Below, in pieces: positions 1-64,000 of a stretch of 64,000 nt of DNA. Both the position numbers and the translations under genes were made by a program. Position 1 is the first letter of the stretch; each line of letters opens with the position of its first letter. The DNA comes from Planctomycetota bacterium. Lineage in GTDB: Bacteria; Planctomycetota; GCA-002687715; CAIWVZ01. The stretch lies in the NCBI GenBank assembly GCA_044222185.1, contig JBGANV010000001.1:2016001-2080000 (forward strand), written 5' to 3'. Below the pieces are notes generated by a model that saw nothing but the letters and a program-made list of their open reading frames with translations, did no database searches and was not told the DNA's origin.

Positions 1-976
1 TGCGAGCGTCGGTGATGCGGTCCGTCGTCTCGGAGACGCGGTTGCGAAGCCCGGACATGAGATCGGCCATCGCGTGCGCGGCCATGGCTCCCTTGTCACT
101 CTTGCCGTTGACTTCGTGGCACTGCGCGCAGGCCAGCGGCTTCCAGCCTTCCGTGACCACGTCCGACGTCTCCTCGATGTCGTGGTATCGATGGCAGCTG
201 GTGCATTCCTGCATCTTCCCGGCGGTCGCGGCGGCAAAGTGCGGGGAACGCCTGAAGTAGTCCCGCGCGGCGACGTGGCATTGCCCGCAAACGTCCGCGA
301 CTTCCGTGACGCCTGCGGGCCGCGCCCCGTGCGCCGAGTGGCAGTCACTGCAGTTCGGAAGTCGCAGCTGCTTCCCGCTGAGCAGCCCCTTGCCGTGAAC
401 GCTCTTCGAGTACTTCTCGAAGACGTCGGCCGTGAGCTTGTACGGCTTCATCCGCTCGACGTCTGCATGGCAGCGCGAGCAGGTCACGGGCACCCGCGCC
501 CGATACGTCGGCGACTCGGGATCAGTCTTGCTGCGGACGTCGTGGGCCCGGTGGCAGTCGATGCAGGTCGGGACGTTCTTGTCGCCCTTCTCCATCAGCG
601 CCTTGCCGTGCGGGCTACGCTGGTAGTACGCCAGCTGTCCTGTCGGCAGTCCGTAGCGGAACATGGCATCGGGGTCGCTGTGGCAATTCCCGCACAGCTC
701 CACGACGGCCTTGCCGCGCGGCACGCCCTTGAATGCGGGGTTGTCGATGCACGCGGCGCGCGTCCCGATCGAGGGATCGCCGCCATGGCAGGTGACGCAA
801 CCGACACCGGCGTCCGCGTGGACGCCCGTGACGTGCAGCGCCGCTTCCTTGCCGTGACACACGGCGCACGCCTTGTCCCCCGTGGGGCGGGTCGTCGTCT
901 GTCCGGGGGCGAGGGCCGCTCCCCAGACGAGGGCGATCGACAGGGCGACGACCGAGCTGACCAGCGTGGTCCTCAT
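1..976 (-). CDS. Nonaheme cytochrome c, module 2 (3' end truncated by window edge)
   Basis: Absent from the ORF track; translated by hand from ATG 976 (ATGA overlap with the cyt b stop). Signal peptide MRTTLVSSVVALSIALVWGAALAPG, then 9 CxxCH (CAVCH, CVTCH, CGNCH, CIDCH, CSRCH, CSDCH, CGQCH, CTSCH, CAQCH). Colinear paralog of 3200..4558. Confidence 0.92.
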   Translation of the reverse strand, partial: MRTTLVSSVVALSIALVWGAALAPGQTTTRPTGDKACAVCHGKEAALHVTGVHADAGVGCVTCHGGDPSIGTRAACIDNPAFKGVPRGKAVVELCGNCHSDPDAMFRYGLPTGQLAYYQRSPHGKALMEKGDKNVPTCIDCHRAHDVRSKTDPESPTYRARVPVTCSRCHADVERMKPYKLTADVFEKYSKSVHGKGLLSGKQLRLPNCSDCHSAHGARPAGVTEVADVCGQCHVAARDYFRRSPHFAAATAGKMQECTSCHRYHDIEETSDVVTEGWKPLACAQCHEVNGKSDKGAMAAHAMADLMSGLRNRVSETTDRITDAR

Positions 977-2307
977 GACAATCCCGCTCCGTGGATGGAC
1001 AACGCCACCAACCCGAATAGGAGGGCGATCCCGATTGCCGGGGTCAGGTAGGGACGCTTGGGCCTGCCGTCGAAGTGCGTATCGAGCATCGGCCAGATCA
1101 AGGCGACGATCACGACGAGCCACAGGCCTGCCGTGACCAGGACCGACAGCGTCGGCGGCACCAGGTCCTCCAGTCCGTGGAACCACAGGACGTACCACGG
1201 GCGGGTGGTGGAGGCGATTCGGTGGAACTGGTCCGGTGCTCCATTGATCGGTGGCGGAAGCCACGCTGACAGGAGCACCAAGGCGCCAGCCATGACGAGG
1301 TTCGTGCCCAAGATCCTCAGGAAGTGATTGGGGAAGAACGTCCTTCCCGCAGGTCCCGGCGAGATGGCGACCACTTCCTTGACGCGTGGGTCACGGCTCA
1401 GTGTCGCGGCAAGCTCGGAACGGCAGCCCTCGATGTGGAACACGGCACGTCCCTCCAGCGCTTCCTGGCGGAGCTGGACGTTCTCGGCTTCGATCTGTGC
1501 GCGGAGCACGGCGACTTCCGCCTGCGTGGCGTCGACCCGGAGTACCGCGAGCATGGATTCGTTGGGCGGTTCGCCGCCTCGCGGCGGAACCGGTGGCGTC
1601 AAACCGTGGCGCCACACGAGTCGCAAGTGCGTCGAGAGGAGGAAGAACAGGGTCCACGGCAGGAGGATCACGTGAAGCGCGAACGCGCGCCCCAGCGCCG
1701 CGTTCGAGAGATCGGTCCCGTCGGCGAAACGTCCGAGGAACGCTCCGATGATCCCGATCCCGGTCCCCGGGCGGAGGGCGCGGGCACCGTTCCAGTAGGC
1801 GGCCTGATCCCACGGCAGGAGCGTGCCCGTGAAATGAAGGCTGAGGACCACCGGGAGAACCAGGAGGCCGACGACCCAGTTGGCCTGCCGCGGCGCTCGG
1901 AACGCCCGGCTGAAGAAGGCGCGCAGGACATGCACGGCGACGAGGACCACGAGCAGTTCGGCGGCCCAATGATGGGTACCCCGGACGAGCCAGCCGGCGG
2001 GTAGCTCGGCCGTGATCTCCAGCACGCTCGTGTGCGCCGTCTCCGGATGGGCCTCGTAATGGAAACTGAGGAGGATTCCGGTACCGGCGAGAACGAACAC
2101 GAGGAACAGGGCCGCAGGTCCGAAGACGTGCATCCAGCCGACGCCTCGGTAGATGGGCCGACGCCACGCACGCGCGATGGCTTCACCGGGCCGAAGCCTG
2201 TCGTCCAGCGGGTGATACAGGAACCCGACCCACCGCAACAGCGCACCGACGGTGCGGCTGTCGACACTGGACCCGAGCCAAGCCCGCAAGCCTTTGAAGA
2301 ATGCCAT
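973..2307 (-). CDS. Cytochrome b (b6 + subunit IV fused) of Rieske/cyt b complex, module 2, with inserted ACT/ferredoxin-like domain
   Basis: GWLVRGTHHW..H, FTGTLLPWDQAAYW, FALHVILLP..H (four heme-b His); subunit IV-like FFPNH..RPWYVLW; ~64-aa soluble insertion at 1363-1554. Confidence 0.9.
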   Translation of the reverse strand: MAFFKGLRAWLGSSVDSRTVGALLRWVGFLYHPLDDRLRPGEAIARAWRRPIYRGVGWMHVFGPAALFLVFVLAGTGILLSFHYEAHPETAHTSVLEITAELPAGWLVRGTHHWAAELLVVLVAVHVLRAFFSRAFRAPRQANWVVGLLVLPVVLSLHFTGTLLPWDQAAYWNGARALRPGTGIGIIGAFLGRFADGTDLSNAALGRAFALHVILLPWTLFFLLSTHLRLVWRHGLTPPVPPRGGEPPNESMLAVLRVDATQAEVAVLRAQIEAENVQLRQEALEGRAVFHIEGCRSELAATLSRDPRVKEVVAISPGPAGRTFFPNHFLRILGTNLVMAGALVLLSAWLPPPINGAPDQFHRIASTTRPWYVLWFHGLEDLVPPTLSVLVTAGLWLVVIVALIWPMLDTHFDGRPKRPYLTPAIGIALLFGLVALSIHGAGLS

Positions 2308-2474
2308 CGCGCTACTCCGTCGTCGTCAGGGCGGCGAACGATCCCGCACACCGATTCCGCTCCCCATGCGCACAAAGCCGCGGAGGCATCACCGCACTCC
2401 GCCACCCCGCGGCCGGCGCGGGACTCGATCGTGGTTCGATTCCATCCCTGCCAGCCTGGCGCCTCGAAAAACGA

Positions 2475-3128
2475 TCACGCGTGCGTCTTCACGTACACGC
2501 GGCCATCGATCACGGCGACGGGGAACGTCCTCAGCGGCCTCGGCGGCGGACCATGGAGGACGTTCCCGAACACGTCGTAGGCCGCGCGATGACAGGGGCA
2601 CACGACCTGGTCGCGCCGGGCGTCCCACTCGACCTGGCACACCTCGGAGTGAGTGCAGATGCTCGCGAGCGCACGATAGTCCTTGGCAGCCGTGCGGACG
2701 ACGAGAACCGGAGTGCCCTCCGCTTCGACCGTCCGCCATGGACGCTTGTCGAAGTCGTCGACCGTGCCGGCCGGGATGACGTCGCGGCGCGCCCGTCGAG
2801 CGCCCTTACCGAGGAAGAACCCCCCGGCAATCGCGGCGGCAGCGGCGGCGAGCACCGTCGTCAGGACGCCGATCACGACGCCGAGGAAGCTCCGTCTCGC
2901 TGAGAGCTGCCTCGAAGTCCCAGGCGCCGGCATGGAGACGAATCGCTCGACCGCTGGGTGATCCGCGAGCGCGGCCTCGACGGCGCCCTCGTCACGGCCG
3001 GCAGCCACGAGGAGCAGCGCGTTCGAGTTGCCGGTCACGAGTTGCGCGGTGCAACCGAGCCCGGCGATCCGTTCTTCGAGGTCGCGCCGCGCGTCCACCG
3101 CGATGCCGGGTCGAATGATGATGATCAT
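2475..3128 (-). CDS. Rieske [2Fe-2S] protein, module 2, with N-terminal DAHP-synthase-like ferredoxin/ACT domain
   Basis: Start MIIIIRPG at 3128; internal Tat-like ARRSFLG plus TM helix; CTHSEVC and CPCHRAAY boxes; GPPPRPL. Confidence 0.9.
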   Translation of the reverse strand: MIIIIRPGIAVDARRDLEERIAGLGCTAQLVTGNSNALLLVAAGRDEGAVEAALADHPAVERFVSMPAPGTSRQLSARRSFLGVVIGVLTTVLAAAAAAIAGGFFLGKGARRARRDVIPAGTVDDFDKRPWRTVEAEGTPVLVVRTAAKDYRALASICTHSEVCQVEWDARRDQVVCPCHRAAYDVFGNVLHGPPPRPLRTFPVAVIDGRVYVKTHA

Positions 3129-3199
3129 GTCCAGTCTCTTCGTTTTCAGATCCGCGCCAGGGGCGCCGCGGGCGGCGCTGGCGCCGCCACCGGTCCGGT

Positions 3200-4558
3200 C
3201 TACCCGGCCTTCGCCGCCGATGCCTCGACCGGCAGCGGCATGCGACGAATGACGACGACCAGCACTCCGATCACGACCAGGATCAGCGCGAGCGACCAGA
3301 CGAGCCACACGCGCCGCGCCGTGTACTCGTCCATGGCGGCGTTCGCCTGGAGCTTCACCTTGTCGGTCACGGCACGACCGACGGCGACGGCCTCGTCGAC
3401 CGGCTTCGCGGAGAACGTATGCACCAGCGAACGTGCATTGGTCAGGGCTCCCCGGGCCTTCACGAGTTCGAACCTGGAGGTCCGAACTTCCATTCCACGG
3501 CGCTCGGCGTCCGCGATCATTCCCTCGGCCACGGCGATCTCGGACTTCAGACCTTCGATCTTCCCGCGGATTCCCTCGGCAACCTTCGCCCCCGACGCGG
3601 GAGCGCCGAATCGGCTGTCGTTGTGACACTTGGCACAAACGGCAGCCGAATCCGTACCGATCATCTCGTCGGACGGCTTGTGGATGTCGTGGTAACCGTG
3701 GCACGTGGCGCACCCGGGGAGCTTGACCTCCTCGAACTGGTGCTTCATGCGCGTGCCGGAAAACAGCTCGGCGATCTTGCCGTGGCAGGTGCCGCAAGCG
3801 TTGGCGACCGATCCGACTTCAGGCGGAACGGCGCCGTGGTTGCCGTGGCAGTCGTTGCACGTCGGCGCGCTCACGTCGCCTTTCTTCAACATCGCGACGC
3901 CATGCACGCTCTTCTGCCAGAGATCCAGCTGATTCGTCGGCAGCGGTGCGTCGTGGTGCTTCACGCCCGCCATGCGCTGCGTATCGGCGTGACACTTCCC
4001 GCAGGTCGTCGCCACGTTCGTCGCGTACACGGGCGACGCGAGGTCCTCGACTGCCTTGATCCCGTGGCTGCCGTGGCAGGACACGCACGTCGCGACCTTC
4101 TTGTCGGCGGACTCCTTCAGGCGCTTCCCGTGGCCGCTCGTCCAGTACTCGGCGACCTGATCCGTGCGCGGCGACGGCTTGTACTTGCGCATGAACTCGA
4201 TGTCGGAGTGGCATCGGCCGCAGAAGCCGGGCACGTCCGCCGGCGACTTGATCGCGCGGAAGCCATCTTTCTGGCTGTGCGCGTCGGCGTACTCCTCGCC
4301 TTTGGGATTGCCACCGTGGCAGTCCTCGCAGCGAAGGCCGCGCTGCCAGTGATAGTCGGCGGCGAAGTCCTTCTCCGAGACCATGAAGTGGCGGTCCTTC
4401 TCCTCGAACCGCTCGGGATCCGCATGGCACGAAAGACATCCGGACGTGGCCGGCTTGCTCTCGGCCGCTGCAGGCTTGTCCTGGGCCACGAGCATGACGC
4501 CGCAAACCGCGATGCACGCGAGGAGCCATGGGACGCGGATTCGTGTTGGTGTGCTCAT
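3200..4558 (-). CDS. Membrane-anchored nonaheme cytochrome c, module 1
   Basis: Signal peptide, 9 CxxCH, coiled region and C-terminal TM (VWLVWSLALILVVIGVLVVVI); ATGA overlap with cyt b stop at 4555-4558. Confidence 0.93.
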   Translation of the reverse strand: MSTPTRIRVPWLLACIAVCGVMLVAQDKPAAAESKPATSGCLSCHADPERFEEKDRHFMVSEKDFAADYHWQRGLRCEDCHGGNPKGEEYADAHSQKDGFRAIKSPADVPGFCGRCHSDIEFMRKYKPSPRTDQVAEYWTSGHGKRLKESADKKVATCVSCHGSHGIKAVEDLASPVYATNVATTCGKCHADTQRMAGVKHHDAPLPTNQLDLWQKSVHGVAMLKKGDVSAPTCNDCHGNHGAVPPEVGSVANACGTCHGKIAELFSGTRMKHQFEEVKLPGCATCHGYHDIHKPSDEMIGTDSAAVCAKCHNDSRFGAPASGAKVAEGIRGKIEGLKSEIAVAEGMIADAERRGMEVRTSRFELVKARGALTNARSLVHTFSAKPVDEAVAVGRAVTDKVKLQANAAMDEYTARRVWLVWSLALILVVIGVLVVVIRRMPLPVEASAAKAG

Positions 4559-5673
4559 TCCATCAGCCCCCACACGGTCATGCCGCAGAAGAACAGCGCG
4601 GAAATCCAGGCGAGCGCCACGAGGATGCGACGTCCGAGCCCGGGTCTCTCACTGCGGTCGATGAACGGCACCAACAGCAGCGCCAGTCCGCACAGCCCGA
4701 AGAAGAGGATCCCGAGCACCTCACCCTCCATGCCGAGGATGTGTGCCGGCAGCTTCTTCAGCGCCTGGAACATGAAGAGGAAGTACCACTCGGGGCGGAT
4801 GCCCTCGGGCGCGCTTCCGAACGGGTCGGCCTTCTCCCCGAGCTCCCAGGGAAACAGTGCGGCGAAGGCTGCAAGCACCGCGAGGGCGATGTACCAGCCG
4901 ATCATGTCGCGCAGGAGGAAATGGGGGATGAACCCCATCGACGGGACCTTCGCTTCGCCGCCGTGCTTCTTTGCGACGTGCTCGGGCACGCTCATCCCGT
5001 GTTTCTGCACGAGGTAGAGGTGGAATCCGAGCAGCGCGAGCGTCGTCAGCGGGAGGATTGCGATGTGCAGTGCGTGGAATCGGGCGAGCGTGTCGCCCGT
5101 CACGTTGTCCCCCGCACGCGTGAAGACGAGCAGATCGTGGCCGATGATCGGCACCACGCCGACGATCGCCGTGCCGACGCGCGTCGCGAAGAACGCCAAC
5201 TGGTTCCACGGCAGCAGGTATCCGCTGAACCCGAAGGCGAGGAAGATCATGAGCAGCAGGAAGCCGGTCACCCACGTGATCTCACGGGGACGCCGGTACG
5301 CCCGCATGATGAACGCCGTCAGCATGTGGATGAACAGCACGCCGATCAGCAGGTTGGCCGCCCAGGAGTGGATCGAGCGGATGAGCCACCCGAAATCCAC
5401 CTCCGTCATGATGCGCTGAACGCTCTCGAACGCGCCGTCAGGAGTCGGCTTGTAGAAGAGGCTCAGGAGAATTCCCGTGATGAACTGGATCGCCACGAGG
5501 AACAGCGCCATTCCACCGAGGAAGTAGAAGGCGGACGTCTTGTGGATCGGGACGCGCTTGTGCGCCGCGAGCTCGCGCGCAGCGTCCAGCCCCAGTCGTT
5601 CATCGAGGAAGGCCGACAGCTTGCCCTGCGGAGCCGGCGCGGCCTTCGCGTCCTCAACTCTTGCGGGAGACAA
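4555..5673 (-). CDS. Cytochrome b (b6 + subunit IV fused) of Rieske/cyt b complex, module 1
   Basis: GWLIRSIHSW..H, FSGYLLPWNQ, RFHALH..H, intact IRPEWYFL; TTG start preceded by AGGAGG. Confidence 0.95.
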   Translation of the reverse strand: MSPARVEDAKAAPAPQGKLSAFLDERLGLDAARELAAHKRVPIHKTSAFYFLGGMALFLVAIQFITGILLSLFYKPTPDGAFESVQRIMTEVDFGWLIRSIHSWAANLLIGVLFIHMLTAFIMRAYRRPREITWVTGFLLLMIFLAFGFSGYLLPWNQLAFFATRVGTAIVGVVPIIGHDLLVFTRAGDNVTGDTLARFHALHIAILPLTTLALLGFHLYLVQKHGMSVPEHVAKKHGGEAKVPSMGFIPHFLLRDMIGWYIALAVLAAFAALFPWELGEKADPFGSAPEGIRPEWYFLFMFQALKKLPAHILGMEGEVLGILFFGLCGLALLLVPFIDRSERPGLGRRILVALAWISALFFCGMTVWGLME

Positions 5674-6130
5674 GGATCTCCTCCTGTCCGGGCTTCCCCC
5701 GCAACGTGACCTTGTACATCTCCAGCGGCCGCGGCGGCGGCCCGGACACGTTCCGTCCCATGAGGTCGTACACCCCGTTGTGGCAGTTGCAGAAGATGTC
5801 GCCGCGATCCTGCCGGTGTTGCACCGTGCAATCGACGTGCGAGCAGACGGCGTTCAGCGCACGGACCTCGCCATCCTTCGTCTTGATGACGAGGCACGGC
5901 TTGCCACCGAAGTTGAACGGCGCGGGCCAGTGGCCGTCGGCGTCCGGCTTGAGTTCGTTGACCTTGTAGGGCGCGACGGCTTCGAGGTTGCCACCGCTGA
6001 TCTCGCTGGACTTGGGCCGCAGGAACCGCGCAACCGGATAGAAGAGCATGCCAACGGTGGCGACGACCCCGGACCCGAGCATCCGGAGCAGGCCGCGACG
6101 TGGGATCGGAATCTGTTCGGGCTGGCTCAT
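5654..6130 (-). CDS. Rieske [2Fe-2S] protein, module 1
   Basis: Tat-like PRRGLL plus TM; CSHVDC and CNCHNGVY; GPPPRPL; AGGAG RBS. Confidence 0.95.
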   Translation of the reverse strand: MSQPEQIPIPRRGLLRMLGSGVVATVGMLFYPVARFLRPKSSEISGGNLEAVAPYKVNELKPDADGHWPAPFNFGGKPCLVIKTKDGEVRALNAVCSHVDCTVQHRQDRGDIFCNCHNGVYDLMGRNVSGPPPRPLEMYKVTLRGKPGQEEILVSRKS

Positions 6131-6237
6131 CAGTTCTCCTAGTCTCTGCGCGGTGGGAGGGACACCCGAGCCTGAACAGGCCCGGGTGTGGCGGCGTCAC
6201 GAGGGAACGCCGCAGCGAGAGAGTCGTTCCGTACGGC

Positions 6238-6879
6238 TCAGTGCTTGTTCTTCAGCTCGACGTGTTGATGGAGCTTCGTCGCGTCTTTGATCGACGTCGC
6301 GTAGTCGAACTTCCGGTCCTTGTCGAACGTCGCGCCCTTGTCGTTGTGGCACGTCTTGCAGTTCTCTTCGGTCGGCTCGATCATGCCGAGTTTGAGGACG
6401 TCCGCCTTCGCGAACTTCTCGTTGTCCTTCTTGAACGGACCCGTGAGGCTGCCCGGTCCGTGGCACGATTCGCACTGCACGCCTTCCATCGTCGGCGCGC
6501 GCTTGGTCTCTTCCTCCGTCCAGGCCTTGCCCTCGACGACCGCCGGGTAGCCGCCCGCCAGACCGTAGCCCGTCGTGTGGCACGCGAGGCACTTGGCGTC
6601 CTTGGTGTAGTCCTTCTTGGGGTCGAGTTTGTACTTGGTCTTCGCCTCGACCGCCTGGTCAGGCTTCAGCAGGTCGAAGGACTTGGCCATCGGCGTCTTC
6701 TTCCAGCTGGTGAACTGCTTGAAGTGACACTTCTTGCAGCTCTCGGCCCCGACGTACTGCGGCTTGTCGTCACGCAGGCAGCTGCCCGTCGAGTCGTCGG
6801 ACGTGACCGGAGAGAGCGTGCCGGCTCCAAGGAACACGGCACACAGGAGAATTGCGGGAATCGTGAACCTCATGATCAT
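6238..6879 (-). CDS. Periplasmic tetraheme cytochrome c554-like protein
   Basis: Signal peptide; YVGAESCKKCH, CLACHTTG, GVQCESCHGPG, CKTCH (typical c554-family pattern). Start at 6879 or 6873 after AAGGAG. Confidence 0.88.
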   Translation of the reverse strand: MIMRFTIPAILLCAVFLGAGTLSPVTSDDSTGSCLRDDKPQYVGAESCKKCHFKQFTSWKKTPMAKSFDLLKPDQAVEAKTKYKLDPKKDYTKDAKCLACHTTGYGLAGGYPAVVEGKAWTEEETKRAPTMEGVQCESCHGPGSLTGPFKKDNEKFAKADVLKLGMIEPTEENCKTCHNDKGATFDKDRKFDYATSIKDATKLHQHVELKNKH

Positions 6880-7294
6880 TGCTCCTTCGGACTGGTCGTT
6901 TCGTGCGCTCCATGGACGCCAGGCCCAAGTTCGGACTTCGCAACGGCGACACCCCCGGGGGTGGTCGCACGCCGCATCGGAATGCAAAGGCCGCGCCTGC
7001 CCGTTCGATCCCATGCGGCCAACCCACCGACACCGCGCGCCCCGGGATCCCTTGTGTGACTCATTCGCAGCCTCCGCCGCGCCAGTGAGCCGGTGGCTCG
7101 AGGACTCGCGTCCCCGCCATGGCGCAGCTGAGCTCAGGAAATCGCGTCATTCGGTGTCCCACAACGGCTTCGGCGCAATGTAGATCTGCCCCCAACCCGC
7201 TCATAGCCCGGCCGGCCTCCCTGCGTCGCTTTTGCGAGCGCACTACGCACTGGGCTGTAGCGGAAGTTTCGCACTGCGGTATAGCGGCACGGTT

Positions 7295-8326
7295 TCATCG
7301 GTGGCAAAGGAGACACGACTGTCCATTGTCGGGGTGCCTCATCACGACGTGACACTCGCGGCAGTTTGCCGGGTTCGTCGTGAGGTGCGGCGCGTTCCCC
7401 GGCTTCATGGGCGCCGACGCGTGGCCCGGCGAACCCTTGTGACACACGGCACACCCTTGATCGTCGAAGCCCTCGACGGGCAGATGGCACGAGTTGCAGT
7501 GACGATCGAACGGGCTCCCCCAGGTCGCGGTGTGATTGCGCGGCTTGGTGTTTTCGTGGCACTGGAAGCACGAGTCGGTCGTGTGACAGACGCGGCAGCC
7601 TTCTCGGTCGAGCGACGCCGCGGCCGCATGCCCGTGAAGTCGCCAGAGATTCGTGTGGTTCTGCGGGGCCTCAGCGCGATGGCACGTGTCGCAGTCGGAC
7701 TTCTTGTGGCAGACGGAGCAGTCGACGGGAAGCGGCTCCATGTCGCCCTCCGAGAACTTGCGCCCATGCTCGCGCTTCCAGCCGAGTCGGTGGGACTTGG
7801 GCGCCACGTCACGACGGATCTGCGTGTGGCAGACCGCACAGTCGTTCTTGCCCGGCGCCTTCTGCTCGTGGCACGACATGCAGGCGCCCATCGTCAACGG
7901 TGCGAAGCCCGTGCTCGTCTTCGACTCCGCGACGTCTCCGTGGCACGCCGTGCAGTCCTTCCCGAGCGCAGTCACGTGCTGCGCGTGCGGGAACACGAGC
8001 TCGCGATCCAGCTTGGATGCGTGGGTCCACTTCCCCTTCTTGTCGGCATCGTAGAAGGCCGCGGCGCGCTTCTCAGGCGGCTTTTCGCCGTCGATGTCGT
8101 TGTGACACTCGGTGCACGAGTCGAGCTCGGGCATCCGATTGAACTGCTCGGGTTCGGCACCGTGGCAGTCGGCGCACTCCACCCCGCGTGAGATGTGTGC
8201 GGCGTGGTCGAACTGGGGTCCCGTCGCGCGGCTCTCCGCACCCGGCGAGACATCCAGAACGGACGCGCAGGCCAGGACGCCGAGCATCGTCACGAACACA
8301 CCCGTCGCGATGATCCAGTACCGCAT
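7295..8326 (-). CDS. 13-heme cytochrome c (c3/c7-like N-terminal part), possible lipoprotein; candidate porin-threading wire
   Basis: 13 CxxCH counted in 343 aa; FDHAAH and FPHAQH c3/c7-like motifs; hydrophobic N-terminus ending VLAC. Confidence 0.9.
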   Translation of the reverse strand: MRYWIIATGVFVTMLGVLACASVLDVSPGAESRATGPQFDHAAHISRGVECADCHGAEPEQFNRMPELDSCTECHNDIDGEKPPEKRAAAFYDADKKGKWTHASKLDRELVFPHAQHVTALGKDCTACHGDVAESKTSTGFAPLTMGACMSCHEQKAPGKNDCAVCHTQIRRDVAPKSHRLGWKREHGRKFSEGDMEPLPVDCSVCHKKSDCDTCHRAEAPQNHTNLWRLHGHAAAASLDREGCRVCHTTDSCFQCHENTKPRNHTATWGSPFDRHCNSCHLPVEGFDDQGCAVCHKGSPGHASAPMKPGNAPHLTTNPANCRECHVVMRHPDNGQSCLLCHR

Positions 8327-8335
8327 GCGAGTTCC

Positions 8336-9841
8336 TCAGAAGGTCCAGGTCAATCCGATCGTACCGGTGTGAAAGTCGCCCTCGTCGCCCGTCTCGAATT
8401 CGTATCGGGCGTCGCAGCGGAAGTCGTCAGCGAACAGCCATCGCACCTTCAGGAAGAAGGTGGTGACGTCTTCTCGTTCGGCCACGATGAACAGGTCGTG
8501 CTTGAACAGGCTGTAGTAGCTGCCCAGGCCGAACCGGAGCTTGTCGGTCGGGTGCCAGGTGATCTCGCCGCCGAGGGATGCGGTGTCGTCCCCCGACGAC
8601 TCCCAGATCTCGCCGGTCAGCGCCAGGTCGATCTCGTCGACCGGCCAGCGGAACGAATTCAGCGTGAGCCACCCGCGGACGAACTCGTGGTTGAACGGGC
8701 CCTCGCGGTCGTCGTCGTTCAGGAAACGGCCCGAGACTCCCCCATCGATGCCGAAGTGCGTGTCGAAAAGCTTGGAGCCGTCCAACTGGAATTGGTGATA
8801 GGCGAAGGACGTTCCCAGAACGCCGAAGTACGGGTCGTAGGTCGTGGTGTACTCGGACGTGATCGTCGCCTCGTACCGGTAGGTGGCGCGGATCGAGAGA
8901 TCGTCGGCCGTGTCGTCCCAATAGAGCCGGCAGTTGACGTCCCGCGTCGCGCCATCGACCGTGTCCCATGTGGCCGCGGCGCGCAGGTCCTTCGTGAGTT
9001 GCTGCCGCAGGCCCAACGACGCGAAGTCGTTCACCTCGTGATCGACCCACTCGTTCTTGTCTTCGACGTGAGCGTACCGGATGTCGACGCGCCCGTCGGT
9101 CCACGGCTGGAACGACGCGTCCGCCCCCACGATCCAATCCTCGGAGCGTGAGGACTCGTAGAGGTACTCGGGAACGCCGCCGTAAACGTCGATCCGCATG
9201 CGCCCCAGCGATTCGATGGGTTGGAAATCGACGCGAGCACCGTCCATCAGGTAGGTGAATCCGGCGAAGACGTTCTGTCGCCCCAGGCGGACCCTGCGCA
9301 TCCCGAGAGAGTCGGGCGCAAGAGACCCGGACAGGTCGACGTAGGCCTCGTAGAGCTTCACGTCCACCGAATCGCCGCCGACGTCGTTGAGGGACCCGAA
9401 AGGATTCCCTTTGTTCGAGGCGTCGCCGTCCAGATCCCACGTCAGCCGGCCGAGCATGTGAAAGGCGATCTCGTCGAGCTCAGCCTTTCCACCGTCGAGG
9501 GACAGGTATCCATACAGGTCCTCGTCGTTCCCGTCGTCCGTCTTGCGACCTCGGTAGCTCAGCGAGAGCGACCCGCTGACTGAGTACGGCTGCTCCGTAC
9601 CCACCTTCGCCCCCGCGGCCGCCTTCCCATCCGGCTGTGACTCAGCCGTGCCTGGGGATTTCGTCGGACGGGAAGCGGGCGCGGAGTCTTGCTTGTTCCC
9701 CTCGGACGACGTCGGGCGGCTGTCGCCAGCCGCCCGATCGCCCGCAGCCGTATCCTGTGCGCGGGTCGTTGCCACGCAGCAGAGGTAGATCGCGGCCCCG
9801 AGCGCCACCGATCGCACCATCGCACTTGAAAGAAGAGTCAT
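8336..9841 (-). CDS. Outer-membrane beta-barrel protein (porin of porin-cytochrome complex, MtrB-analogous)
   Basis: Signal peptide; alternating amphipathic beta-strand pattern rich in aromatic and acidic residues; C-terminal GTIGLTWTF beta-signal; directly upstream of the 13-heme gene. Start 9841 or 9820. Confidence 0.8.
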   Translation of the reverse strand: MTLLSSAMVRSVALGAAIYLCCVATTRAQDTAAGDRAAGDSRPTSSEGNKQDSAPASRPTKSPGTAESQPDGKAAAGAKVGTEQPYSVSGSLSLSYRGRKTDDGNDEDLYGYLSLDGGKAELDEIAFHMLGRLTWDLDGDASNKGNPFGSLNDVGGDSVDVKLYEAYVDLSGSLAPDSLGMRRVRLGRQNVFAGFTYLMDGARVDFQPIESLGRMRIDVYGGVPEYLYESSRSEDWIVGADASFQPWTDGRVDIRYAHVEDKNEWVDHEVNDFASLGLRQQLTKDLRAAATWDTVDGATRDVNCRLYWDDTADDLSIRATYRYEATITSEYTTTYDPYFGVLGTSFAYHQFQLDGSKLFDTHFGIDGGVSGRFLNDDDREGPFNHEFVRGWLTLNSFRWPVDEIDLALTGEIWESSGDDTASLGGEITWHPTDKLRFGLGSYYSLFKHDLFIVAEREDVTTFFLKVRWLFADDFRCDARYEFETGDEGDFHTGTIGLTWTF

Positions 9842-10127
9842 GCTCTCGCTCCCGGGATTCCACGCGGGCGGACGCACACCGGCGACTTCGAGACGGATCG
9901 ACCGCCGGGACGCACACTGAGATGCGCGCTGATTATGGGGACCAATTGCGGCAGGCGAATACGACGCACCACGCAAGGGGATCATACGCTCCTGTCCGTA
10001 GCGCGCAGTTCGTATGCGGAGCGGGAATCAGACCCACTGCAAGTCGTACTCGGACCCGCGTACATTCGGCCCGCTCGCAGATTTTGTCGATCACCGACTC
10101 GGAACGCAGTCTCCGGAGGATGGGATC

Positions 10128-13031
10128 ATGAGAGACCTCAGCATGAAGAAGCGGCTCGCTGGTGTGGCACTGATCACGTTGGCCCTCGTCACAGGACTGG
10201 CGTCCTGCAGTGGCGGCGGGGGTGGTGGTGGCGGCGGTGGTGGTGGAGGTGGTGGCGGCGGAACCCCGCCGGTCAATCCGCCCCCGCCGGTCACGCCAGT
10301 CCTGACCGTCTACGACAACATGCCGGGCGTGAACTTCGAGATCCTCGGCCTCACCGGAGGCTCGGGCGCCGGCGGGAACTTCCGCCCAGGCGACTTCATC
10401 ACGGTCAACTTCACCGTGAAGAAGAAGAACGGGACGGCCATCACGGTCCCGGACTTGAACACGGGCAGCATCTACGTGTCCGGTCCAACGTCGAACTACC
10501 AGGTCGTCATTGCCCGCCAGACCGACGTTCGCGCGGTCTCGACGCAGAACACCGACGGTTCCTGGAAGTACACGTTCCTCGTTCCGATCCCGGCGACCTA
10601 CCAGGCGCCGCTGAACGACTCGGCGTCCTTCGGACCGGAGGACGGCGAGATGACGGGCGACGCCCTCGCCTCCGGCACCTACACGGTCGGCATGGAAGGC
10701 TACAAGCTCTACTCCTTCGAAGGCACGGACTACCGCGACGCCGGCAACGCCACGAAGGACTTCCTCCTGGGCACGGCGACGACGATCGAACCGCGTGAGG
10801 TCGTCAAGCAGGAGAACTGCGACCAGTGCCACGTCGATCTCCGCGTTCACGGCGGCGGCCGCAAGGACGTGAAGAACTGCCTGCTCTGCCACACCTCGGG
10901 CTCGGAAGACCGGAACGTCGCGACCGTCGAAGGCGGGACGCCCGGCGCATCCATCGATTTCCGCGTGATGATCCACAAGATCCACTCGGGCGAGCACCTC
11001 CCATCGGTGAACGGCGTGGCGACGAACCCGGACGGCACGCGCAACTACTCCGCGACGCCGACTCCGTACAAGCTCGTCGGCTTCAACAACTCGGTGATCG
11101 ACTTCTCGACGGTGGCCTTCCCCGTCTGGCCGAACCTCACGTTCCCCATGCCGCGTGACTACGGCTACACCGCACTCAACGCCACGCAGAAGGCCCTCGA
11201 AGACACGATGCGCTCGGCGCCCACGAAGTGCGACAAGTGCCACGGCGATCCAGACGGCACAGGTCCGCTCACCGCGCCCGCGCAGGGCACGAATGCCTAC
11301 GATCACCCGACGCGCCGTGCGTGCGGCTCGTGCCACGACGACTGGGATCCGACGAAGCCCTACGGTGCAAACCTCCTCGAGATGCCGCCCCAATCGAACG
11401 ACCAGTCGTGCAGCTTCTGCCACGGCGGCTCGAGCTCGCTTCTGTCGACGCAAGAAGTGCACACGCACCCCATGCTCGACCCCGTCACGAATCCGGGAGT
11501 GAAGGTGAACATGATCGCCGTCGCCGAGTCGGGCACGAACAATGCCGACGGCAGGATCCAGACGGGCGAGAAGGTCGCCATCGCGTTCTCGCTGACGGAT
11601 GACGCCGGTGCGACGATCGCAGCGTCGTCGCTCGGCAGCATCAACGTGGCGATCACGGGTCCGACGACCAACCGCAACCTGCTCCTGAATGGCGCCGTCC
11701 CGCTGGCCGGAATCGGCGCGGGCCCCGTCTACACGATCAACGTTCCGGAACTGGTCCAGCTCGATCGTGCGGGCGTATCCACCGCGGGTATCGACACCTT
11801 CACGACGTCCCGCACGCCGCACTGGAACGTCACCGGCGGTTTGACGTCGGTCCTGGTTCGAACGGCAAGCGGAGTGCAGAGCACGTCCACGGCGGCGATC
11901 CGGATCGCCCAGAATTACATCGACCTCGCGGACGCCACCGGGTTCGCCCGCAACTCCTACGTCGTCGTCGAGGACGGCGTGGCGGGCAAGGAGGAATACC
12001 TCCGCATCCAGTTCGTGGATGGGAACCGGATCTGGTTCGGGTCCCAGGCCTCCACGAGCTTCCAGCCCGCGACCCGCTTCTCGCACGTCACCGGCTCGCC
12101 GGTGCGCGTCGTGACGCTGACGTCGAAGACGGCAGGTACGGACTTCACCGTGAACGCCGCCCTCGGGCAGATCACGGAAGTCAACGAGTTCGGCGCGAAC
12201 AACGTCGTCCTCGTCAACTACGTCTCCGACTTCGTCATGCCGGCGACCTACGGCGCGCCGATCAACGACTCGCCGGACATCGACGAGACGTGGGGCGACT
12301 GGGGTGGCCTCGCAGTCCAGAGCGGCACGTACACGGTCGGTCTCTGGGCTTCGCGCACATTCAGCTACGTCCAGCTGACGGAGACCAACTCGTACCGCGC
12401 GACCTCCGAGAACGCGAACCTCGACTTCCTCGTCGGCACGGCGACGACGCTCACGCCGTCGACCGTGATCTCGTCGGCCGCGAACTGTGACTCGTGTCAC
12501 GACACGGTCTACGCCCACGGCGGCGGTCGCCGCGGCTACGACACGTGCGTCCTCTGCCACGGCTCGGCCGGCGGCGAGGATCGCTCGCGCTACGTGGCGG
12601 CGAATGCGCCCGCGACCCCGGGAGTGAGCATCGAATTCCGCCAGATGCTCCACAAGATCCACCGCGGTGAAGAGCTCGCGAACGCGACCACCTACACCAT
12701 CGTCGGGTTCGGTTCCGGTGCCTACCCGGCGAACTTCGGCCTGAACATGTACCCCGAAGTGGTGTTCCCGGCCTTGCCGGACGGCGTGAAGAACTGCGAG
12801 AAGTGCCACGGCACCGGCAACAACGCGTGGAAGACGCCGATCGACCGCACGCATCCGTCGCAGGCTCACGAGACCAAGAAGTACACGACGGTCTGTGGCT
12901 CGTGTCACGACGGCACCGACGTCGAAGGTCACATGAAGTCGCAGACGAGCGCGAGCGGCATCGAGGCCTGCGGCGTCTGCCACTCGACTGGTGACCAATA
13001 CGGCGTCGATCTACGCCACAAGATCCGCTGA
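10128..13031 (+). CDS. OmcA/MtrC-family decaheme cytochrome c lipoprotein
   Basis: Lipobox GLASC; two pentaheme blocks (10 CxxCH), each with HGGGR..CxxCH and M(I/L)HKIH(S/R)G motifs and each preceded by a beta-rich domain. Confidence 0.9.
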   Translation: MRDLSMKKRLAGVALITLALVTGLASCSGGGGGGGGGGGGGGGGGTPPVNPPPPVTPVLTVYDNMPGVNFEILGLTGGSGAGGNFRPGDFITVNFTVKKKNGTAITVPDLNTGSIYVSGPTSNYQVVIARQTDVRAVSTQNTDGSWKYTFLVPIPATYQAPLNDSASFGPEDGEMTGDALASGTYTVGMEGYKLYSFEGTDYRDAGNATKDFLLGTATTIEPREVVKQENCDQCHVDLRVHGGGRKDVKNCLLCHTSGSEDRNVATVEGGTPGASIDFRVMIHKIHSGEHLPSVNGVATNPDGTRNYSATPTPYKLVGFNNSVIDFSTVAFPVWPNLTFPMPRDYGYTALNATQKALEDTMRSAPTKCDKCHGDPDGTGPLTAPAQGTNAYDHPTRRACGSCHDDWDPTKPYGANLLEMPPQSNDQSCSFCHGGSSSLLSTQEVHTHPMLDPVTNPGVKVNMIAVAESGTNNADGRIQTGEKVAIAFSLTDDAGATIAASSLGSINVAITGPTTNRNLLLNGAVPLAGIGAGPVYTINVPELVQLDRAGVSTAGIDTFTTSRTPHWNVTGGLTSVLVRTASGVQSTSTAAIRIAQNYIDLADATGFARNSYVVVEDGVAGKEEYLRIQFVDGNRIWFGSQASTSFQPATRFSHVTGSPVRVVTLTSKTAGTDFTVNAALGQITEVNEFGANNVVLVNYVSDFVMPATYGAPINDSPDIDETWGDWGGLAVQSGTYTVGLWASRTFSYVQLTETNSYRATSENANLDFLVGTATTLTPSTVISSAANCDSCHDTVYAHGGGRRGYDTCVLCHGSAGGEDRSRYVAANAPATPGVSIEFRQMLHKIHRGEELANATTYTIVGFGSGAYPANFGLNMYPEVVFPALPDGVKNCEKCHGTGNNAWKTPIDRTHPSQAHETKKYTTVCGSCHDGTDVEGHMKSQTSASGIEACGVCHSTGDQYGVDLRHKIR
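10212..10262 (+). repeat. GGN codon run encoding 17 consecutive Gly after the lipoprotein Cys-Ser
   Basis: Mixed ggc/ggt/ggg/gga codons, followed by TPPVNPPPP. Confidence 0.95.
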
Positions 13032-13071
13032 GCGCCGACGCTCCGACTGACGAACCGCTTCTGAGTGCGCC

Positions 13072-13110
13072 GCCCGGGCCCGGTCCTCACGGATCGGGCC
13101 CGGGTCTTTT
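13072..13110 (+). terminator. Rho-independent terminator after the MtrC-like gene
   Basis: Stem gcccgggcccggtcc / tcac loop / ggatcgggcccgggt followed by ctttt. Confidence 0.8.
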
Positions 13111-13262
13111 CATGGCCGGCGCCTCCACACCCCGCGCTCAGCGCTTCGAACAGTGCGGGTCTGCGTCGTCAGGCGCAACCTCGGCCGCCTCCCTGGCGGC
13201 ATCCCGACTCCCTTTGCCGCGAGCCGCGGCTCATGCGGGCCGCAGCCGCCTCGAACGTCGGC

Positions 13263-14975
13263 TCACCAGATCAGGATCCGCCGCGAGATGCTGGACGAGT
13301 AGCTGGCACCGGCGAGCGTGATGGGTCCGGAAGCGTCCGCCACGAGCCACTGGGCGAAGTAGCTCGAGAACATCAGCCCGGGCGTGGTCGGAATGGAGAG
13401 CGTCGCCGTCGCTGCGCCGGTCGCGTCGGTCGTCATCAGGCCCAGCGAGCCGACCGGGAGCAAGAGTTGATTCGCAGCCGTGTCGATCCACAGCGTGCAC
13501 CCCGGCACCGCCAGCGGCGCGCCGCCGAGCGAGAGGCCGAGGATGGCCGCGCTCCCCGGCGACGCTCCGGAGATGCCGAGGGTGAACGCCGCATTGCCGA
13601 GCGCCGGAGTTCCTATCGGGACATAGAGCCCGGGACCTGCCCCAGCAACGCAGCCCGCGTGGTCGATGGTCCGATTGAAGCACACGCCGAGTTTCACCAG
13701 CCAACCAAAGTTCGGTGGTGGTTGCGAGCCGTTGGGAATTGGCGCCGCAACCACGACGTCGATGTCACCGTCGCCGTCGACGTCACCTGCGTCTTCTTGA
13801 ACCAAGCTCGACACATTCGCGATGGGATACGGATATCCCGCCGCGACGGGGAGATGCATGACCCCGACCGGCGACGTCGCTGGCGCGAACCGGACGATCG
13901 TATTGAACAGCAAGTACTCCGGATAGCCGTCCCCGTCGATGTCGCCGGCGAGTCGGTCAAATAGCCCCGTCGAAATCGCGGTCGAGCCGCCGAGTGCCCG
14001 GGGCGGCAGCGGCACAACTGCTCCTGTAGCGGAACCCAAGAATGTCCAGAGCGTGTACTGTCCGGCTGAGCCGAAGCCGACAACATCGTCGACACCGTCA
14101 AGATTCACATCTCCTGTTCGCAAGTAGTAAGGCACGGGCGATTGACATGTCGGGCACCACGGCGGTGTTGGAACAGCCACGGACACCGGCTGCGCGAACG
14201 TCAGGGCAGAGGTGTTGGTAAACACGCGCACGCTCGTCGGCCCAGCCGGATCGAAGGTGCTGACAACGATGTCGTAAAGGCCGTCATGGTTGATGTCGGC
14301 GATCGTCACAGCTCCCAACTGTTCGGTCGGCCCGAGCACCAAGTTCGTGGACGGGACGAACGTACCCGCCGACGTCGAATACGAGTAGATCGCGACGACG
14401 CCTGGATACGTGCCCGCAAAATAAGACCCGCCGATAACAAGCTCCGCGCGGCCGTCGCCATCCAGGTCTGTGAGTAGGACTGTGCTCCACCGTACCGACG
14501 CAAGCCCTGTGAAGAAGTTCGAACTTTGCAGAACACCGTTGCCCTGGTTCAGGTGGAACTTCACAAGCTGCCCCGTGACGGTTACGACGTCAGCGAGCCC
14601 GTCTCCGTTGATGTCACCCGTGTCGGCAAGATAGTTCAGGTCGCCGGGAGGGTTTGGCCCGACAGATGGGATCAGGTTGACCGTTGCTGTCCCAAACCCA
14701 CCAGCACCGTCCCCGAAAGCAATCTCGATGAACGGGTCCGCCTCGCTGACGATGGCATCGAGCTTCCCGTCGTTATTCATGTCGCGGAGGAGAATGCCGC
14801 CGTTTGTGGCGTGTTGCCAGATTGGGAAAGGAAGGTTCGCCGGCGACATGACGTAGGCGTAGTTGGGATCGGAAAACACCGACTGTGCCCGGCCCCCGCT
14901 CACCAAGATCGTGAATGCAAGGGTCGCTCCCAGGAGAAACGACGGCGGACGAACGAGAGGAGTCGGCGCGTTCAT
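13263..14975 (-). CDS. Secreted FG-GAP/VCBS-repeat beta-propeller protein with C-terminal Ig-like module
   Basis: Signal peptide ..GGRA|QS; seven D-x-(N/D)-x-DG-x-x-(D/E) repeats; C-terminal module ..YFAQWLVAD..SISRRILIW. Confidence 0.88.
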   Translation of the reverse strand: MNAPTPLVRPPSFLLGATLAFTILVSGGRAQSVFSDPNYAYVMSPANLPFPIWQHATNGGILLRDMNNDGKLDAIVSEADPFIEIAFGDGAGGFGTATVNLIPSVGPNPPGDLNYLADTGDINGDGLADVVTVTGQLVKFHLNQGNGVLQSSNFFTGLASVRWSTVLLTDLDGDGRAELVIGGSYFAGTYPGVVAIYSYSTSAGTFVPSTNLVLGPTEQLGAVTIADINHDGLYDIVVSTFDPAGPTSVRVFTNTSALTFAQPVSVAVPTPPWCPTCQSPVPYYLRTGDVNLDGVDDVVGFGSAGQYTLWTFLGSATGAVVPLPPRALGGSTAISTGLFDRLAGDIDGDGYPEYLLFNTIVRFAPATSPVGVMHLPVAAGYPYPIANVSSLVQEDAGDVDGDGDIDVVVAAPIPNGSQPPPNFGWLVKLGVCFNRTIDHAGCVAGAGPGLYVPIGTPALGNAAFTLGISGASPGSAAILGLSLGGAPLAVPGCTLWIDTAANQLLLPVGSLGLMTTDATGAATATLSIPTTPGLMFSSYFAQWLVADASGPITLAGASYSSSISRRILIW

Positions 14976-14987
14976 GGCTCGCAACCC

Positions 14988-16022
14988 CTAGAACTTGACC
15001 TCGTTCACTCCGGTCGCGACCGAGATGCCGACCGGCGGACGGTTTGGTGGACTCACTGGCGGAATGGCCGGTAACTCCCGGACAGCAAAGCGGACCGTCC
15101 TCGCGCCCGAAGAACCGACCAAAGCCGGAAGCGAGTAGGTCCACGTCGTCGTGTCCGGTGGTCCGGTCACCGTTGAGGTTGGTGTCCCGGCGGGAATCGG
15201 CGGCGACCCGACGACCTCCCACACCGCCGACGCCGTGTCCAGCAGGTAGTCGTGGGCAACTGTCGCGGTGATCACAGAACCAGCAAACGGGACAGGTCGA
15301 CCCGCGCGTTGATCGAGCGCAACAATCGGACGTGTGACGGACTCGGGAGTTGTTCCCAGGTCAAGAAAGATGTCGGCTTGAACGACCGATCCGGGAACGA
15401 CATACAGGCTCCCGAAGCTGTTGCCGAAGCCCAAGTGCGGTTGCAATGTTGCTGCATAGAGCCCGTCGAGACCCGCTTGCCACATCCGGTTCAGGTTCGC
15501 CCCGTTGTATACGGGATCGTAGAACCACTCGGCGAATGGGAAGTTCGTACCGGGACCCGTTGCAAGGCTGAAGCCAAGGGCCTGCGTCGACTCGCAGCGA
15601 AGGCTGTAGGCCTGCCCAACGACGAGCGGGACCGGCTGCGGCGGCACACCCTCGATCTGGAACTGTGCCGAGGACGCGCCACCCGTCGGCGTGTTGCTTC
15701 GCCCGACGACGCTCGTCGGCGAAAGCCGTGCGGTTCCAGACAGCTTGCCGACGAGCGGGGCGGGACTCGTACCGGTGGCCAGCGGGATCACATTCAGTCC
15801 GAATGGGACCGGCGGCGGCGGCGTGTCTGCTGCAAAACGCACCGTCCCTTCGACGCGGCCGAAGTCGTTGATGATGGGGAGCACCGTTGCCGTCGGATCT
15901 GCCGGTGACGGCCCCGGAGATGAGATAGGGTAGATCTCTGCCATGCCGGAAACTTCGTCTGGATGCAGCGGAATCGTTGGATTGCAACGCCAATAGGGAA
16001 CCGCTGTAACGCTCGGAACCAT
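14988..16022 (-). CDS. C-terminal portion of the amber-split matrixin-like metalloprotease (Met-turn, helix C, beta-rich tail)
   Basis: Same frame as 16032..17324, three codons after its TAG; LPEMVP (Met-turn) and PLHPDEVSGMAEIYP (metzincin helix C pattern). Confidence 0.6.
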   Translation of the reverse strand: MVPSVTAVPYWRCNPTIPLHPDEVSGMAEIYPISSPGPSPADPTATVLPIINDFGRVEGTVRFAADTPPPPVPFGLNVIPLATGTSPAPLVGKLSGTARLSPTSVVGRSNTPTGGASSAQFQIEGVPPQPVPLVVGQAYSLRCESTQALGFSLATGPGTNFPFAEWFYDPVYNGANLNRMWQAGLDGLYAATLQPHLGFGNSFGSLYVVPGSVVQADIFLDLGTTPESVTRPIVALDQRAGRPVPFAGSVITATVAHDYLLDTASAVWEVVGSPPIPAGTPTSTVTGPPDTTTWTYSLPALVGSSGARTVRFAVRELPAIPPVSPPNRPPVGISVATGVNEVKF

Positions 16023-16031
16023 CTCGGGGAG

Positions 16032-17324
16032 CTATGTGTAGGACGTGAACACGAACGGCGTGGTCAGTCCGGGAACGGTCGAGGGCACATTCCCGGCTGG
16101 ATTCGGCACGCATGGCGTTCCAAACGCGCCCGGACCGAGCCCCGGGTGGAGATTCGTATGGTCGAGCCCAAAGAGATGGCCAATCTCATGCGTGATCGCG
16201 GTGGTCCAGCCGGGGCCGCCTGGGCATGTCGTTGGGACCCCGCTGGGGCAGCCGAGGCTCTGGCGTAGCGGCCACGTGGCATACCTCGCACTCAACAGCA
16301 CGTCGCACTCGATGATCACCCCGGACGTCGGCCGCATGAGCATGCTTGTCAACCCAATGAAATTGTTCATTGGATTCGGAAAGAAGATGATCTCATTGAT
16401 GCCGTCTCCCGTCGGCCCCGTGCTGTTCGGCGTTGCAGCGTTGAATGGGAAGATGTTGCCAAGCGGCGTGAACGCCGCACTCGCGTACGATCGCGTGACC
16501 GCATTGATGCCCGGCGCCCCCGCGGGACCTGACACGCCGCCGAAACGCATGTACATCGCCGAGTACTTGGTCCCGATCGTCGCTGGTGTGTTCTGAAGAC
16601 ACGGATGAACTTGGGTGAACCCCGGATTGGCCGCGAGGTATGCGGCGCTTGGAAGGCTCGGGTGCGTCGGCCAGTTGGCGATCGCTCCATACCGGGCCAT
16701 GGCAAAACAGACGTCCCATGCGAACTCGCCGTACGTGTAGGCCTGTGTCAGTGATGGGGTGAAGATGTCCACTCCCGCACTCGCAGTTCCATTGGGCATG
16801 TTGACGTAGAAGGTCTGCGGGCTCGTCCACCGCCGTGTCACATTGGCGTGACCGGATGTGGTTCGCTGGTTCGGATTGGGGTAGGTGGGCCCCAGTGGCA
16901 ACGGCGGCGTCTGGTACGGCGCGAACGAACACGTGTTGCACTGGCCGAGGCTGTCCATACAGAACCAGAGTACGCTCGGTTCCGACGGCGCGTCGCTGCC
17001 GCACGGTTCGACGATTCGCACGATTCCGTCGCCCACCCCCTCGACCATCGCGCCTGCGCGGGCAGCAAAGTGGACAAGCCGCTTGTGTTCAAGACTTGCG
17101 GACGTGTGCTCGCACGGCGGATGTGCGTCCAGCACACCGGCGTCGGTTTCACCGGCGGGTGTTCCTGAGTTTCCGTGTGGATCCGCCGGGAAGGGCGGCA
17201 GCGAATCACGCTGCGCGGGTGCAAAGTCCCGCGGCGCGGAACCTATCCCTGTCGACACCGGCCCGTAGGCCTGACCTCGGAGCGCGACGTCGGCGAGGGC
17301 CTGGGCTTCCGCACTATGAGTCAC
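16032..17324 (-). pseudogene. Matrixin/M10-like zinc metalloprotease, N-terminal portion, interrupted by TAG at 16032-16034
   Basis: DGINEIIF, IIECDVLL, AITHEIGHLFGLDH (HExxHxxGxxH). The catalytic domain continues in frame past the TAG. True start is uncertain; a signal-like segment extends upstream to ~17390. Confidence 0.65.
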
Positions 17325-18138
17325 GCCGGCCGCGGCCAGAGTGAAAACTAGAGAAAGAGAGAGATTAGAACACGCGTTCAGATGGAAGATGCTTCAACCT
17401 CCTCTTCGGATGTGCCCGCCAGGGACCGCCAAGTGCACCCGAGACAGAGGGGATCTCACCCACCGGGCCGTCGAATGTCAAGCAGCGATTGTGTCCGATG
17501 ATGCATGTTTGCTCACCGGGGTCGCCGTCTGCTGCGTCGTCGCATGCCCGCCATCCAGCGGCGCGGCAAAGCGACGCATCGGCGGTCGCCGCTGTAACCA
17601 TCGTGCTCCGACGAACATCCAGGGGCCACCGCTCCGGGTGGAAGTCCGAGCCGGCGCGCGCGCACGCGCCGTCGAGCGCGCACTGGAACGTCTGATCAAA
17701 GGGTGTGCTCTGCCGCTCCACCTGCGCCGGGCGAGACGGGACGGACGCGTTCCTTCCCCACGAGTCTGTAATCCTGAGCCACATCGGTCCGGCAGGCAGC
17801 GCCGATCGCGCCTACGCACTACGACTGAGACGGAGGGCAGGGCGTACGCGCATCAGCCTCCGTGGAGCGGTCGACACCGTATGGGGCGATGTCGTGCGGC
17901 GCCCTATTCTCATCACGCCTACGACGAAGTCCGCTGGCGGACGCGGCCCAGTAACGTGCGCCCGCCAACGACAGATCCAGTCGGACGAACCGCCGGTCGA
18001 ACACCGCCGTCTCGCCCGCCACTCACGCCGGAGATTCGCGTGCTCACACCGCAGCCGAATTCGCAAGTCGCACAGTTGGCGGACGCCGACCCGCGGAACC
18101 GCCGGGCAGCCGGACTCGCGCTCGCTCCGAAGGGGCAC

Positions 18139-20655
18139 ATGACTCCCTGCTTCGGCCTGCTCACGTTCTTCCTCATGGTCGACGTCGCGTGCCTCGTCGT
18201 CCCCTTCTACTCCGCGCGCTTCTCCGACAGCCCGTGGGGCTCGGCTGAACGGATGGCCTTCCTCGCGCGGGCGATGGCCGCGAGCCTCGCTTTCGGGCTC
18301 GTGACGGCGATCGCCGCAGAGCGCCGCAATCATTCGACGTGGCACTTCCTCCTCGGGCACCTCGGCTTCCCCGTCGCCCTCGTTCTCGCCACCTTGGGGT
18401 TCGACCAGGCCAAGGCCGGAGTGACGCTGCCGATCTGGAATCCCACCGGTCCTGCGGGCGCCAACCTCCTCGTCGTGATCTCGGCGTTCGCTGGCGCCCT
18501 CGTCAGCCTCGGGCTCACGCGCTTCGCACGCTCCGAAATGCCGCCCATGGGACGGGGGCTGAAGGCCGTTTGCCGACTCATGTTCCAGATCGGCAACCTG
18601 TGGTTCGGCATCGCGCTGATGCTCGTGATCGGGTCGACCGTCGCAGCCGGCACCTTCGTCGAGAACAGCTACGGAACGAAGGCGGCGCAGTACCTGATCT
18701 ACCGCTCGCCCTGGTTCGGAGCGGTGTTCTTCACCGGTGGAATGTCGATGCTCTGCGCCACGTTCCGCAAGTACCCGTTCCGCCTCGAGCAGGCGGGATG
18801 GCTCACGGTCCATTCCGGCCTCGCCATGACCGTCATCGGCGCGATGATGTCGTTCCTCTCCAGCGTCGAGGGCGACGTTTCGATCCGCGAAGGAGAGACC
18901 GCGGCCACGTTCCAGCTCTCCACGCAGACGCGAATCGCCGTCGACGAAGTGATGAAGGACGCAAGCGGTCGCCGCGCGACGCGCCCCGTGCTGCGCGAGA
19001 TCGCGGACTTCGACGTGAATCCGACGAACATGGAACCGAACCGGGCGTTTTCCGCTCCGTCCGGGGAGGACGGAGTCGGGCTCCAACTCGTCGTCGATCG
19101 CTATTACGGCATCGGCGAACCATCGTCCGAATGGACCGACGATGCCGACCACGAGCATCTCGGCGTGGAAATCGAGATGACGATGGCGAAGGCGAAGCGA
19201 TCGGAAACGCTTCGACTCGAGGAAGAACGGGATAGCGAGGCACGTCTCCCCTTCGGAGACGGCGGTTTCACCGTTTCGCTCTTCAGGGCCCCGGCTCGGC
19301 AGCTGCAGGCGTTCGTCCGAAAGGACCAGCCCGCGGGTCACGGCCACGCAATCGTTCGCAACGCGGCGGGCGACGTCGTGGCGGACATCCCCGTCGAGCC
19401 GACGACGGCACCCCGCACGGATGGACAGGCTGCGCCGCTCACCTCGGTGACACGGATCCCGGGAACGGAAGTCGACGTCCGACTCCTGGGATACTTCGAC
19501 GACATGCGGGTGACGCAATCGAACTCCGTCACCGACTCGGCGCCCGGGAACCCGATCAATCCCGCGATCAAGCTCGAGATCACCGGGCCCGTGGGACTCG
19601 ACACCCACCACGTCATGGCATATCTGCCTGGAAAGCACCCGACGGAAGGCGGGCGCAGCGACGACCGAAAGAACCCTTACTGGGTCAACTTCGAGTACGC
19701 GCCGCGCATCGAACTGAACGGGCCTCAGCTGCTGCTGGTCGACGTCGACGGCGCGATGAGCTGGATCTACGTGTCGGCGAGCGGCGAGCGCTCGATGGGT
19801 CCGATCAAGGTGGGTGAGGACATCCCGCTTCCCATGCCGGCGTTCAAGCTGAGGCCAACGAAGCTCTACTCGAAGCTCCGCATCGACGACGGCTACGTGT
19901 TCAAGGGATACCGCGCCGACAACCAGGTGATCCGCGTGACTGCGCGAGCCACCGACGGAACGCCGCCCGCCTCGACGTGGGTCCCCCTCGGAACGCGGCG
20001 TCCGCTCGAGCTCGGGGATCGGATGTTCACCGTGTCGTGGACGCCATCGACGCGCCCTCTCGGGTTCGCACTCACGTTGAATGACTTCCACCGGGACTTC
20101 TATCCTGGCTCGGCCGAGGAGTCGTCGTTCGAGTCGTACTGCCTCATGCGACACCCGACGAAATTCCCCAACGGCGCGGACATCAAGATCGACATGAATC
20201 ACCCGCTTCGCATCGACGGCTGGCGTCTCTTCCAATCGCGTTTCGGCCGCGACGGGAAGACGACCACTCTGCAGGTGAACCGCGACCCCGGTCTCTCGAT
20301 CACCTACCCCGCGTGCGCGGTCGTCCTCCTCGGCATGATCGTCGTCTTCTTCATGAAGAAGACGCTCAAGCTGAAGCGCACCGACCTCGAGAAGAAGGGA
20401 GCGTCCGCCGCGAGCCACCTCGCGTGGGCCGTCGGATCCGTCCTCGCCGTAGGCGTGGGACCGCTCCTCTTCGGGCTCTACGCCGCGACGCACACGGCCC
20501 TCGGCCTCCCGCTTTCCGGCTGGCCATCCTTCGTGTTCGGTGTCAGTCTCCTGATCGTCTTCCCCATTCTCGTCGTCTGGTACTTCGTCCGCCCCATGCA
20601 GCGTCGCCTCGAGATGGCGGTCGCTCCTGCGGCACAGTCTGGAGCCTCGGCATGA
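18139..20655 (+). CDS. resB: Cytochrome c biogenesis protein ResB/CcsB (System II)
   Basis: AAGTFVENSYG..YRSPWF, GWLTVHSG (conserved His), large periplasmic domain, DMNHPLRIDGWRLFQS, LQVNRDPG plus TM; AAGGGG RBS before ATG 18139. Confidence 0.85.
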   Translation: MTPCFGLLTFFLMVDVACLVVPFYSARFSDSPWGSAERMAFLARAMAASLAFGLVTAIAAERRNHSTWHFLLGHLGFPVALVLATLGFDQAKAGVTLPIWNPTGPAGANLLVVISAFAGALVSLGLTRFARSEMPPMGRGLKAVCRLMFQIGNLWFGIALMLVIGSTVAAGTFVENSYGTKAAQYLIYRSPWFGAVFFTGGMSMLCATFRKYPFRLEQAGWLTVHSGLAMTVIGAMMSFLSSVEGDVSIREGETAATFQLSTQTRIAVDEVMKDASGRRATRPVLREIADFDVNPTNMEPNRAFSAPSGEDGVGLQLVVDRYYGIGEPSSEWTDDADHEHLGVEIEMTMAKAKRSETLRLEEERDSEARLPFGDGGFTVSLFRAPARQLQAFVRKDQPAGHGHAIVRNAAGDVVADIPVEPTTAPRTDGQAAPLTSVTRIPGTEVDVRLLGYFDDMRVTQSNSVTDSAPGNPINPAIKLEITGPVGLDTHHVMAYLPGKHPTEGGRSDDRKNPYWVNFEYAPRIELNGPQLLLVDVDGAMSWIYVSASGERSMGPIKVGEDIPLPMPAFKLRPTKLYSKLRIDDGYVFKGYRADNQVIRVTARATDGTPPASTWVPLGTRRPLELGDRMFTVSWTPSTRPLGFALTLNDFHRDFYPGSAEESSFESYCLMRHPTKFPNGADIKIDMNHPLRIDGWRLFQSRFGRDGKTTTLQVNRDPGLSITYPACAVVLLGMIVVFFMKKTLKLKRTDLEKKGASAASHLAWAVGSVLAVGVGPLLFGLYAATHTALGLPLSGWPSFVFGVSLLIVFPILVVWYFVRPMQRRLEMAVAPAAQSGASA

Positions 20656-22454
20656 TTTCGCGAACTCTCATCGTCGCGCTCGGCCTCGCAGCCGCCGTCT
20701 TCGCGCAAGATGTGCGGTCCGTCGATCGCTCGCAGCTCGATCTGTCGGAAATCCGCCGCCTTCCCGTGCTTGCCAGTGGACGCTTCAAGCCGTTCGACTC
20801 GTACGCGCGCGAAATCGTCACGGCCGTCACGGGAGCGGAGAAACCCAAGCGCGTGATGGACGGCGGCGCAGAGAAGCGCATGGACCCCGTGCTCGTCTAC
20901 CTCGAGTGGGTCTTCGATGCGGCGCGCGCGCGCGCGATTCCCCAGCTCGCCGCGCCGAACGCGGCGTCGCGCAAGCTCATTGCGGCCGCGCGCGGCGAGA
21001 AGGACACGAACTTCTCCTATGACGAGCTCATGAGCAACCCGGCGTTCGTCGAAGCCGTCAACGCGGCGCTCGCAAAAGACTCCGAGACCTGGGGCGAGGT
21101 CGAGCGCGAGATCATGGCGCTGCGTCATCGCTCGGACGAATTCGCCGACGCGGCGGGCCTGACGTCGGCGTGGTCGTCCTTCCCCGCCGAACTCCGCGGA
21201 GGCCCGCCCATGGTGCCGCCCAAGGAGGCCCGAGTCCCGGGCATCGAATACAAGTGGGGCTGGCTCCCGAGCCTGGCGACGTTCGGATACACGGACGTGC
21301 AGCGCTCGCCCGTCGTCGACGCGTGGACCAGACTTCGCTCCGCGTGGACCGCGTCGGATTCCAACGCCTTCCTCGAAGCGTCCAAGGCACTGCGGGCGGC
21401 GATCACGGCACTCGGTGCTCCCGAATTCCCGCCGCAGGCCAAGCTCGATCGCGAGGTCCGGTTCAACCTCGTGAACCCGTTCACGGTCGCTGCGTGGTTG
21501 TACTTCGCTACGTTCTGGCTCGCGGTCGTCTGGCTCGTCTGGTCGCGAAAGTGGTTCGGCTTCGTGGCAGCGGTGCCAGCGCTGATCGGGCTGGGTTACC
21601 ACGTGTGGGGTTCCATCGAGCGAACGGCGCTGTCCGAGCAGGCGCTCATCGGGAACCTCTACGAGTCGCTGCTCTTCGTCGCCGGCGTCGCCATGCTGGC
21701 CGGGTTGGCGTTCGAGGGGATCTTCCGCTCGCGATGGTGCCTGCTCGCGGGATCGCTGCTCGCCTGGGTTGCCACACTCGCGGCCCTCGACAATCCCCTG
21801 TTCATGCCGCCCTCGATCGCGCGGCTGAAGCCGGTCCTGATCAACAACTTCTGGATCCACATCCACGTTCCCACGATCATGGCGTCCTACGCCACGCTGG
21901 GGCTTGCGGCCGTGATGTCGCACGTGTGGCTGGTGCTCCGGCTGTTCCGGCCCGAGACGCATCCCGAGCTGAGGTCCATCTCGAAGTTCACTTACTGGAT
22001 CACGGCGCCGGGAGTCATCCTCCTCTTCGCCGGCATGATCCTCGGTGGCATCTGGGCCGATGCGTCGTGGGGACGGTTCTGGGGCTGGGATCCCAAGGAG
22101 ACGTGGGCATTCATCACGTGGCTCGTGTTCATCGTCGTGATCCATGGGCGATGGTCCGGATGGCTCCGCGACTTCGGAACGGCCATGGGCGGAGTGGTCG
22201 GAGGGCTCTCGCTGTTGTTCACCTACTACGGCGTGAACTTCTTCCTCTCGGGGCTGCACTCGTACGCGGGCGCAGGCAGCGGCGGAGTGACGTTCCCGGG
22301 CTGGCTCATCGCCTGGCTCACGTTCGAGGTCCTGCTCGTCGCGGCGTCGATTCTCAAGCATTCGGGGAGTCGGACCGTCGCGACGAAGGTCACCGACGCG
22401 GAGACGGGACCGACGGCGCATGGCGCGACGTCGAAGCCGGCACTGCGAGGGTAG
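20652..22454 (+). CDS. ccsA: Cytochrome c biogenesis protein CcsA/ResC (System II)
   Basis: NLYES, WIHIHV, WGRFWGWDPKETW (WWD domain), GLHSYA; ATGA-coupled to resB. Confidence 0.95.
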   Translation: MISRTLIVALGLAAAVFAQDVRSVDRSQLDLSEIRRLPVLASGRFKPFDSYAREIVTAVTGAEKPKRVMDGGAEKRMDPVLVYLEWVFDAARARAIPQLAAPNAASRKLIAAARGEKDTNFSYDELMSNPAFVEAVNAALAKDSETWGEVEREIMALRHRSDEFADAAGLTSAWSSFPAELRGGPPMVPPKEARVPGIEYKWGWLPSLATFGYTDVQRSPVVDAWTRLRSAWTASDSNAFLEASKALRAAITALGAPEFPPQAKLDREVRFNLVNPFTVAAWLYFATFWLAVVWLVWSRKWFGFVAAVPALIGLGYHVWGSIERTALSEQALIGNLYESLLFVAGVAMLAGLAFEGIFRSRWCLLAGSLLAWVATLAALDNPLFMPPSIARLKPVLINNFWIHIHVPTIMASYATLGLAAVMSHVWLVLRLFRPETHPELRSISKFTYWITAPGVILLFAGMILGGIWADASWGRFWGWDPKETWAFITWLVFIVVIHGRWSGWLRDFGTAMGGVVGGLSLLFTYYGVNFFLSGLHSYAGAGSGGVTFPGWLIAWLTFEVLLVAASILKHSGSRTVATKVTDAETGPTAHGATSKPALRG

Positions 22455-22541
22455 GGGCGACCGGGATCGAGCGGGCTTGCGCACGTGGGGCCGCGGCGAG
22501 GTGGAACCTCGCCCGACCGGCCGCGCGGGAGCGCGGCGCTC

Positions 22542-23363
22542 CTATCCGTTCGCGCTGGCGGTTCGGGACTTGGAGGTCTTCGTCGCCTTCGGGGCGGGCT
22601 CGCCGCATCGGCGGATGTACTCGCGTGCCAGCTGTCGGTAGTCCTCGGCGCCATTGCTTTCGCCGGCATAGGCGAGGACGCTCTTCCCGTGCGACGGGGC
22701 CTCCGCGAGCTTCACGTTGATGCGGATCTGCGTCTCGAACAGCTTGTCGGGCAAGTGCGTGCGGATCTCGTCCAGCACCTCCTGCGTGAGCCGCGGACGC
22801 TTGTCCACCTTGCAGGCGACGATGCCGGCAAGCTCGAGCCGTGGGTTCAGCCACTTCCGCACCATGTCGACGACCTCGATCAGCTTGGCCATCCCCTGGA
22901 GCGCGAAGAACTCGGTCTGCATGGCGATGAGGACCTGGTCGGCCGCCGCCAGCGCGTTGATGGAGAGCAGCCCCAGTGACGGTGGCGAATCGATGACGAC
23001 GACGTCGAACCGCGACGGGGCGAGCTTTGCCAGTCCGTCGTGAAGGACCGTCTCACGACCGGCCTTCCCACCGAGTTCCAGCTCTGCCGCCGCCAGATCG
23101 ATGTGCGACTGGATGCACCACAGGTTCTTCTCGCCGAGGGGCCGGATCACGGCGTCGATCTCGGTGTCCCCCACGAGGAGGTCGTAGACGGTCTTCTCGG
23201 CGCTGTTGGCGTCGAGTCCCGCGTGCTCCGTGAGGTTCGCCTGGGGGTCCAGATCGATGAGGAGGACCCGCAGCCCGGTCTCCGCGAGCGCGGCGCCCAG
23301 GTTCATGGCGGTCGTCGTCTTGCCGACGCCGCCCTTCTGGTTGATCACGGCGATCACTTTCAT
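22542..23363 (-). CDS. ParA/Soj family ATPase
   Basis: [33 protein letters not shown]. Confidence 0.95.
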
Positions 23364-23514
23364 GAGTCGATCTCGGGGTCGCGGAAGCGGGGCTCGACAC
23401 GCGGCTGAACCCGCCGCGCACGTTCGCGACGACAGTTGTCGGCGCAGGGGCCGCGCGTGTCAAGCACGAGGTGGAATCGCCACCGGGACGCTCTACAATC
23501 CCGCCGCCCACGCC

Positions 23515-24219
23515 ATGGAAAAAGCCCTGCTCCTGCTTTCCGGCGGCCTGGACTCGACCGTCGCGGCGTGGCTCGCACGCGAATCCACGCAGCCGGTCCT
23601 GGCCCTGACCGTCGACTACGGCCAGAAGGCCGCGCGGCGAGAACTCGCCGCCAGCTACCTGCTCACGCAGCGGCTCGGCATCCCGTACCGGACGATCTTC
23701 ATCCCTTTCCTTCGTGAGGCGGGCGCCGGAGCCCTCGTCGACCGCACGGCCGAGGTCCCGAAACCCGGCGCGGCCGACCTGGACGACGTCGGAGGCAAGG
23801 CCCGGGAGTCGGCTCGGGCGGTCTGGGTCCCCAATCGAAACGGGGCCATGCTCGCCATGGCCGCAACCTACGCCGAGTGGATGGACGTGAAGCACGTGGT
23901 GGTGGGCTTCAACAAGGAGGAAGCGGCAACGTTTCCCGACAACACCGAAGCCTTTCTGGAAGCGACCAACCACGCCCTGTCGTTCTCCACGTCGAACCAC
24001 GTGACCGTGCTCTCTCCGACGATCCGCATGACGAAGGCCGAGATCGTCCGCGAAGCCATCCGGACGGATTGTCCGATCGAACTCTGCTGGTCGTGTTACT
24101 TGGGAGGCGACCAGCCGTGTGGAACCTGCGAGTCCTGCCGCCGTTTCGACCGGGCTGTCGAAGCAGCCGGGGCCCGCGCCTGGATCGAATCACGCAGACA
24201 GAAGAGGGACGCTCGATGA
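23515..24219 (+). CDS. queC: 7-cyano-7-deazaguanine synthase
   Basis: LLSGGLDS, DYGQK, VPNRN, WSCY..PCGTCESC zinc motif. Confidence 0.9.
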   Translation: MEKALLLLSGGLDSTVAAWLARESTQPVLALTVDYGQKAARRELAASYLLTQRLGIPYRTIFIPFLREAGAGALVDRTAEVPKPGAADLDDVGGKARESARAVWVPNRNGAMLAMAATYAEWMDVKHVVVGFNKEEAATFPDNTEAFLEATNHALSFSTSNHVTVLSPTIRMTKAEIVREAIRTDCPIELCWSCYLGGDQPCGTCESCRRFDRAVEAAGARAWIESRRQKRDAR

Positions 24220-24791
24220 AGCCTTGGACCATTCTCACGCTCGCGGCGGTTCTCGCACTCGCCTCCGGCTGCGAGATGACGCGCAAAGAGAACTCTCGCG
24301 ACACCTTCCTGGACCCTGAAATCGCCTCCGTCGCCCTCATCGACGTGGCCGTCGTCCAGCCCGCGGTGGAAGCGCTCGACGCGCCGACCCTCGTGCCGGT
24401 CATCCGCCAGGCCGCCCGCGCATACCTGGTCGGGCAGAAGGACTACTCCGTCGTGGGCGACCCACAGGTCGACAGCGCCGTCGGCGGGATGAATGGAGCC
24501 TCCGACGCATCGGCGCTCGCCCGCGCGGCCGACGCCGATTGCGCCGTGGCGATCCAGATCACGGTGTGGGACACGTCGGCGCTCGTTCCCCGGGGCCGGA
24601 TCTACGCGTCGGGAACGGTCCGAATCGCGGCCCACTCGGACGGTCGCCGCCTCTACGAGCAGGCGTTCGAGAACGAGCTCCTCCTCGCACCGTCCAGCCT
24701 GTCGTCGACGAGCCGCATCGAGCTCCAGAAAGCCATGGCGACGGAGCTGGTGCACAAGATCCTCGCCGGCTTCCCGCGCAAGAAGGCCTGA
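24216..24791 (+). CDS. Hypothetical lipoprotein
   Basis: MKPWTILTLAAVLALASGC lipobox; ATGA overlap with the queC stop. Confidence 0.8.
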   Translation: MKPWTILTLAAVLALASGCEMTRKENSRDTFLDPEIASVALIDVAVVQPAVEALDAPTLVPVIRQAARAYLVGQKDYSVVGDPQVDSAVGGMNGASDASALARAADADCAVAIQITVWDTSALVPRGRIYASGTVRIAAHSDGRRLYEQAFENELLLAPSSLSSTSRIELQKAMATELVHKILAGFPRKKA

Positions 24792-24905
24792 GCCCCGCCG
24801 CACCGCGAACGCGGTTTACGCCGCCGCCGTAGACCGCGTTCAAGGTTGCCGATACGCTGGCCGGATCCTGCGGATCCACCGCCGTCGGACCGCGAGTGCA
24901 ACGCG

Positions 24906-27191
24906 ATGCGGCACCTCCTGACGCTCCTTCCCTTCGTCGTCCTTCCGGTCCTGGGTCAGGATTCCGCGCCCTCGTCTGCGGCAGAGGTCAGGGCCGTCAC
25001 GGAATTCGCGAGGCAGTGGTGCGTGCGATGTCACGGTGGCGCCAGGCCCGCGGGCGAACTCGACCTCGTCGCCGCCGTCCCGACGCTGCCGTCAGACCGC
25101 ACCCTCCTCGCGCGGATCCGCGACCGCGTCGCCCGCGGGGAAATGCCCCCGGACGGCGAACCGCGCCCAGAACGTCCGGCGCGACGAGCCTTCCTCGACG
25201 CCACCGCAGCCTGGATCGGTCGTGGCGATCTTGCGTCGCGCCCCTCGCAGGCCGACCCGCCCGCCGCACGCCGGCTGAGTCGGACCGAATACGAGAACAC
25301 GATCCGTGACCTGTGCGGAGTTTCCGTGGACGCGATCCACAAGCTTCCGCCGGAGGACGCGGGCTACGGATTCGACAACGTCGCCGGCGGTCTCACGCTT
25401 GCCCCGGTCGTCTTCGAGCGCTACGCGCAGGTGGCCGAGCTGATCGCCGAGCAGGCCATCGACGCCGAAGACGTCTCGCACCCGGTGGTCCGGCGGTTCG
25501 ACGCGGCCGGCATGGCCTGCTCGCTGACGCCGAGCGTACGCGGCAAGACGTTCCGCGTTCTGTACAGCAACGCCGACCTCACGCAGAAGGTCGTGTTGCC
25601 GCGCGACGGTGAGTACATCGTCCGAGCTCACGCGTTCGGCGATCAAGCGGGGCCCGAACCCGCGCGCATGACCATCGAGATCGACGAGAAGGTCGTTGCG
25701 ACGTTCGACGTGCCGGAATCGCGCCCGACCGCCCCGCCGCGCGAGGCCCGCGCCGTGCTGAAGGGCGGGCCGCGATCCGTTTCCGTCGCGTTCATCAACG
25801 ACTACTACATGGAGAAGGCTCCGAACCCGAAGGACCGCGACCGCAACCTGCTCGTCGAATGGGTGGAGGTCGTCGGCCCCGTGGACCGTCGCGAGCAGCC
25901 GGAGTTCCACACCCACCTTCTCGCCTCCGACGAACCTGCGGCGGCCGTTCGCACGCGCGCCCGGCGGGCCCTCGCGCCGTTCGTCACGCGTGCGTGGCGG
26001 CGGCCGCCGCCGCCGCGCGAGCTCGACCGTCTCGCCGACCTCGTGGAGCAGGCGGTCGGCCGCGGGGCGCGCTTCGAGCAGGGCATCCAGCTCGCGCTCC
26101 AGGCCGTGCTCTTGTCGCCCCGCTTCATCTTTCGCATCGAGGGCGGACCGACGGTTGGAGATCCGGCCACCGGGCGCGGCGTCGATGGGTGGGCCCTGGC
26201 GTCTCGGCTTTCGTACTTCCTTTGGAGCACGCTTCCCGACGCGCGGCTTTTCGCTCTGGCGGAGTCGGGCCGGATCTCCGAGACCGAGACGCTGCGCGCC
26301 GAGGTCCGCCGGATGCTCGCCGACGCCCGCGCCACCGCTCTCGCGACCAACTTCGCACCCCAGTGGCTCGAGATCCGCAACCTCGCTGACGTCACGCCGG
26401 ATGCGCGTCGCTTTCCGGGATTCGACGACGAATTGCGCGACGCCATGGCGCAGGAGGCCCAGCTCTTCTTCGAGGCCGTGCTGCGGGAGAAACGCAGCGC
26501 ATGGGACCTGGTGGACGCGGATTTCACGTTCGTCAACGAACGCCTGGCGCGGCACTACGGCATCCCGGGCGTGCGCGGTCCCCATTTCCGCCGGGTGAAG
26601 CTCACCGGAGAACAGCGGGGCGGGATCATCACGCAGGCGGGCGTTCAGACGATCACGTCCAACCCGACGCGCACGTCGCCGGTCAAGCGGGGCAAATGGC
26701 TCCTCGACAACATCCTCGGTGCATCGCCGCCGCCGCCACCGCCCGGCGCGGGCGCGCTCGACGAATCAGCGGCAGCGGTCAAATCCGCGACCATGCGCGA
26801 ACGCCTCGATCGCCACCGCCGCGACCCGTCGTGCGCGTCGTGCCACGTTCGAATGGACGCGCTCGGTTTCGCCTTGGAGAACTACGACCCCATCGGTCGA
26901 TGGCGAACGACGGACGAAGGCCGCACGCTGGACGTCGGTGGCAAGCTCCCGGACGGCCGGCAGGTCGCGGGCCCCGCCGAGTTGCGGCGCGTCCTCCGCT
27001 CGGACGACTCCTTCTTGCGGTGCCTCGCGTCGAAGCTGTTCACCTATGCGCTCGGCCGTCCGCCCACCGACGACGAATCCCTCGCCATCGAGGACCTCGT
27101 GGCAGGGCTTCCGGCGGAGTCCCCGACGATGGAAGACCTCATTTCGGACCTGGTTCTGTTGGAGGCTTTCCGCGGAAGCGAAGCCCGTTGA
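24906..27191 (+). CDS. DUF1592/DUF1588 (PSD-domain) planctomycete-type cytochrome c protein
   Basis: CVRCHG, MPP, RRLSRTEYENTIRDL, GYGFDN, LASRLSYFLWSTLPD, TSPVKRGKW, CASCH..MDALGFALENYD. Confidence 0.92.
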   Translation: MRHLLTLLPFVVLPVLGQDSAPSSAAEVRAVTEFARQWCVRCHGGARPAGELDLVAAVPTLPSDRTLLARIRDRVARGEMPPDGEPRPERPARRAFLDATAAWIGRGDLASRPSQADPPAARRLSRTEYENTIRDLCGVSVDAIHKLPPEDAGYGFDNVAGGLTLAPVVFERYAQVAELIAEQAIDAEDVSHPVVRRFDAAGMACSLTPSVRGKTFRVLYSNADLTQKVVLPRDGEYIVRAHAFGDQAGPEPARMTIEIDEKVVATFDVPESRPTAPPREARAVLKGGPRSVSVAFINDYYMEKAPNPKDRDRNLLVEWVEVVGPVDRREQPEFHTHLLASDEPAAAVRTRARRALAPFVTRAWRRPPPPRELDRLADLVEQAVGRGARFEQGIQLALQAVLLSPRFIFRIEGGPTVGDPATGRGVDGWALASRLSYFLWSTLPDARLFALAESGRISETETLRAEVRRMLADARATALATNFAPQWLEIRNLADVTPDARRFPGFDDELRDAMAQEAQLFFEAVLREKRSAWDLVDADFTFVNERLARHYGIPGVRGPHFRRVKLTGEQRGGIITQAGVQTITSNPTRTSPVKRGKWLLDNILGASPPPPPPGAGALDESAAAVKSATMRERLDRHRRDPSCASCHVRMDALGFALENYDPIGRWRTTDEGRTLDVGGKLPDGRQVAGPAELRRVLRSDDSFLRCLASKLFTYALGRPPTDDESLAIEDLVAGLPAESPTMEDLISDLVLLEAFRGSEAR

Positions 27192-27207
27192 GGGAGTGAG
27201 GATACCG

Positions 27208-28551
27208 ATGGCCAACTTCATCTCGAGGCGCGCCTTGTCTCGCCGGACGTTCCTGCGCGGGATCGGTGCGGCCATCTCTCTCCCGTGGTTGGACGCCATG
27301 ACGCCCGCCCTCGCTCCGTTCGGTGCCCGAAGGCATCGAGGGTCACCTGCGCGGGCCATGTTCGTGTTCCACCCGAACGGCCAGAGTCTCCCCGACTTCT
27401 TCCCTGCCACCGAGGGGACCGATGTCCGGCTTCCGTTCATCCTCGAACCCCTCGAACCCGTGAAGCGGCATCTGACCGTCGTCTCGGGGCTGGGCCTCGA
27501 CGCAGCGCTCGCCCACGGCGACGGCCCGGGCGACCATGCCCGTGCTGCAGCGAGCTTCCTCACGTGCGTGCATCCCAAGAAGACGGGGGGCGCCGACATC
27601 CGCGCGGGCGTCTCCGTCGATCAGCTCATCGCAGCGAAGGTTGGAGGCGCGACGCGCCTCCCGTCGATCGAGATTGGATGCGAGGGAGGCCGCCTCGCCG
27701 GGAACTGCGATTCGGGCTACGCCTGCGCGTACGTGAACAACATCTCCTGGCGCTCGCCCTCGGCGCCGATGACGAAGGAGTCGAGCCCCCGCCGCATCTT
27801 CGAACGGCTCTTCGGAATCGACGCGTCCGCAGCGGATGGCGAGGCACGAGATCGCCGCATGCGCAACCGCCTGTCGATCCTCGATTTCGTGAGGGATGAC
27901 GCCGCGGCCCTGCGCTCATCGCTCGGCTCGGAGGATCGCCCCCGGCTCGACGAGTTCCTCACGTCACTCCGCGAAATCGAGCGGCGCGTCGCAGATCACG
28001 ACGCGGCGGGCAAGCCGCCGCCGGCGCCGGAGTTTCCCGCGGAGATGGACTACCCCACGCATCTGAAGCTGCTCTACGACCTCGCGGCGATGGCGCTGCA
28101 GTCGGATGCGACACGGGTCATCACGCTGATGGTCGCCAACGGCGGAAGCAACCGCAGCTATCCCTTCGCCGGAGCCCGAGACGGGCATCACGATCTGTCT
28201 CACCACGGCGGCGATCCGAAGAAGATCGACGGCGTGAGGCGGATCAATCGCTTCCACGCCGAGAACTTGGCCCGCTTCCTCGCGAAGCTCGACACGACGA
28301 AGGAAGGCGACGGCACCTTGCTCGAGCGATCGACCGTGCTCTACGGTTGTGGAATCGCCGACGGCGATCGCCACGACCACAAGAACCTCCCGATTCTCGT
28401 CGCGGGCGGCGGCACCGCCACGCCGCTGGGCGCCCGCCACTTGCGCGCACCCCTCGGGACGCCCCTCGCGAACCTGCACCTCGCCGTCATGGATCGCATG
28501 AACGTGCGTCAGGCGAGCTTCGCCGACAGCACGGGCCGCATCGAACTCTGA
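27208..28551 (+). CDS. DUF1552 family protein (Tat-exported)
   Basis: SRRTFLRG..LPWLDAM, GVSVDQ, CDSGYACAY, HHDLSHH, HDHKNLP; usual partner of DUF1592. Confidence 0.92.
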   Translation: MANFISRRALSRRTFLRGIGAAISLPWLDAMTPALAPFGARRHRGSPARAMFVFHPNGQSLPDFFPATEGTDVRLPFILEPLEPVKRHLTVVSGLGLDAALAHGDGPGDHARAAASFLTCVHPKKTGGADIRAGVSVDQLIAAKVGGATRLPSIEIGCEGGRLAGNCDSGYACAYVNNISWRSPSAPMTKESSPRRIFERLFGIDASAADGEARDRRMRNRLSILDFVRDDAAALRSSLGSEDRPRLDEFLTSLREIERRVADHDAAGKPPPAPEFPAEMDYPTHLKLLYDLAAMALQSDATRVITLMVANGGSNRSYPFAGARDGHHDLSHHGGDPKKIDGVRRINRFHAENLARFLAKLDTTKEGDGTLLERSTVLYGCGIADGDRHDHKNLPILVAGGGTATPLGARHLRAPLGTPLANLHLAVMDRMNVRQASFADSTGRIEL

Positions 28552-28557
28552 CGCGGG

Positions 28558-29670
28558 TCAGAACACGACGTACGAGTTGGCGAGGCCGGGACCGAAGACC
28601 GCGGGAACGAACGTCACGGTCGATCCGGACAGGTCCCATCCGGCGAGGTAGACGGCGTTCACGCCTTCGAGGCCGATCGCGCTGTATCCGGCGAAACTCC
28701 CGCCGAACGCCACGGGTCGCAGGCTCGGGACGACGTGCGGCGGCGCGGCCGATCCACCCTTCGTGATGCCCACGAGCCCGTCACCGCCGATCTGCGTTTG
28801 AAGTCCGGCCGGGTAGTTGAGCGTGATCGCCCCCGTCGCCACGTCGTACTGCGCGGAAAACGTGTTCGACCCGCCGAGCGTGTACTCACCGACCGAGTTG
28901 TAGCGGACGATCCAACCGGTGGGCCCTTCCGTGTAGACGCACGACCCACCGCTCGAGATCAGGAAGTTGTAGTCGTCCCAGTTCGGGGCGATTCGCGGCG
29001 CGCCCGTGTTCATGGCGGCCTGCGTCTCCAGGTACGTGGTCGCGTCGCCGGCGCCGAACGTGATGTTCCCGTTCGAGTTCACGAACATCGACGTGTACGT
29101 CGTGTCGTAGAACGTCGTCGACGAGACGTACGGACCGTGCGTCACGCTGACCGTGGTGTCGTCACCCTGCCCGAGGATCGTGTTGACGCCGCACAGCCCC
29201 GTGAAGGTCGTCGCAGCGCTGAGCGTCAAACCGAACGGCGACGCGGGCGACGCCACGGCGACCTGGAACGTGTTCGTGGACTGCATGTAGGCGTTGCAGA
29301 TCGGGAACGTGAACGAGGCCGTGCCCGTGCCCGTGTTCGCGAGGAGGTCCATGAGCCCGCCTGTCGAGAACGAAAGGCCGTCGGCCCAGATGTGCAGCGG
29401 GTTGGCGAGGTTCAGGTCGACCTGTCCGCCGAATACCGGGATGCCGACGGGCGAGGCGGCACCACTGGTCGCGGCCAGGAGAAAGCCGGCGCTCGGAGCC
29501 CCCGTGACGCTGAAGCTCACCGTCGTCCCGACCGTGTTGGTGATGATCGGCCCGGTGCCCGCGGCCGGGTGGTTGTGGTTGTCGAACACCGCCGTTGCGG
29601 CGGCCGAGTTCGGCTGCTGGGCGACGAGCACACAGGACAGAATTGACACGGCGACGAGGGCGCGATTCAT
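28558..29670 (-). CDS. Secreted protein with N-terminal Ig-like module and NIDO-like domain
   Basis: AAGGAG RBS, signal peptide; FYDTTYTSMFVNSNGNITFG and PRIAPNWDD are nidogen-like motifs. Confidence 0.75.
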   Translation of the reverse strand: MNRALVAVSILSCVLVAQQPNSAAATAVFDNHNHPAAGTGPIITNTVGTTVSFSVTGAPSAGFLLAATSGAASPVGIPVFGGQVDLNLANPLHIWADGLSFSTGGLMDLLANTGTGTASFTFPICNAYMQSTNTFQVAVASPASPFGLTLSAATTFTGLCGVNTILGQGDDTTVSVTHGPYVSSTTFYDTTYTSMFVNSNGNITFGAGDATTYLETQAAMNTGAPRIAPNWDDYNFLISSGGSCVYTEGPTGWIVRYNSVGEYTLGGSNTFSAQYDVATGAITLNYPAGLQTQIGGDGLVGITKGGSAAPPHVVPSLRPVAFGGSFAGYSAIGLEGVNAVYLAGWDLSGSTVTFVPAVFGPGLANSYVVF

Positions 29671-29833
29671 GGGGAACTCCTTCGTGCGCGAGGTCGTGGC
29701 GACGACTCGCGCCAGGCGGCAGGGCGAACGATCGACGAAATGCGCGGCGAGAAAACGACCGTCGGTGCCCGCCGCGCCGGCGGAGTCTACAGCCGCCTGT
29801 CGGGTGAATTCCACGTTTCGCGCCGCGGTGCGG

Positions 29834-30676
29834 CTACTTCCCAGGCCTGTACAGCTGCACCGGTCCGTTGATGTCGAAGGAGTTTTCGGGGCCCGGGAAA
29901 CGCCCGTTGCGGACGTCATCCGCGTAACGACGAGCGCCTTCGCGAACGACCTGCGAGACGTTGCCGTAACGGCGCGCGTGCTTGGGGAGGAAGTCCTCGT
30001 ACATCCCCATGATGTCGTGGAAGACCTGGACCTGGCCGTCGCAGCCGGGTCCCGCGCCGATGCCGATCGTGGGGATCGTGAGCATCTTCGAGATCTGGTC
30101 TGCGAGTGGAGCCGGCACGAGTTCGAGAACGATGGCGAAGGCGCCAGCCTTCTCCAGCGCCTGGGCGGCGGCCATCAGGCGGTCCGCGGCTTCCTGCGTC
30201 CGGCCCTGGACGCGATATCCGCCGATCATGTGGATCGACTGCGGCGTGAGACCGATGTGCCCCATCACGGGAATGCCGGAGGCGACCAGTGTGCCCACCA
30301 CGGGCGCCATGCGACGCCCACCCTCCACCTTCACGGCCTGCGCGCCACCTTCACTCATCGCGCGTCCCGCCGTGCGAAGGCTCAGCGGAAGATCGGAAGC
30401 CGAATACGTCGCGAAGGGCAGGTCGATGACGATCATGGCGTTCTTCGTGCCGCGCGCGACGGCCGCCGAATGGTGGATCACCATGTCGAGCGTGACGCGG
30501 AGCGTCGAGTCGTGCCCGAGAACCACCATGCCCAACGAGTCGCCCACGAGCATGATGGGCACGCCCACCTCGTCCAGGATCTTCGCCGACGTGTAGTCGT
30601 AGCACGTGACCATGGGGATCTTGGCGCCCTGTTCCTTCATCGTCCGCAGGTCGTGGATCGTCGTGCGATGCGTCAT
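29834..30676 (-). CDS. panB: 3-methyl-2-oxobutanoate hydroxymethyltransferase
   Basis: TCYD, LVGDSLGMV, AVKVEGG, GHIGLTPQ, IGIGAG..CDGQVQV. Confidence 0.97.
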   Translation of the reverse strand: MTHRTTIHDLRTMKEQGAKIPMVTCYDYTSAKILDEVGVPIMLVGDSLGMVVLGHDSTLRVTLDMVIHHSAAVARGTKNAMIVIDLPFATYSASDLPLSLRTAGRAMSEGGAQAVKVEGGRRMAPVVGTLVASGIPVMGHIGLTPQSIHMIGGYRVQGRTQEAADRLMAAAQALEKAGAFAIVLELVPAPLADQISKMLTIPTIGIGAGPGCDGQVQVFHDIMGMYEDFLPKHARRYGNVSQVVREGARRYADDVRNGRFPGPENSFDINGPVQLYRPGK

Positions 30677-30836
30677 GTGTGAGCCTTGGGACCGCGCGTC
30701 GCACGGCCCGGACGCGCAGGCTATGCGGGCCGCGCTCCCATGTAAAGCCCGATCGCGTCCACCGAGAACGAAGCGACGCTCCCACGAAACGAAGTTCGCG
30801 AGGGAGCGTCGAGGACGATCGGTCGAGGAGATGGCC

Positions 30837-31922
30837 TCAGATCGGCTGCGCGCGATAGAGGTGAGCCCCCGCCCAGCAGGACTGGTGGCACCACAGGTAG
30901 GAATCGTTCAGGTGATCGACGAGACAGGTCAGGCCCTGAAACGAGTACCCGGCAGGAAGGCCCGAGCCCGCGAGCGCCGCGTTCGCGACGTCGAGGATCT
31001 GGCGAACGGTCAGTCCGTTCAGTGAATCGCCCGGCTTGACGAACACGAGGTCGCCGAATCCGGGCGCGAGTCCGATCTGCCCGGTGTCGCTGTACCGGAC
31101 GTTCAGGGTGAGCCCCGCGACCTCGCGCCCGAGGGTGCCGCCTCCCGAGCTGTAGGACGAGTTCACCGTGTCGGCGCAGAAGGCGCCCGAGGTGCTGCCG
31201 CAACCGCACAAGTAGGCTCGCAGCGCGTACAGGCCGCACCAGTTCGGAGTGAATTTCTTTCCGTTCGGCGGGCACGACCCGGTCGAGAGATCGTAGTCAC
31301 CGACCTCGAGTCCGTTGGGAAAGCGCGACGCGTAGGTGCAGTTGAGGAGTTGCGAAAGGCTGCACGAGCTGCCCCATTGACACCGCGTGTAGGTGCAGAA
31401 CGGTGGCGACGACGGCGGAACGCCGTTGGGGGGACCGGGAGGATCGAATCCCATCACGAGCGAGATGCCGTTGGAGACGAAGCCCGAGAGCGAGTCGATC
31501 TGAACCGAGCCGGGGCCGGTGCCGGCTATGAAGCACTGGGCGTAACAGACGGCGCCAGGTGTGAAACCAACGAGGTAGACGGTGGGGATCGTGACCAGGA
31601 ACTCGCCTTTCGGGCCCGTCACCCCTGTGAACACGTAGCCCGTGGTGTCCGCCCACTGGAGGCAGTCACCGCCCAGGCTGCGCGGCGCCCACGAAGGCGG
31701 AGGACTGACCCACAACGCGATCGACGCATTCGGATGATCGCTCGTCACGAACATCGTCATGTCGCTGGTGAGGAGCGGTAGCGTCGAGTTGAGGTTCGGG
31801 AATGGTGATCCGCACGCACCACCAAGCTGCAGGACCTGCGCATCCTGAGCACACAACGTCGCGGAGAGGAGCGCAGCGATCAGGACGTGACGGCGAACGG
31901 GGTGGACGGCGAGCTTGGACAT
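30837..31922 (-). CDS. Secreted hypothetical protein (Ig-like module plus Cys-rich uncharacterised domain)
   Basis: Signal peptide ..LCA|QD; long open frame with host-like codon use. Confidence 0.75.
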   Translation of the reverse strand: MSKLAVHPVRRHVLIAALLSATLCAQDAQVLQLGGACGSPFPNLNSTLPLLTSDMTMFVTSDHPNASIALWVSPPPSWAPRSLGGDCLQWADTTGYVFTGVTGPKGEFLVTIPTVYLVGFTPGAVCYAQCFIAGTGPGSVQIDSLSGFVSNGISLVMGFDPPGPPNGVPPSSPPFCTYTRCQWGSSCSLSQLLNCTYASRFPNGLEVGDYDLSTGSCPPNGKKFTPNWCGLYALRAYLCGCGSTSGAFCADTVNSSYSSGGGTLGREVAGLTLNVRYSDTGQIGLAPGFGDLVFVKPGDSLNGLTVRQILDVANAALAGSGLPAGYSFQGLTCLVDHLNDSYLWCHQSCWAGAHLYRAQPI

Positions 31923-32223
31923 CGAGTGGTTGGCTCCGTTGGTGAATGACCTGCGAGTGTCGGGGCCGACGCCTCGAATTGCGGCCCCGTCGAGCGGAGA
32001 CCGAGGCCTCCGGTCGGACGTATGCGGCTCGATCGAGCCGGCGATCGTCGCGAACACGGGAGCATACCCCGCAAGCAACCTCGACGCGGCCGCTCGGCGT
32101 GGTCCTTCTCGGCTGGGGAGATGAGTGACCGCGCGAGCTACAGTGCGCCCATCGAATCGCGTGGGAATCTTCCGGCACGTCGCCGTTGCGGGTCATCCAC
32201 GCAGGGATTCAAGGAGCCTGTCG

Positions 32224-32631
32224 ATGTCGAAAGTGGTGAACCTCGAGAGCGCGCGGCGCGTGATCGTCGCCGCCGAGAAGCGCGCGAAGAAAATCAAACA
32301 GCCGATGAACATTGCCGTGGTCGACGCCGGTGGAAATCTCGTCGCGCACGTTCGCATGGACGGGGCCTGGATCGGCTCGATCGACATCTCGATCACGAAG
32401 GCCTTCACCTCGCGCGCGTTCGACATCTCGACGAAGGACCTGGCCCCGCACTGCCAGCCCGGCGCGCAGTTCTATGGCATCCAGGGCAGCAACGGCGGCA
32501 AGATCCGAATCTTCGCCGGTGGGCTTCCGCTGAAGGATGAGACGGGCGCCGTCGTCGGCGCCGTGGGAGTCAGCGGCGGCAGCGGTGACCAGGACCAGGA
32601 CGTCGCCGAGGCCGGAGCCGCGGCGTTCTGA
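32224..32631 (+). CDS. GlcG/HbpS family heme-binding protein
   Basis: NIAVVDAGG..RMDGA..SIDIS..KAFT, FAGGLP, GAVGVSGG..QD; AAGGAG RBS. Confidence 0.93.
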   Translation: MSKVVNLESARRVIVAAEKRAKKIKQPMNIAVVDAGGNLVAHVRMDGAWIGSIDISITKAFTSRAFDISTKDLAPHCQPGAQFYGIQGSNGGKIRIFAGGLPLKDETGAVVGAVGVSGGSGDQDQDVAEAGAAAF

Positions 32632-32991
32632 TGCGAGTCGCCCGGCCGCGCGGGCGGCCGGGGCTCGTCGCGGCGCCCCGCGATCTCGCGCCGGGTTCGA
32701 ACACCCTTCGCCGCGAGGACCGTCGCGCGGCGCCGCGATGCAGGCATCGCGCGACCCAAGCCGTGCGGGTGCACCGGGTCCCCACTGCGCGTCGGTCCAT
32801 CCAGGCGCGGCGTCGCCGGGCCATCGCTCGACTGACGGAGCAACGACGCACGAGCGTTTCCGATGAAGCACCTGGCGCGTCACCACACGAAGGCGAGGTG
32901 CGCGCCGCGGATGCGCTGCTTCCATGGAACGGAGCGTCCATCCGTAGGCGTTCGCCTCGGAGTCTTCGACGTGAGAAGGCACACACCGTGC

Positions 32992-33414
32992 GTGAGGCTG
33001 CTTCTGGCCCTCGTCGTCCTGAGTCTCTCGTTTGCCGGATGCGGGCGCACGCAACCGTCGCCCTCCGAGAGGCTCCTCGGTGAATGGACGAACTCGGAGC
33101 GTCTGATCGCCGCCACCCCGGGAGAGGTCCGCATCACCTTCGAAGCCGGCGGAACCGCCCGCATCGCCTTCGATCGACACAGGTACGTGTTTCCGTTCGA
33201 CACGTTCCGCTGGTCCGTCGTCGGGCCGGAGCTGGTGATCAAGTTCGGAAACCCTCCGTGGCCCACTCCCAAGGCGGAGGAGGACTTGACGTTCCGCATG
33301 ACGCTCGCGTTCGAGGGCGATCACCTCGTTGCGCGAGGGTCGAAGCCGTCGATCTTCCAGCGAGTCGCGCTGCGACGAGTTCCCTCGGGAACGCCGCGAC
33401 CTGCGGACCGTTGA
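32992..33414 (+). CDS. Hypothetical lipoprotein
   Basis: GTG start, LLLALVVLSLSFAGC lipobox, LLGEW lipocalin-like start. Confidence 0.6.
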   Translation: MRLLLALVVLSLSFAGCGRTQPSPSERLLGEWTNSERLIAATPGEVRITFEAGGTARIAFDRHRYVFPFDTFRWSVVGPELVIKFGNPPWPTPKAEEDLTFRMTLAFEGDHLVARGSKPSIFQRVALRRVPSGTPRPADR

Positions 33415-33586
33415 GCACCAACGCGACGGTGGGGCGGGGCCAGGCCCCCGGGAAATCCACCGGGCCGCGCGGCGCGGCCCGACGGCCCGGGCGCCCCGCG
33501 GCCATTGGCTTGGAGACGTCACCGCTTGGCGGAAGCTGGCGAAACCGATGGCGTCCGAGCGCGGGGTCCGCTCACCTGGCCGGCGT

Positions 33587-35095
33587 CTACTTCCCTGAGT
33601 TCTTCTTCGCTTCGCTCAGCCCGTCGAGCGAGACGCGACGCTTGGGATCCTGGGCGAGCACCTTCTCGAAGAGCGGAATCGCCTCTTCGTACTTCCCGAG
33701 CTTGTTCATGCACTTGCCCAGGTTTTCGAGGGCGTCGATCCACGTGGGATTGAGGGCAAGCGCCTTGCGGTAGAACTCGATCCCCTTCTCCATGTTGCCC
33801 AGGTTGTAGTGGTGGATGACGCCCAGGTCATTCACGACTCCTGCCTTCTCCGACGGCGAGGCGTTGGGGTCGGCCTGCACGAGCTTGGCGGCCTTCTCGT
33901 AGTAGCCGAGAGACTTCTCGTTCTTCGCACGCGCTTCGTCCCTCTTGCCGCGCATGGAGTCGGCCCAGTCTCGATAGGCGAGCCCCAGGTTGTTCATCGT
34001 GTGCCAGTCGGATTCACCCGCGGGCAGGGCGTACTTCTCGAGGAACTCCGTCCCCTTCGCGAACTCGTTGTTCTGGAGGAAGCCCTCGAAGGCGACGCGG
34101 TTCAGTTGCGAGAGGGGGCTCGTCGCGGGATCCGGCCACTCGGCCTGGAGCTTCATCGCCGTCGCGAACCACTCCCCCGCCTTGGCGGGTTCGTTCTTGC
34201 GGCCGTGGGCCATGCCGAGTTCGAGGGCCGCGCCCGCGTGGTTCTTGCCTGAGAGCTCGAAGCACTTCGTGTAGTTCGTGATGGCTTCGTCGTCGTTCTT
34301 TTCGATGCCGCGCACGTAGCCCATCCAGAGGTACGCGAGCGGGTCGTTGGCATGAGCCGTCGCCCACGCCTTCGCGAGTTCGTAGGTCTCCGCGAACTTG
34401 CCAGCCGAGAGGAGCTTGTCGCTCACGAGCGCCATGAGGTCCCCGCCGAAGCCGGCGGCGAGGTTCTTGGCCATGAGGCCTTTCTTCACGGTCTCCACGG
34501 CTTTGCCCTGGTTCTCGGCCGCCACGTGCGACCGCGCGAGCGCGAAGAAGTACTCGCTGTTGTCAGGCTTCAGCGCGACGAGCTTCTCGAGAACGGCGAT
34601 CGACTCCGCCGCCTTGCTCTGCCCGTACAGGGCGTAGCCCTTCCACTCGAGCGCCTCGGGATCGTCGGCCTTCAGAGCGAGGGCCTTGTCGAATGCCGCG
34701 ACGGCCTGCTCGAAGAACGCGTTCACCTTCCCGCCGCTCGCCAGCTTGTCGGACTTGGCGCCTTCCGCTTCCTGGCAGTGAGCCTTCCCCACCAGGAAAT
34801 GAGCGTCGTAGTTCTTCGGGTCGAGGTCCGTCGCGCGCGCCGCGAACGTCCCGCACTTGCCGAACTCGCCCATGCCGAAGTTGGCCTTGGCCCGCAGCAA
34901 CACGGCTTCCGCATTCTCGTGGACGAGCTTGGCGACGCCGGCCAGTGCGTTCTCGGCGTCCTCGTACTTCTCGGCGGCGATGGCTGCCTTCGCGGCGGCG
35001 ACGGCGTCTGCGAGCTTCTTCTTGTCGTCATCCTGCGCTCGCGCTTGCGGGACGACTGACAGAACGAGGAGGGCGGCGAACAAGAGCTTCTTCAT
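33587..35095 (-). CDS. Secreted tetratricopeptide-repeat protein
   Basis: MKKLLFAALLVLSVVPQARA|QD; multiple TPR consensus repeats (e.g. ALENLGKCMNKLGKYEEAIPLFEKVLAQDP). Confidence 0.9.
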   Translation of the reverse strand: MKKLLFAALLVLSVVPQARAQDDDKKKLADAVAAAKAAIAAEKYEDAENALAGVAKLVHENAEAVLLRAKANFGMGEFGKCGTFAARATDLDPKNYDAHFLVGKAHCQEAEGAKSDKLASGGKVNAFFEQAVAAFDKALALKADDPEALEWKGYALYGQSKAAESIAVLEKLVALKPDNSEYFFALARSHVAAENQGKAVETVKKGLMAKNLAAGFGGDLMALVSDKLLSAGKFAETYELAKAWATAHANDPLAYLWMGYVRGIEKNDDEAITNYTKCFELSGKNHAGAALELGMAHGRKNEPAKAGEWFATAMKLQAEWPDPATSPLSQLNRVAFEGFLQNNEFAKGTEFLEKYALPAGESDWHTMNNLGLAYRDWADSMRGKRDEARAKNEKSLGYYEKAAKLVQADPNASPSEKAGVVNDLGVIHHYNLGNMEKGIEFYRKALALNPTWIDALENLGKCMNKLGKYEEAIPLFEKVLAQDPKRRVSLDGLSEAKKNSGK

Positions 35096-35346
35096 CGACG
35101 ATCTCTCCGTGGGTGGATCGCGCGGATCCGCCATCGTCCCCTGTCGCGTCGCCATCTGACTGGCGCGCCCGGCCGGGATCGCGTGTGATCCGCCGCCTGC
35201 ATCGGCCGGGCTCGAGCGCGGTTCGCTCATCACTCGACTGCGACGGTGGACGAATCTGGCGGCACGCGCGGCGGCATGGTATCACCCCGGGCCCCGGCCG
35301 GAAAACACCTCAAACGGGGTCGGGCGTCACAGAAGGAGCCTGTTTC

Positions 35347-36819
35347 ATGGCCGCCGAACAGTCCGGCGATCAACGCGAGGTTCGTGTCGCCAAGCTCTCG
35401 CGCCTGCGTGCGCTCGGCATCAACCCCTACCCCGAACGTTTCGAGCGGACCCACAAACTCGCCGAGGCCCGTGCGCTCCCCGCCGGCACGGCGCCCGTGC
35501 GGGTCGCGGGGCGCGTGATGATGTTCCGCGTGCTCGGCAAGCTGTCCTTCGCGACGCTCCAGGACGAGACCGGCCGCTGCCAGGTCTCCGTTTCCCAGGA
35601 CGATCTCGGCGAGGAGTTCTACAAGGAGAACTGGAAGAAGCTCGTCGACAACGGCGACTTCGTCGGCATCGAGGGCGAGGCGTACATCACGAAGACGAAC
35701 GAGCCGACGATCCGTGCTCGGACGGTCACGTTCCTCGGGAAGACCCTCAGGCCGCTGCCCGAGAAGTGGCACGGGCTCACCGATCGCGAGTCGTGCTATC
35801 GCCAGCGGTACCTCGACCTCGTCATGAACCGCGAGACGATGGATCGGTTCCTCTTCCGGGCCCGTCTCGTGCGATCCATGCGGACGTTCCTCGAGAACGA
35901 CGGGTTCATCGAGATCGACACCCCCATCCTCTCGACGAAGGCGTCAGGCGCCGCTGCCCGCCCGTTCAAGTCGAAGCACAACGCGCTCGGCATCGACGTC
36001 TTCCTGCGCATCGCGCCGGAGACCTACCTGAAGCGCGCCGTCGTCGGCGGGTTCGACAAGGTGTTCGAGTTCGCGCGCTGCTTCCGCAACGAAGGCATGG
36101 ACCCGTCCCACCTGCAGGACTTCACCATGCTCGAGTGGTACGCGGCGTACTGGAACTACGTCGACAACATGAAGTTCACCGAGCGGATGGTGCAGCACGT
36201 GCTGCAGGAGACGCTCGGCACCCAGGTCGTGGAGATCCGAGGCCAGAAGATCGACTTCTCGGGGTCGTGGCCCCGGGTCACGTTCCGCGACCTGATCCGG
36301 CAGGACTGCGGAATCGACATCGAGGACTACCAGGACGTCGTGGCCCTGCGCGCGGAGATCAAGCGCCGCGCCATCCACCTGGACGAGGACATCGAGAAGC
36401 TCGGCCGCGGAAACCTCATCGACACGCTCTACAAGAAGGTGTCGCGCCCGAAGCTCACCGGCCCGCTCTTCCTCTGCGAGCACCCCATCGACCTGTCGCC
36501 GCTCGCGCGGCGCAACGACCACGTGGCGCATCTCACGGATCGCTTCCAGGTCGTCGTCTGCGGATGGGAGATCGTCAACGCCTATTCGGAACTCGTCGAC
36601 CCCATCGATCAGCGGCAACGGTTCGAGGAGCAGGCCGCGTTGAAGGCCGGCGGCGACGAAGACGCCATGGACATGGACGAGGACTACCTCCTCGCCATGG
36701 AGCACGGGATGCCGCCCATCTCGGGGTTCGGCATGGGCATCGATCGATTCTGCGCGCTTCTCACGAACTCGGACAACCTGCGGGACGTTGTGCTGTTCCC
36801 GCTGATGAAGCCGACCTGA
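35347..36819 (+). CDS. lysS: Lysine--tRNA ligase (class II)
   Basis: OB-fold VAGRVM, PLPEKWHGL, YRQRYLDL, GAAARPF, FRNEG, YSELVDP, GMGIDR, VVLFP. Confidence 0.97.
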   Translation: MAAEQSGDQREVRVAKLSRLRALGINPYPERFERTHKLAEARALPAGTAPVRVAGRVMMFRVLGKLSFATLQDETGRCQVSVSQDDLGEEFYKENWKKLVDNGDFVGIEGEAYITKTNEPTIRARTVTFLGKTLRPLPEKWHGLTDRESCYRQRYLDLVMNRETMDRFLFRARLVRSMRTFLENDGFIEIDTPILSTKASGAAARPFKSKHNALGIDVFLRIAPETYLKRAVVGGFDKVFEFARCFRNEGMDPSHLQDFTMLEWYAAYWNYVDNMKFTERMVQHVLQETLGTQVVEIRGQKIDFSGSWPRVTFRDLIRQDCGIDIEDYQDVVALRAEIKRRAIHLDEDIEKLGRGNLIDTLYKKVSRPKLTGPLFLCEHPIDLSPLARRNDHVAHLTDRFQVVVCGWEIVNAYSELVDPIDQRQRFEEQAALKAGGDEDAMDMDEDYLLAMEHGMPPISGFGMGIDRFCALLTNSDNLRDVVLFPLMKPT

Positions 36820-36876
36820 TGCGGCTCCGCGAGGTGCGCCCGGGAGCGCGACGACGCCGCGCTCCCGTGGCCTCGT

Positions 36877-39800
36877 TCACTTCACCAGGCGCATGATCTT
36901 CTCGACCGTCGAGGCCGTCGCGTTCGGATGGTCGAGTTCGAGGGCGCGATCGCGCATGAACCGGACGCGGCGCCGGTTGCGGACCATGTCCAGAATCTCG
37001 GATTCCAGCCCGCCTTCGTCGCGAACGGCGACGGCGACGCCCGCGGCGAGCAGACGATCCGCCACGCGCTCCTCCACGCCGGGCGTCGGGCGGATGAGCA
37101 GCATGGGCAGCCCGCAAGCGATCGCCTCCGCGACCGTGTGAGGCGTGGCTCGGGTGACGAGCATGTCCGACGCGGTCATGAGCTCGTGGATGTTGTCCAC
37201 GAACCCGAACGACTTGAGCAGACACTTGTCGTCGACCGGGACCTGCTCCAGTTCCTCACGCAGCCGGTCGTTCTTGCCGGCGACCACGAGCACGTTCATG
37301 GCGAACGTCGACGCCATGAGGCGGCGCACCAACGCGACGATGCGATCGGTCTGACCGATGCCGCCCGGGCGAATCATCACCGTCGGGACGTCCTTCCGCA
37401 GACCGAGCTCGCGCGCGATCGGCTCACGTGCGAGATCGAGCGAGAAGGCTTGATTCACGGGAACGCCAACGACCTGGATGTTCTCGGGCGGAACCCCTCG
37501 CGCCACGAGGCGACGCTCGAAGTCCGCGTTGGAGACGAGCCAGAACTTCACGAGCGGAGACCACCAGTAGTCGTGGTAATCCGGATCCGACGCCACGGCG
37601 ACGATCTTCGGGACGGTGACGCCTGCCGCGTTCTGCTGTTCGAGCCAGCGGAACGGGAGCCAGTGGCTGCAGACGATCCACTCGGGACGTCGGTCGAGCA
37701 GCGACTGCTGCAGCTTCTCGGCGAAGAGCGCCGTGAGGAAGTCGTCGAAGTCCGCAGGCATCATCTCCGCCGCGGTCAGGGGCGAGGTCTCGAAGGGCGC
37801 GCCGAACAATGCCGGACGGCGCTGGATGTCCTCGAGCACCGAGCGCACGTAGGGCGCGCGGTACGGGGCCGCCAGGTGATCGAGGAGATCGACCTCGCGC
37901 AACGTCAGGTTGCGATCGAGGATCTTCAGGCCCTCGGTGACCGCATGGGCGACTCGCAGGTGCCCGCTCCCCGTGCTGGCGCCGCAGATGACGACTTGTT
38001 TTGGGGGACGCAGGAACGGGATCAGGTCACGGAGGGTGACCCCCGGCTCGAGGCCACGCCGCCGACGCTCTTCGCGAGGGCTGTCGAGGGCATCGATGCC
38101 GCTGGACGACGCGCCCAGCTCCTCGACGTCGCGGCCTCCGCGATCGCGCCGGCCGCGGCGGCGCGTGCGGTCCTCGTTCTCGAGTTCTTCGACGAGCGTC
38201 CACTCGCGGCCGTCGTCTTCGGCTTCGACGGGCTTCGGCGCCGCCTCTTCGTCGGGCGGCAGGATCTCGTCCGGCGTCGGCTCATGGCGACCGGCGCGCT
38301 TGATGTCGCGGAAGATGTCGCCCTGGGAGCCCTCCCGCCCTGGATCCGTGATGGACACGTCGTGGCGAGATTCCGCGGCGACGTCGCGGCGTGGATCCTG
38401 ATCCGGATCCCGGCGACCGTCGCGGCGCTCGTCCCGGCCGCCCTCGCGGCCGCCGCGGTCACGGTCGCGGTCGCGATCACGCCCGCCGTCCCGCTCGCGT
38501 CCTGAGTCCCGTTCCCGGTCGCGCGACGCGTCGCGATCACGGCCGCCGTCCCGCTCCCGGCCCGGCTCACGGGCGGCGTCGCGGTTGGGCTCGCGACCGC
38601 CCTCGCGACCGCCCTCGCGATCGCGGCCACCATCCCGTTCGCGGCCGCCGTCCCGACGTTCGTCCCGTCCACCGCGACGATCCTGACGAACGCGATCACC
38701 GCGATCGTTCCGCCCGCCACGGTTGTTGCCGCCACGGTCTCCCTGCGGGCGATCGCCGGCAGGTCGGTCGCCACCACGCTCGGGTCCGCGATCGCCGCGG
38801 TCCTGTCGCTCGCCGCGCTCGCTGCCCCGGTCACCACCGCGGTCGCCCCGGTCGCCGCGTCCGACTCGCTCGCCGGTGCGATGCCGCTCGATCCGCTCCG
38901 GAGGCTCCGAAGGCGCGGGCGGAGGGGGCGGTGCACGGTGAAGCTCGTCGATCTCCTCCAACTCGTCGGCACCACCGAGACCACCGATCTCGACGACCTC
39001 GGGCTCGTCGTGTGATTCACGGCGCGCGGAGTCGGAATCCGACTCGGACTCGAGCCTCTCGTCGCGGGTCGATCCCAGCTCCTTCTCGTCGTCCCCTTCG
39101 ATCTCGTCGCGATTCTCGCCCATGTCGGTTCCTTCGGCGCTCGAGGGAGCGCCGTGTTGATCCTTCTGTGATTCTGACGACGTCGATCGATCGAGGCCGC
39201 GAACGTCGACACCGGCGTTGGCCGGGCTCTGCCGCAGTGTGCGGGCCACGATCTCTTCGACACGCTCGACCGCCGTTCGCAAGTCGAAGGGCTGCGACGC
39301 CCGCAGCGCTTCATCCTGGATTCCCTGCAAACGGGGCGCGTCTTCTAACAAGCGGACGAGAGCCGCTCCCGCGGCCACCGGGTCGTTTTCGTCGAGGAAC
39401 AAGGCCGTTTCGCCGTCGATGAGATAGGAGGGCGCCATCTGGGCGACGGACAGCGGGATCGCCGGTGCAACGTGCATCGCCATGGCGTCGAGGCAGGCCC
39501 CCTCCTGCACCCGACGGCCGTCCGCAACCAGCAGGACTTCCGCCGCCGTGTAGGCGGCGAAGGAGTCACGTGGGTCCAGGGAATGGCCGACCACGACCGC
39601 GTCCGTGCCCCCAGCGTCGGTGATCATCCGCTGAAATGCCGGCGCCGCCTCGGCCTCGGTCAGGAGGTAGAGCATGACCGCCGGCAGCCGGCCGTGGACC
39701 TCGCGCAGGACGGTGAGCAGCCGGGACGCCTCGGAGGGCTCGCAGGTGTCGAGTCGCGCCAGGAGCAGTCGGCGTCCAACGGCGCCCACTCGGACGAGGA

Positions 39801-40377
39801 AGCCTTCCAGGTCGCGGCGAGTCGTACGTCCGAACCGGAAGGCGTTGAGGTCCACGCCGTCGGGCACCAGGGTGGAATCCGCGCCGAACGTCTCGCGCAG
39901 GAGCATTCGACACGTCGGGCCGGCCGCAGCCAGGACATCTGCTCGAGCGAGCATGGCCTCGATCCGACGTCTGAGGTCCCGGCCCGGGACGTCGCCGAAG
40001 TCATGACAGATCCCCGAGGTGTCGCACCGCGCCCGGACGATCAGGGGGAGATCGGAATCGTTGGCCGCCCGGGCCACGACTTCGGTCAGCCGCGAGAGGC
40101 CGTCCGCGAACACCCATTCGGCAGCCGTCTCACGCAGATATTGAGCCAGGCGCTCCCGTACGGCCGCCTCCGCCTGGGGCGAGGGATCGTCCGTCGGACC
40201 GTCGAACGGCAGGCGCAGGACCACCAGGTCCTCCGGCGCCTTTTCGACGGCGGCCGGCGTCGAGACGACGCTGACCTGGTGCTCGCGGAACTGCATCCGG
40301 CGAATGAGCGACTCGACCTGCCGCCCGCTGCGAGCCGCAGCCCTGAAGAGACGCGGATGTGAGAAACAGATCCTCAT
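36877..40377 (-). CDS. Glycosyltransferase fusion: divergent GT4-like domain + R/D/E/G-rich disordered linker + GT28 MGDG/DGDG-synthase (UgtP-like) domain
   Basis: N-term VPDGVDL..F, LDAMA; C-term ASTGSGHLR, CSHW, SDPDYH..W, FGFVDNIHELMTASD, TVAEA, PGVEE. Confidence 0.8.
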   Translation of the reverse strand: MRICFSHPRLFRAAARSGRQVESLIRRMQFREHQVSVVSTPAAVEKAPEDLVVLRLPFDGPTDDPSPQAEAAVRERLAQYLRETAAEWVFADGLSRLTEVVARAANDSDLPLIVRARCDTSGICHDFGDVPGRDLRRRIEAMLARADVLAAAGPTCRMLLRETFGADSTLVPDGVDLNAFRFGRTTRRDLEGFLVRVGAVGRRLLLARLDTCEPSEASRLLTVLREVHGRLPAVMLYLLTEAEAAPAFQRMITDAGGTDAVVVGHSLDPRDSFAAYTAAEVLLVADGRRVQEGACLDAMAMHVAPAIPLSVAQMAPSYLIDGETALFLDENDPVAAGAALVRLLEDAPRLQGIQDEALRASQPFDLRTAVERVEEIVARTLRQSPANAGVDVRGLDRSTSSESQKDQHGAPSSAEGTDMGENRDEIEGDDEKELGSTRDERLESESDSDSARRESHDEPEVVEIGGLGGADELEEIDELHRAPPPPPAPSEPPERIERHRTGERVGRGDRGDRGGDRGSERGERQDRGDRGPERGGDRPAGDRPQGDRGGNNRGGRNDRGDRVRQDRRGGRDERRDGGRERDGGRDREGGREGGREPNRDAAREPGRERDGGRDRDASRDRERDSGRERDGGRDRDRDRDRGGREGGRDERRDGRRDPDQDPRRDVAAESRHDVSITDPGREGSQGDIFRDIKRAGRHEPTPDEILPPDEEAAPKPVEAEDDGREWTLVEELENEDRTRRRGRRDRGGRDVEELGASSSGIDALDSPREERRRRGLEPGVTLRDLIPFLRPPKQVVICGASTGSGHLRVAHAVTEGLKILDRNLTLREVDLLDHLAAPYRAPYVRSVLEDIQRRPALFGAPFETSPLTAAEMMPADFDDFLTALFAEKLQQSLLDRRPEWIVCSHWLPFRWLEQQNAAGVTVPKIVAVASDPDYHDYWWSPLVKFWLVSNADFERRLVARGVPPENIQVVGVPVNQAFSLDLAREPIARELGLRKDVPTVMIRPGGIGQTDRIVALVRRLMASTFAMNVLVVAGKNDRLREELEQVPVDDKCLLKSFGFVDNIHELMTASDMLVTRATPHTVAEAIACGLPMLLIRPTPGVEERVADRLLAAGVAVAVRDEGGLESEILDMVRNRRRVRFMRDRALELDHPNATASTVEKIMRLVK
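38380..38880 (-). repeat. Low-complexity degenerate repeats (GGRDR/RERDGGR/GDRG) within the CDS
   Basis: Repeated gcgaccgccctc and ccgccgtcccgctc units on the + strand; boundaries approximate. Confidence 0.75.
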
Positions 40378-40512
40378 CGTCGAACGGTTCCAGACCCGGC
40401 GCGGCGGCCGGAATCAGCATGGTGTGTCGCGAGACCACGGCGCCGGGCACCATCCCCACATCCCGCACGCGATTGATGCTCCGCGAGATGCCGCCTAAGC
40501 TCTCGGCTCGTC

Positions 40513-41802
40513 ATGGGAAGGTGCCTTCGATCCTGCGTGCTGCTTTCCCTCCTTTGGGTAATGACCCTGGGCGGTGCTGCACAGGATACACGGCCGACCT
40601 CCCGCCCGGCGCCCTCCGATGCCGAGATTGCCGCCGCCATCGGGGACCTCGACGCCGAGAGTTTCGCGCGACGCGAAGCGGCGACGGCCGTCCTGCTGAA
40701 CGCCGGCGAAGCCGCGCGCATGCGCCTCCGCGAGGCCGCAGAAAGCGATTCCCTCGAACGGAGCACCCGGGCCCAGAACATCCTGGCCCAGATAGGCGTT
40801 CGCGCCGAGTCTCGTCGCGCCCACGCCGACGCCACGCTGGTCACGTTCCAGGCTGAAAGCCGGCCCCTCTCCGAAGTCGCCGCGAAGCTTGCGTCCGAGG
40901 CTCGGTATCCGGTCCGCGTCTCGGCGGGAGGCTCGGGCGACCGGCCGGTCAGCGTCACCTGGCGCGACACGCCGTTCTTCGAGGCGCTGGATCAGTTGGC
41001 CCGAGCCGCGGGACTGGGCGTGAACCGGGACCCTCGCGACAACACGTTCATCCTCGAGCCGGCGGTCGAGAAGCCGCCGCCTACGGCCTACGCCGGCCCC
41101 GTCCGCGTCTCCCTGACGATGATGTCCGTGACCCGTCAGATCCGCTTCGGCGGACAGGCCTTCGTCTCCGCGACGCTCCAGCTCCGAGTGGACGCGGAGG
41201 ATCGCGTCGACACGCTCGGCATGCTCTCGCCGCTGACGCCGGCGGAGATCACGGACGACCGCGACCGATCCCTGATGCTCGCCGGTCAGCAGGCGAGTCA
41301 ATCGACGTACGTCGTCCGTTCCGATTCCCGCCGACAGATCCAGACGTTCATCCAGATGCAGTCGCCCGAGCCCGATGCCAAGGCGATCAAGAAGCTGCGG
41401 TTCAACGTCCCGCTGATCCTCCCGGAAGAGCTCTTCGAGGCGAAACTCACCGAGCTCACGCCGTCCCCGAACCCGGCCGCGAGCCAGGGCAACTTCCGCG
41501 TGTGGATCGAGGATTGGACGGAAACGGCGGAGAAGCGTTCGGTCCGCATCAGCCTGGACCGCCCAGCAGCCGACGGCCCGCTCCCGCAGGCCTACCCCCT
41601 CTACGACGACGTCATCACGTTCCTCTCGCCGGATGGGACGGTGATCCACCCCAGAACGTCGCAGACGGCGCTCGGTGGCCGCAAGTACACGCTGACTGCC
41701 GAGCTGCCCGTAGGACCCGTCGGTTCGGTGAACGTCACGTCGCTGAAGCGGGCGCGCGTTCTCGACCTCATGTGCACGTTCGAGAACGTCCCGCTGCCCT
41801 GA
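40513..41802 (+). CDS. Secreted hypothetical protein with HEAT-like N-terminus and STN-like domain
   Basis: Signal peptide; LDAESFARREAATAVL HEAT-like; PLSEVAAKL..PFFEALDQLARAAGL. Confidence 0.75.
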   Translation: MGRCLRSCVLLSLLWVMTLGGAAQDTRPTSRPAPSDAEIAAAIGDLDAESFARREAATAVLLNAGEAARMRLREAAESDSLERSTRAQNILAQIGVRAESRRAHADATLVTFQAESRPLSEVAAKLASEARYPVRVSAGGSGDRPVSVTWRDTPFFEALDQLARAAGLGVNRDPRDNTFILEPAVEKPPPTAYAGPVRVSLTMMSVTRQIRFGGQAFVSATLQLRVDAEDRVDTLGMLSPLTPAEITDDRDRSLMLAGQQASQSTYVVRSDSRRQIQTFIQMQSPEPDAKAIKKLRFNVPLILPEELFEAKLTELTPSPNPAASQGNFRVWIEDWTETAEKRSVRISLDRPAADGPLPQAYPLYDDVITFLSPDGTVIHPRTSQTALGGRKYTLTAELPVGPVGSVNVTSLKRARVLDLMCTFENVPLP

Positions 41803-41806
41803 ACAA

Positions 41807-42148
41807 ATGATCACCCTCCGCGTGAAGGACCCGAGTCAGTCGGCACGGTTCTACCGGGACGTCCTCGGGTTCCAGGTCGAGATCGCAGACCAGTCACTGG
41901 CCCACGTCGTCCTGCCGCAGGGAATTCTTCGGCTGGTTCACGACGATCGGATGGACGAGTTGCACGGGCCCGGCTCGGGGAGGCACCGCCTTGGAGTCGG
42001 TGTCGAGATCCACGTGTCGACGCCGTCACCCGCCGAGGTCGCCGAGCGCATCCGGACCCGCGGCGGCTTTCTCGTTCGGGAATCGGAGGATTCGGTGACC
42101 GCCCGGGATGGCGACGGCTACGTCGTGACGTTCGAGCGCGCCGTCTGA
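41807..42148 (+). CDS. VOC/glyoxalase family protein
   Basis: ITLRVKD..SARFYRDVLGF, DGDGYVV. Confidence 0.85.
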   Translation: MITLRVKDPSQSARFYRDVLGFQVEIADQSLAHVVLPQGILRLVHDDRMDELHGPGSGRHRLGVGVEIHVSTPSPAEVAERIRTRGGFLVRESEDSVTARDGDGYVVTFERAV

Positions 42149-42151
42149 GGA

Positions 42152-42541
42152 TCAGCCCGACCAGGCCGTGGCGACGGTACCGGCAAGCGGGCGGCGGCGA
42201 TCGTGCGTCTCGCCGACCGGGTACCACTCGCTGAATCCCGGCTGCCCCGGCCGCCAGGTGATGAAGGCGTCATGGCCCTCGACCTCCGACCGGCAGCAGA
42301 CCAGGCCCAGATCGTGGTCGAGCAGCACGCAGCCCAGGCGATCGAGCTCCGAGATGCACCGGTCGAACTCGGCACGGCAGAACGCCAGGTCGATCCCGTG
42401 ACGCGTCATGGGCGTCTTCGGCGACGGCGCACCCGCGGCCGTCGCCCGACGGATGAGGCGGTGATGCGCACGCGCCGTCGCGACGATTCGACGAAGGAGA
42501 GGAACCATGCGATCGGCTTCGCGGATGGTGAGATGACCCAT
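42152..42541 (-). CDS. DUF2203-like protein
   Basis: TIREADRMVPLL..LGCVLLD.DLGLV..WRPGQ..WY..RRPL pattern. Confidence 0.7.
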   Translation of the reverse strand: MGHLTIREADRMVPLLRRIVATARAHHRLIRRATAAGAPSPKTPMTRHGIDLAFCRAEFDRCISELDRLGCVLLDHDLGLVCCRSEVEGHDAFITWRPGQPGFSEWYPVGETHDRRRPLAGTVATAWSG

Positions 42542-42763
42542 GGAGGACCGGACTCCCGCCCCAACGACCGGCTCGCAGGTCAAAGGGACGCGCGGACTGT
42601 ACATGTTTCGGGCGTGCTCGTCCAACGACGGCCTCGAGTGAACGCTCGCGACCGTCGGGAGATTCCGCGCCAAGTCGCCGCGGATCCCTTGCGGTCTGTA
42701 CGGTCTGCGGTCTCCGGACGTGAGATCCGGGCTTCGGCCTGAGCAGCCCACTCCCTCCACGCG

Positions 42764-44074
42764 TCAGCGCGACGTCGGGCCGACGTCGATCCCGTCCGCC
42801 GTCAACTGCTCCGGTGTCGCGGCGCTCGCCGTTTCGCCGTCCGGGCTTGGGTACCACCCTGGGTCGACGTCGCCGGCGATCCGGTCGCGCACCTTCAAGA
42901 TCGTGAACATGCCGCCCATGGTGATGTAGCCCTTCGGACCGCGACCGCCGATCATCGGCAGGCTGTTCTTCGGGACCTCCATGCCCATCTCCCCCATGTC
43001 GCCCATTCCGGTCTGCCCCATCGTCATGTAGTCCGGCAGGAACCGACGAATCCTCTCGTCGAGGCCCGCGGGGTCGACGCCGATCATGTTGGGAACGCCA
43101 TGGCCCATCTGGGTCATGACGTGGTGGGTCATGTGGCAGTGCATGGCCCAGTCGCCAGCTACGTCGGCGACGAACTCCACGGTCCTGGTCGTCCCCGTCG
43201 GGACGAGGACGGTCGTTTCCGGTTGGCGCGCCGACTCGGGCACGTCACCACCGTCCGTCGCCGTCACGTGAAACCGGAAGCCGTGCAAGTGGATCGGATG
43301 ATGATCCATGGCGCTTAGATTCCCGAATCGGATGCGGACTCGTTCACCGACGGCAGCCACGATGGACCGCGTTCCCGGGAAGACGCGTCCGTTCAACGTG
43401 AGCACGTTGAACTCGGTCATCTCGTTCGGGTCCGGGCGACTGGTGCCCGGCGCGACTTTCCACTCGCCGAGCATGTAGACGTAATCGCGGTCCGGTGGCG
43501 GAGCGGCCTGGTCGCGGGGGTGGACGACGATCATCCCCATCAAGCCCATGGCCATCTGCGTCATCTCGTCGTGATGCGAGTGGTACATGAACGTTCCGTG
43601 CTGGCGCAGCGTGAACTCGTAGCGGTAGGTCTCGCCCGGCTCGATCGCCTTCTGGCTCAGGCCTCCGACGCCATCCATTCCGCTCGGCACGAAGACACCG
43701 TGCCAGTGCACGGTCGTGGCCTCGGGCAGTCGGTTCGTGACGTAGATCCGCACGTGGTCGCCTTCCACGACCTCGATCGTGGGACCGTGGACTCGCCCGC
43801 AGTAGCCCCAGCACTGGGCCGTGAGCCCGGGCGCGAATTCATGGTCCACCGGCCCCGCCACGAGGTGGAACACCTTGACTCCGTCCACGAGGCGAAACGG
43901 CAACGTCGCGCCGTCAGGGGTGACGACGGGGCGGTACGGACCCGACGACGCGACGGTCCCGCGCGGCGCGGTCGCCTCCTCGTTGCGCGTCGCCCGATCC
44001 GGACGCGTCACGGCCGCGACCGCCGCGGCTCCTGCGAGGATCGCTCCCCGGCGTGAGACCTTCTTCTCCAACAT
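42764..44074 (-). CDS. Tat-exported multicopper oxidase with Met-rich tail
   Basis: SRRGAI; HWHG, YHSH, HPIHLHG, HCHMTHHVMTQM copper motifs. Confidence 0.95.
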   Translation of the reverse strand: MLEKKVSRRGAILAGAAAVAAVTRPDRATRNEEATAPRGTVASSGPYRPVVTPDGATLPFRLVDGVKVFHLVAGPVDHEFAPGLTAQCWGYCGRVHGPTIEVVEGDHVRIYVTNRLPEATTVHWHGVFVPSGMDGVGGLSQKAIEPGETYRYEFTLRQHGTFMYHSHHDEMTQMAMGLMGMIVVHPRDQAAPPPDRDYVYMLGEWKVAPGTSRPDPNEMTEFNVLTLNGRVFPGTRSIVAAVGERVRIRFGNLSAMDHHPIHLHGFRFHVTATDGGDVPESARQPETTVLVPTGTTRTVEFVADVAGDWAMHCHMTHHVMTQMGHGVPNMIGVDPAGLDERIRRFLPDYMTMGQTGMGDMGEMGMEVPKNSLPMIGGRGPKGYITMGGMFTILKVRDRIAGDVDPGWYPSPDGETASAATPEQLTADGIDVGPTSR

Positions 44075-44092
44075 GGCGCAGCCCTCGCTTCG

Positions 44093-45523
44093 TCAGAAGT
44101 GTTCCGGTACCGGGGTCGTCATGGACTCGCGGGCACGCCCCGAACCGTGATCGGCCGGGCGCACTCCGCTCGTGAGCCGGGAGACGTCACCGCGCGCGAG
44201 CCAGTAGTCACGTCGAGCCTCGAACACCTGCAGCGATGCCTCGATCTCAGCCGCCTTGCCCTCGATCAACTGAAACGCCCCCGTCAACATGCCGTTGTAC
44301 TGGAGCTGCAAGTCGGCGGTGCTGTCGCGGCGCAACGGCAACACGGAGTCACGGAGGAACAGCGCGCGGTTGCGCGCAGCGACGAGGCGCGCGCGAGCCA
44401 CACGCGCAGCGGAACGGATCTCCACGGCCAGTTCGACGTGGCGGGAAAGCCCTCGCCGCAACCGGGCCTGGGCCGCCGCGACCCTCCCCTGACCTTGGTC
44501 GAAGATCGGCAGCGGGACCGTCAATGCGGGCCCCAGCCCCCAGGTGCCATCGACCTCCTTCTTGACCGCGACACCTGCCTCGGCGTCCGGGATCAGGGAC
44601 GACCATTCGGTGAGGCCGGCGGCGTTGGCCTCCGCCTGCAGGCGGCGCCGTCCCGCAGCCAACTCGAGGCTCGCCGCGATGGCTCGCGATTCCAGATCGG
44701 TCAGGTCCGATTCCGCTGGTGGAACCTCATCGAGAGTCTCCCCAACCCGCCACGCGGCGTCGGGCCCCCACAGGCCGAGCAGCACCGTCAGCGCCTCGCG
44801 GTTCTCGAGGGCGGCGACTTCCGCGTCGGCGAGATCGAGGCGGGCCTGGGCGTGAAGCACGCGCAAGCTCGCTGCGTCCACTTCGCGAATGTTGCCCGCC
44901 GCTCGCAAGCGAAGCGCCAGGTCGGCGGCCGCGCCCCGTGCTTCGACCTCGCTGCGACGCAGCTTTAGGAGAGACTCGTCCGCCACGACGTGGGCGAATC
45001 GCTCGCGCACGCGCGCGGCGAGATCCACCGCCTTGGCGGTGACGACGAGCTGCACCTCGGCCAGATGCTCGGCCGCGACGGCACGCGCCAACGGAATGAA
45101 CGCGACGTCGAGGAAGCTGCGGGTGACGCCGAACTCGATCTCCGTCGCCCCACTGAAGGAGAACTTGGTGTTGCCGGAGAACACGGGATTTTGCAGCAAG
45201 CCCGCCTGCACCAGCTCGGCCTGCGCGATGCCCAGTTCCTCGAACGTCGCACGCAGGTCACGGTTGTTCAGCAGTGCGATCTGGACGGCGGCATCCGCGG
45301 TGAGCCCTCCATCGAGCAACGCACGCGCGGCGGCTGCGACCGCGCCATCTTCCGGTGAGTCGTGGCTCCATTCGACCTGCGCGCCCGTGCGAGCCACCAC
45401 GGCGCCGCGCACGTCGTCGAACGTGGACTCCACCGACGGCGCCGAACACGCCGCAAAGGCACACCACGCGAGCGCTGCGCAGGAGAGGCGGAACGTCCCG
45501 GACGGTCGACCCGCGGGGCTCAT
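44093..45523 (-). CDS. TolC-family outer-membrane protein (copper-resistance associated)
   Basis: Lipobox FAAC; [40 protein letters not shown]; ATGA overlap at 45520-45523. Confidence 0.92.
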
Positions 45524-45840
45524 CGGTCGGAGCCCTCCTTGCGCAGAGCCATGCCGCAGATCGGACACGCGCCCGGCTCATTGCGTCGGATCTGCGCGTG
45601 CATGGGGCACACGTAGGGACCGGCCGGCGAGGCCGACTCCTCCCTCCGACTCGTGGGTGCGGACTCTGCGGCGAGACCCTCGCCCGGCTGCCAGGAAGGC
45701 CCGGAAGACGCGTCGGGGCTCGCTGGGTGCGTCGCAGGGAAGGGCGGCATCGGCGGCGCCGGGGTGCAACCCGAAGCCGTCAACCAGAGCAGCAGGGCGA
45801 CGCCGGCCGCGAGGGCGACCGAAGGCGGGCGCCCGTTCAC
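45520..45840 (-). CDS. Heavy-metal-binding-domain lipoprotein
   Basis: ASGC lipobox; [18 protein letters not shown]; overlaps both neighbours' start/stop codons. Confidence 0.88.
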
Positions 45841-46484
45841 TTCTCGTGCTTCTCTTCCGTCGGCTCTGCCATCTTCGGTGCGGACGCCTTCGCCTTCTCC
45901 AGGTACTTCGCGGGGTCCTTCTTGATCTCGTCGACCGAATCCTTGGACGCGAGGTGGATCAATCGGTCGCCGACGACGACGAACGTGTTGTCCATCACGG
46001 TCTTGTCACTGACCGGATCCTTGGTGTTCTTGAGATCCTTGACCTTCGGGTTCGTCAGCAGCGTCAAGACGATGTCGCCGTTGTCGCGAACGGGTTTCGA
46101 GCAGTCGGCGCAGCACACGCGAATCTCCCGTCCCTGGTAGATGACGGCGACCCCCTCACCGCTCTTGATCGCCTCGCCGCTCACGGGGCAGATCGTGTTG
46201 CCGAGCTTCTCCAACTTGGGGTAGGCCTTGGCGTATGCGGCCGCCGGGTCCTTCTTCACCTTCTCGACACACATCTTGCAGCAGAGAAACACGCGTCCCT
46301 GATCCGTGTCGACGAACACATCGGCCTTCGTCGCCTTCCCCATGATCGGGCAGGTGGGGTTCATGAACGTTGGGACGGAAACGGCCGGTGTCACCTTCGG
46401 GTCGACGGGTCGCGATTCCTGCGCGTCCATTGGGAACGCGACGAGCACGGCAGAGACGACGAGAATGGAAACAGGTCGAAGCAT
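45837..46484 (-). CDS. Periplasmic YHS/TRASH-repeat protein
   Basis: Signal peptide; [29 protein letters not shown], and a third Cys-free repeat. Confidence 0.85.
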
Positions 46485-46756
46485 GACGACACTCCCTTTT
46501 CGACGATCGACGCCCGTGCGTCGCACCCTGGCGGACCACGCCCTACCGTGCGATGGGTCGACTTTGATGTTGGTTTCGAGGCGTGACGTGGGGACCTCGA
46601 GTATCGGACCAGGACGCGGCAGGGTCAACTCGGCGTCGAACAAACGCGTGGCCCCCGACGAGCACGCGGGCGCATCGTCGTCGAGGACGTGCCGCCCGCG
46701 CGACCGCGAAGCGCTGCCGATTCGGCTGCAATCACCGTCGCGCCGCGTGGGGTCTG

Positions 46757-47272
46757 TCACGGAAACACGAAGGTTGCGACGTTCGTCAGCGTGACGATCA
46801 TCCCACCACCGCAGTTGATCGTGCTTCCTGAGCCTGGGCCACTCATGCCGCCCGAGCCCATGCCGCCCGAGCCCATGCCGCCCGAGCCCATGCCGCCAGT
46901 GCCCATCGTCCCGGACATGCTCACGACTCCGCCTTGCACGTAGGCCATCGTCCCCGAGAGCGGCGGCGGTATGGAGCCCGGAAGGATGTTGACCGTGAGC
47001 GAGAGCGCCCCGCTCGCGTTGGTGGTCCCCATATCCATGAGGATCCATGGCGGCGCGATTCCGAGCGTGACGCCGCCCATGGTCCCGGGTCCCAGTTGGA
47101 GTGAACCGGCGAGGATCACGTGCGCATTCGCTGCCGCCCCCGACACGCTGATCGTGACCGCTGGCGGCGACGTCGTGCCCGTCGCGGCAAGGGTCGGCCC
47201 CTGGGCGGCCAGAACACCTGCAAGCAAGAACGCGGCGATCGAAACGGACCAGCTGCAGTGTGAACCACGCAT
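46757..47272 (-). CDS. Secreted Ig-like-module protein with Met/Gly-rich insertion
   Basis: GGAG RBS; signal ..VLAA|QG; MSGTMGTGGMGSGGMGSGGMGSGGMSG loop. Confidence 0.75.
   Translation of the reverse strand: MRGSHCSWSVSIAAFLLAGVLAAQGPTLAATGTTSPPAVTISVSGAAANAHVILAGSLQLGPGTMGGVTLGIAPPWILMDMGTTNASGALSLTVNILPGSIPPPLSGTMAYVQGGVVSMSGTMGTGGMGSGGMGSGGMGSGGMSGPGSGSTINCGGGMIVTLTNVATFVFP
46844..46897. repeat. 15-bp tandem repeat catgccgcccgagcc x3.6 (encodes GSGGM)
   Basis: Three perfect copies plus one partial copy. Confidence 0.95.
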
Positions 47273-47644
47273 GATGATCGTCTCCGTGAGGAACGTCCGA
47301 GGCGGCGTTCCCGCGACCGTGCGGGGACGCTCGCCGACCTGGATGCTGTCGCCGATCTCTCCCGGCAGTACGGGCTGAAGTGCGACGCCATCGCGCGCGA
47401 GTCTGGACCTCACCGGCGCCTGAGTGCCTGCCTTGGAGAACCTCTGGCCGCGGACGTCAGGCGGCGCTCGGACGGTCCGTCGGTATGGCCCAGGGTCGCC
47501 ATGCAGCCGGCGGCTCCACCGCAAGGAGGTTGCGCGCGGATCGAGGACGAGGATCTGGGTCACGGGGTCGCCCGGACGCAGGAGCAGCGCTGGCAATCGA
47601 CCGCGCAGGGTTCTTCGCGGCCGAGCGCGCGTCGGCCCGAACGG

Positions 47645-48082
47645 CTAGGCGACGCGCGCCGGATCGATGAGGCGGCTGAGCAGGGCGATCTGTCCCTGGC
47701 CGCGAGCGTCGGCGGCGATCAGATTGGCGACGACGGCGACGGCCGCGACGGGGTCCGCATCGTCCTCGATCATGCCGCGCACGATCGAGAGCGTCGCCTC
47801 GCGGACGGCGCGGAGCGAAGACGTGGCCTGCAGAGGGCTCGCCGTCTCGCGGACCGGGCGCGCGATCGGACGCAGGCTCTCACGAGAACCTGCGAAGAGT
47901 TTCTGGGCTTGTTTCCACTCCTCGTCGAGGAGTGCCGCTGCGATCGATTTCGCGCTCGGGATGCCGTCGTCCGGAGCCCAATCCCACTCGTCGCGGCTGA
48001 TGCGCGCGACGACCGTCATGAGCGAAGTCCGAACGGACTCAGCCTGCGCGAGCAGTTGATCGACTGATGAGCTGGGGGTCAT
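47645..48082 (-). CDS. DinB-like four-helix protein (His ligands absent)
   Basis: WDWAP....SAKSI, LRAVREATL, GQIALL.R pattern. Confidence 0.6.
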   Translation of the reverse strand: MTPSSSVDQLLAQAESVRTSLMTVVARISRDEWDWAPDDGIPSAKSIAAALLDEEWKQAQKLFAGSRESLRPIARPVRETASPLQATSSLRAVREATLSIVRGMIEDDADPVAAVAVVANLIAADARGQGQIALLSRLIDPARVA

Positions 48083-48225
48083 GCGAAGGTGCAGAGAGAG
48101 GGAACGAACCGCCGGGTGAGGAACCGGTTGGGGTCCGCCGCGGACACGCGCGGTGGAACGCCTGAAAACGCAACAACCGTCTTTTCGACCAACGGAGCCG
48201 GTGGGTTGAGACGCGTGCCGGGTGA

Positions 48226-49470
48226 TCAAAGCGACGGCAGCACGTGCGGCACTCCATGACCGTCGATCCGGAACCGCTCGACGGCGACGTCGAACGGCGA
48301 TCGGCTCGATCGCTTGGAGGCTTGGAGGACTTCGTCCACGATCCATCCGCACAATCGCTGCGTGCGCGCAGCCGCGGCTCGGCCGTCAAAAGCGTCCTTC
48401 ATGCGAGCCTCGAGCACCGCATGGATCGCCGCCCCCGCGCCCGTGAGCCAGTCCGGAATGAAGAGGATGCCTCGCTTGAAAAGCTGCGCCGCAAGCCGCC
48501 CTTCCTCCTCGATCCCATCCGCCACGAGTATGGCGTCGGCAACGCCGACGATGGCCCGGCACTTCAAGGCCTGAACCATGTCGGCCGCGATGACGTTGGC
48601 CATCGCATTCGGACAGAAGATGTCGCTCTCGACCTCCAGAATCTGATACGGAGCCATCACGCTCACGAGCTTGCGCTCGAGCACGGGCAGTGCTTCGAGG
48701 AAACGATCGATGGCCTTCAAATCGCGATCGGTGACGACGAGTTTTGCGCCGTCCGCGGCAAGCAGGCGCGCGATCTCCGCCCCGGCATGGCCGAGCCCCT
48801 GGATCGCCACCGTCGTCTCGTTGGGGGCCTTGCCGAGCGCAGCCGCCGTCGCGCGGATCGCGGCGTGCACGCCCACGGCCGCCGTCGCTCCCGAGCCGCC
48901 CCCGCGGACCCCGACCACGTTCCCCACCCGCGCCGAAAGCTTCTTCGCAAGGTCGACGGTGAACCCGGAGTCGACCGTGAGACTGGCGCCGCCCAGTTCG
49001 ATTTCCTGCGCGATGGCATCGACCCAGGGCGCCACGTTGTACTCAGGCACGGCCGGCCCGTGCATGAGGAGCGCCGAGCCTCCGCATTGGGCGCCGGACA
49101 ACCACGCACGCGTCGTCGCGAGCCGGGCGAGGCGAACCGCGAGATCGAAGAGGGTCTTCTCCGGCGTCGCGAATTCCATCCGTCGGATCGCCCCCAACGT
49201 GCGTCCGGAGACAGGCTGGTGCTGGACCCAGACGAGTCGCAACCCGAGATCCGACCGGTTGACGAGTTCGATGCGCTGGGGCGGCGACACACGGAGGGAG
49301 CGAGCGAACTCGTGCAGGTGCCAATCCAGTTGCGGAGCCAGTTCGCCGAGGGGACTCCACTCGCCGTCGGGCACGGCTCCGACCCGTCGCCAGTCGCCAT
49401 CGACCGGGCGGAGCCAGACGCGCTCGAGGCCCTTGTCGCGCATCGTGTCGAAGACGGTCCAGTCGGTCAT
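48226..49470 (-). CDS. Glu/Leu/Phe/Val dehydrogenase homologue (catalytic Lys residues absent)
   Basis: TAAVGV..AI, VAIQGLGHAG, DIFCPNA, GILFIPD; GGGK replaced by CGGS. Confidence 0.82.
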   Translation of the reverse strand: MTDWTVFDTMRDKGLERVWLRPVDGDWRRVGAVPDGEWSPLGELAPQLDWHLHEFARSLRVSPPQRIELVNRSDLGLRLVWVQHQPVSGRTLGAIRRMEFATPEKTLFDLAVRLARLATTRAWLSGAQCGGSALLMHGPAVPEYNVAPWVDAIAQEIELGGASLTVDSGFTVDLAKKLSARVGNVVGVRGGGSGATAAVGVHAAIRATAAALGKAPNETTVAIQGLGHAGAEIARLLAADGAKLVVTDRDLKAIDRFLEALPVLERKLVSVMAPYQILEVESDIFCPNAMANVIAADMVQALKCRAIVGVADAILVADGIEEEGRLAAQLFKRGILFIPDWLTGAGAAIHAVLEARMKDAFDGRAAAARTQRLCGWIVDEVLQASKRSSRSPFDVAVERFRIDGHGVPHVLPSL

Positions 49471-49483
49471 TCGGCGGGATCCC

Positions 49484-50155
49484 TCATGTCGCGAACGGGT
49501 TCGCCGTCCTCACGCACGCGAACACCGTCCAGATCGCGACGCCGCCCATCACCGCGACGTAGAGCGTCCCCGGCCAGCCGAGCAACGCGCCGGACCGGTG
49601 GCGCCGCGCCGCCGCGAGCGCTGCCAGTGCCGCCGCAGCGATGGCGCCGATCGAGTGAAACGCACCTCTGACCGGCCGGTTGGAGAACGCCTTCACCATG
49701 CGGAACCAGGGACTGCCATCCGCGCCGACGATGCGATCCGCGTCGCCGACCTGCGCCGTCGCATGCACGACGCCGACGGCATCGATCGCTGGACCGGTCG
49801 CCTGCGCCACGAAACGATGCGGCAGGCCCACGCTGCCCGCGTGCACGATCCCGAACACCACCGTGCATCCCAGGAGCGACGCCGCGACGAGGTTCCGATG
49901 CCCGCCGCGGTTGCGGCGGCGGAGGACGTCGACGAGGAGGATGGCGACCGGGATCCCGACACAGGCGACGCCCAGAACGAAACGCGGCGTCATCCCCGCG
50001 GCAGCCGCAAGCGCAACTCGATCGTAGGTGGTCTGGCCGCGGACGAACGCCATCTCGAGCCCCAGGTGTGCTGCGATGAAGGCGCCCAGCACCCAGGCCG
50101 CCCATCGTGCCAACTGCGCCGGGCGCATCGACTCGTCCGTCATCTTCGGTTCCAT
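49484..50155 (-). CDS. Membrane protein resembling a divergent SdhC (cytochrome b558) subunit
   Basis: About 5 TM segments; LGAFIAAHL..G..YD, FGIVH, F.MVKAFSN.P, FHSIG. Start uncertain (50155 or 50143). Confidence 0.55.
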   Translation of the reverse strand: MEPKMTDESMRPAQLARWAAWVLGAFIAAHLGLEMAFVRGQTTYDRVALAAAAGMTPRFVLGVACVGIPVAILLVDVLRRRNRGGHRNLVAASLLGCTVVFGIVHAGSVGLPHRFVAQATGPAIDAVGVVHATAQVGDADRIVGADGSPWFRMVKAFSNRPVRGAFHSIGAIAAAALAALAAARRHRSGALLGWPGTLYVAVMGGVAIWTVFACVRTANPFAT

Positions 50156-50246
50156 CGCGATCGCCGTGCGCGGGTCGAGGATGATCTCACGCCGGCGAGG
50201 CGCGATGCTACCCCGGGTTGATTGGAGGCCCAACGCGCCGACGGCT

Positions 50247-51167
50247 TCAGTCGCCGCCGAACAGCTTGCGAAGAAGGCCGCGAATTCCCGCTTCTTCCTC
50301 GGCGGAGCAGCCTGCTTTGAGCGCGTTGCGAACGCGTTCGATCTCGGCGCAGACCTCCTCGCACGTCGACGGCCGGCGCGCGGGATTCTTCTTGATCATG
50401 CGTTCGAGCAGGTTGGCGACCGGCACCGTCACCGATTGGTTGAGCTTGGTGATGGCGATGGGCTCGCGCTTCAGCGTGCTTTGAAGCACCTCGTTCGTGT
50501 GCCGCCCCTGGAAGGCCACCTTCCCCGTGAGCATCTCGTAGAGGATCACGCCCAGCGAGAAGATGTCGGCCCGCGCGTCGATGGGGTCACCCCGGATCTG
50601 CTCGGGCGCCGAGTACGCGGGCGTTCCGATGTACGTGCCCGGTCGCGTCAACTGGACGGACTGGTTCATGTCCTTCGCGATACCGAAGTCGAGGACCTTC
50701 ACGACCCCGTCCGCGGTCCGAACCATGATGTTCTCGGGTTTCAGGTCGCGGTGGACGACCGCCTGGCGGTGGGCCTCCCCGAGGCCGAGCGCGGCGTCGC
50801 TGATCGTCGCAAGAGCCCGATCGACGGGGAACGCGCCATCCTTCACGAGGATCTGGTAGAGGTTCAATCCGTCGACGAACTCGGAGGCGATGTAGAAACA
50901 GCTCTCCTCGCGACCGAGAGCGTAGATGCGCACGAGATTCGGGTGCCGGAGCGCTCCGAAGCGCTTGCCCTCGTTCTTGAAGCGCGTGATCGCCTCCGCG
51001 TCGACTGGACCGTCGGTTCGCAGGAATTTCAGCGCGACGGTCCGGTCGTGCTTGAGGTCGTGGGCCCGGAACACGACACCCATGCCGCCCTCGCCCAACT
51101 TCTTGTCGATGCGGTACTGGCCGTCAGGTCCGAAGGTTCGTCCGACGAGTTCGTCGGAGAGATTCAT
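50247..51167 (-). CDS. Hanks-type Ser/Thr protein kinase (soluble, kinase domain only)
   Basis: GEGGMGVV, VALK, HRDLKPEN, DFG, GTPAYSAPE, DIFSLG. Confidence 0.96.
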   Translation of the reverse strand: MNLSDELVGRTFGPDGQYRIDKKLGEGGMGVVFRAHDLKHDRTVALKFLRTDGPVDAEAITRFKNEGKRFGALRHPNLVRIYALGREESCFYIASEFVDGLNLYQILVKDGAFPVDRALATISDAALGLGEAHRQAVVHRDLKPENIMVRTADGVVKVLDFGIAKDMNQSVQLTRPGTYIGTPAYSAPEQIRGDPIDARADIFSLGVILYEMLTGKVAFQGRHTNEVLQSTLKREPIAITKLNQSVTVPVANLLERMIKKNPARRPSTCEEVCAEIERVRNALKAGCSAEEEAGIRGLLRKLFGGD

Positions 51168-51224
51168 CAGGGGGTCCTCGTCGCTCCAGCCTTCGTCGAG
51201 CGCAACTCCATGGATTGAAGAAGC

Positions 51225-51461
51225 TCAGTCCTCGCCGTCATCGCCGATCGCTTCCACGGGGCACTGTTCCAGTGCATCGCGGCAAGCCTTGATCTCTTCC
51301 TCGTTCTGAGGCTGCTTGTAGACGATGTCGTGGTCGCCCTCGCCGCTCTCCTTGAAGTTGTTCGGAGCAAGGTCGGAGCAAAGAGAGCACAGGATGCACT
51401 CCTTGTCGACATAGAACTTGCCGGAGACGTTGTCGTCCCACTTCTCGTTTCTGTTGGCCAT
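51225..51461 (-). CDS. Single-cluster ferredoxin
   Basis: FYVDKECILCSLC..AP..F..CPVEAIGDDG. Confidence 0.92.
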   Translation of the reverse strand: MANRNEKWDDNVSGKFYVDKECILCSLCSDLAPNNFKESGEGDHDIVYKQPQNEEEIKACRDALEQCPVEAIGDDGED

Positions 51462-51618
51462 ATTCGACTCGCGGAGACGCAGTCTGCGGCCCTGCGGCCG
51501 CACAGCATACCCCCGTGGTTTCGCATGGCCAAGACAGCGCGACCCGCGCACGACGGCGTTGCGCGGGTCGCATTCAGGCGTCCGCTCGACGAAAAGCGCC
51601 CGCCGAGGCCGGGAATCC

Positions 51619-54600
51619 TCAGCGTTCGGCGACGGCAACCCGGTCGGCGAGTTCAGCGACCGCGGTCACGGCGCCATCGCCCGCGTTGCTGATGAGCAGC
51701 ATGCCGCGTTCGTCGGTCGAGCCAGCGAACCAGACCTTTCCGTTGGCGCCAACCGTGATCCGGGCCCCACGCACGGGCTGGTCCTTCCCGTCGACGAGCC
51801 AGGCGCGAAGGCCGGTTTCGTCGCGTTGGAGCCGCAGCGTCCACTCCGTCGCCAGGAGCACCGTCGTCACGCTGCGTTCGCCGTCGGAGACGACGACGAG
51901 ATAGGCCCCCGCGCCCAGGTCGGGCAGCGGCAGCTTCACCGTTCCCGACTTGTATGCGGCGAGGCCCGTCTCGTGCGTCACCGTGTGTTGCGGAGCGATG
52001 CCCGAAAGGTCCGCCTGGTTCAGCTTCGAGAAGCTCTTGCGAACCGCGAAAAGGACCGTGAGGTCGACGGGAAACACCTGCGCGGTGAGCTTCGTCACGT
52101 TCTTGGCCCGCACGTCGAGCGTGCGGCCCGCGCCGGGGACGAGCGTCGTCACGGATGCCACGTCGAGCTCGTGCTCCGTGAAGAACTTCCACGACTGCAT
52201 GGCGTCGGGCACGGCATTGCGCGCCTCGCCGTACCACTTGACCGCCTCGTCGAGCTGCCCCTCGATGTGCGCGATCTTGCCCAGGAGGTACGCCATGGCG
52301 GGTCTCTCCGAGCTCTCGCGAGCGTCGCCGTTGGGATCGGCGGGCGTCCGCCACTTCTCGTCGATCACGCGGCGAGCGAGGGGCTTGACGTCACCGTACT
52401 TGCCCAGTTCGAAGAGCGCGCGGGCCTCGTCCGCGAGGACCTGGTCGAGGAGCAGCGACTTCTGGAACCGCTCGCGGAACGCAGCCGTCTCGAGGACTAC
52501 GCGTTGCGACGCGCCCAACGCCGTGAAGACGCCGATGCGATTGAAGTGCGCCGCCTCGGCCAGCGACCCGAGCGGATGCCACGCCATGAGCCGCGAGTAC
52601 GCGGTGACGGCGTTCTTCCACTGGCTCCGTTGAACGTCCTTCGCCACCGGCCCCTTCACTGCAGGATCGATCAAACCGGCGTAGAGCCCGGCGATCTCCC
52701 GCTCGACGGCGGGCACGGACCCCGCGGCCGGATATCGCGCAACGGCCTGCTCGAGCCAGGCCACGGCGTCATCCCCGCGACCGATCTCCGAGAGGAACCG
52801 GGCGGGCTTGCACTCGTGCGTGAAGGCCGCCTCGAACACGCGGAGGAACTGCTCCCGTGCTCTCTCCGGATCCCCGACCGCGATGTACGAGCGCCCGAGG
52901 CGAAGCGTATCCGCGACGCTCAGGTCGGTCTTGGTCGGGTTCCGCATGAGGAGCGTGTCCCGCACGCGGATCGCCTGCTGGCTCTGATCGAGACGGAGGT
53001 AGGCGATCTGGAGCATGCGGAGTACGTCGTCGTGCGCCGCGTCCGTGAGCGCGTACTTCGACGGAAGCTCGGCGAGCAACGCGACGACGTCCTCGAAGCG
53101 GGACTTGTCGAACGCGCTGGCGGCCGCGGCGATCCGCGCGTCCGGCGTCTTCTCGGCCGGCGGCGGCGTCGCCATCGACGACGCATCGACCAGGACCTCG
53201 AGGCGCATGGAATCGGATCGGCCCCAGACTTCCGGTGCGTACATCTCGGACGCACCCGTTGGCAACGCGGAGAAGCGCCCCGCGAACACGGCGAAGCAGG
53301 GGTACGTGATCGTGATCTCCGAGCCCTTCTTCAGGTGATCGAAGAAGAACACCAGCGCACTCCCCCGGCGCTCGAACCGATCGAACGGACCGCGCACGCC
53401 CGTCTCGATGACGTCCAGCCCCGCCAGCTGCGGCTCCTCGACGACGAGATAGTTCACGTCCTCGCGGACTTTCATGACGACGCGGACGGTGACCTTGCGA
53501 CCGACCACGGTCTGCGCCAGCGACGGCGGGGGAACGAAGACCGGCCGCTTGCTTTCCTCGACGCAATTGAACCCGTCGCGCCACTTGGGTTCGACTCGAT
53601 CCGGGTCCTGGTACGCCACGACGCGCCGCTCGACGGCGACGACGTTGCCGGCAGCCGCAACCGTGTCCGCCGGCTTGACGCCCGTCACGACGACGCGGCA
53701 GTCGGCCTCGCCGCCGCCGGTACGTTGGACGACGAAGGTGTGCTTGCCCGGCGTGAGGCGTTCCTGCGGGATCGAGATCACGGCCCGGGGATTCTTGCCG
53801 TCGATCGTGACGGGGTCACCGACCGGCCGACCGTCCAGCTGCACCGACACCTCGCCCTGCAACGCGGCCGCGCCCTCACCCTGGACGAAGCGCACGAGCG
53901 CCAGCACCGAGGTCGCGGTCGCACGCGTGTGGAAACACCCTCGGACGGCGATTTCGCGGCGCAGGCGGCGGACGAGCCCCTCGATCTCGTCGGGACGGCC
54001 GCCGGACGCTTGCAGCGCCAGGAGACAAAGAGCCGTCGTCTCCTGATCGCTGCCAAGCCATGGATCTCGGGCGATTCCACCGAACGGCCAGAAGTCGACT
54101 TGATCGGCGCCAGGGTTGCGGCGCCGGCCGCGCAGCGTCTCGAGCAGCGTCGGAACGATAGCCTCGCGTCGATCCGCCACCGCCGCAAGCAGCAGGCGTG
54201 CGAGGCTCGGCGTGCTCAGGCTTTCACGATCCCGATACAGCGCGTTGATCTCTGCCGACGGTGCGGCGCCGATCGAGGCGAGCGCGTACACGAGCCACGT
54301 CCGCTGATCGCGAGTGAAACGACCTTGCGCGAGCAGCGACTGGGCTCCGGCGGCCGACGAGCTGACCAGCTCGGTCGGCGGGGCGAACCCGGCACCGCGC
54401 AGGCGGGCGAAGGCATCGAGAGCGATGGCCGTCGGCTCGGGCTCGCTGGGGCGGCCCGGCCAGAATCCGAACCCGCCGTCGTCGTTCTGGAATCCACGCA
54501 TCTCCTGGAGGCTGCTCTTGGCGAGCTGCGCGACGGCGTCCGCGTCCAACGGCGACGGTTGCGACGCGGCCGCGAACGCCTGGTTCAAGAGGTACGCAGG

Positions 54601-57600
54601 GACGAAGCGGTTGACGGTCTGTTCCAGCCCGCCATGGGAGACGGAGCGCAGGAACGCGAGCCCATCCAAGAGCTCGAGCGCCAGACCGCCCTGCACCACG
54701 ACCGATCCGCCGACCGACCCGGTGACCGGATCGAACGGGATCTCCACGGGGACCGTGACCTTGTCGCCGAGGATGCGATGTTCGACCGTGCGCCACGGCT
54801 CGCCGAACGGAACGACGTCGAGGGTGTGGACGAGCGCGTCGCTGGCGCGACTCGACAGCGCCTGGACCTCGAGCCTCGTGCTTCCGGAGCCCCGTGCCTT
54901 CACGCGAACGTCCATCGACGTCGCGGTTCGCGCGAGGACGTCCTTCTCCAGTTCCGCGGCGCCCTCCAAGCTCACGACCCCAGGCGCGTCGGCCTTGAGC
55001 GTGAGCGTCATGCGGACGGATTCGCCCAGCGTGTTCTGCCCGATGACCGGAAGCACCGCCTCGTCCGTGTGGAACAAGAAACGCGGCTCGGCGAGCCGAA
55101 CCACGACGTCCTTGCGGACCTTCACGTTCGCCGACGTCCGCCCCACGGCGACTTGCCGGTTCGTGCCCGTGACGTTGACGCTCCAGACGGTCAGGTTGTC
55201 TGGGACCTTGACGTCGACCGAGCTCTCCCCCGCTTCGTTCGTGATCACGTTTGGATGCCACGCGGCCACGTCGACGAGCACCTCCCGAACCTCTGGCGGT
55301 GCGGTCGCCAGGCCGCCACGGAGCAGCCCCTCGCCCGCGCCCCCGAGGAAGCCGAAGCTGCCACCGCTCTGCATGGGCTGGAGGCTCGGAGCGGGGAACT
55401 TCCACGAGTGGGCGATCTTCGGGTCGGCCCTCACGAACAGCTGGGGCACTGCGATCGTGTTTCCGACAGGGAGCTGTTCGAGCCCGCGATACGCCAGGCC
55501 GTACGTCGCGGATTGGAAGAGGACCGCTCCGTCGCCCCATTCGCCGAGGCCGGCGCGCTCTTCGGCATCGTGGGCCTCCTCGCCGCGCTCCAGGTCGTCC
55601 TTCCCGCCCAGGCGCTGCGCGACTCTTGCGGCTTCGCCTGGCTTCGCATCCGACTTGGACTTCTCTGCGTCGGAGGATCGACGCTTCGAACGACTCCCGC
55701 CGAACGCGCTCCCCTTGCCACCGCCGGCGCCGCCACCGGTGGGGGGGTCGGCAGCCGCGGGCGCTCCTGGGGCGTTCGCGGCGAGGCTGTCCTCGAGTCC
55801 CGCCTTCAGAGCGACGCTCTCCCTTTCCTTGAGCGCGTAGGCCTTGTCCGCGTTCTTCCGCAGCTCCTCGCCTGCCGCGAGCAACGTCAGCGATCGATCG
55901 AGTCCGACCACGTCGGAGTCGATGGCCCGCGCCACCGCGTCGACGCGGAACGCGTGCGACGCGCCGGTCTTCACGAGGTGCGGTCGCACGTCGCGATTGA
56001 AGATGAATCGGGGGTCCTGCGTGCCGACGCCACCGAGCGCATCCAGTGCGCCGTCGCTCATGGCGAGCGTGAGTGCCGCAGCCACGGGCTTGCCAGCCTG
56101 GTCCGTCGCTCGCATGGCGAGCTTGACGGTTTCGCCGGGCCGAGCCACGTCCGCGGACGGCTTGAGCGTCACGTCGAGGTAGCGCAGGACGACGACCGGG
56201 TCGTCACACATGAGGAGGGCATGATCGTGTGGAACCGCCCAGCTCGCGACCACGTTCGGCGCGAGCAGTTCGGGCATCTCGATCTCCACGACGGACGCCT
56301 TCTCGCTCACCGTGATCACGCGGTGCATCAACACCGTTTCACCCTCGAACGTGAGGAGGCCGGTCACGGGAGCCGACGGCACCTCGATGAACAAGCGGGC
56401 CTTCTCTCCCGCCCTGTAGACCTCGCGTTCGAAGAGGATCCGGGTCTCCTTGGCGAGATCCGGCCGATCGCCCGAGACCTCCGCGCCGGCCTCCCCGACG
56501 ACCTTCATGCCCTTGCCATCCTCCCCGGCGAACCGGACGAGATGTGTGCCGGCCTTCGGCGCGTCGAGCTTGACCTCGGCTTCCCCGGACGCTCCCAGAT
56601 CGACCGGCGCATCCGCGACGACGACCTCCACCATGCGACCGCCTTCGCTCCGGAGCGCGATCAGCTGGGCCTTGCCCTTGGCCGGAAGGGGCTGACTCGC
56701 CCAGTCGACCCCGATCACGCGCGCAGTGATGCGATCGCCGGCACGGTACGTGCGTCGATCGGGCAGCACGATGACGTTCCCCGGCGTCCAGCACGCGTAC
56801 GCCGACGCCGAGCCGCTGACGACCTGATGGGTGAGATCCTGAACGGTGACGACCGCGATGTACCGCCATGCGCCGGCCGCACTCGCCGTCGTGAACGAGA
56901 ACTCGGCCTCGCCCTTCTCGTCGGTGCCACCACTCCCGTTGGCGACGAACGTCCAGTCCGGCTCAGGTGTCGGATCCTTCGTCTTCTCGACGGCGTGATA
57001 GAACCACGACGCCTCGCGGTAGCGCGTCGCATCGAAGGTCGTCGGCACGCGCCAAACGCGCCAGTCGTACGGTGAGCCACCGATGACGCCGCCCACGAGC
57101 GATTCCACGGCGACCTTCACGGGCACCGAGTCGCCGGGTCGAACGACGGCATTCGCCACCTTGGCGGTGACGCGAAGTTCGGGTTTCACGAACGCCTTGC
57201 ACGTCACGGCTTCGTTGAAGACCTGGGATGCGAATTCGACGCGGAGCGAGTAATCGCCCACGGCGCCATCACTCGGCATCCGGAACTGTCCGTCGATCGT
57301 GCCGAATGCGCCCGTCGTGTGCTTCGACTGGTAGAGCGTCCGGCCGCGCGGATCGATCCAGGACACCTGGACCTCCTGCTTCTCCGGCGTGACGAACGAC
57401 CCGTCGGCGACCGCGCGCAGGATCATCGACCAGCGGACGGCGTCACCGGGACGGTAGATCGGTCGGTCGAACGCGAAGTGGACTCGCGGCGTCAACGCCG
57501 TCTTCCCCCCGGCTGCCGGGTTGGCGGCGAGACCGGGCGCGACCGACGCGCCGAGCGCACCGATCACCTCGCAGGGTCCCTGTCCTTCCTTCACGGCGAA

Positions 57601-59661
57601 GCGGACGGTGCCATCGGCGCCGGTCTTGCGCGAGTCCTTCAGGGCCTTCCCCCGAACGATGACTTCCACGTCCGCGATCGGAGCGCCGCTCACCGTGTCC
57701 GTCGCCCACGCGAACACCTCGGTCGGAGCCTGCTTCACGACGAGCATGACGCGCGAGACGACGACGAGCACGACGGCGCGACGTTGTTCGGCTTCCGCGG
57801 TGACGACGTAGGTCCCCTCGGGCAGAGCCTTGTCGCCGATCTTCAGCGCGACCGACGTGCGGTCGCGCCGGTAACGAACGTAGTCGGTCACCGGATGAGT
57901 GAACGTCAGATCGGCCTTCACCAGCGCCACGTCCAGGGCGTCCGTGCCCGTGAGCGTGCCCTTGCGTTCGAAGTAGGTGCGAGCATCGAGCTTGTAGAGC
58001 CGAACGGTCGCCTCGCGCACGTTCCGTGTGGCGAGATCGATCGTGGCAGCTTCCGTGGGAGCGAAGATCCGCGGACTCGTGAGCTCGAGCTCGATCCCGG
58101 TGAGGCGTGCGAGGCGGGCGTTGGCGTCTGACGCCGGACGCGTGTTGGAGAACGACATCACGACGACGCGGTAGGCCTCCGCCGCCGCTTCGAGCTCTCG
58201 CCGATCGTCCTCCTCGATGATCCCCACCTGCAGCCCGGCGCGTGCGGCCCATTCCGGCTGGGCGGTCCGGTAGCGCTCGCGCGCATCGCGGAACGCATCA
58301 CGCGCCGCATCGAAGTTCTTCAGCTGGCGGTACTCGTTGCCGATCTCGAGAGAGATGGCCGGCGCCTGCTCGGACAGCGGATAGACCTCGACGAACTCGC
58401 GGTAGACCTTGATCGCCTCCTCGCGCTTCTTGTCCGTGAGGAGCAGCTTCGCCTTGCCGAGGAGGCACTCGGGCAGCGCGCGCTGGACGTTGGGCACTTC
58501 GGGATGCGCGGCATGCTGCGCGAGGAACTGCTGGTAGGCGGCGCGGGCCTCGTCGAACCGGTTGAGCTGGAAAAACGCGCGGCCCGTCTGGACGCGGGCC
58601 CAGGCCAGGTCGTCGCCCGACGTCTTCGGCGCGTCGACGATGTCCTTCAACGCCGAGATCGCTTGTTCGAGCGCACCCTGCGCGAGGCACGCCTCCGCGA
58701 TCGCTCGACGAACGGGTCCGGCCTCGGGGCGATCGGGCCACGTCTTCAGGAACTTCCCGTAGGCGTCCTTCGCGAGCGCCAGTCCTTCCGCGCCGCCGTC
58801 GGCGACGTGACTGCGCCCGAGCAGGATCAGGGCTCGCGGCCCCCACGCGGTCTCGTCCGGCGCACGACTCCGGAGGAGCTCGAGCAACTCCGTACGTGCG
58901 TCCACCGTGCGGCCGAGCAGGAGCTGCGCCTCGGCCCGGTAGGCGTGGGCCGCGAACATGCGCTCCTCGGTGAGCGACTTGGGATTGTTGATCCCGATCT
59001 CCAGCGCCCGTCGTCCGGCCGCGTCCGCCTCGTTCGCCTGCTTCAGCACGAGGTGGAGGCGCGCGACCTCGACCCAGTGAGGTGCCGACGCCGTGTCGCG
59101 GTCGAGGGCATCGATCCCGAGCCGATAGGCCTGGATCGCGCGAGCGGGATCGGGCGGAATCTCAGGACGGACGGCGTCCGGTGACTTCTCGCCCTTGGCG
59201 AACCGGTCGGCCCACGCGAAGAACGTGGCGGCCACTCGCGCCCGGTGCTCGTCCGAGAGCACGACCTTCGCCCGCTCGAGCTCGATCGTCGCGGCCTCGG
59301 CGACCTTGCCCTGAACCTCCGTGGCCTTCGCGAGGAGGCTGTTCGTACGACCGCGCCAGGGCTCGTCCTCGGGCCAGCCCGCGAGCGCCTTCACCGCCAG
59401 GCTTGCCGCTTCGTCGCCCTTCTTCGCGAGGACGAGGGCGTGGATCCTCAGGACGAGTGCCTCCTTGGCGACGGGGTCGCGCCCCACGTCGCCGGGAACC
59501 GTCTCGAGGGTCCGTGCCGCCTCGAGGAACGTTCCCGCCGCGATCTGATCGCGTCCCCGGGCCAGGATGGCGTCCGGGTCGTCCGTCCCGTGACGGGCGA
59601 GCACGAACGGAACACAGACGACGAGAATCAGAGCTGGCGCGAACGCGAGGCGTCGGTTCAT
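51619..59661 (-). CDS. TPR-flanked alpha-2-macroglobulin family protein (no thioester)
   Basis: Signal peptide, TPRs, DRPIYRPGD (MG2), VPDNLTVW, GGLEQT, FQNDDGGFGFW, MYAPE; second TPR+MG block at the C-terminus. Confidence 0.9.
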   Translation of the reverse strand: MNRRLAFAPALILVVCVPFVLARHGTDDPDAILARGRDQIAAGTFLEAARTLETVPGDVGRDPVAKEALVLRIHALVLAKKGDEAASLAVKALAGWPEDEPWRGRTNSLLAKATEVQGKVAEAATIELERAKVVLSDEHRARVAATFFAWADRFAKGEKSPDAVRPEIPPDPARAIQAYRLGIDALDRDTASAPHWVEVARLHLVLKQANEADAAGRRALEIGINNPKSLTEERMFAAHAYRAEAQLLLGRTVDARTELLELLRSRAPDETAWGPRALILLGRSHVADGGAEGLALAKDAYGKFLKTWPDRPEAGPVRRAIAEACLAQGALEQAISALKDIVDAPKTSGDDLAWARVQTGRAFFQLNRFDEARAAYQQFLAQHAAHPEVPNVQRALPECLLGKAKLLLTDKKREEAIKVYREFVEVYPLSEQAPAISLEIGNEYRQLKNFDAARDAFRDARERYRTAQPEWAARAGLQVGIIEEDDRRELEAAAEAYRVVVMSFSNTRPASDANARLARLTGIELELTSPRIFAPTEAATIDLATRNVREATVRLYKLDARTYFERKGTLTGTDALDVALVKADLTFTHPVTDYVRYRRDRTSVALKIGDKALPEGTYVVTAEAEQRRAVVLVVVSRVMLVVKQAPTEVFAWATDTVSGAPIADVEVIVRGKALKDSRKTGADGTVRFAVKEGQGPCEVIGALGASVAPGLAANPAAGGKTALTPRVHFAFDRPIYRPGDAVRWSMILRAVADGSFVTPEKQEVQVSWIDPRGRTLYQSKHTTGAFGTIDGQFRMPSDGAVGDYSLRVEFASQVFNEAVTCKAFVKPELRVTAKVANAVVRPGDSVPVKVAVESLVGGVIGGSPYDWRVWRVPTTFDATRYREASWFYHAVEKTKDPTPEPDWTFVANGSGGTDEKGEAEFSFTTASAAGAWRYIAVVTVQDLTHQVVSGSASAYACWTPGNVIVLPDRRTYRAGDRITARVIGVDWASQPLPAKGKAQLIALRSEGGRMVEVVVADAPVDLGASGEAEVKLDAPKAGTHLVRFAGEDGKGMKVVGEAGAEVSGDRPDLAKETRILFEREVYRAGEKARLFIEVPSAPVTGLLTFEGETVLMHRVITVSEKASVVEIEMPELLAPNVVASWAVPHDHALLMCDDPVVVLRYLDVTLKPSADVARPGETVKLAMRATDQAGKPVAAALTLAMSDGALDALGGVGTQDPRFIFNRDVRPHLVKTGASHAFRVDAVARAIDSDVVGLDRSLTLLAAGEELRKNADKAYALKERESVALKAGLEDSLAANAPGAPAAADPPTGGGAGGGKGSAFGGSRSKRRSSDAEKSKSDAKPGEAARVAQRLGGKDDLERGEEAHDAEERAGLGEWGDGAVLFQSATYGLAYRGLEQLPVGNTIAVPQLFVRADPKIAHSWKFPAPSLQPMQSGGSFGFLGGAGEGLLRGGLATAPPEVREVLVDVAAWHPNVITNEAGESSVDVKVPDNLTVWSVNVTGTNRQVAVGRTSANVKVRKDVVVRLAEPRFLFHTDEAVLPVIGQNTLGESVRMTLTLKADAPGVVSLEGAAELEKDVLARTATSMDVRVKARGSGSTRLEVQALSSRASDALVHTLDVVPFGEPWRTVEHRILGDKVTVPVEIPFDPVTGSVGGSVVVQGGLALELLDGLAFLRSVSHGGLEQTVNRFVPAYLLNQAFAAASQPSPLDADAVAQLAKSSLQEMRGFQNDDGGFGFWPGRPSEPEPTAIALDAFARLRGAGFAPPTELVSSSAAGAQSLLAQGRFTRDQRTWLVYALASIGAAPSAEINALYRDRESLSTPSLARLLLAAVADRREAIVPTLLETLRGRRRNPGADQVDFWPFGGIARDPWLGSDQETTALCLLALQASGGRPDEIEGLVRRLRREIAVRGCFHTRATATSVLALVRFVQGEGAAALQGEVSVQLDGRPVGDPVTIDGKNPRAVISIPQERLTPGKHTFVVQRTGGGEADCRVVVTGVKPADTVAAAGNVVAVERRVVAYQDPDRVEPKWRDGFNCVEESKRPVFVPPPSLAQTVVGRKVTVRVVMKVREDVNYLVVEEPQLAGLDVIETGVRGPFDRFERRGSALVFFFDHLKKGSEITITYPCFAVFAGRFSALPTGASEMYAPEVWGRSDSMRLEVLVDASSMATPPPAEKTPDARIAAAASAFDKSRFEDVVALLAELPSKYALTDAAHDDVLRMLQIAYLRLDQSQQAIRVRDTLLMRNPTKTDLSVADTLRLGRSYIAVGDPERAREQFLRVFEAAFTHECKPARFLSEIGRGDDAVAWLEQAVARYPAAGSVPAVEREIAGLYAGLIDPAVKGPVAKDVQRSQWKNAVTAYSRLMAWHPLGSLAEAAHFNRIGVFTALGASQRVVLETAAFRERFQKSLLLDQVLADEARALFELGKYGDVKPLARRVIDEKWRTPADPNGDARESSERPAMAYLLGKIAHIEGQLDEAVKWYGEARNAVPDAMQSWKFFTEHELDVASVTTLVPGAGRTLDVRAKNVTKLTAQVFPVDLTVLFAVRKSFSKLNQADLSGIAPQHTVTHETGLAAYKSGTVKLPLPDLGAGAYLVVVSDGERSVTTVLLATEWTLRLQRDETGLRAWLVDGKDQPVRGARITVGANGKVWFAGSTDERGMLLISNAGDGAVTAVAELADRVAVAER

Positions 59662-59739
59662 TTCAGTCTTCCTGTTTGACGAGGCGCGCGCCCAGGAGGG
59701 CGGCGAGCCGGGCCACAGACGCAGACCCTTGGAAAAAGT

Positions 59740-60480
59740 TCACCGCAGGAACGACGTGACCGCGGTCGGGATGTCGGTGATGAGACCGCAAACGCCCACG
59801 GACAGCAGAGGGCGCACCTGCCGCAAGTCCTTGACCGTCCACGTCCAGACACGCCGACCGTTGCGGGACCACGCAGCGACACGATCGCCCGTCACCAGGT
59901 CGACGTCGACCCCGAACCCAAGGAGAGGCAGGTCGGAGAACACCTGCGAGTCCGTCTCGGAGTCGATGAGCGCGAGGAGCGGAAGGTCGGGCACCGCGCG
60001 GTGCGCCGCGCGCAGGACGGCCCCCGAGAACGAGGCGATCACGGCGTGCTCCCGATGCGCCGACGCCGCGACGGCGCGGGCCGAAACGGCGCCCAGCCGG
60101 GAATCGTCCGCGGTCGGCTTGACCTCGACCATCAGCACCGTCCTCCCCCATGGGAAGCTCAGGACTTCTTCGAGCGTCGGGACCGTCTCCCCTTCGGCTC
60201 CCGGCCCATGGCTCCAACCGAGGTCGACCCGACCCAGCTCGGCGGCGGTCTGGTGGTCGATCGCCACCCGCGTCCCCCGGGTGTCCACGACGACCTCCGC
60301 GTCGTGAATGACGACGGGGACGCCGTCAGCCGAGAGCCGTACGTCCCATTCCACGCCAGGATGGCCGCGGGCGATCACGTCGTGGAAGGCCCTGCGCGTG
60401 TTCTCCGGGCTTTCGGCCGCTCCACCGCGATGTGCGATGACGAGCGGGCGGGCGGAATCGTGCGGGACCAGGAACGTCAT
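59740..60480 (-). CDS. Glycerophosphodiester phosphodiesterase
   Basis: IAHRGG..PENT, VEWDVRLSADG..VVIHD, VPTLEEV, EVK, WTV, GLITD. Confidence 0.93.
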   Translation of the reverse strand: MTFLVPHDSARPLVIAHRGGAAESPENTRRAFHDVIARGHPGVEWDVRLSADGVPVVIHDAEVVVDTRGTRVAIDHQTAAELGRVDLGWSHGPGAEGETVPTLEEVLSFPWGRTVLMVEVKPTADDSRLGAVSARAVAASAHREHAVIASFSGAVLRAAHRAVPDLPLLALIDSETDSQVFSDLPLLGFGVDVDLVTGDRVAAWSRNGRRVWTWTVKDLRQVRPLLSVGVCGLITDIPTAVTSFLR

Positions 60481-61796
60481 GTCGTCAGCCTCGACGACGC
60501 ACGTCGAACGTCCTCGGAGATCCAGTGCCCGCCGGCCGGAAACACTTCGAAGAATGTGGGGAACGACTTCGAGACGACCTGGGCGTTCCGAACGATCACG
60601 GGACGGGCGAGTCCGAACAACGCGGCCGTCATGGCGAGCCGGTGATCGCCCCGCGGGTCGACCGGGATCGCGAGCTTCGCCGTTTCCTCCGTCATGGCGA
60701 TGGGACCACGAACGACGAACCCGTCGTCGCGTGCCTCCGCCTGAACACCCGCCTCCGTGAGTACGGCGACGAGGTGGTCGATCCGGTTGCTCTCCTTCAA
60801 GCGCAGGTGCGGTGCGCCGAGAACGGTGACACCGTCGGCGGTGAGCGCGCCCAGCGCCGCGACCACCGGAGCGAGGTCCGGCGTCCGATTCAGATCGAAG
60901 ACGCCGCCCCGGATGACGCGCCCCGAGCACCGGACGCCGCCGTCGTCTTCTTCGACCAGCAGCCCGAGTTCACGTGCGAGCTCCGCAAATGCCGCGTCCG
61001 GGTGGGGCGATGCGAGCCGCAGCCCGGGAACGCGAACCGGCACGCCCAAGAACGCGGCCGCAGCCAGCATCGTCGCCGCCCCGGACCAGTCGACGTCCGC
61101 ATGGAGGTCCCGCGGCGCCGGACCGAACCCCGGTTCCACGCGCCAGCAGGAACCGTCGGCATGGACTCGTCCGCCTGCGCGTCGGATCACGTCGAGCGTG
61201 AGGTCGATGTACGGCGCCGAGACGACGGCCCCGGTCGCCCGGACCTCGACCGCTTCGGCGCAGGACGGCGCCACGAGCAGCAGCGCCGAAACGAATTGAC
61301 TGGATTCGGCCGCGAGGTCCGCCTCGACGATGCCCCCATGAAGCGGCCCGCGGATCGTCACCGGGAGCCCGGGCCCTCCCGCGACCTCGGCCCCGAGCGA
61401 CCGCAGAGCCTCGATCAGAGGCGCGAACGGACGGGCGCTGAGGCGCGGTCCGCCGGTCACGGTCACCGAACGTCGCCCGATCGCGGCGAGCGCGATGAGG
61501 AATCTCGCCGGTGCGCCACCCTCCTCGACGTGGATCGCGACGGCGCCGCTCGCGCGCCGATCGATCGTTCGAACGACGACGACGCGATCGGACGCGGGCA
61601 CGAGTTCCACGCCGAGCCGGCCCAGCGCCGACAGGAACTGCCCCACGTCCTCCCCGCGAGGTGGAGTGTCGAGGACCGCGCCTCGGCCACGCTGCGCGAG
61701 AAGCGCGAGCGCCCGAAGGATCTCGCTCTTCCCCGACGGCACGGGGCACGAGATGTCGGCGCCGGTCGACGGGGCTGGAAGTACGAGTCGGTCCAC
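60477..61796 (-). CDS. aroA: 3-phosphoshikimate 1-carboxyvinyltransferase
   Basis: PSGKSE..RAL, SSQFVSALL, SAPYIDLT, DWS.A, PDL, LRLKESNRI, DHRLAM, KSFPTF. Confidence 0.9.
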   Translation of the reverse strand: MDRLVLPAPSTGADISCPVPSGKSEILRALALLAQRGRGAVLDTPPRGEDVGQFLSALGRLGVELVPASDRVVVVRTIDRRASGAVAIHVEEGGAPARFLIALAAIGRRSVTVTGGPRLSARPFAPLIEALRSLGAEVAGGPGLPVTIRGPLHGGIVEADLAAESSQFVSALLLVAPSCAEAVEVRATGAVVSAPYIDLTLDVIRRAGGRVHADGSCWRVEPGFGPAPRDLHADVDWSGAATMLAAAAFLGVPVRVPGLRLASPHPDAAFAELARELGLLVEEDDGGVRCSGRVIRGGVFDLNRTPDLAPVVAALGALTADGVTVLGAPHLRLKESNRIDHLVAVLTEAGVQAEARDDGFVVRGPIAMTEETAKLAIPVDPRGDHRLAMTAALFGLARPVIVRNAQVVSKSFPTFFEVFPAGGHWISEDVRRASSRLTT

Positions 61797-61829
61797 GGCC
61801 GCATCGTATCGGCGGATACAATCCGCCCC
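61797..61829. promoter_or_regulatory. Back-to-back putative leaderless -10 elements with inverted repeat
   Basis: TACAAT 7 nt before ATG 61830 (+); TACGAT 6 nt before GTG 61796 (-); GGCGGAT-aca-ATCCGCC palindrome; no SD on either side. Confidence 0.5.
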
Positions 61830-62144
61830 ATGGCTCGACGCCGAGGTTGCCGCGTGCTCGACTCGCTCGCCGTCGCCCGCACGTTCGCGGACGACTTCGG
61901 TGAGGATTGGGTCGTTCCGCGCGCGGCGATCCGCTACGTCGTCGTGCGCGAGAGCGGACCGGAGGCGATCCTCACGGCGTTCGGGCCCCAGGCCCAGATC
62001 GTCGGCGAACGACATTTCCCGGACGGTGCCCAGGCCATGCGGGCCATCGAGCGGCTCGCCAGCGACGGCTCCGCCGAGCCGGTCCGTGACCTGCCGGAGC
62101 CGCCGGCGAGCGCGACCCGGTTCCTCGACGAGAGACTCCCATGA
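61830..62144 (+). CDS. Hypothetical protein
   Basis: Open frame with host codon usage; ATGA overlap with the next gene. Confidence 0.55.
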   Translation: MARRRGCRVLDSLAVARTFADDFGEDWVVPRAAIRYVVVRESGPEAILTAFGPQAQIVGERHFPDGAQAMRAIERLASDGSAEPVRDLPEPPASATRFLDERLP

Positions 62145-62671
62145 GCATCGACTTCAGCCAGTTCCTCCCGGCCGGCCCGGTCCCGCCCGACTTCCACTCG
62201 ACGCACGACGAGGGGCCGTTCTCACGGTGCAGCGATTGCGGCGCGCCGCTCGGCGGCCAGGATGCGCTTCACCTGATCGGCAAGGTCTGGCGCGACGGCG
62301 ACGTGATCTTCGAGTACGCCCTTTGCTCCGGATGCGTGATCGGTCTCTACGAGCAGTACAGCGAGGAGTCCAAGCGCAACCTCTCCGAGTACTTTGCCCA
62401 GGTGGCACCACCCCGTGACGATGGTGCGCCGCAGTGTCACCGCTGCGGACAGTCCGGGGAGGTCCTCGCGAACGAACACTCGGCCGAGGCCATGGCCATG
62501 GGTTCGACCCTGCTCGGGACGCCGATCCGCGTGTGCGCGGCCTGCACGGAAGGCGCGGAAAAGGTGCTTTCCAAGCAGACACGGAAGGTCTTCGACGACT
62601 TCGTGCGCCGCGTGGCTCCGCTCCTCCCGGAGGACGTGGGCATTCCGTCGCCCGTGCTGGCGCTGCCGTAA
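62141..62671 (+). CDS. Hypothetical zinc-finger-like protein
   Basis: Four CxxC pairs (CSDC, CSGC, CHRC, CAAC). Confidence 0.75.
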   Translation: MSIDFSQFLPAGPVPPDFHSTHDEGPFSRCSDCGAPLGGQDALHLIGKVWRDGDVIFEYALCSGCVIGLYEQYSEESKRNLSEYFAQVAPPRDDGAPQCHRCGQSGEVLANEHSAEAMAMGSTLLGTPIRVCAACTEGAEKVLSKQTRKVFDDFVRRVAPLLPEDVGIPSPVLALP

Positions 62672-62764
62672 CGTCGACCCGTTCTCCGCCGCCGCGCTGG
62701 ATGGACGGCATGCGACCGCGCACAATCGCGCCATTCGACGGCCGCGCGCCGTCCCTGGAGCCGC

Positions 62765-64000
62765 ATGCAGAACCGCATCTTCTTCCGCGGGCCGACTCTC
62801 GTCAGCCTGAACCCGCTTCGCGTCGAGTACGCCGACGTCCTCGTCGGTGACGGCCGCATCCTGAAGAAGGGCTGGCGGCTCAACGTGCCGCACGGAGTCG
62901 ACGTCGTGGACGCCCGCGGCAAGATCCTCATGCCGGGCCTCGTCGACGCGCACTTCGACCTGGCGCGGACGTTCGCGCGGTTCATTCCACCGCCACCGTC
63001 CGGTGCCACGCACGGCCGCCAGCTCACGGAGGAGATGCTCATCTGCGCGGCCTTCGGCGCCACGCTCGAGGCGCTGCGCAACGGAACGACGACGTTCATC
63101 TGCCATCACGGCGCATCCGGGTTCGTACGGGGCTCGCTCTTCCGGATCCGCGACGTCCTGCTCTCCGTGGGCGTGCGGGTGTGCGCGTCGTTCGCGGCCG
63201 GCGGACACGACGCCGCCGCGGACGTCGAGGCCGCGCTCGCCGAATCGCGTGACGCGGCGGCATTCGGACTCAGCAGCCGCTGCCGGTTCATGCTCGGCGC
63301 CGCGGCGTGTGATCAGGTGGCGCAATCGACTCTCGAGAGTCTCGCGGAACTCGGTGCGCGGTACGACTGCGGGCTCCACACGACGGTCGGATTCGGTTCG
63401 TCGTCCGTGGATGACGACATCGAACGACTGCTGCGTTCGAAGGCCCTGCGTCCCGGCTCGCTCGTGATGCTCGGAGGTCGCCCCAAGCCGGCGCACATCG
63501 ACGCGCTACGCGAAGCGAAGGTCACCCTCATCCACGCACCCTCCGGCCAGATGCTCTCCGGGCGCGCCATGCTGCCCGTCGACACGTTCGCCAACGGTGG
63601 GACGCTGGGGTCTGCCGGAACCCGGCCCGACCTCTTCGAGGAGGCGCGCCTCGCCTACACGCAGGCCATCGCGAAGGGCGAGGCGGCGACGCCCGCCGAC
63701 GTCGTGGCTCTGCTCGCCCGGGGCCAGGAGGTCGCGAGCGGGCTGTTCCACACGTCGCTCGGCAACTTCGAGCCTGGCTCGGCGGCGGATCTGCTCGTTC
63801 TCGACTATCGCCCCATGACCCCGCTGAATGCGGCCACGCTGCCGTGGCACGTGCTCTTCGGGTTCAGCTCGGCCCACGTCCAGCACGTGATGATCGATGG
63901 CCAGACGATCATCCGCGATCGCAGCTTCAACCGTTTCGACGTGCGGAACCTCTTCCGCCAGACGCAGCGAGCCGCCCTCGACCTGTGGGCGCAATCGTCC
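62765..64000 (+). CDS. SsnA-like amidohydrolase homologue, metal ligands degenerate (runs off window)
   Basis: Hand-translated: DVLVGDGRI, DARGKILMPGLVDAH, LRNGTTT..HH.AS, PGSAADLLVLDY..TPL, VMIDG. Confidence 0.85.
   Translation, partial: MQNRIFFRGPTLVSLNPLRVEYADVLVGDGRILKKGWRLNVPHGVDVVDARGKILMPGLVDAHFDLARTFARFIPPPPSGATHGRQLTEEMLICAAFGATLEALRNGTTTFICHHGASGFVRGSLFRIRDVLLSVGVRVCASFAAGGHDAAADVEAALAESRDAAAFGLSSRCRFMLGAAACDQVAQSTLESLAELGARYDCGLHTTVGFGSSSVDDDIERLLRSKALRPGSLVMLGGRPKPAHIDALREAKVTLIHAPSGQMLSGRAMLPVDTFANGGTLGSAGTRPDLFEEARLAYTQAIAKGEAATPADVVALLARGQEVASGLFHTSLGNFEPGSAADLLVLDYRPMTPLNAATLPWHVLFGFSSAHVQHVMIDGQTIIRDRSFNRFDVRNLFRQTQRAALDLWAQSS

Follow-up and report, generated by a model that had tools for sequence, protein, structure and literature searches.

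At the left end of a 64-kb stretch of DNA from a wastewater planctomycete (we refer to the whole stretch as the window), we found a cluster of multiheme cytochrome genes that probably (roughly 60%) encodes a complete extracellular electron transfer (EET) chain, arranged in three layers and most likely running outward. With a complete parts list in one cluster, it looks like a full wire that would take respiratory electrons to the cell exterior. What we observed directly is the gene content, the protein families, the fold model of a large beta-barrel, the adjacency of the barrel and a cytochrome, and the presence of the genes in RNA libraries. Taken as a whole, the original prediction of a self-contained conduit from quinone to the cell surface is partly supported. 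Its placing of the DNA in a probable planctomycete agrees with the named relatives and with typical planctomycete DUF genes nearby.

Contigs from RNA libraries (two metatranscriptome runs of one study) matched the 16-heme, 9-heme 1, cytochrome b 1, Rieske 1, c554-like, barrel, and OmcA/MtrC genes at 99% identity or more, and one contig bridges Rieske 1 and the c554-like gene. These contigs show presence only and are proof of neither transcription nor operon structure.

Layout of the cluster

The cluster is a minus-strand run that diverges from a decaheme gene (Table 1). Counting motifs in stop-to-stop open reading frames gave this arrangement and the 45 CxxCH motifs that had been claimed: 9 (2-1390), 9 (3203-4648), 4 (6241-7146), and 13 (7298-8335) on the minus strand and 10 (10002-13028) on the plus strand. 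Only one further reading frame within the window has CxxCH motifs (24792-27188, plus strand, 2 motifs). The overlapping start and stop codons described earlier are also present, as three overlaps of 4 nt and one of 20 nt (the latter depends on a TTG start). The intergenic gaps are 9, 28, 71, 107, 167, and 415 nt. Because the 415-nt gap lies between the 13-heme gene and the c554-like gene, the run may not be a single operon.

The window's edge truncates the leftmost 9-heme gene. The co-directional run extends 4.4 kb beyond this edge and includes genes for a 684-aa 16-heme protein of the NapC/NirT type and a 674-aa 11-heme protein whose C-terminal part is a membrane domain. With the genes outside the window included, the cluster encodes 72 CxxCH motifs. 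A sigma-70 scan of the divergent intergenic region found no promoter. The hairpin that starts 41 nt past the decaheme stop codon is by far the strongest of 8 terminator-like sites, a total that is no excess over shuffled sequence (mean of 9.0).

Table 1. Features of the electron conduit cluster, in window coordinates.
Feature	Position	Strand	Evidence or remark
9-heme cytochrome 2 (type-2 module), N-terminal 325 codons	1..976	-	continues past left edge
Cytochrome b 2, 444 aa	973..2307	-	PF00033 101.7 bits
Rieske protein 2, 217 aa	2475..3128	-	PF00355 51.1 bits
9-heme cytochrome 1 (type-1 module), 452 aa	3200..4558	-	signal peptide, C-terminal TM anchor
Cytochrome b 1, 372 aa	4555..5673	-	PF00033 165.7 bits, PF00032 39.1 bits
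Rieske protein 1, 158 aa	5654..6130	-	PF00355 49.1 bits; both cluster-binding boxes
Periplasmic c554-like tetraheme cytochrome, 213 aa	6238..6879	-	PF13435 74.5 bits
13-heme cytochrome, 343 aa, barrel partner	7295..8326	-	13 CxxCH, adjacency
Outer-membrane 22-strand beta-barrel, 501 aa	8336..9841	-	AF2 model, Foldseek
Divergent intergenic region between the starts of the barrel operon and the decaheme gene, 301 nt	9842..10142	.	presumed promoters
OmcA/MtrC-family decaheme lipoprotein, 962 aa	10143..13031	+	TIGR03507, PF22113
Terminator-like hairpin, 15-bp stem, 12 G-C pairs, T-rich tail	13072..13105	+	same as L132 19072-19105

The predicted outer-membrane conduit

The barrel protein has a signal peptide, a disordered linker of about 55 residues, and a C-terminal Phe, and searches of Pfam and NCBIfam at E ≤ 0.01 assigned its gene to no family. 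Whether it models as a large beta-barrel had been named as a key check, and AF2 builds it with 22 strands (mean pLDDT 76.7, pTM 0.72); Foldseek matched the model to large outer-membrane barrels. The standard formula for barrels puts its C-alpha diameter near 40 Å, versus about 47 Å for a barrel of 26 strands, the number in MtrB. We rejected the identification of the barrel as MtrB/PioB and of the 13-heme protein as MtrA/DmsE, as each failed the corresponding family test.

The 13-heme cytochrome has 26 aa per heme and a lipobox-like Cys20, and all 13 of its CxxCH motifs are invariant across 39 sequences. Among solved structures, its closest relatives are the ActA proteins of Alternative Complex III; the model of the 13-heme protein itself is poor (mean pLDDT of 65, and under 50 in the C-terminal half). 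In a sample of 40 barrel loci from across the phylum, tblastn placed the two genes side by side and in one orientation at 39; the remaining barrel was picked up by HMM only. Among named loci, a cytochrome with 6–19 hemes adjoined the barrel in 30 of the 30 that we examined (49 were found), which include Planctomycetota, Nitrospirota, Desulfobacterales, SAR324, Acidiferrobacterales, Myxococcales, and others. This adjacency is invariant in all loci examined, across several phyla.

A prediction of the complex without hemes (barrel residues 83–501 and 13-heme residues 21–343) scored 0.50, versus 0.00 for the best of three controls, with contact agreement between runs of at least 55% and a partner pLDDT of at least 63. 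Our mark for this score is passed by 116 of 157 solved complexes and by 2 of 215 mismatched pairs, but only 18 of those 157 solved complexes pass it with a score of 0.60 or below, as do both of the mismatched pairs that pass. The prediction weakly supports an association of the two proteins, in which the cytochrome would be physically inserted into the barrel.

The decaheme scored 263.3 bits against TIGR03507 (cutoff 209.3) and has a lipobox, a poly-Gly linker, CxxCH motifs in a 5+5 arrangement, and PF22113 in two stretches. Its matches among solved structures are OmcA (4lmh, 3.3e-11) and MtrF (3pmq, 2e-9), and it is probably located at the cell surface. An above-cutoff OmcA/MtrC protein beside a barrel and a 13-heme protein that fail the MtrB/PioB and MtrA/DmsE tests bears out the earlier description of the conduit as a hybrid. 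OmcA/MtrC genes are present in 17 of the 40 barrel loci. Conversely, when we screened 401 genomes, 32 of the 40 with OmcA/MtrC above cutoff had the barrel. MtrB/PioB was found in only nine of the 401, with an overlap of two genomes (weak matches only) with the OmcA set, and a search of this genome found none. Within the Planctomycetota, OmcA/MtrC genes occur together with this barrel rather than with MtrAB.

Candidate quinol modules of the inner membrane

Both of the Rieske/cytochrome b pairs that had been proposed match PF00355 and PF00033, so the pairs are real; as a count of quinol entry modules, two falls short, as there are four candidates. Cytochrome b 1 combines b6-like and subunit-IV-like parts and has a PEWY Qo motif. 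Its 9-heme partner belongs to a family with at least 120 metagenome matches, of which all those listed have at least 50% identity.

In cytochrome b 2, a single frame encodes a b6-like half, an alpha/beta insert of about 70 aa, and a subunit-IV-like half, and the Qo motif is PWY, with the glutamate missing. The halves are separate reading frames in other genomes, and the fusion junction is spanned by an independent DNA contig with 0 differences. Rieske protein 2 begins with a ferredoxin-like/ACT-like domain of about 65 aa, followed by a TM helix and the Rieske domain. This N-terminal domain scored below the cutoff for PF18152 (21.3 bits); it is kept in 11 of 11 orthologues, and 3 of 10 exceed the PF18152 cutoff. 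Type 2 bears two related cytoplasmic ACT-like domains. The full 9-heme cytochrome 2 has 428 aa, a signal peptide, 9 CxxCH motifs, and a C-terminal TM anchor, and the module is always encoded with the NapC/NirT-anchored 16-heme gene. Types 1 and 2 diverged long ago and are each conserved separately; they do not stem from a recent duplication. The 11-heme protein is a CbcL-like fusion of 11-heme and b-type parts.

The c554-like tetraheme, a candidate periplasmic shuttle, is encoded in 19 of the 40 barrel loci and heads the inner-membrane cassette in other genomes.

Linkage of the modules to the barrel

The Rieske/cytochrome b modules had been expected to be conserved together with the porin and the decaheme. 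In support of this, they lie within about 10 kb of the barrel, on one contig, in seven genomes, six of which are from six families (G000, f1; G385, f3; G240, f8; G331, f84; G138, f76; G113, f57; and the MAG L073). In L073, the barrel, 13-heme, OmcA, c554, Rieske 2, cytochrome b, 9-heme, and 16-heme genes follow one another in this order on a single strand. Against it, cytochrome b is within 10 kb of the barrel at just 3 of the 40 sampled loci (Rieske/cytochrome b is absent from the other 37), and the cassette also occurs without a barrel in the fetched stretch, in family f37 (L120–L122), G256, G077, and others. In the f37 genomes with a 9-heme match (G133, G170, G236, and G252; 85–90% complete), a barrel search gave no match. 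Because the cassette occurs without the barrel, the modules are not obligate partners of it: linkage of the inner- and outer-membrane parts is recurrent, not universal. In the other four genomes of this bacterium's own family, the barrel, 9-heme, and OmcA/MtrC genes are all absent.

These data bear on an alternative that we consider unlikely, namely that the Rieske/cytochrome b/9-heme/16-heme cassette is a general respiratory hub in these planctomycetes that feeds periplasmic reductases or oxidases, that operon shuffling brought it near the barrel in this genome, and that the conduit really receives its electrons from the CbcL-like protein. The barrel-free loci with identical cassette order fit a hub, as do the size of the type-1 9-heme family in metagenomes and the greater frequency of CbcL-like genes as barrel neighbors (8 of 40 loci). 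Also, multiheme Rieske/cytochrome b complexes of anammox bacteria have other roles, as described in PMC12954380. However, the linkage recurs in those seven genomes, and of the 18 genomes that match the 9-heme protein strongly, 14 have the barrel, versus 81 of 401 overall (related genomes are not independent). Furthermore, two more Rieske/cytochrome b/8-heme modules, which could fill the housekeeping role, are encoded elsewhere in this genome, and the barrel-less f37 genomes still have OmcA/MtrC.

Proposed electron path

For the EET chain that we favor, we infer the function, the order of the carriers, the direction of flow, and the tuning to potentials as follows. In the inner membrane, four modules would react with quinol. 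Type 1 would be a canonical Rieske/cytochrome b complex in which the membrane-anchored 9-heme protein replaces cytochrome c1/f; type 2 would combine Rieske/cytochrome b and its own 9-heme protein with a degenerate Qo motif, two ACT-like domains, and the 16-heme partner; and the CbcL-like fusion would be the fourth module. The c554-like tetraheme would shuttle electrons across the periplasm. In the outer membrane, the 22-strand barrel would sheathe the 13-heme protein (a Pcc-type pair), which would pass electrons to the surface decaheme. The most likely flow is from menaquinol to Fe(III)/Mn(IV) minerals, humics, or electrodes. Different modules might serve acceptors of different potentials, and the Rieske/cytochrome b modules would add proton translocation by a Q cycle. 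Counting against this chain, a Q-cycle complex must pass its electrons to an acceptor of fairly high potential, and many Fe(III) minerals fall short of that.

It is quite unlikely, in our judgment, that the same hardware runs inward, drawing on Fe(II), reduced minerals, cathodes, or partner cells for its electrons, with one Rieske/cytochrome b module reversed to reduce quinone uphill, and another path leading downhill to an oxidase. Such a split has been suggested for Acidithiobacillus ferrooxidans and its two bc1 complexes; anciently diverged types side by side would fit opposite directions, as would the type-2 Qo motif without its glutamate. The surface decaheme argues against inward flow; to our knowledge, Fe(II)-oxidizing Mto/Pio systems have no MtrC-type surface decaheme. 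(Shi et al. describe two-gene mtr clusters; PMC4245776.) Multiheme conduits and homologues of CbcL, MtrH, and MtoC are considered bidirectional in the text of PMC6295460, but the sequence does not fix a direction.

Comparison with known systems

The outward chain proposed here shares its logic with Shewanella MtrCAB/OmcA/CymA: a quinol dehydrogenase, a periplasmic carrier, a cytochrome in a barrel, and a surface decaheme lipoprotein. The parts differ: the barrel has 22 strands and no MtrB_PioB match; the 13-heme inner cytochrome is related to ActA and c7 types and has no MtrA/DmsE match; and Rieske/cytochrome b, 16-heme NapC-type, and CbcL-like modules stand in place of the tetraheme CymA. The barrel and 13-heme protein are instead a known two-gene porin–cytochrome type. 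As described in PMC4245776, Pcc porins have 18–22 strands and Pcc cytochromes have 5–14 hemes, and the two-gene pcc cluster of Kuenenia encodes a 338–344-aa cytochrome with 12–14 hemes. By this description, kuste4024/4025 of Ca. Kuenenia stuttgartiensis and the Anaeromyxobacter pcc genes encode the same type of pair as our 22-strand barrel and 343-aa 13-heme protein. Homologous pairs are also found in loci labelled Ca. Anammoxibacter and Brocadiaceae, and an anammox orthologue was expressed on electrodes (10.1101/855817). Unlike the Kuenenia and Anaeromyxobacter clusters as published, which lack an outer-membrane cytochrome, this locus and 17 of 40 planctomycete loci have the OmcA/MtrC decaheme, and here quinol modules continue the run.

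The original prediction had compared the locus with Shewanella and with the ImcH, CbcL, and Cbc systems of Geobacter, which was incomplete: the Kuenenia pair (PMC4245776) and the ext cluster (PMC5877670) were already published. The Geobacter sulfurreducens extHIJKLMNOPQS cluster, by its published description, encodes the porin ExtI, cytochromes with 5, 12, 10, and 4 hemes, the Rieske protein ExtO, the cytochrome b ExtP, and the membrane protein ExtQ. It is a precedent for Rieske/cytochrome b genes beside a porin–cytochrome cluster: both are single conserved loci with a porin-like protein, multiheme cytochromes (4-heme, about 10-heme, and 12–16-heme), and a core of Rieske, cytochrome b, and subunit-IV-like parts. 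As far as the ext cluster is described there, our locus differs in gene order, in having two Rieske/cytochrome b modules (Geobacter has one), and in its OmcA/MtrC decaheme. By family models, the parts are not orthologous: our cytochrome b genes score below the ExtP cutoff (203.3 and 154.4 bits versus 290), and the ExtN, ExtO, and ExtQ models match nothing in the locus. These results, the lack of a rhodanese or selenoprotein gene in the cluster, and the characterization of the OmcA/MtrC family on minerals, flavins, and electrodes make it highly improbable that the outer-membrane pair acts as ExtI is reported to, reducing soluble or colloidal substrates (selenite, tellurite, other oxyanions, or humics) at or within the outer membrane rather than serving mineral respiration. 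In favor of such substrates, ExtP is among the best NCBIfam names for the cytochrome b genes, an ExtI mutant is impaired in reducing selenite and tellurite but not Fe(III) citrate (PMC5877670), and Pcc systems may use S0 or selenium oxyanions (Shi et al., PMC4245776).

Geobacter likewise has several alternative multiheme quinol oxidases per organism: ImcH, CbcL, and CbcBA are described as tuned to different potentials (PMC6295460; 10.1101/2021.04.15.440034). Our 11-heme protein has the CbcL architecture, in which a multiheme c domain at the N terminus is joined to an FdnI-like membrane domain at the C terminus. Compared with the Geobacter oxidases as described, the modules here are encoded in one run that includes Rieske/cytochrome b complexes. 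The available text of Zhong and Shi (PMC6295460), in which the word "Rieske" occurs 0 times, omits such complexes from its three families of EET quinol oxidases.

The anammox complexes Kuste4569-4574 and Kustd1480-1485, as described in PMC12954380, also have b6-like cytochrome b and subunit-IV-like proteins. There, a hexa- or octaheme c subunit replaces cytochrome f and the cytoplasmic addition is an NAD(P) oxidoreductase, whereas the complexes here have 9-heme c subunits, add two small ACT-like domains on the cytoplasmic side, and are encoded next to an outer-membrane conduit.

Content and layout of the cluster

The window (G000:C1:2016001-2080000) lies in a genome of 7.08 Mb in 16 contigs that is 93.8% complete. 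The original prediction described a multiheme locus with 45 CxxCH motifs, and a motif count across all stop-to-stop open reading frames (ORFs) found exactly the five multiheme ORFs that it named, with 9, 9, 4, 13, and 10 motifs (45 in total). One unrelated ORF, at 24.8-27.2 kb of the window, has two motifs. The cluster continues to the left of the window: the 9-heme 2 gene crosses the edge and is followed by a gene for a 684-aa, 16-heme protein (4-nt overlap) and then, after a 28-nt gap, by a gene for a 674-aa CbcL-like protein. Including this extension, the cluster encodes 72 CxxCH motifs.

The best-supported reading of the locus is that it encodes an extracellular electron transfer (EET) system, and we put the probability of this at about 0.6. 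Under this reading, we infer that the Rieske/cytochrome b modules would be dedicated to EET, that they may be tuned to different potentials, and that electrons would most likely flow outward.

The genes of the cluster (see the table below) are tightly packed. Three junctions are 4-nt overlaps, one is a 20-nt overlap, and most gaps are short (9, 28, 71, 107, and 167 nt). A much longer one, of 415 nt, separates the genes for the 13-heme and c554-like cytochromes. Across the 20-kb locus, no Rfam family was found, and a scan for sigma-70 promoters returned 0 sites. Terminator-like sites were not in excess (8, versus a mean of 9.0 in shuffled sequence), except that the hairpin downstream of the decaheme gene is a strong one.

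Features of the cluster and its flanks (window coordinates unless L002, a fetched locus to the left of the window, is given)
Feature	Position	Strand	Evidence or remark
9-heme 2	from 976 leftwards past the window edge	-	complete protein 428 aa (flanking DNA)
Cytochrome b 2	973-2307	-	PF00033, 101.7 bits
N-terminal domain of subunit-IV-like half	about 1360-1560	-	
Rieske 2	2475-3128	-	Pfam/NCBIfam, PF00355
N-terminal domain of Rieske 2	2925-3128	-	alpha/beta, ~65 residues
9-heme 1	3200-4558	-	Pfam/NCBIfam, CxxCH count
Cytochrome b 1	4555-5673	-	PF00033, 165.7 bits
Rieske 1	5654-6130	-	Pfam/NCBIfam, PF00355
c554-like tetraheme cytochrome	6238-6879	-	Pfam/NCBIfam
13-heme cytochrome	7295-8326	-	13 CxxCH
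Putative barrel	8336-9841	-	no family match in Pfam or NCBIfam
OmcA/MtrC-family decaheme	10143-13031	+	TIGR03507, 263.3 bits (cutoff 209.3)
Strong terminator-like hairpin	13072-13105		after the decaheme gene
FG-GAP repeat protein	13263-14984	-	PF13517, E = 2.2e-30
ORF	14988-16022	-	no family match
ORF	16032-17324	-	no family match
System II cytochrome c maturation pair	17341-22454	+	
ResB-like ORF	within 17341-20655	+	PF05140, E = 4e-18
CcsA/CcsB-like ORF	within 20313-22454	+	TIGR03144, 134.6 bits (below cutoff 187.6)
DUF1592/DUF1588/DUF1587/DUF1595/DUF1585 protein	24846-27191	+	with PSCyt1 domain
DUF1552 (HXXSHH) protein	26719-28551	+	
B12-binding radical SAM gene	L002 3106-4677	-	
Peptidase C25/PorU-like gene	L002 5560-7527	+	PF01364, E = 2.9e-73

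A putative surface decaheme beside a non-Mtr barrel and cytochrome

The original prediction called the conduit a hybrid and proposed searches with OmcA/MtrC and MtrB/PioB models, and the results bear this out. The decaheme protein scores above the cutoff for the OmcA/MtrC family. Beside it, the barrel has no match to MtrB/PioB (PF11854) at E ≤ 0.01, nor does this porin model match anywhere in the genome. The 13-heme cytochrome has no match to MtrA/DmsE (TIGR03508) at E ≤ 0.01, and nothing in the genome exceeds the cutoff of that model. Also, the cytochrome has 13 hemes, not the ten of an MtrA/DmsE decaheme, and MtrA is not among its matches to PDB profiles or folds. One homologue of the barrel, in another genome (G352:C40:89635-89955), has a faint, sub-cutoff match to MtrB_PioB (19 bits, E = 6.9e-4), a hint that the two families of porins may be very remotely related.

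The CxxCH motifs of the decaheme protein fall into two pentaheme domains, II (residues 226, 246, 363, 394, and 423) and IV (residues 782, 802, 885, 918, and 943). PF22113 matches it in two stretches (144.8 bits), and it also matches the structures of OmcA and MtrF. By inspection, its sequence has a lipobox-like L-A-S-C with a poly-Gly linker behind it; the protein is a putative lipoprotein that may lie at the cell surface. A second OmcA/MtrC paralogue is encoded on contig 7 (G000:C7:112229-115159, which is 8229-11159 of locus L135, minus strand) by a 977-aa ORF with 10 CxxCH motifs. It is 58% identical to the decaheme protein in the window and stands alone, with no barrel or 13-heme gene nearby.

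Among 401 sampled genomes from the phylum, 40 encode an OmcA/MtrC protein that scores above the cutoff, and 32 of these 40 also encode the barrel. MtrB/PioB was found in nine of the 401 genomes, not including the studied one, and only two genomes with weak matches overlap with the OmcA/MtrC set. Thus, in the Planctomycetota, the surface decaheme travels with a porin-cytochrome (Pcc)-type pair. At the level of loci, 17 of 40 barrel genes have an OmcA/MtrC gene within 10 kb. For the eight genomes with OmcA/MtrC but no match to the barrel, we found no homologue of the barrel or the 13-heme cytochrome on the contigs that carry OmcA, which are too short for this to show absence (tblastn, and HMM searches at E ≤ 1e-3); the matches of one HMM (A2) on these contigs were the OmcA genes themselves.

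The studied locus and its relatives in many planctomycete families point to OmcA/MtrC proteins that can work with a barrel and a cytochrome from outside the Mtr families. Such a combination would escape any survey that requires mtrC, mtrA, and mtrB to occur together. One mtrCAB survey demanded all three genes; it covers only three phyla, and Planctomycetes are not mentioned in it (PMC8805035).

The barrel and its multiheme partner

As the original prediction supposed, the barrel protein models as a large beta-barrel. It has a signal peptide, a disordered linker of ~55 residues, and a C-terminal Phe, and the AlphaFold2 model (from an alignment of 21 homologues) has 22 beta-strands, with a mean pLDDT of 76.7 and a pTM of 0.72. 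By the standard formula for barrels, 22 strands give a C-alpha diameter near 40 Å, versus 47 Å for 26 strands. A Foldseek search with the model returned large outer-membrane barrels (E about 1e-10). These matches are only to generic barrels such as FimD, AlgE, and Occ porins. MtrB is not among the top matches listed. The barrel has no match in Pfam at E ≤ 0.01 and none in NCBIfam, and its profile had no match to PDB sequences at E ≤ 1.

The barrel family comprises 858 clusters (at 50% identity, E ≤ 1e-3) among 1.84 billion representative sequences, and it is present in 81 of the 401 sampled genomes. A homologue of the 13-heme cytochrome follows the barrel on the same strand in 39 of 40 fetched loci (tblastn); in the 40th, the barrel itself was detected by HMM only. 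In named genomes, the barrel and a cytochrome are adjacent in all 30 loci that we examined, out of 49; the other 19 are further Planctomycetota loci (some of them on the same contigs as the sampled loci) or lie on short contigs. The partner has 13 hemes in Planctomycetota; 19 in Ca. Anammoxibacter; 11-12 in SAR324, Myxococcales, and other proteobacterial MAGs; and 6-7 in Nitrospirota, Thermodesulfovibrionales, Desulfobacterales, and Acidiferrobacterales. Its length ranges from about 200 amino acids (6-7 hemes) to about 500 (19 hemes; loci L072 and L074), and it is still adjacent to the barrel (also in loci L084-L114). These partners with 6 to 19 hemes form a natural series for asking what length of heme wire the same barrel accepts.

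In the alignment of the 13-heme family, all 13 CxxCH motifs are invariant, and 12 further His residues are invariant or nearly so. Cys20, in a lipobox-like setting, hardly varies either. The nearest solved relatives are ActA subunits of Alternative Complex III and c7-type cytochromes. The model of this protein has a mean pLDDT of 65, which is too weak for firm conclusions about the fold, and Foldseek matched it only to ActA chains, with TM-scores of 0.28-0.46. Complex prediction for the barrel with the 13-heme cytochrome gave a score of 0.50, while the best of three controls scored 0.00. At least 55% of contacts are shared between the runs, and the pLDDT of the partner is at least 63. Of 157 solved complexes, 116 pass the mark that we used for such predictions, as do two of 215 mismatched pairs, but at scores of 0.60 or under, the mark is passed by only 18 of the 157 solved complexes and by both of the passing mismatches. 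The prediction gives weak support to a model in which the 13-heme cytochrome would be inserted in the barrel.

With 22 strands, 13 CxxCH motifs, a 9-nt gap, and adjacency in all loci examined, the pair falls within the operational definition of a Pcc system (Shi et al. 2014). In published Pcc systems, the porin has 18-22 strands and the cytochrome 5-14 hemes. The pair fits especially well with the two-gene clusters of Kuenenia and Anaeromyxobacter, in which a cytochrome of 338-344 residues carries 12-14 hemes (PMC4245776). Because homologues of the barrel and the 13-heme cytochrome occur in MAGs labelled as anammox bacteria, the pair is likely to be related to kuste4024/4025 of Kuenenia. An anammox orthologue is reported to be expressed on electrodes (10.1101/855817).

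Two types of Rieske/cytochrome b module

Both Rieske proteins match PF00355 and have both 2Fe-2S boxes (CxH...CxCH). By inspection, both cytochromes b have His pairs at the usual spacing of 14-15 for hemes bL and bH (102/116 and 203/218 in cytochrome b 1; 112-113/126 and 212/227 in cytochrome b 2). Cytochrome b 1 has the Qo motif PEWY at residue 294, so the type-1 module is canonical: two Rieske boxes, two His pairs, and PEWY. Cytochrome b 2 has only PWY, at residue 370, with the Glu missing, and its orthologues vary at this motif (YPWY or PEWY). The two sets of genes are not recent duplicates, because the paralogues are only 41% (cytochrome b, b6 half), 39% (Rieske, over 69 residues), and 32% (9-heme) identical, and cytochrome b 1 is 50-53% identical to its orthologues in other families. 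The genome has four Rieske/cytochrome b modules in all; the other two have an 8-heme cytochrome (G000:C1:2127186-2130500, locus L133, and G000:C14:485583-491708, locus L134).

In cytochrome b 2, a b6-like half and a subunit-IV-like half are fused in frame, whereas each half has its own ORF in the 12 other type-2 loci that we examined. An independent DNA contig from activated sludge spans the fusion junction without any differences. The type-2 Rieske protein has an additional N-terminal domain, which is kept in 11 of 11 orthologues and matches the DAHP-synthase ferredoxin-like domain of Pfam in four of ten (above the cutoff in three). A related domain is found at the N-terminus of the subunit-IV-like half in 12 of 12 loci, and in 11 of these the match begins at profile position 1-2. 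The relation between the two domains is seen only by profile-profile comparison (hhalign, 89.5% probability, E = 2e-6, 64 columns); BLASTP of the Rieske 2 domain against the cytochrome b 2 insert gave no alignment. The ESM Atlas had no usable match for the Rieske 2 domain. The papers that we consulted contain no description of type-2 complexes with such a pair of related domains, which are small, cytoplasmic, and ACT-like (DAHP-synthase FXD-type).

The 684-aa protein encoded after 9-heme 2 has an N-terminal transmembrane helix and, at residues 17-108, a NapC/NirT region (PF03264, 40.3 bits, cutoff 24.1), which places it in the NapC/NirT/CymA family. However, it has 16 CxxCH motifs (and two CX3-4CH), versus four in that family. 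A 16-heme NapC-type gene follows the type-2 genes in 12 loci (L073, L116, L118, L120-L122, L124, L125, L127-L129, and L131, which starts within the 9-heme gene). The 674-aa protein has 11 CxxCH motifs in residues 25-336 and then 5-6 hydrophobic segments, and its C-terminal domain weakly resembles formate dehydrogenase gamma (TIGR01583, E = 9.9e-7; at 28.9 bits, far below the cutoff of 115.85). Its architecture fits that of CbcL/MtrH/MtoC (an N-terminal multiheme c domain, then an FdnI/HydC-like b-type domain with ~6 transmembrane segments), of which it is a candidate member.

A more tentative reading, which we consider somewhat unlikely when taken as a whole, is that these Rieske/cytochrome b complexes make up a dedicated EET family of quinol oxidoreductases, the fourth and as yet unlisted. 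The type-2 complex would then be a supercomplex of the Rieske protein, a split or fused cytochrome b, the 9-heme cytochrome, and a 16-heme wire with a NapC-type anchor, and its activity would be controlled from the cytoplasmic side, where the homologous ACT-like domains at the N-termini of the Rieske protein and subunit IV would form a heterodimer that acts as the gate. If all of this were true, then planctomycetes could couple a proton-motive Q cycle to high-potential extracellular acceptors, and switching between entry modules by acceptor potential would be possible.

The locus and its relatives also suggest that conduits of this kind may be fed by Rieske/cytochrome b complexes whose multiheme subunits are long, which would alter the energy yield that is expected from EET. 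The conserved type-2 complex, with its paired domains, is a concrete target for biochemistry.

Linkage between the inner- and outer-membrane genes

The original prediction also expected the Rieske/cytochrome b modules to be co-conserved with the porin and decaheme genes, and this was true in part. Modules adjoin the barrel in six genomes from six families (the studied genome G000, G385, G240, G331, G138, and G113), and in a seventh, a named MAG (locus L073), genes for the barrel, 13-heme, OmcA/MtrC, c554, Rieske 2, cytochrome b, 9-heme, and 16-heme proteins come one after another on one strand. In two others (G320 and G024), a 9-heme gene is next to the barrel, 13-heme, and OmcA genes, with no cytochrome b detected. 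On the other hand, just three of 40 sampled barrel loci have a cytochrome b gene within 10 kb (eight have a CbcL-like gene), and the cassette of Rieske, cytochrome b, 9-heme, and 16-heme genes also occurs without a barrel nearby, in family f37, G256, G077, and others. Three f37 genomes have an order identical to that of the studied locus (c554, Rieske 1, cytochrome b 1, 9-heme, Rieske 2, cytochrome b, 9-heme, 16-heme). The 9-heme family is present in 29 of the 401 genomes at E ≤ 1e-20. The barrel is found in 14 of 18 genomes with a strong 9-heme match, as compared to 81 of 401 overall, but related genomes are not independent.

The other four genomes of the same family (G048, G160, G257, and G332) have none of the genes for the barrel, the 9-heme cytochrome, or OmcA/MtrC, which makes the cluster an accessory one within the lineage. 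At 7.08 Mb, the studied genome is about twice the size of these four (2.4-3.8 Mb).

Comparison to known systems

Most of what is understood about EET comes from Shewanella and Geobacter. The parts of the studied locus are of known kinds: a Pcc-type pair, OmcA/MtrC, multiheme Rieske/cytochrome b complexes, and CbcL-like and NapC-like proteins. Rieske/cytochrome b complexes with multiheme subunits are described in anammox bacteria (PMC12954380), and the extHIJKLMNOPQS genes of Geobacter are a precedent for a Rieske/cytochrome b core that is encoded with a porin and cytochromes (PMC5877670). By family models, however, the studied locus is not orthologous to the ext cluster. The ExtP model matches both cytochrome b genes below its cutoff (203.3 and 154.4 bits, cutoff 290), and the models for ExtN, ExtO, and ExtQ (from the set NF040967-NF040970 in NCBIfam) found nothing in the locus. 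Elsewhere in the genome, ExtO and ExtN have only a weak site on contig 7, and ExtQ matches only the module on contig 14, below the cutoff (E = 4.7e-13). NF040966 was considered as an Ext family and rejected, as it is MamQ. None of the 120 listed matches to 9-heme 1 is named as Geobacter, which is silent on its relation to ExtN.

One study reports two CbcL homologues in Planctomycetes and makes no mention of Rieske proteins (PMC6295460). Surveys flag porin-cytochrome genes in Planctomycetota MAGs, but in general terms only (PMC10732223). The arrangement of this cluster is not described in the titles and abstract openings that we searched; supplements to papers may list such clusters. Relative to that literature, what is new is the combination of a Pcc-type pair, an OmcA/MtrC decaheme, and two distinct types of Rieske/cytochrome b module, of which type 2 is a conserved complex that has a 16-heme partner and a pair of ACT-like domains.

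Occurrence in activated sludge

Based on the share of sampled words, near-identical DNA is present in activated-sludge metagenomes from two studies besides the probable source, and one of these runs (X2) covers all 30 bins of the locus. Two small metatranscriptome runs, both of the same study, contain 35-44% of the words. Contigs from these RNA libraries, at 99% identity or above, lie on the genes for the 16-heme, 9-heme 1, cytochrome b 1, Rieske 1, c554-like, barrel, and decaheme proteins, and one of them bridges Rieske 1 and c554. Neither transcription nor its strand nor an operon structure can be proved from such contigs, and we did not use their depths to rank genes. Contigs from runs X6 and X8 are absent from positions 1-2668 of L132, the fetched stretch around the cluster (flank and most of the CbcL-like gene), and from most of the 5' half of the barrel gene; these gaps are not evidence. 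Runs with small word shares (X10-X20) were left out of the analysis of habitat, except for X19, which has only short pieces. A widespread uncultured wastewater planctomycete that has these genes and is represented in RNA libraries is a candidate iron-, manganese-, or humic-respirer in activated sludge.

Neighboring genes

To the left, beyond the end of the cluster, a peptidase C25/PorU-like gene converges on it, with a B12-binding radical SAM gene beyond that. To the right, a gene for an FG-GAP repeat protein lies directly past the terminator of the decaheme gene, and the two ORFs that lack family matches come next. The System II cytochrome c maturation pair, which is plausibly relevant to the loading of the 72 hemes, is 4-9 kb from the decaheme gene. 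Farther to the right, the DUF1592-type protein and the DUF1552 protein that follows it form a pair that is typical of planctomycetes, which supports the assignment to Planctomycetota.
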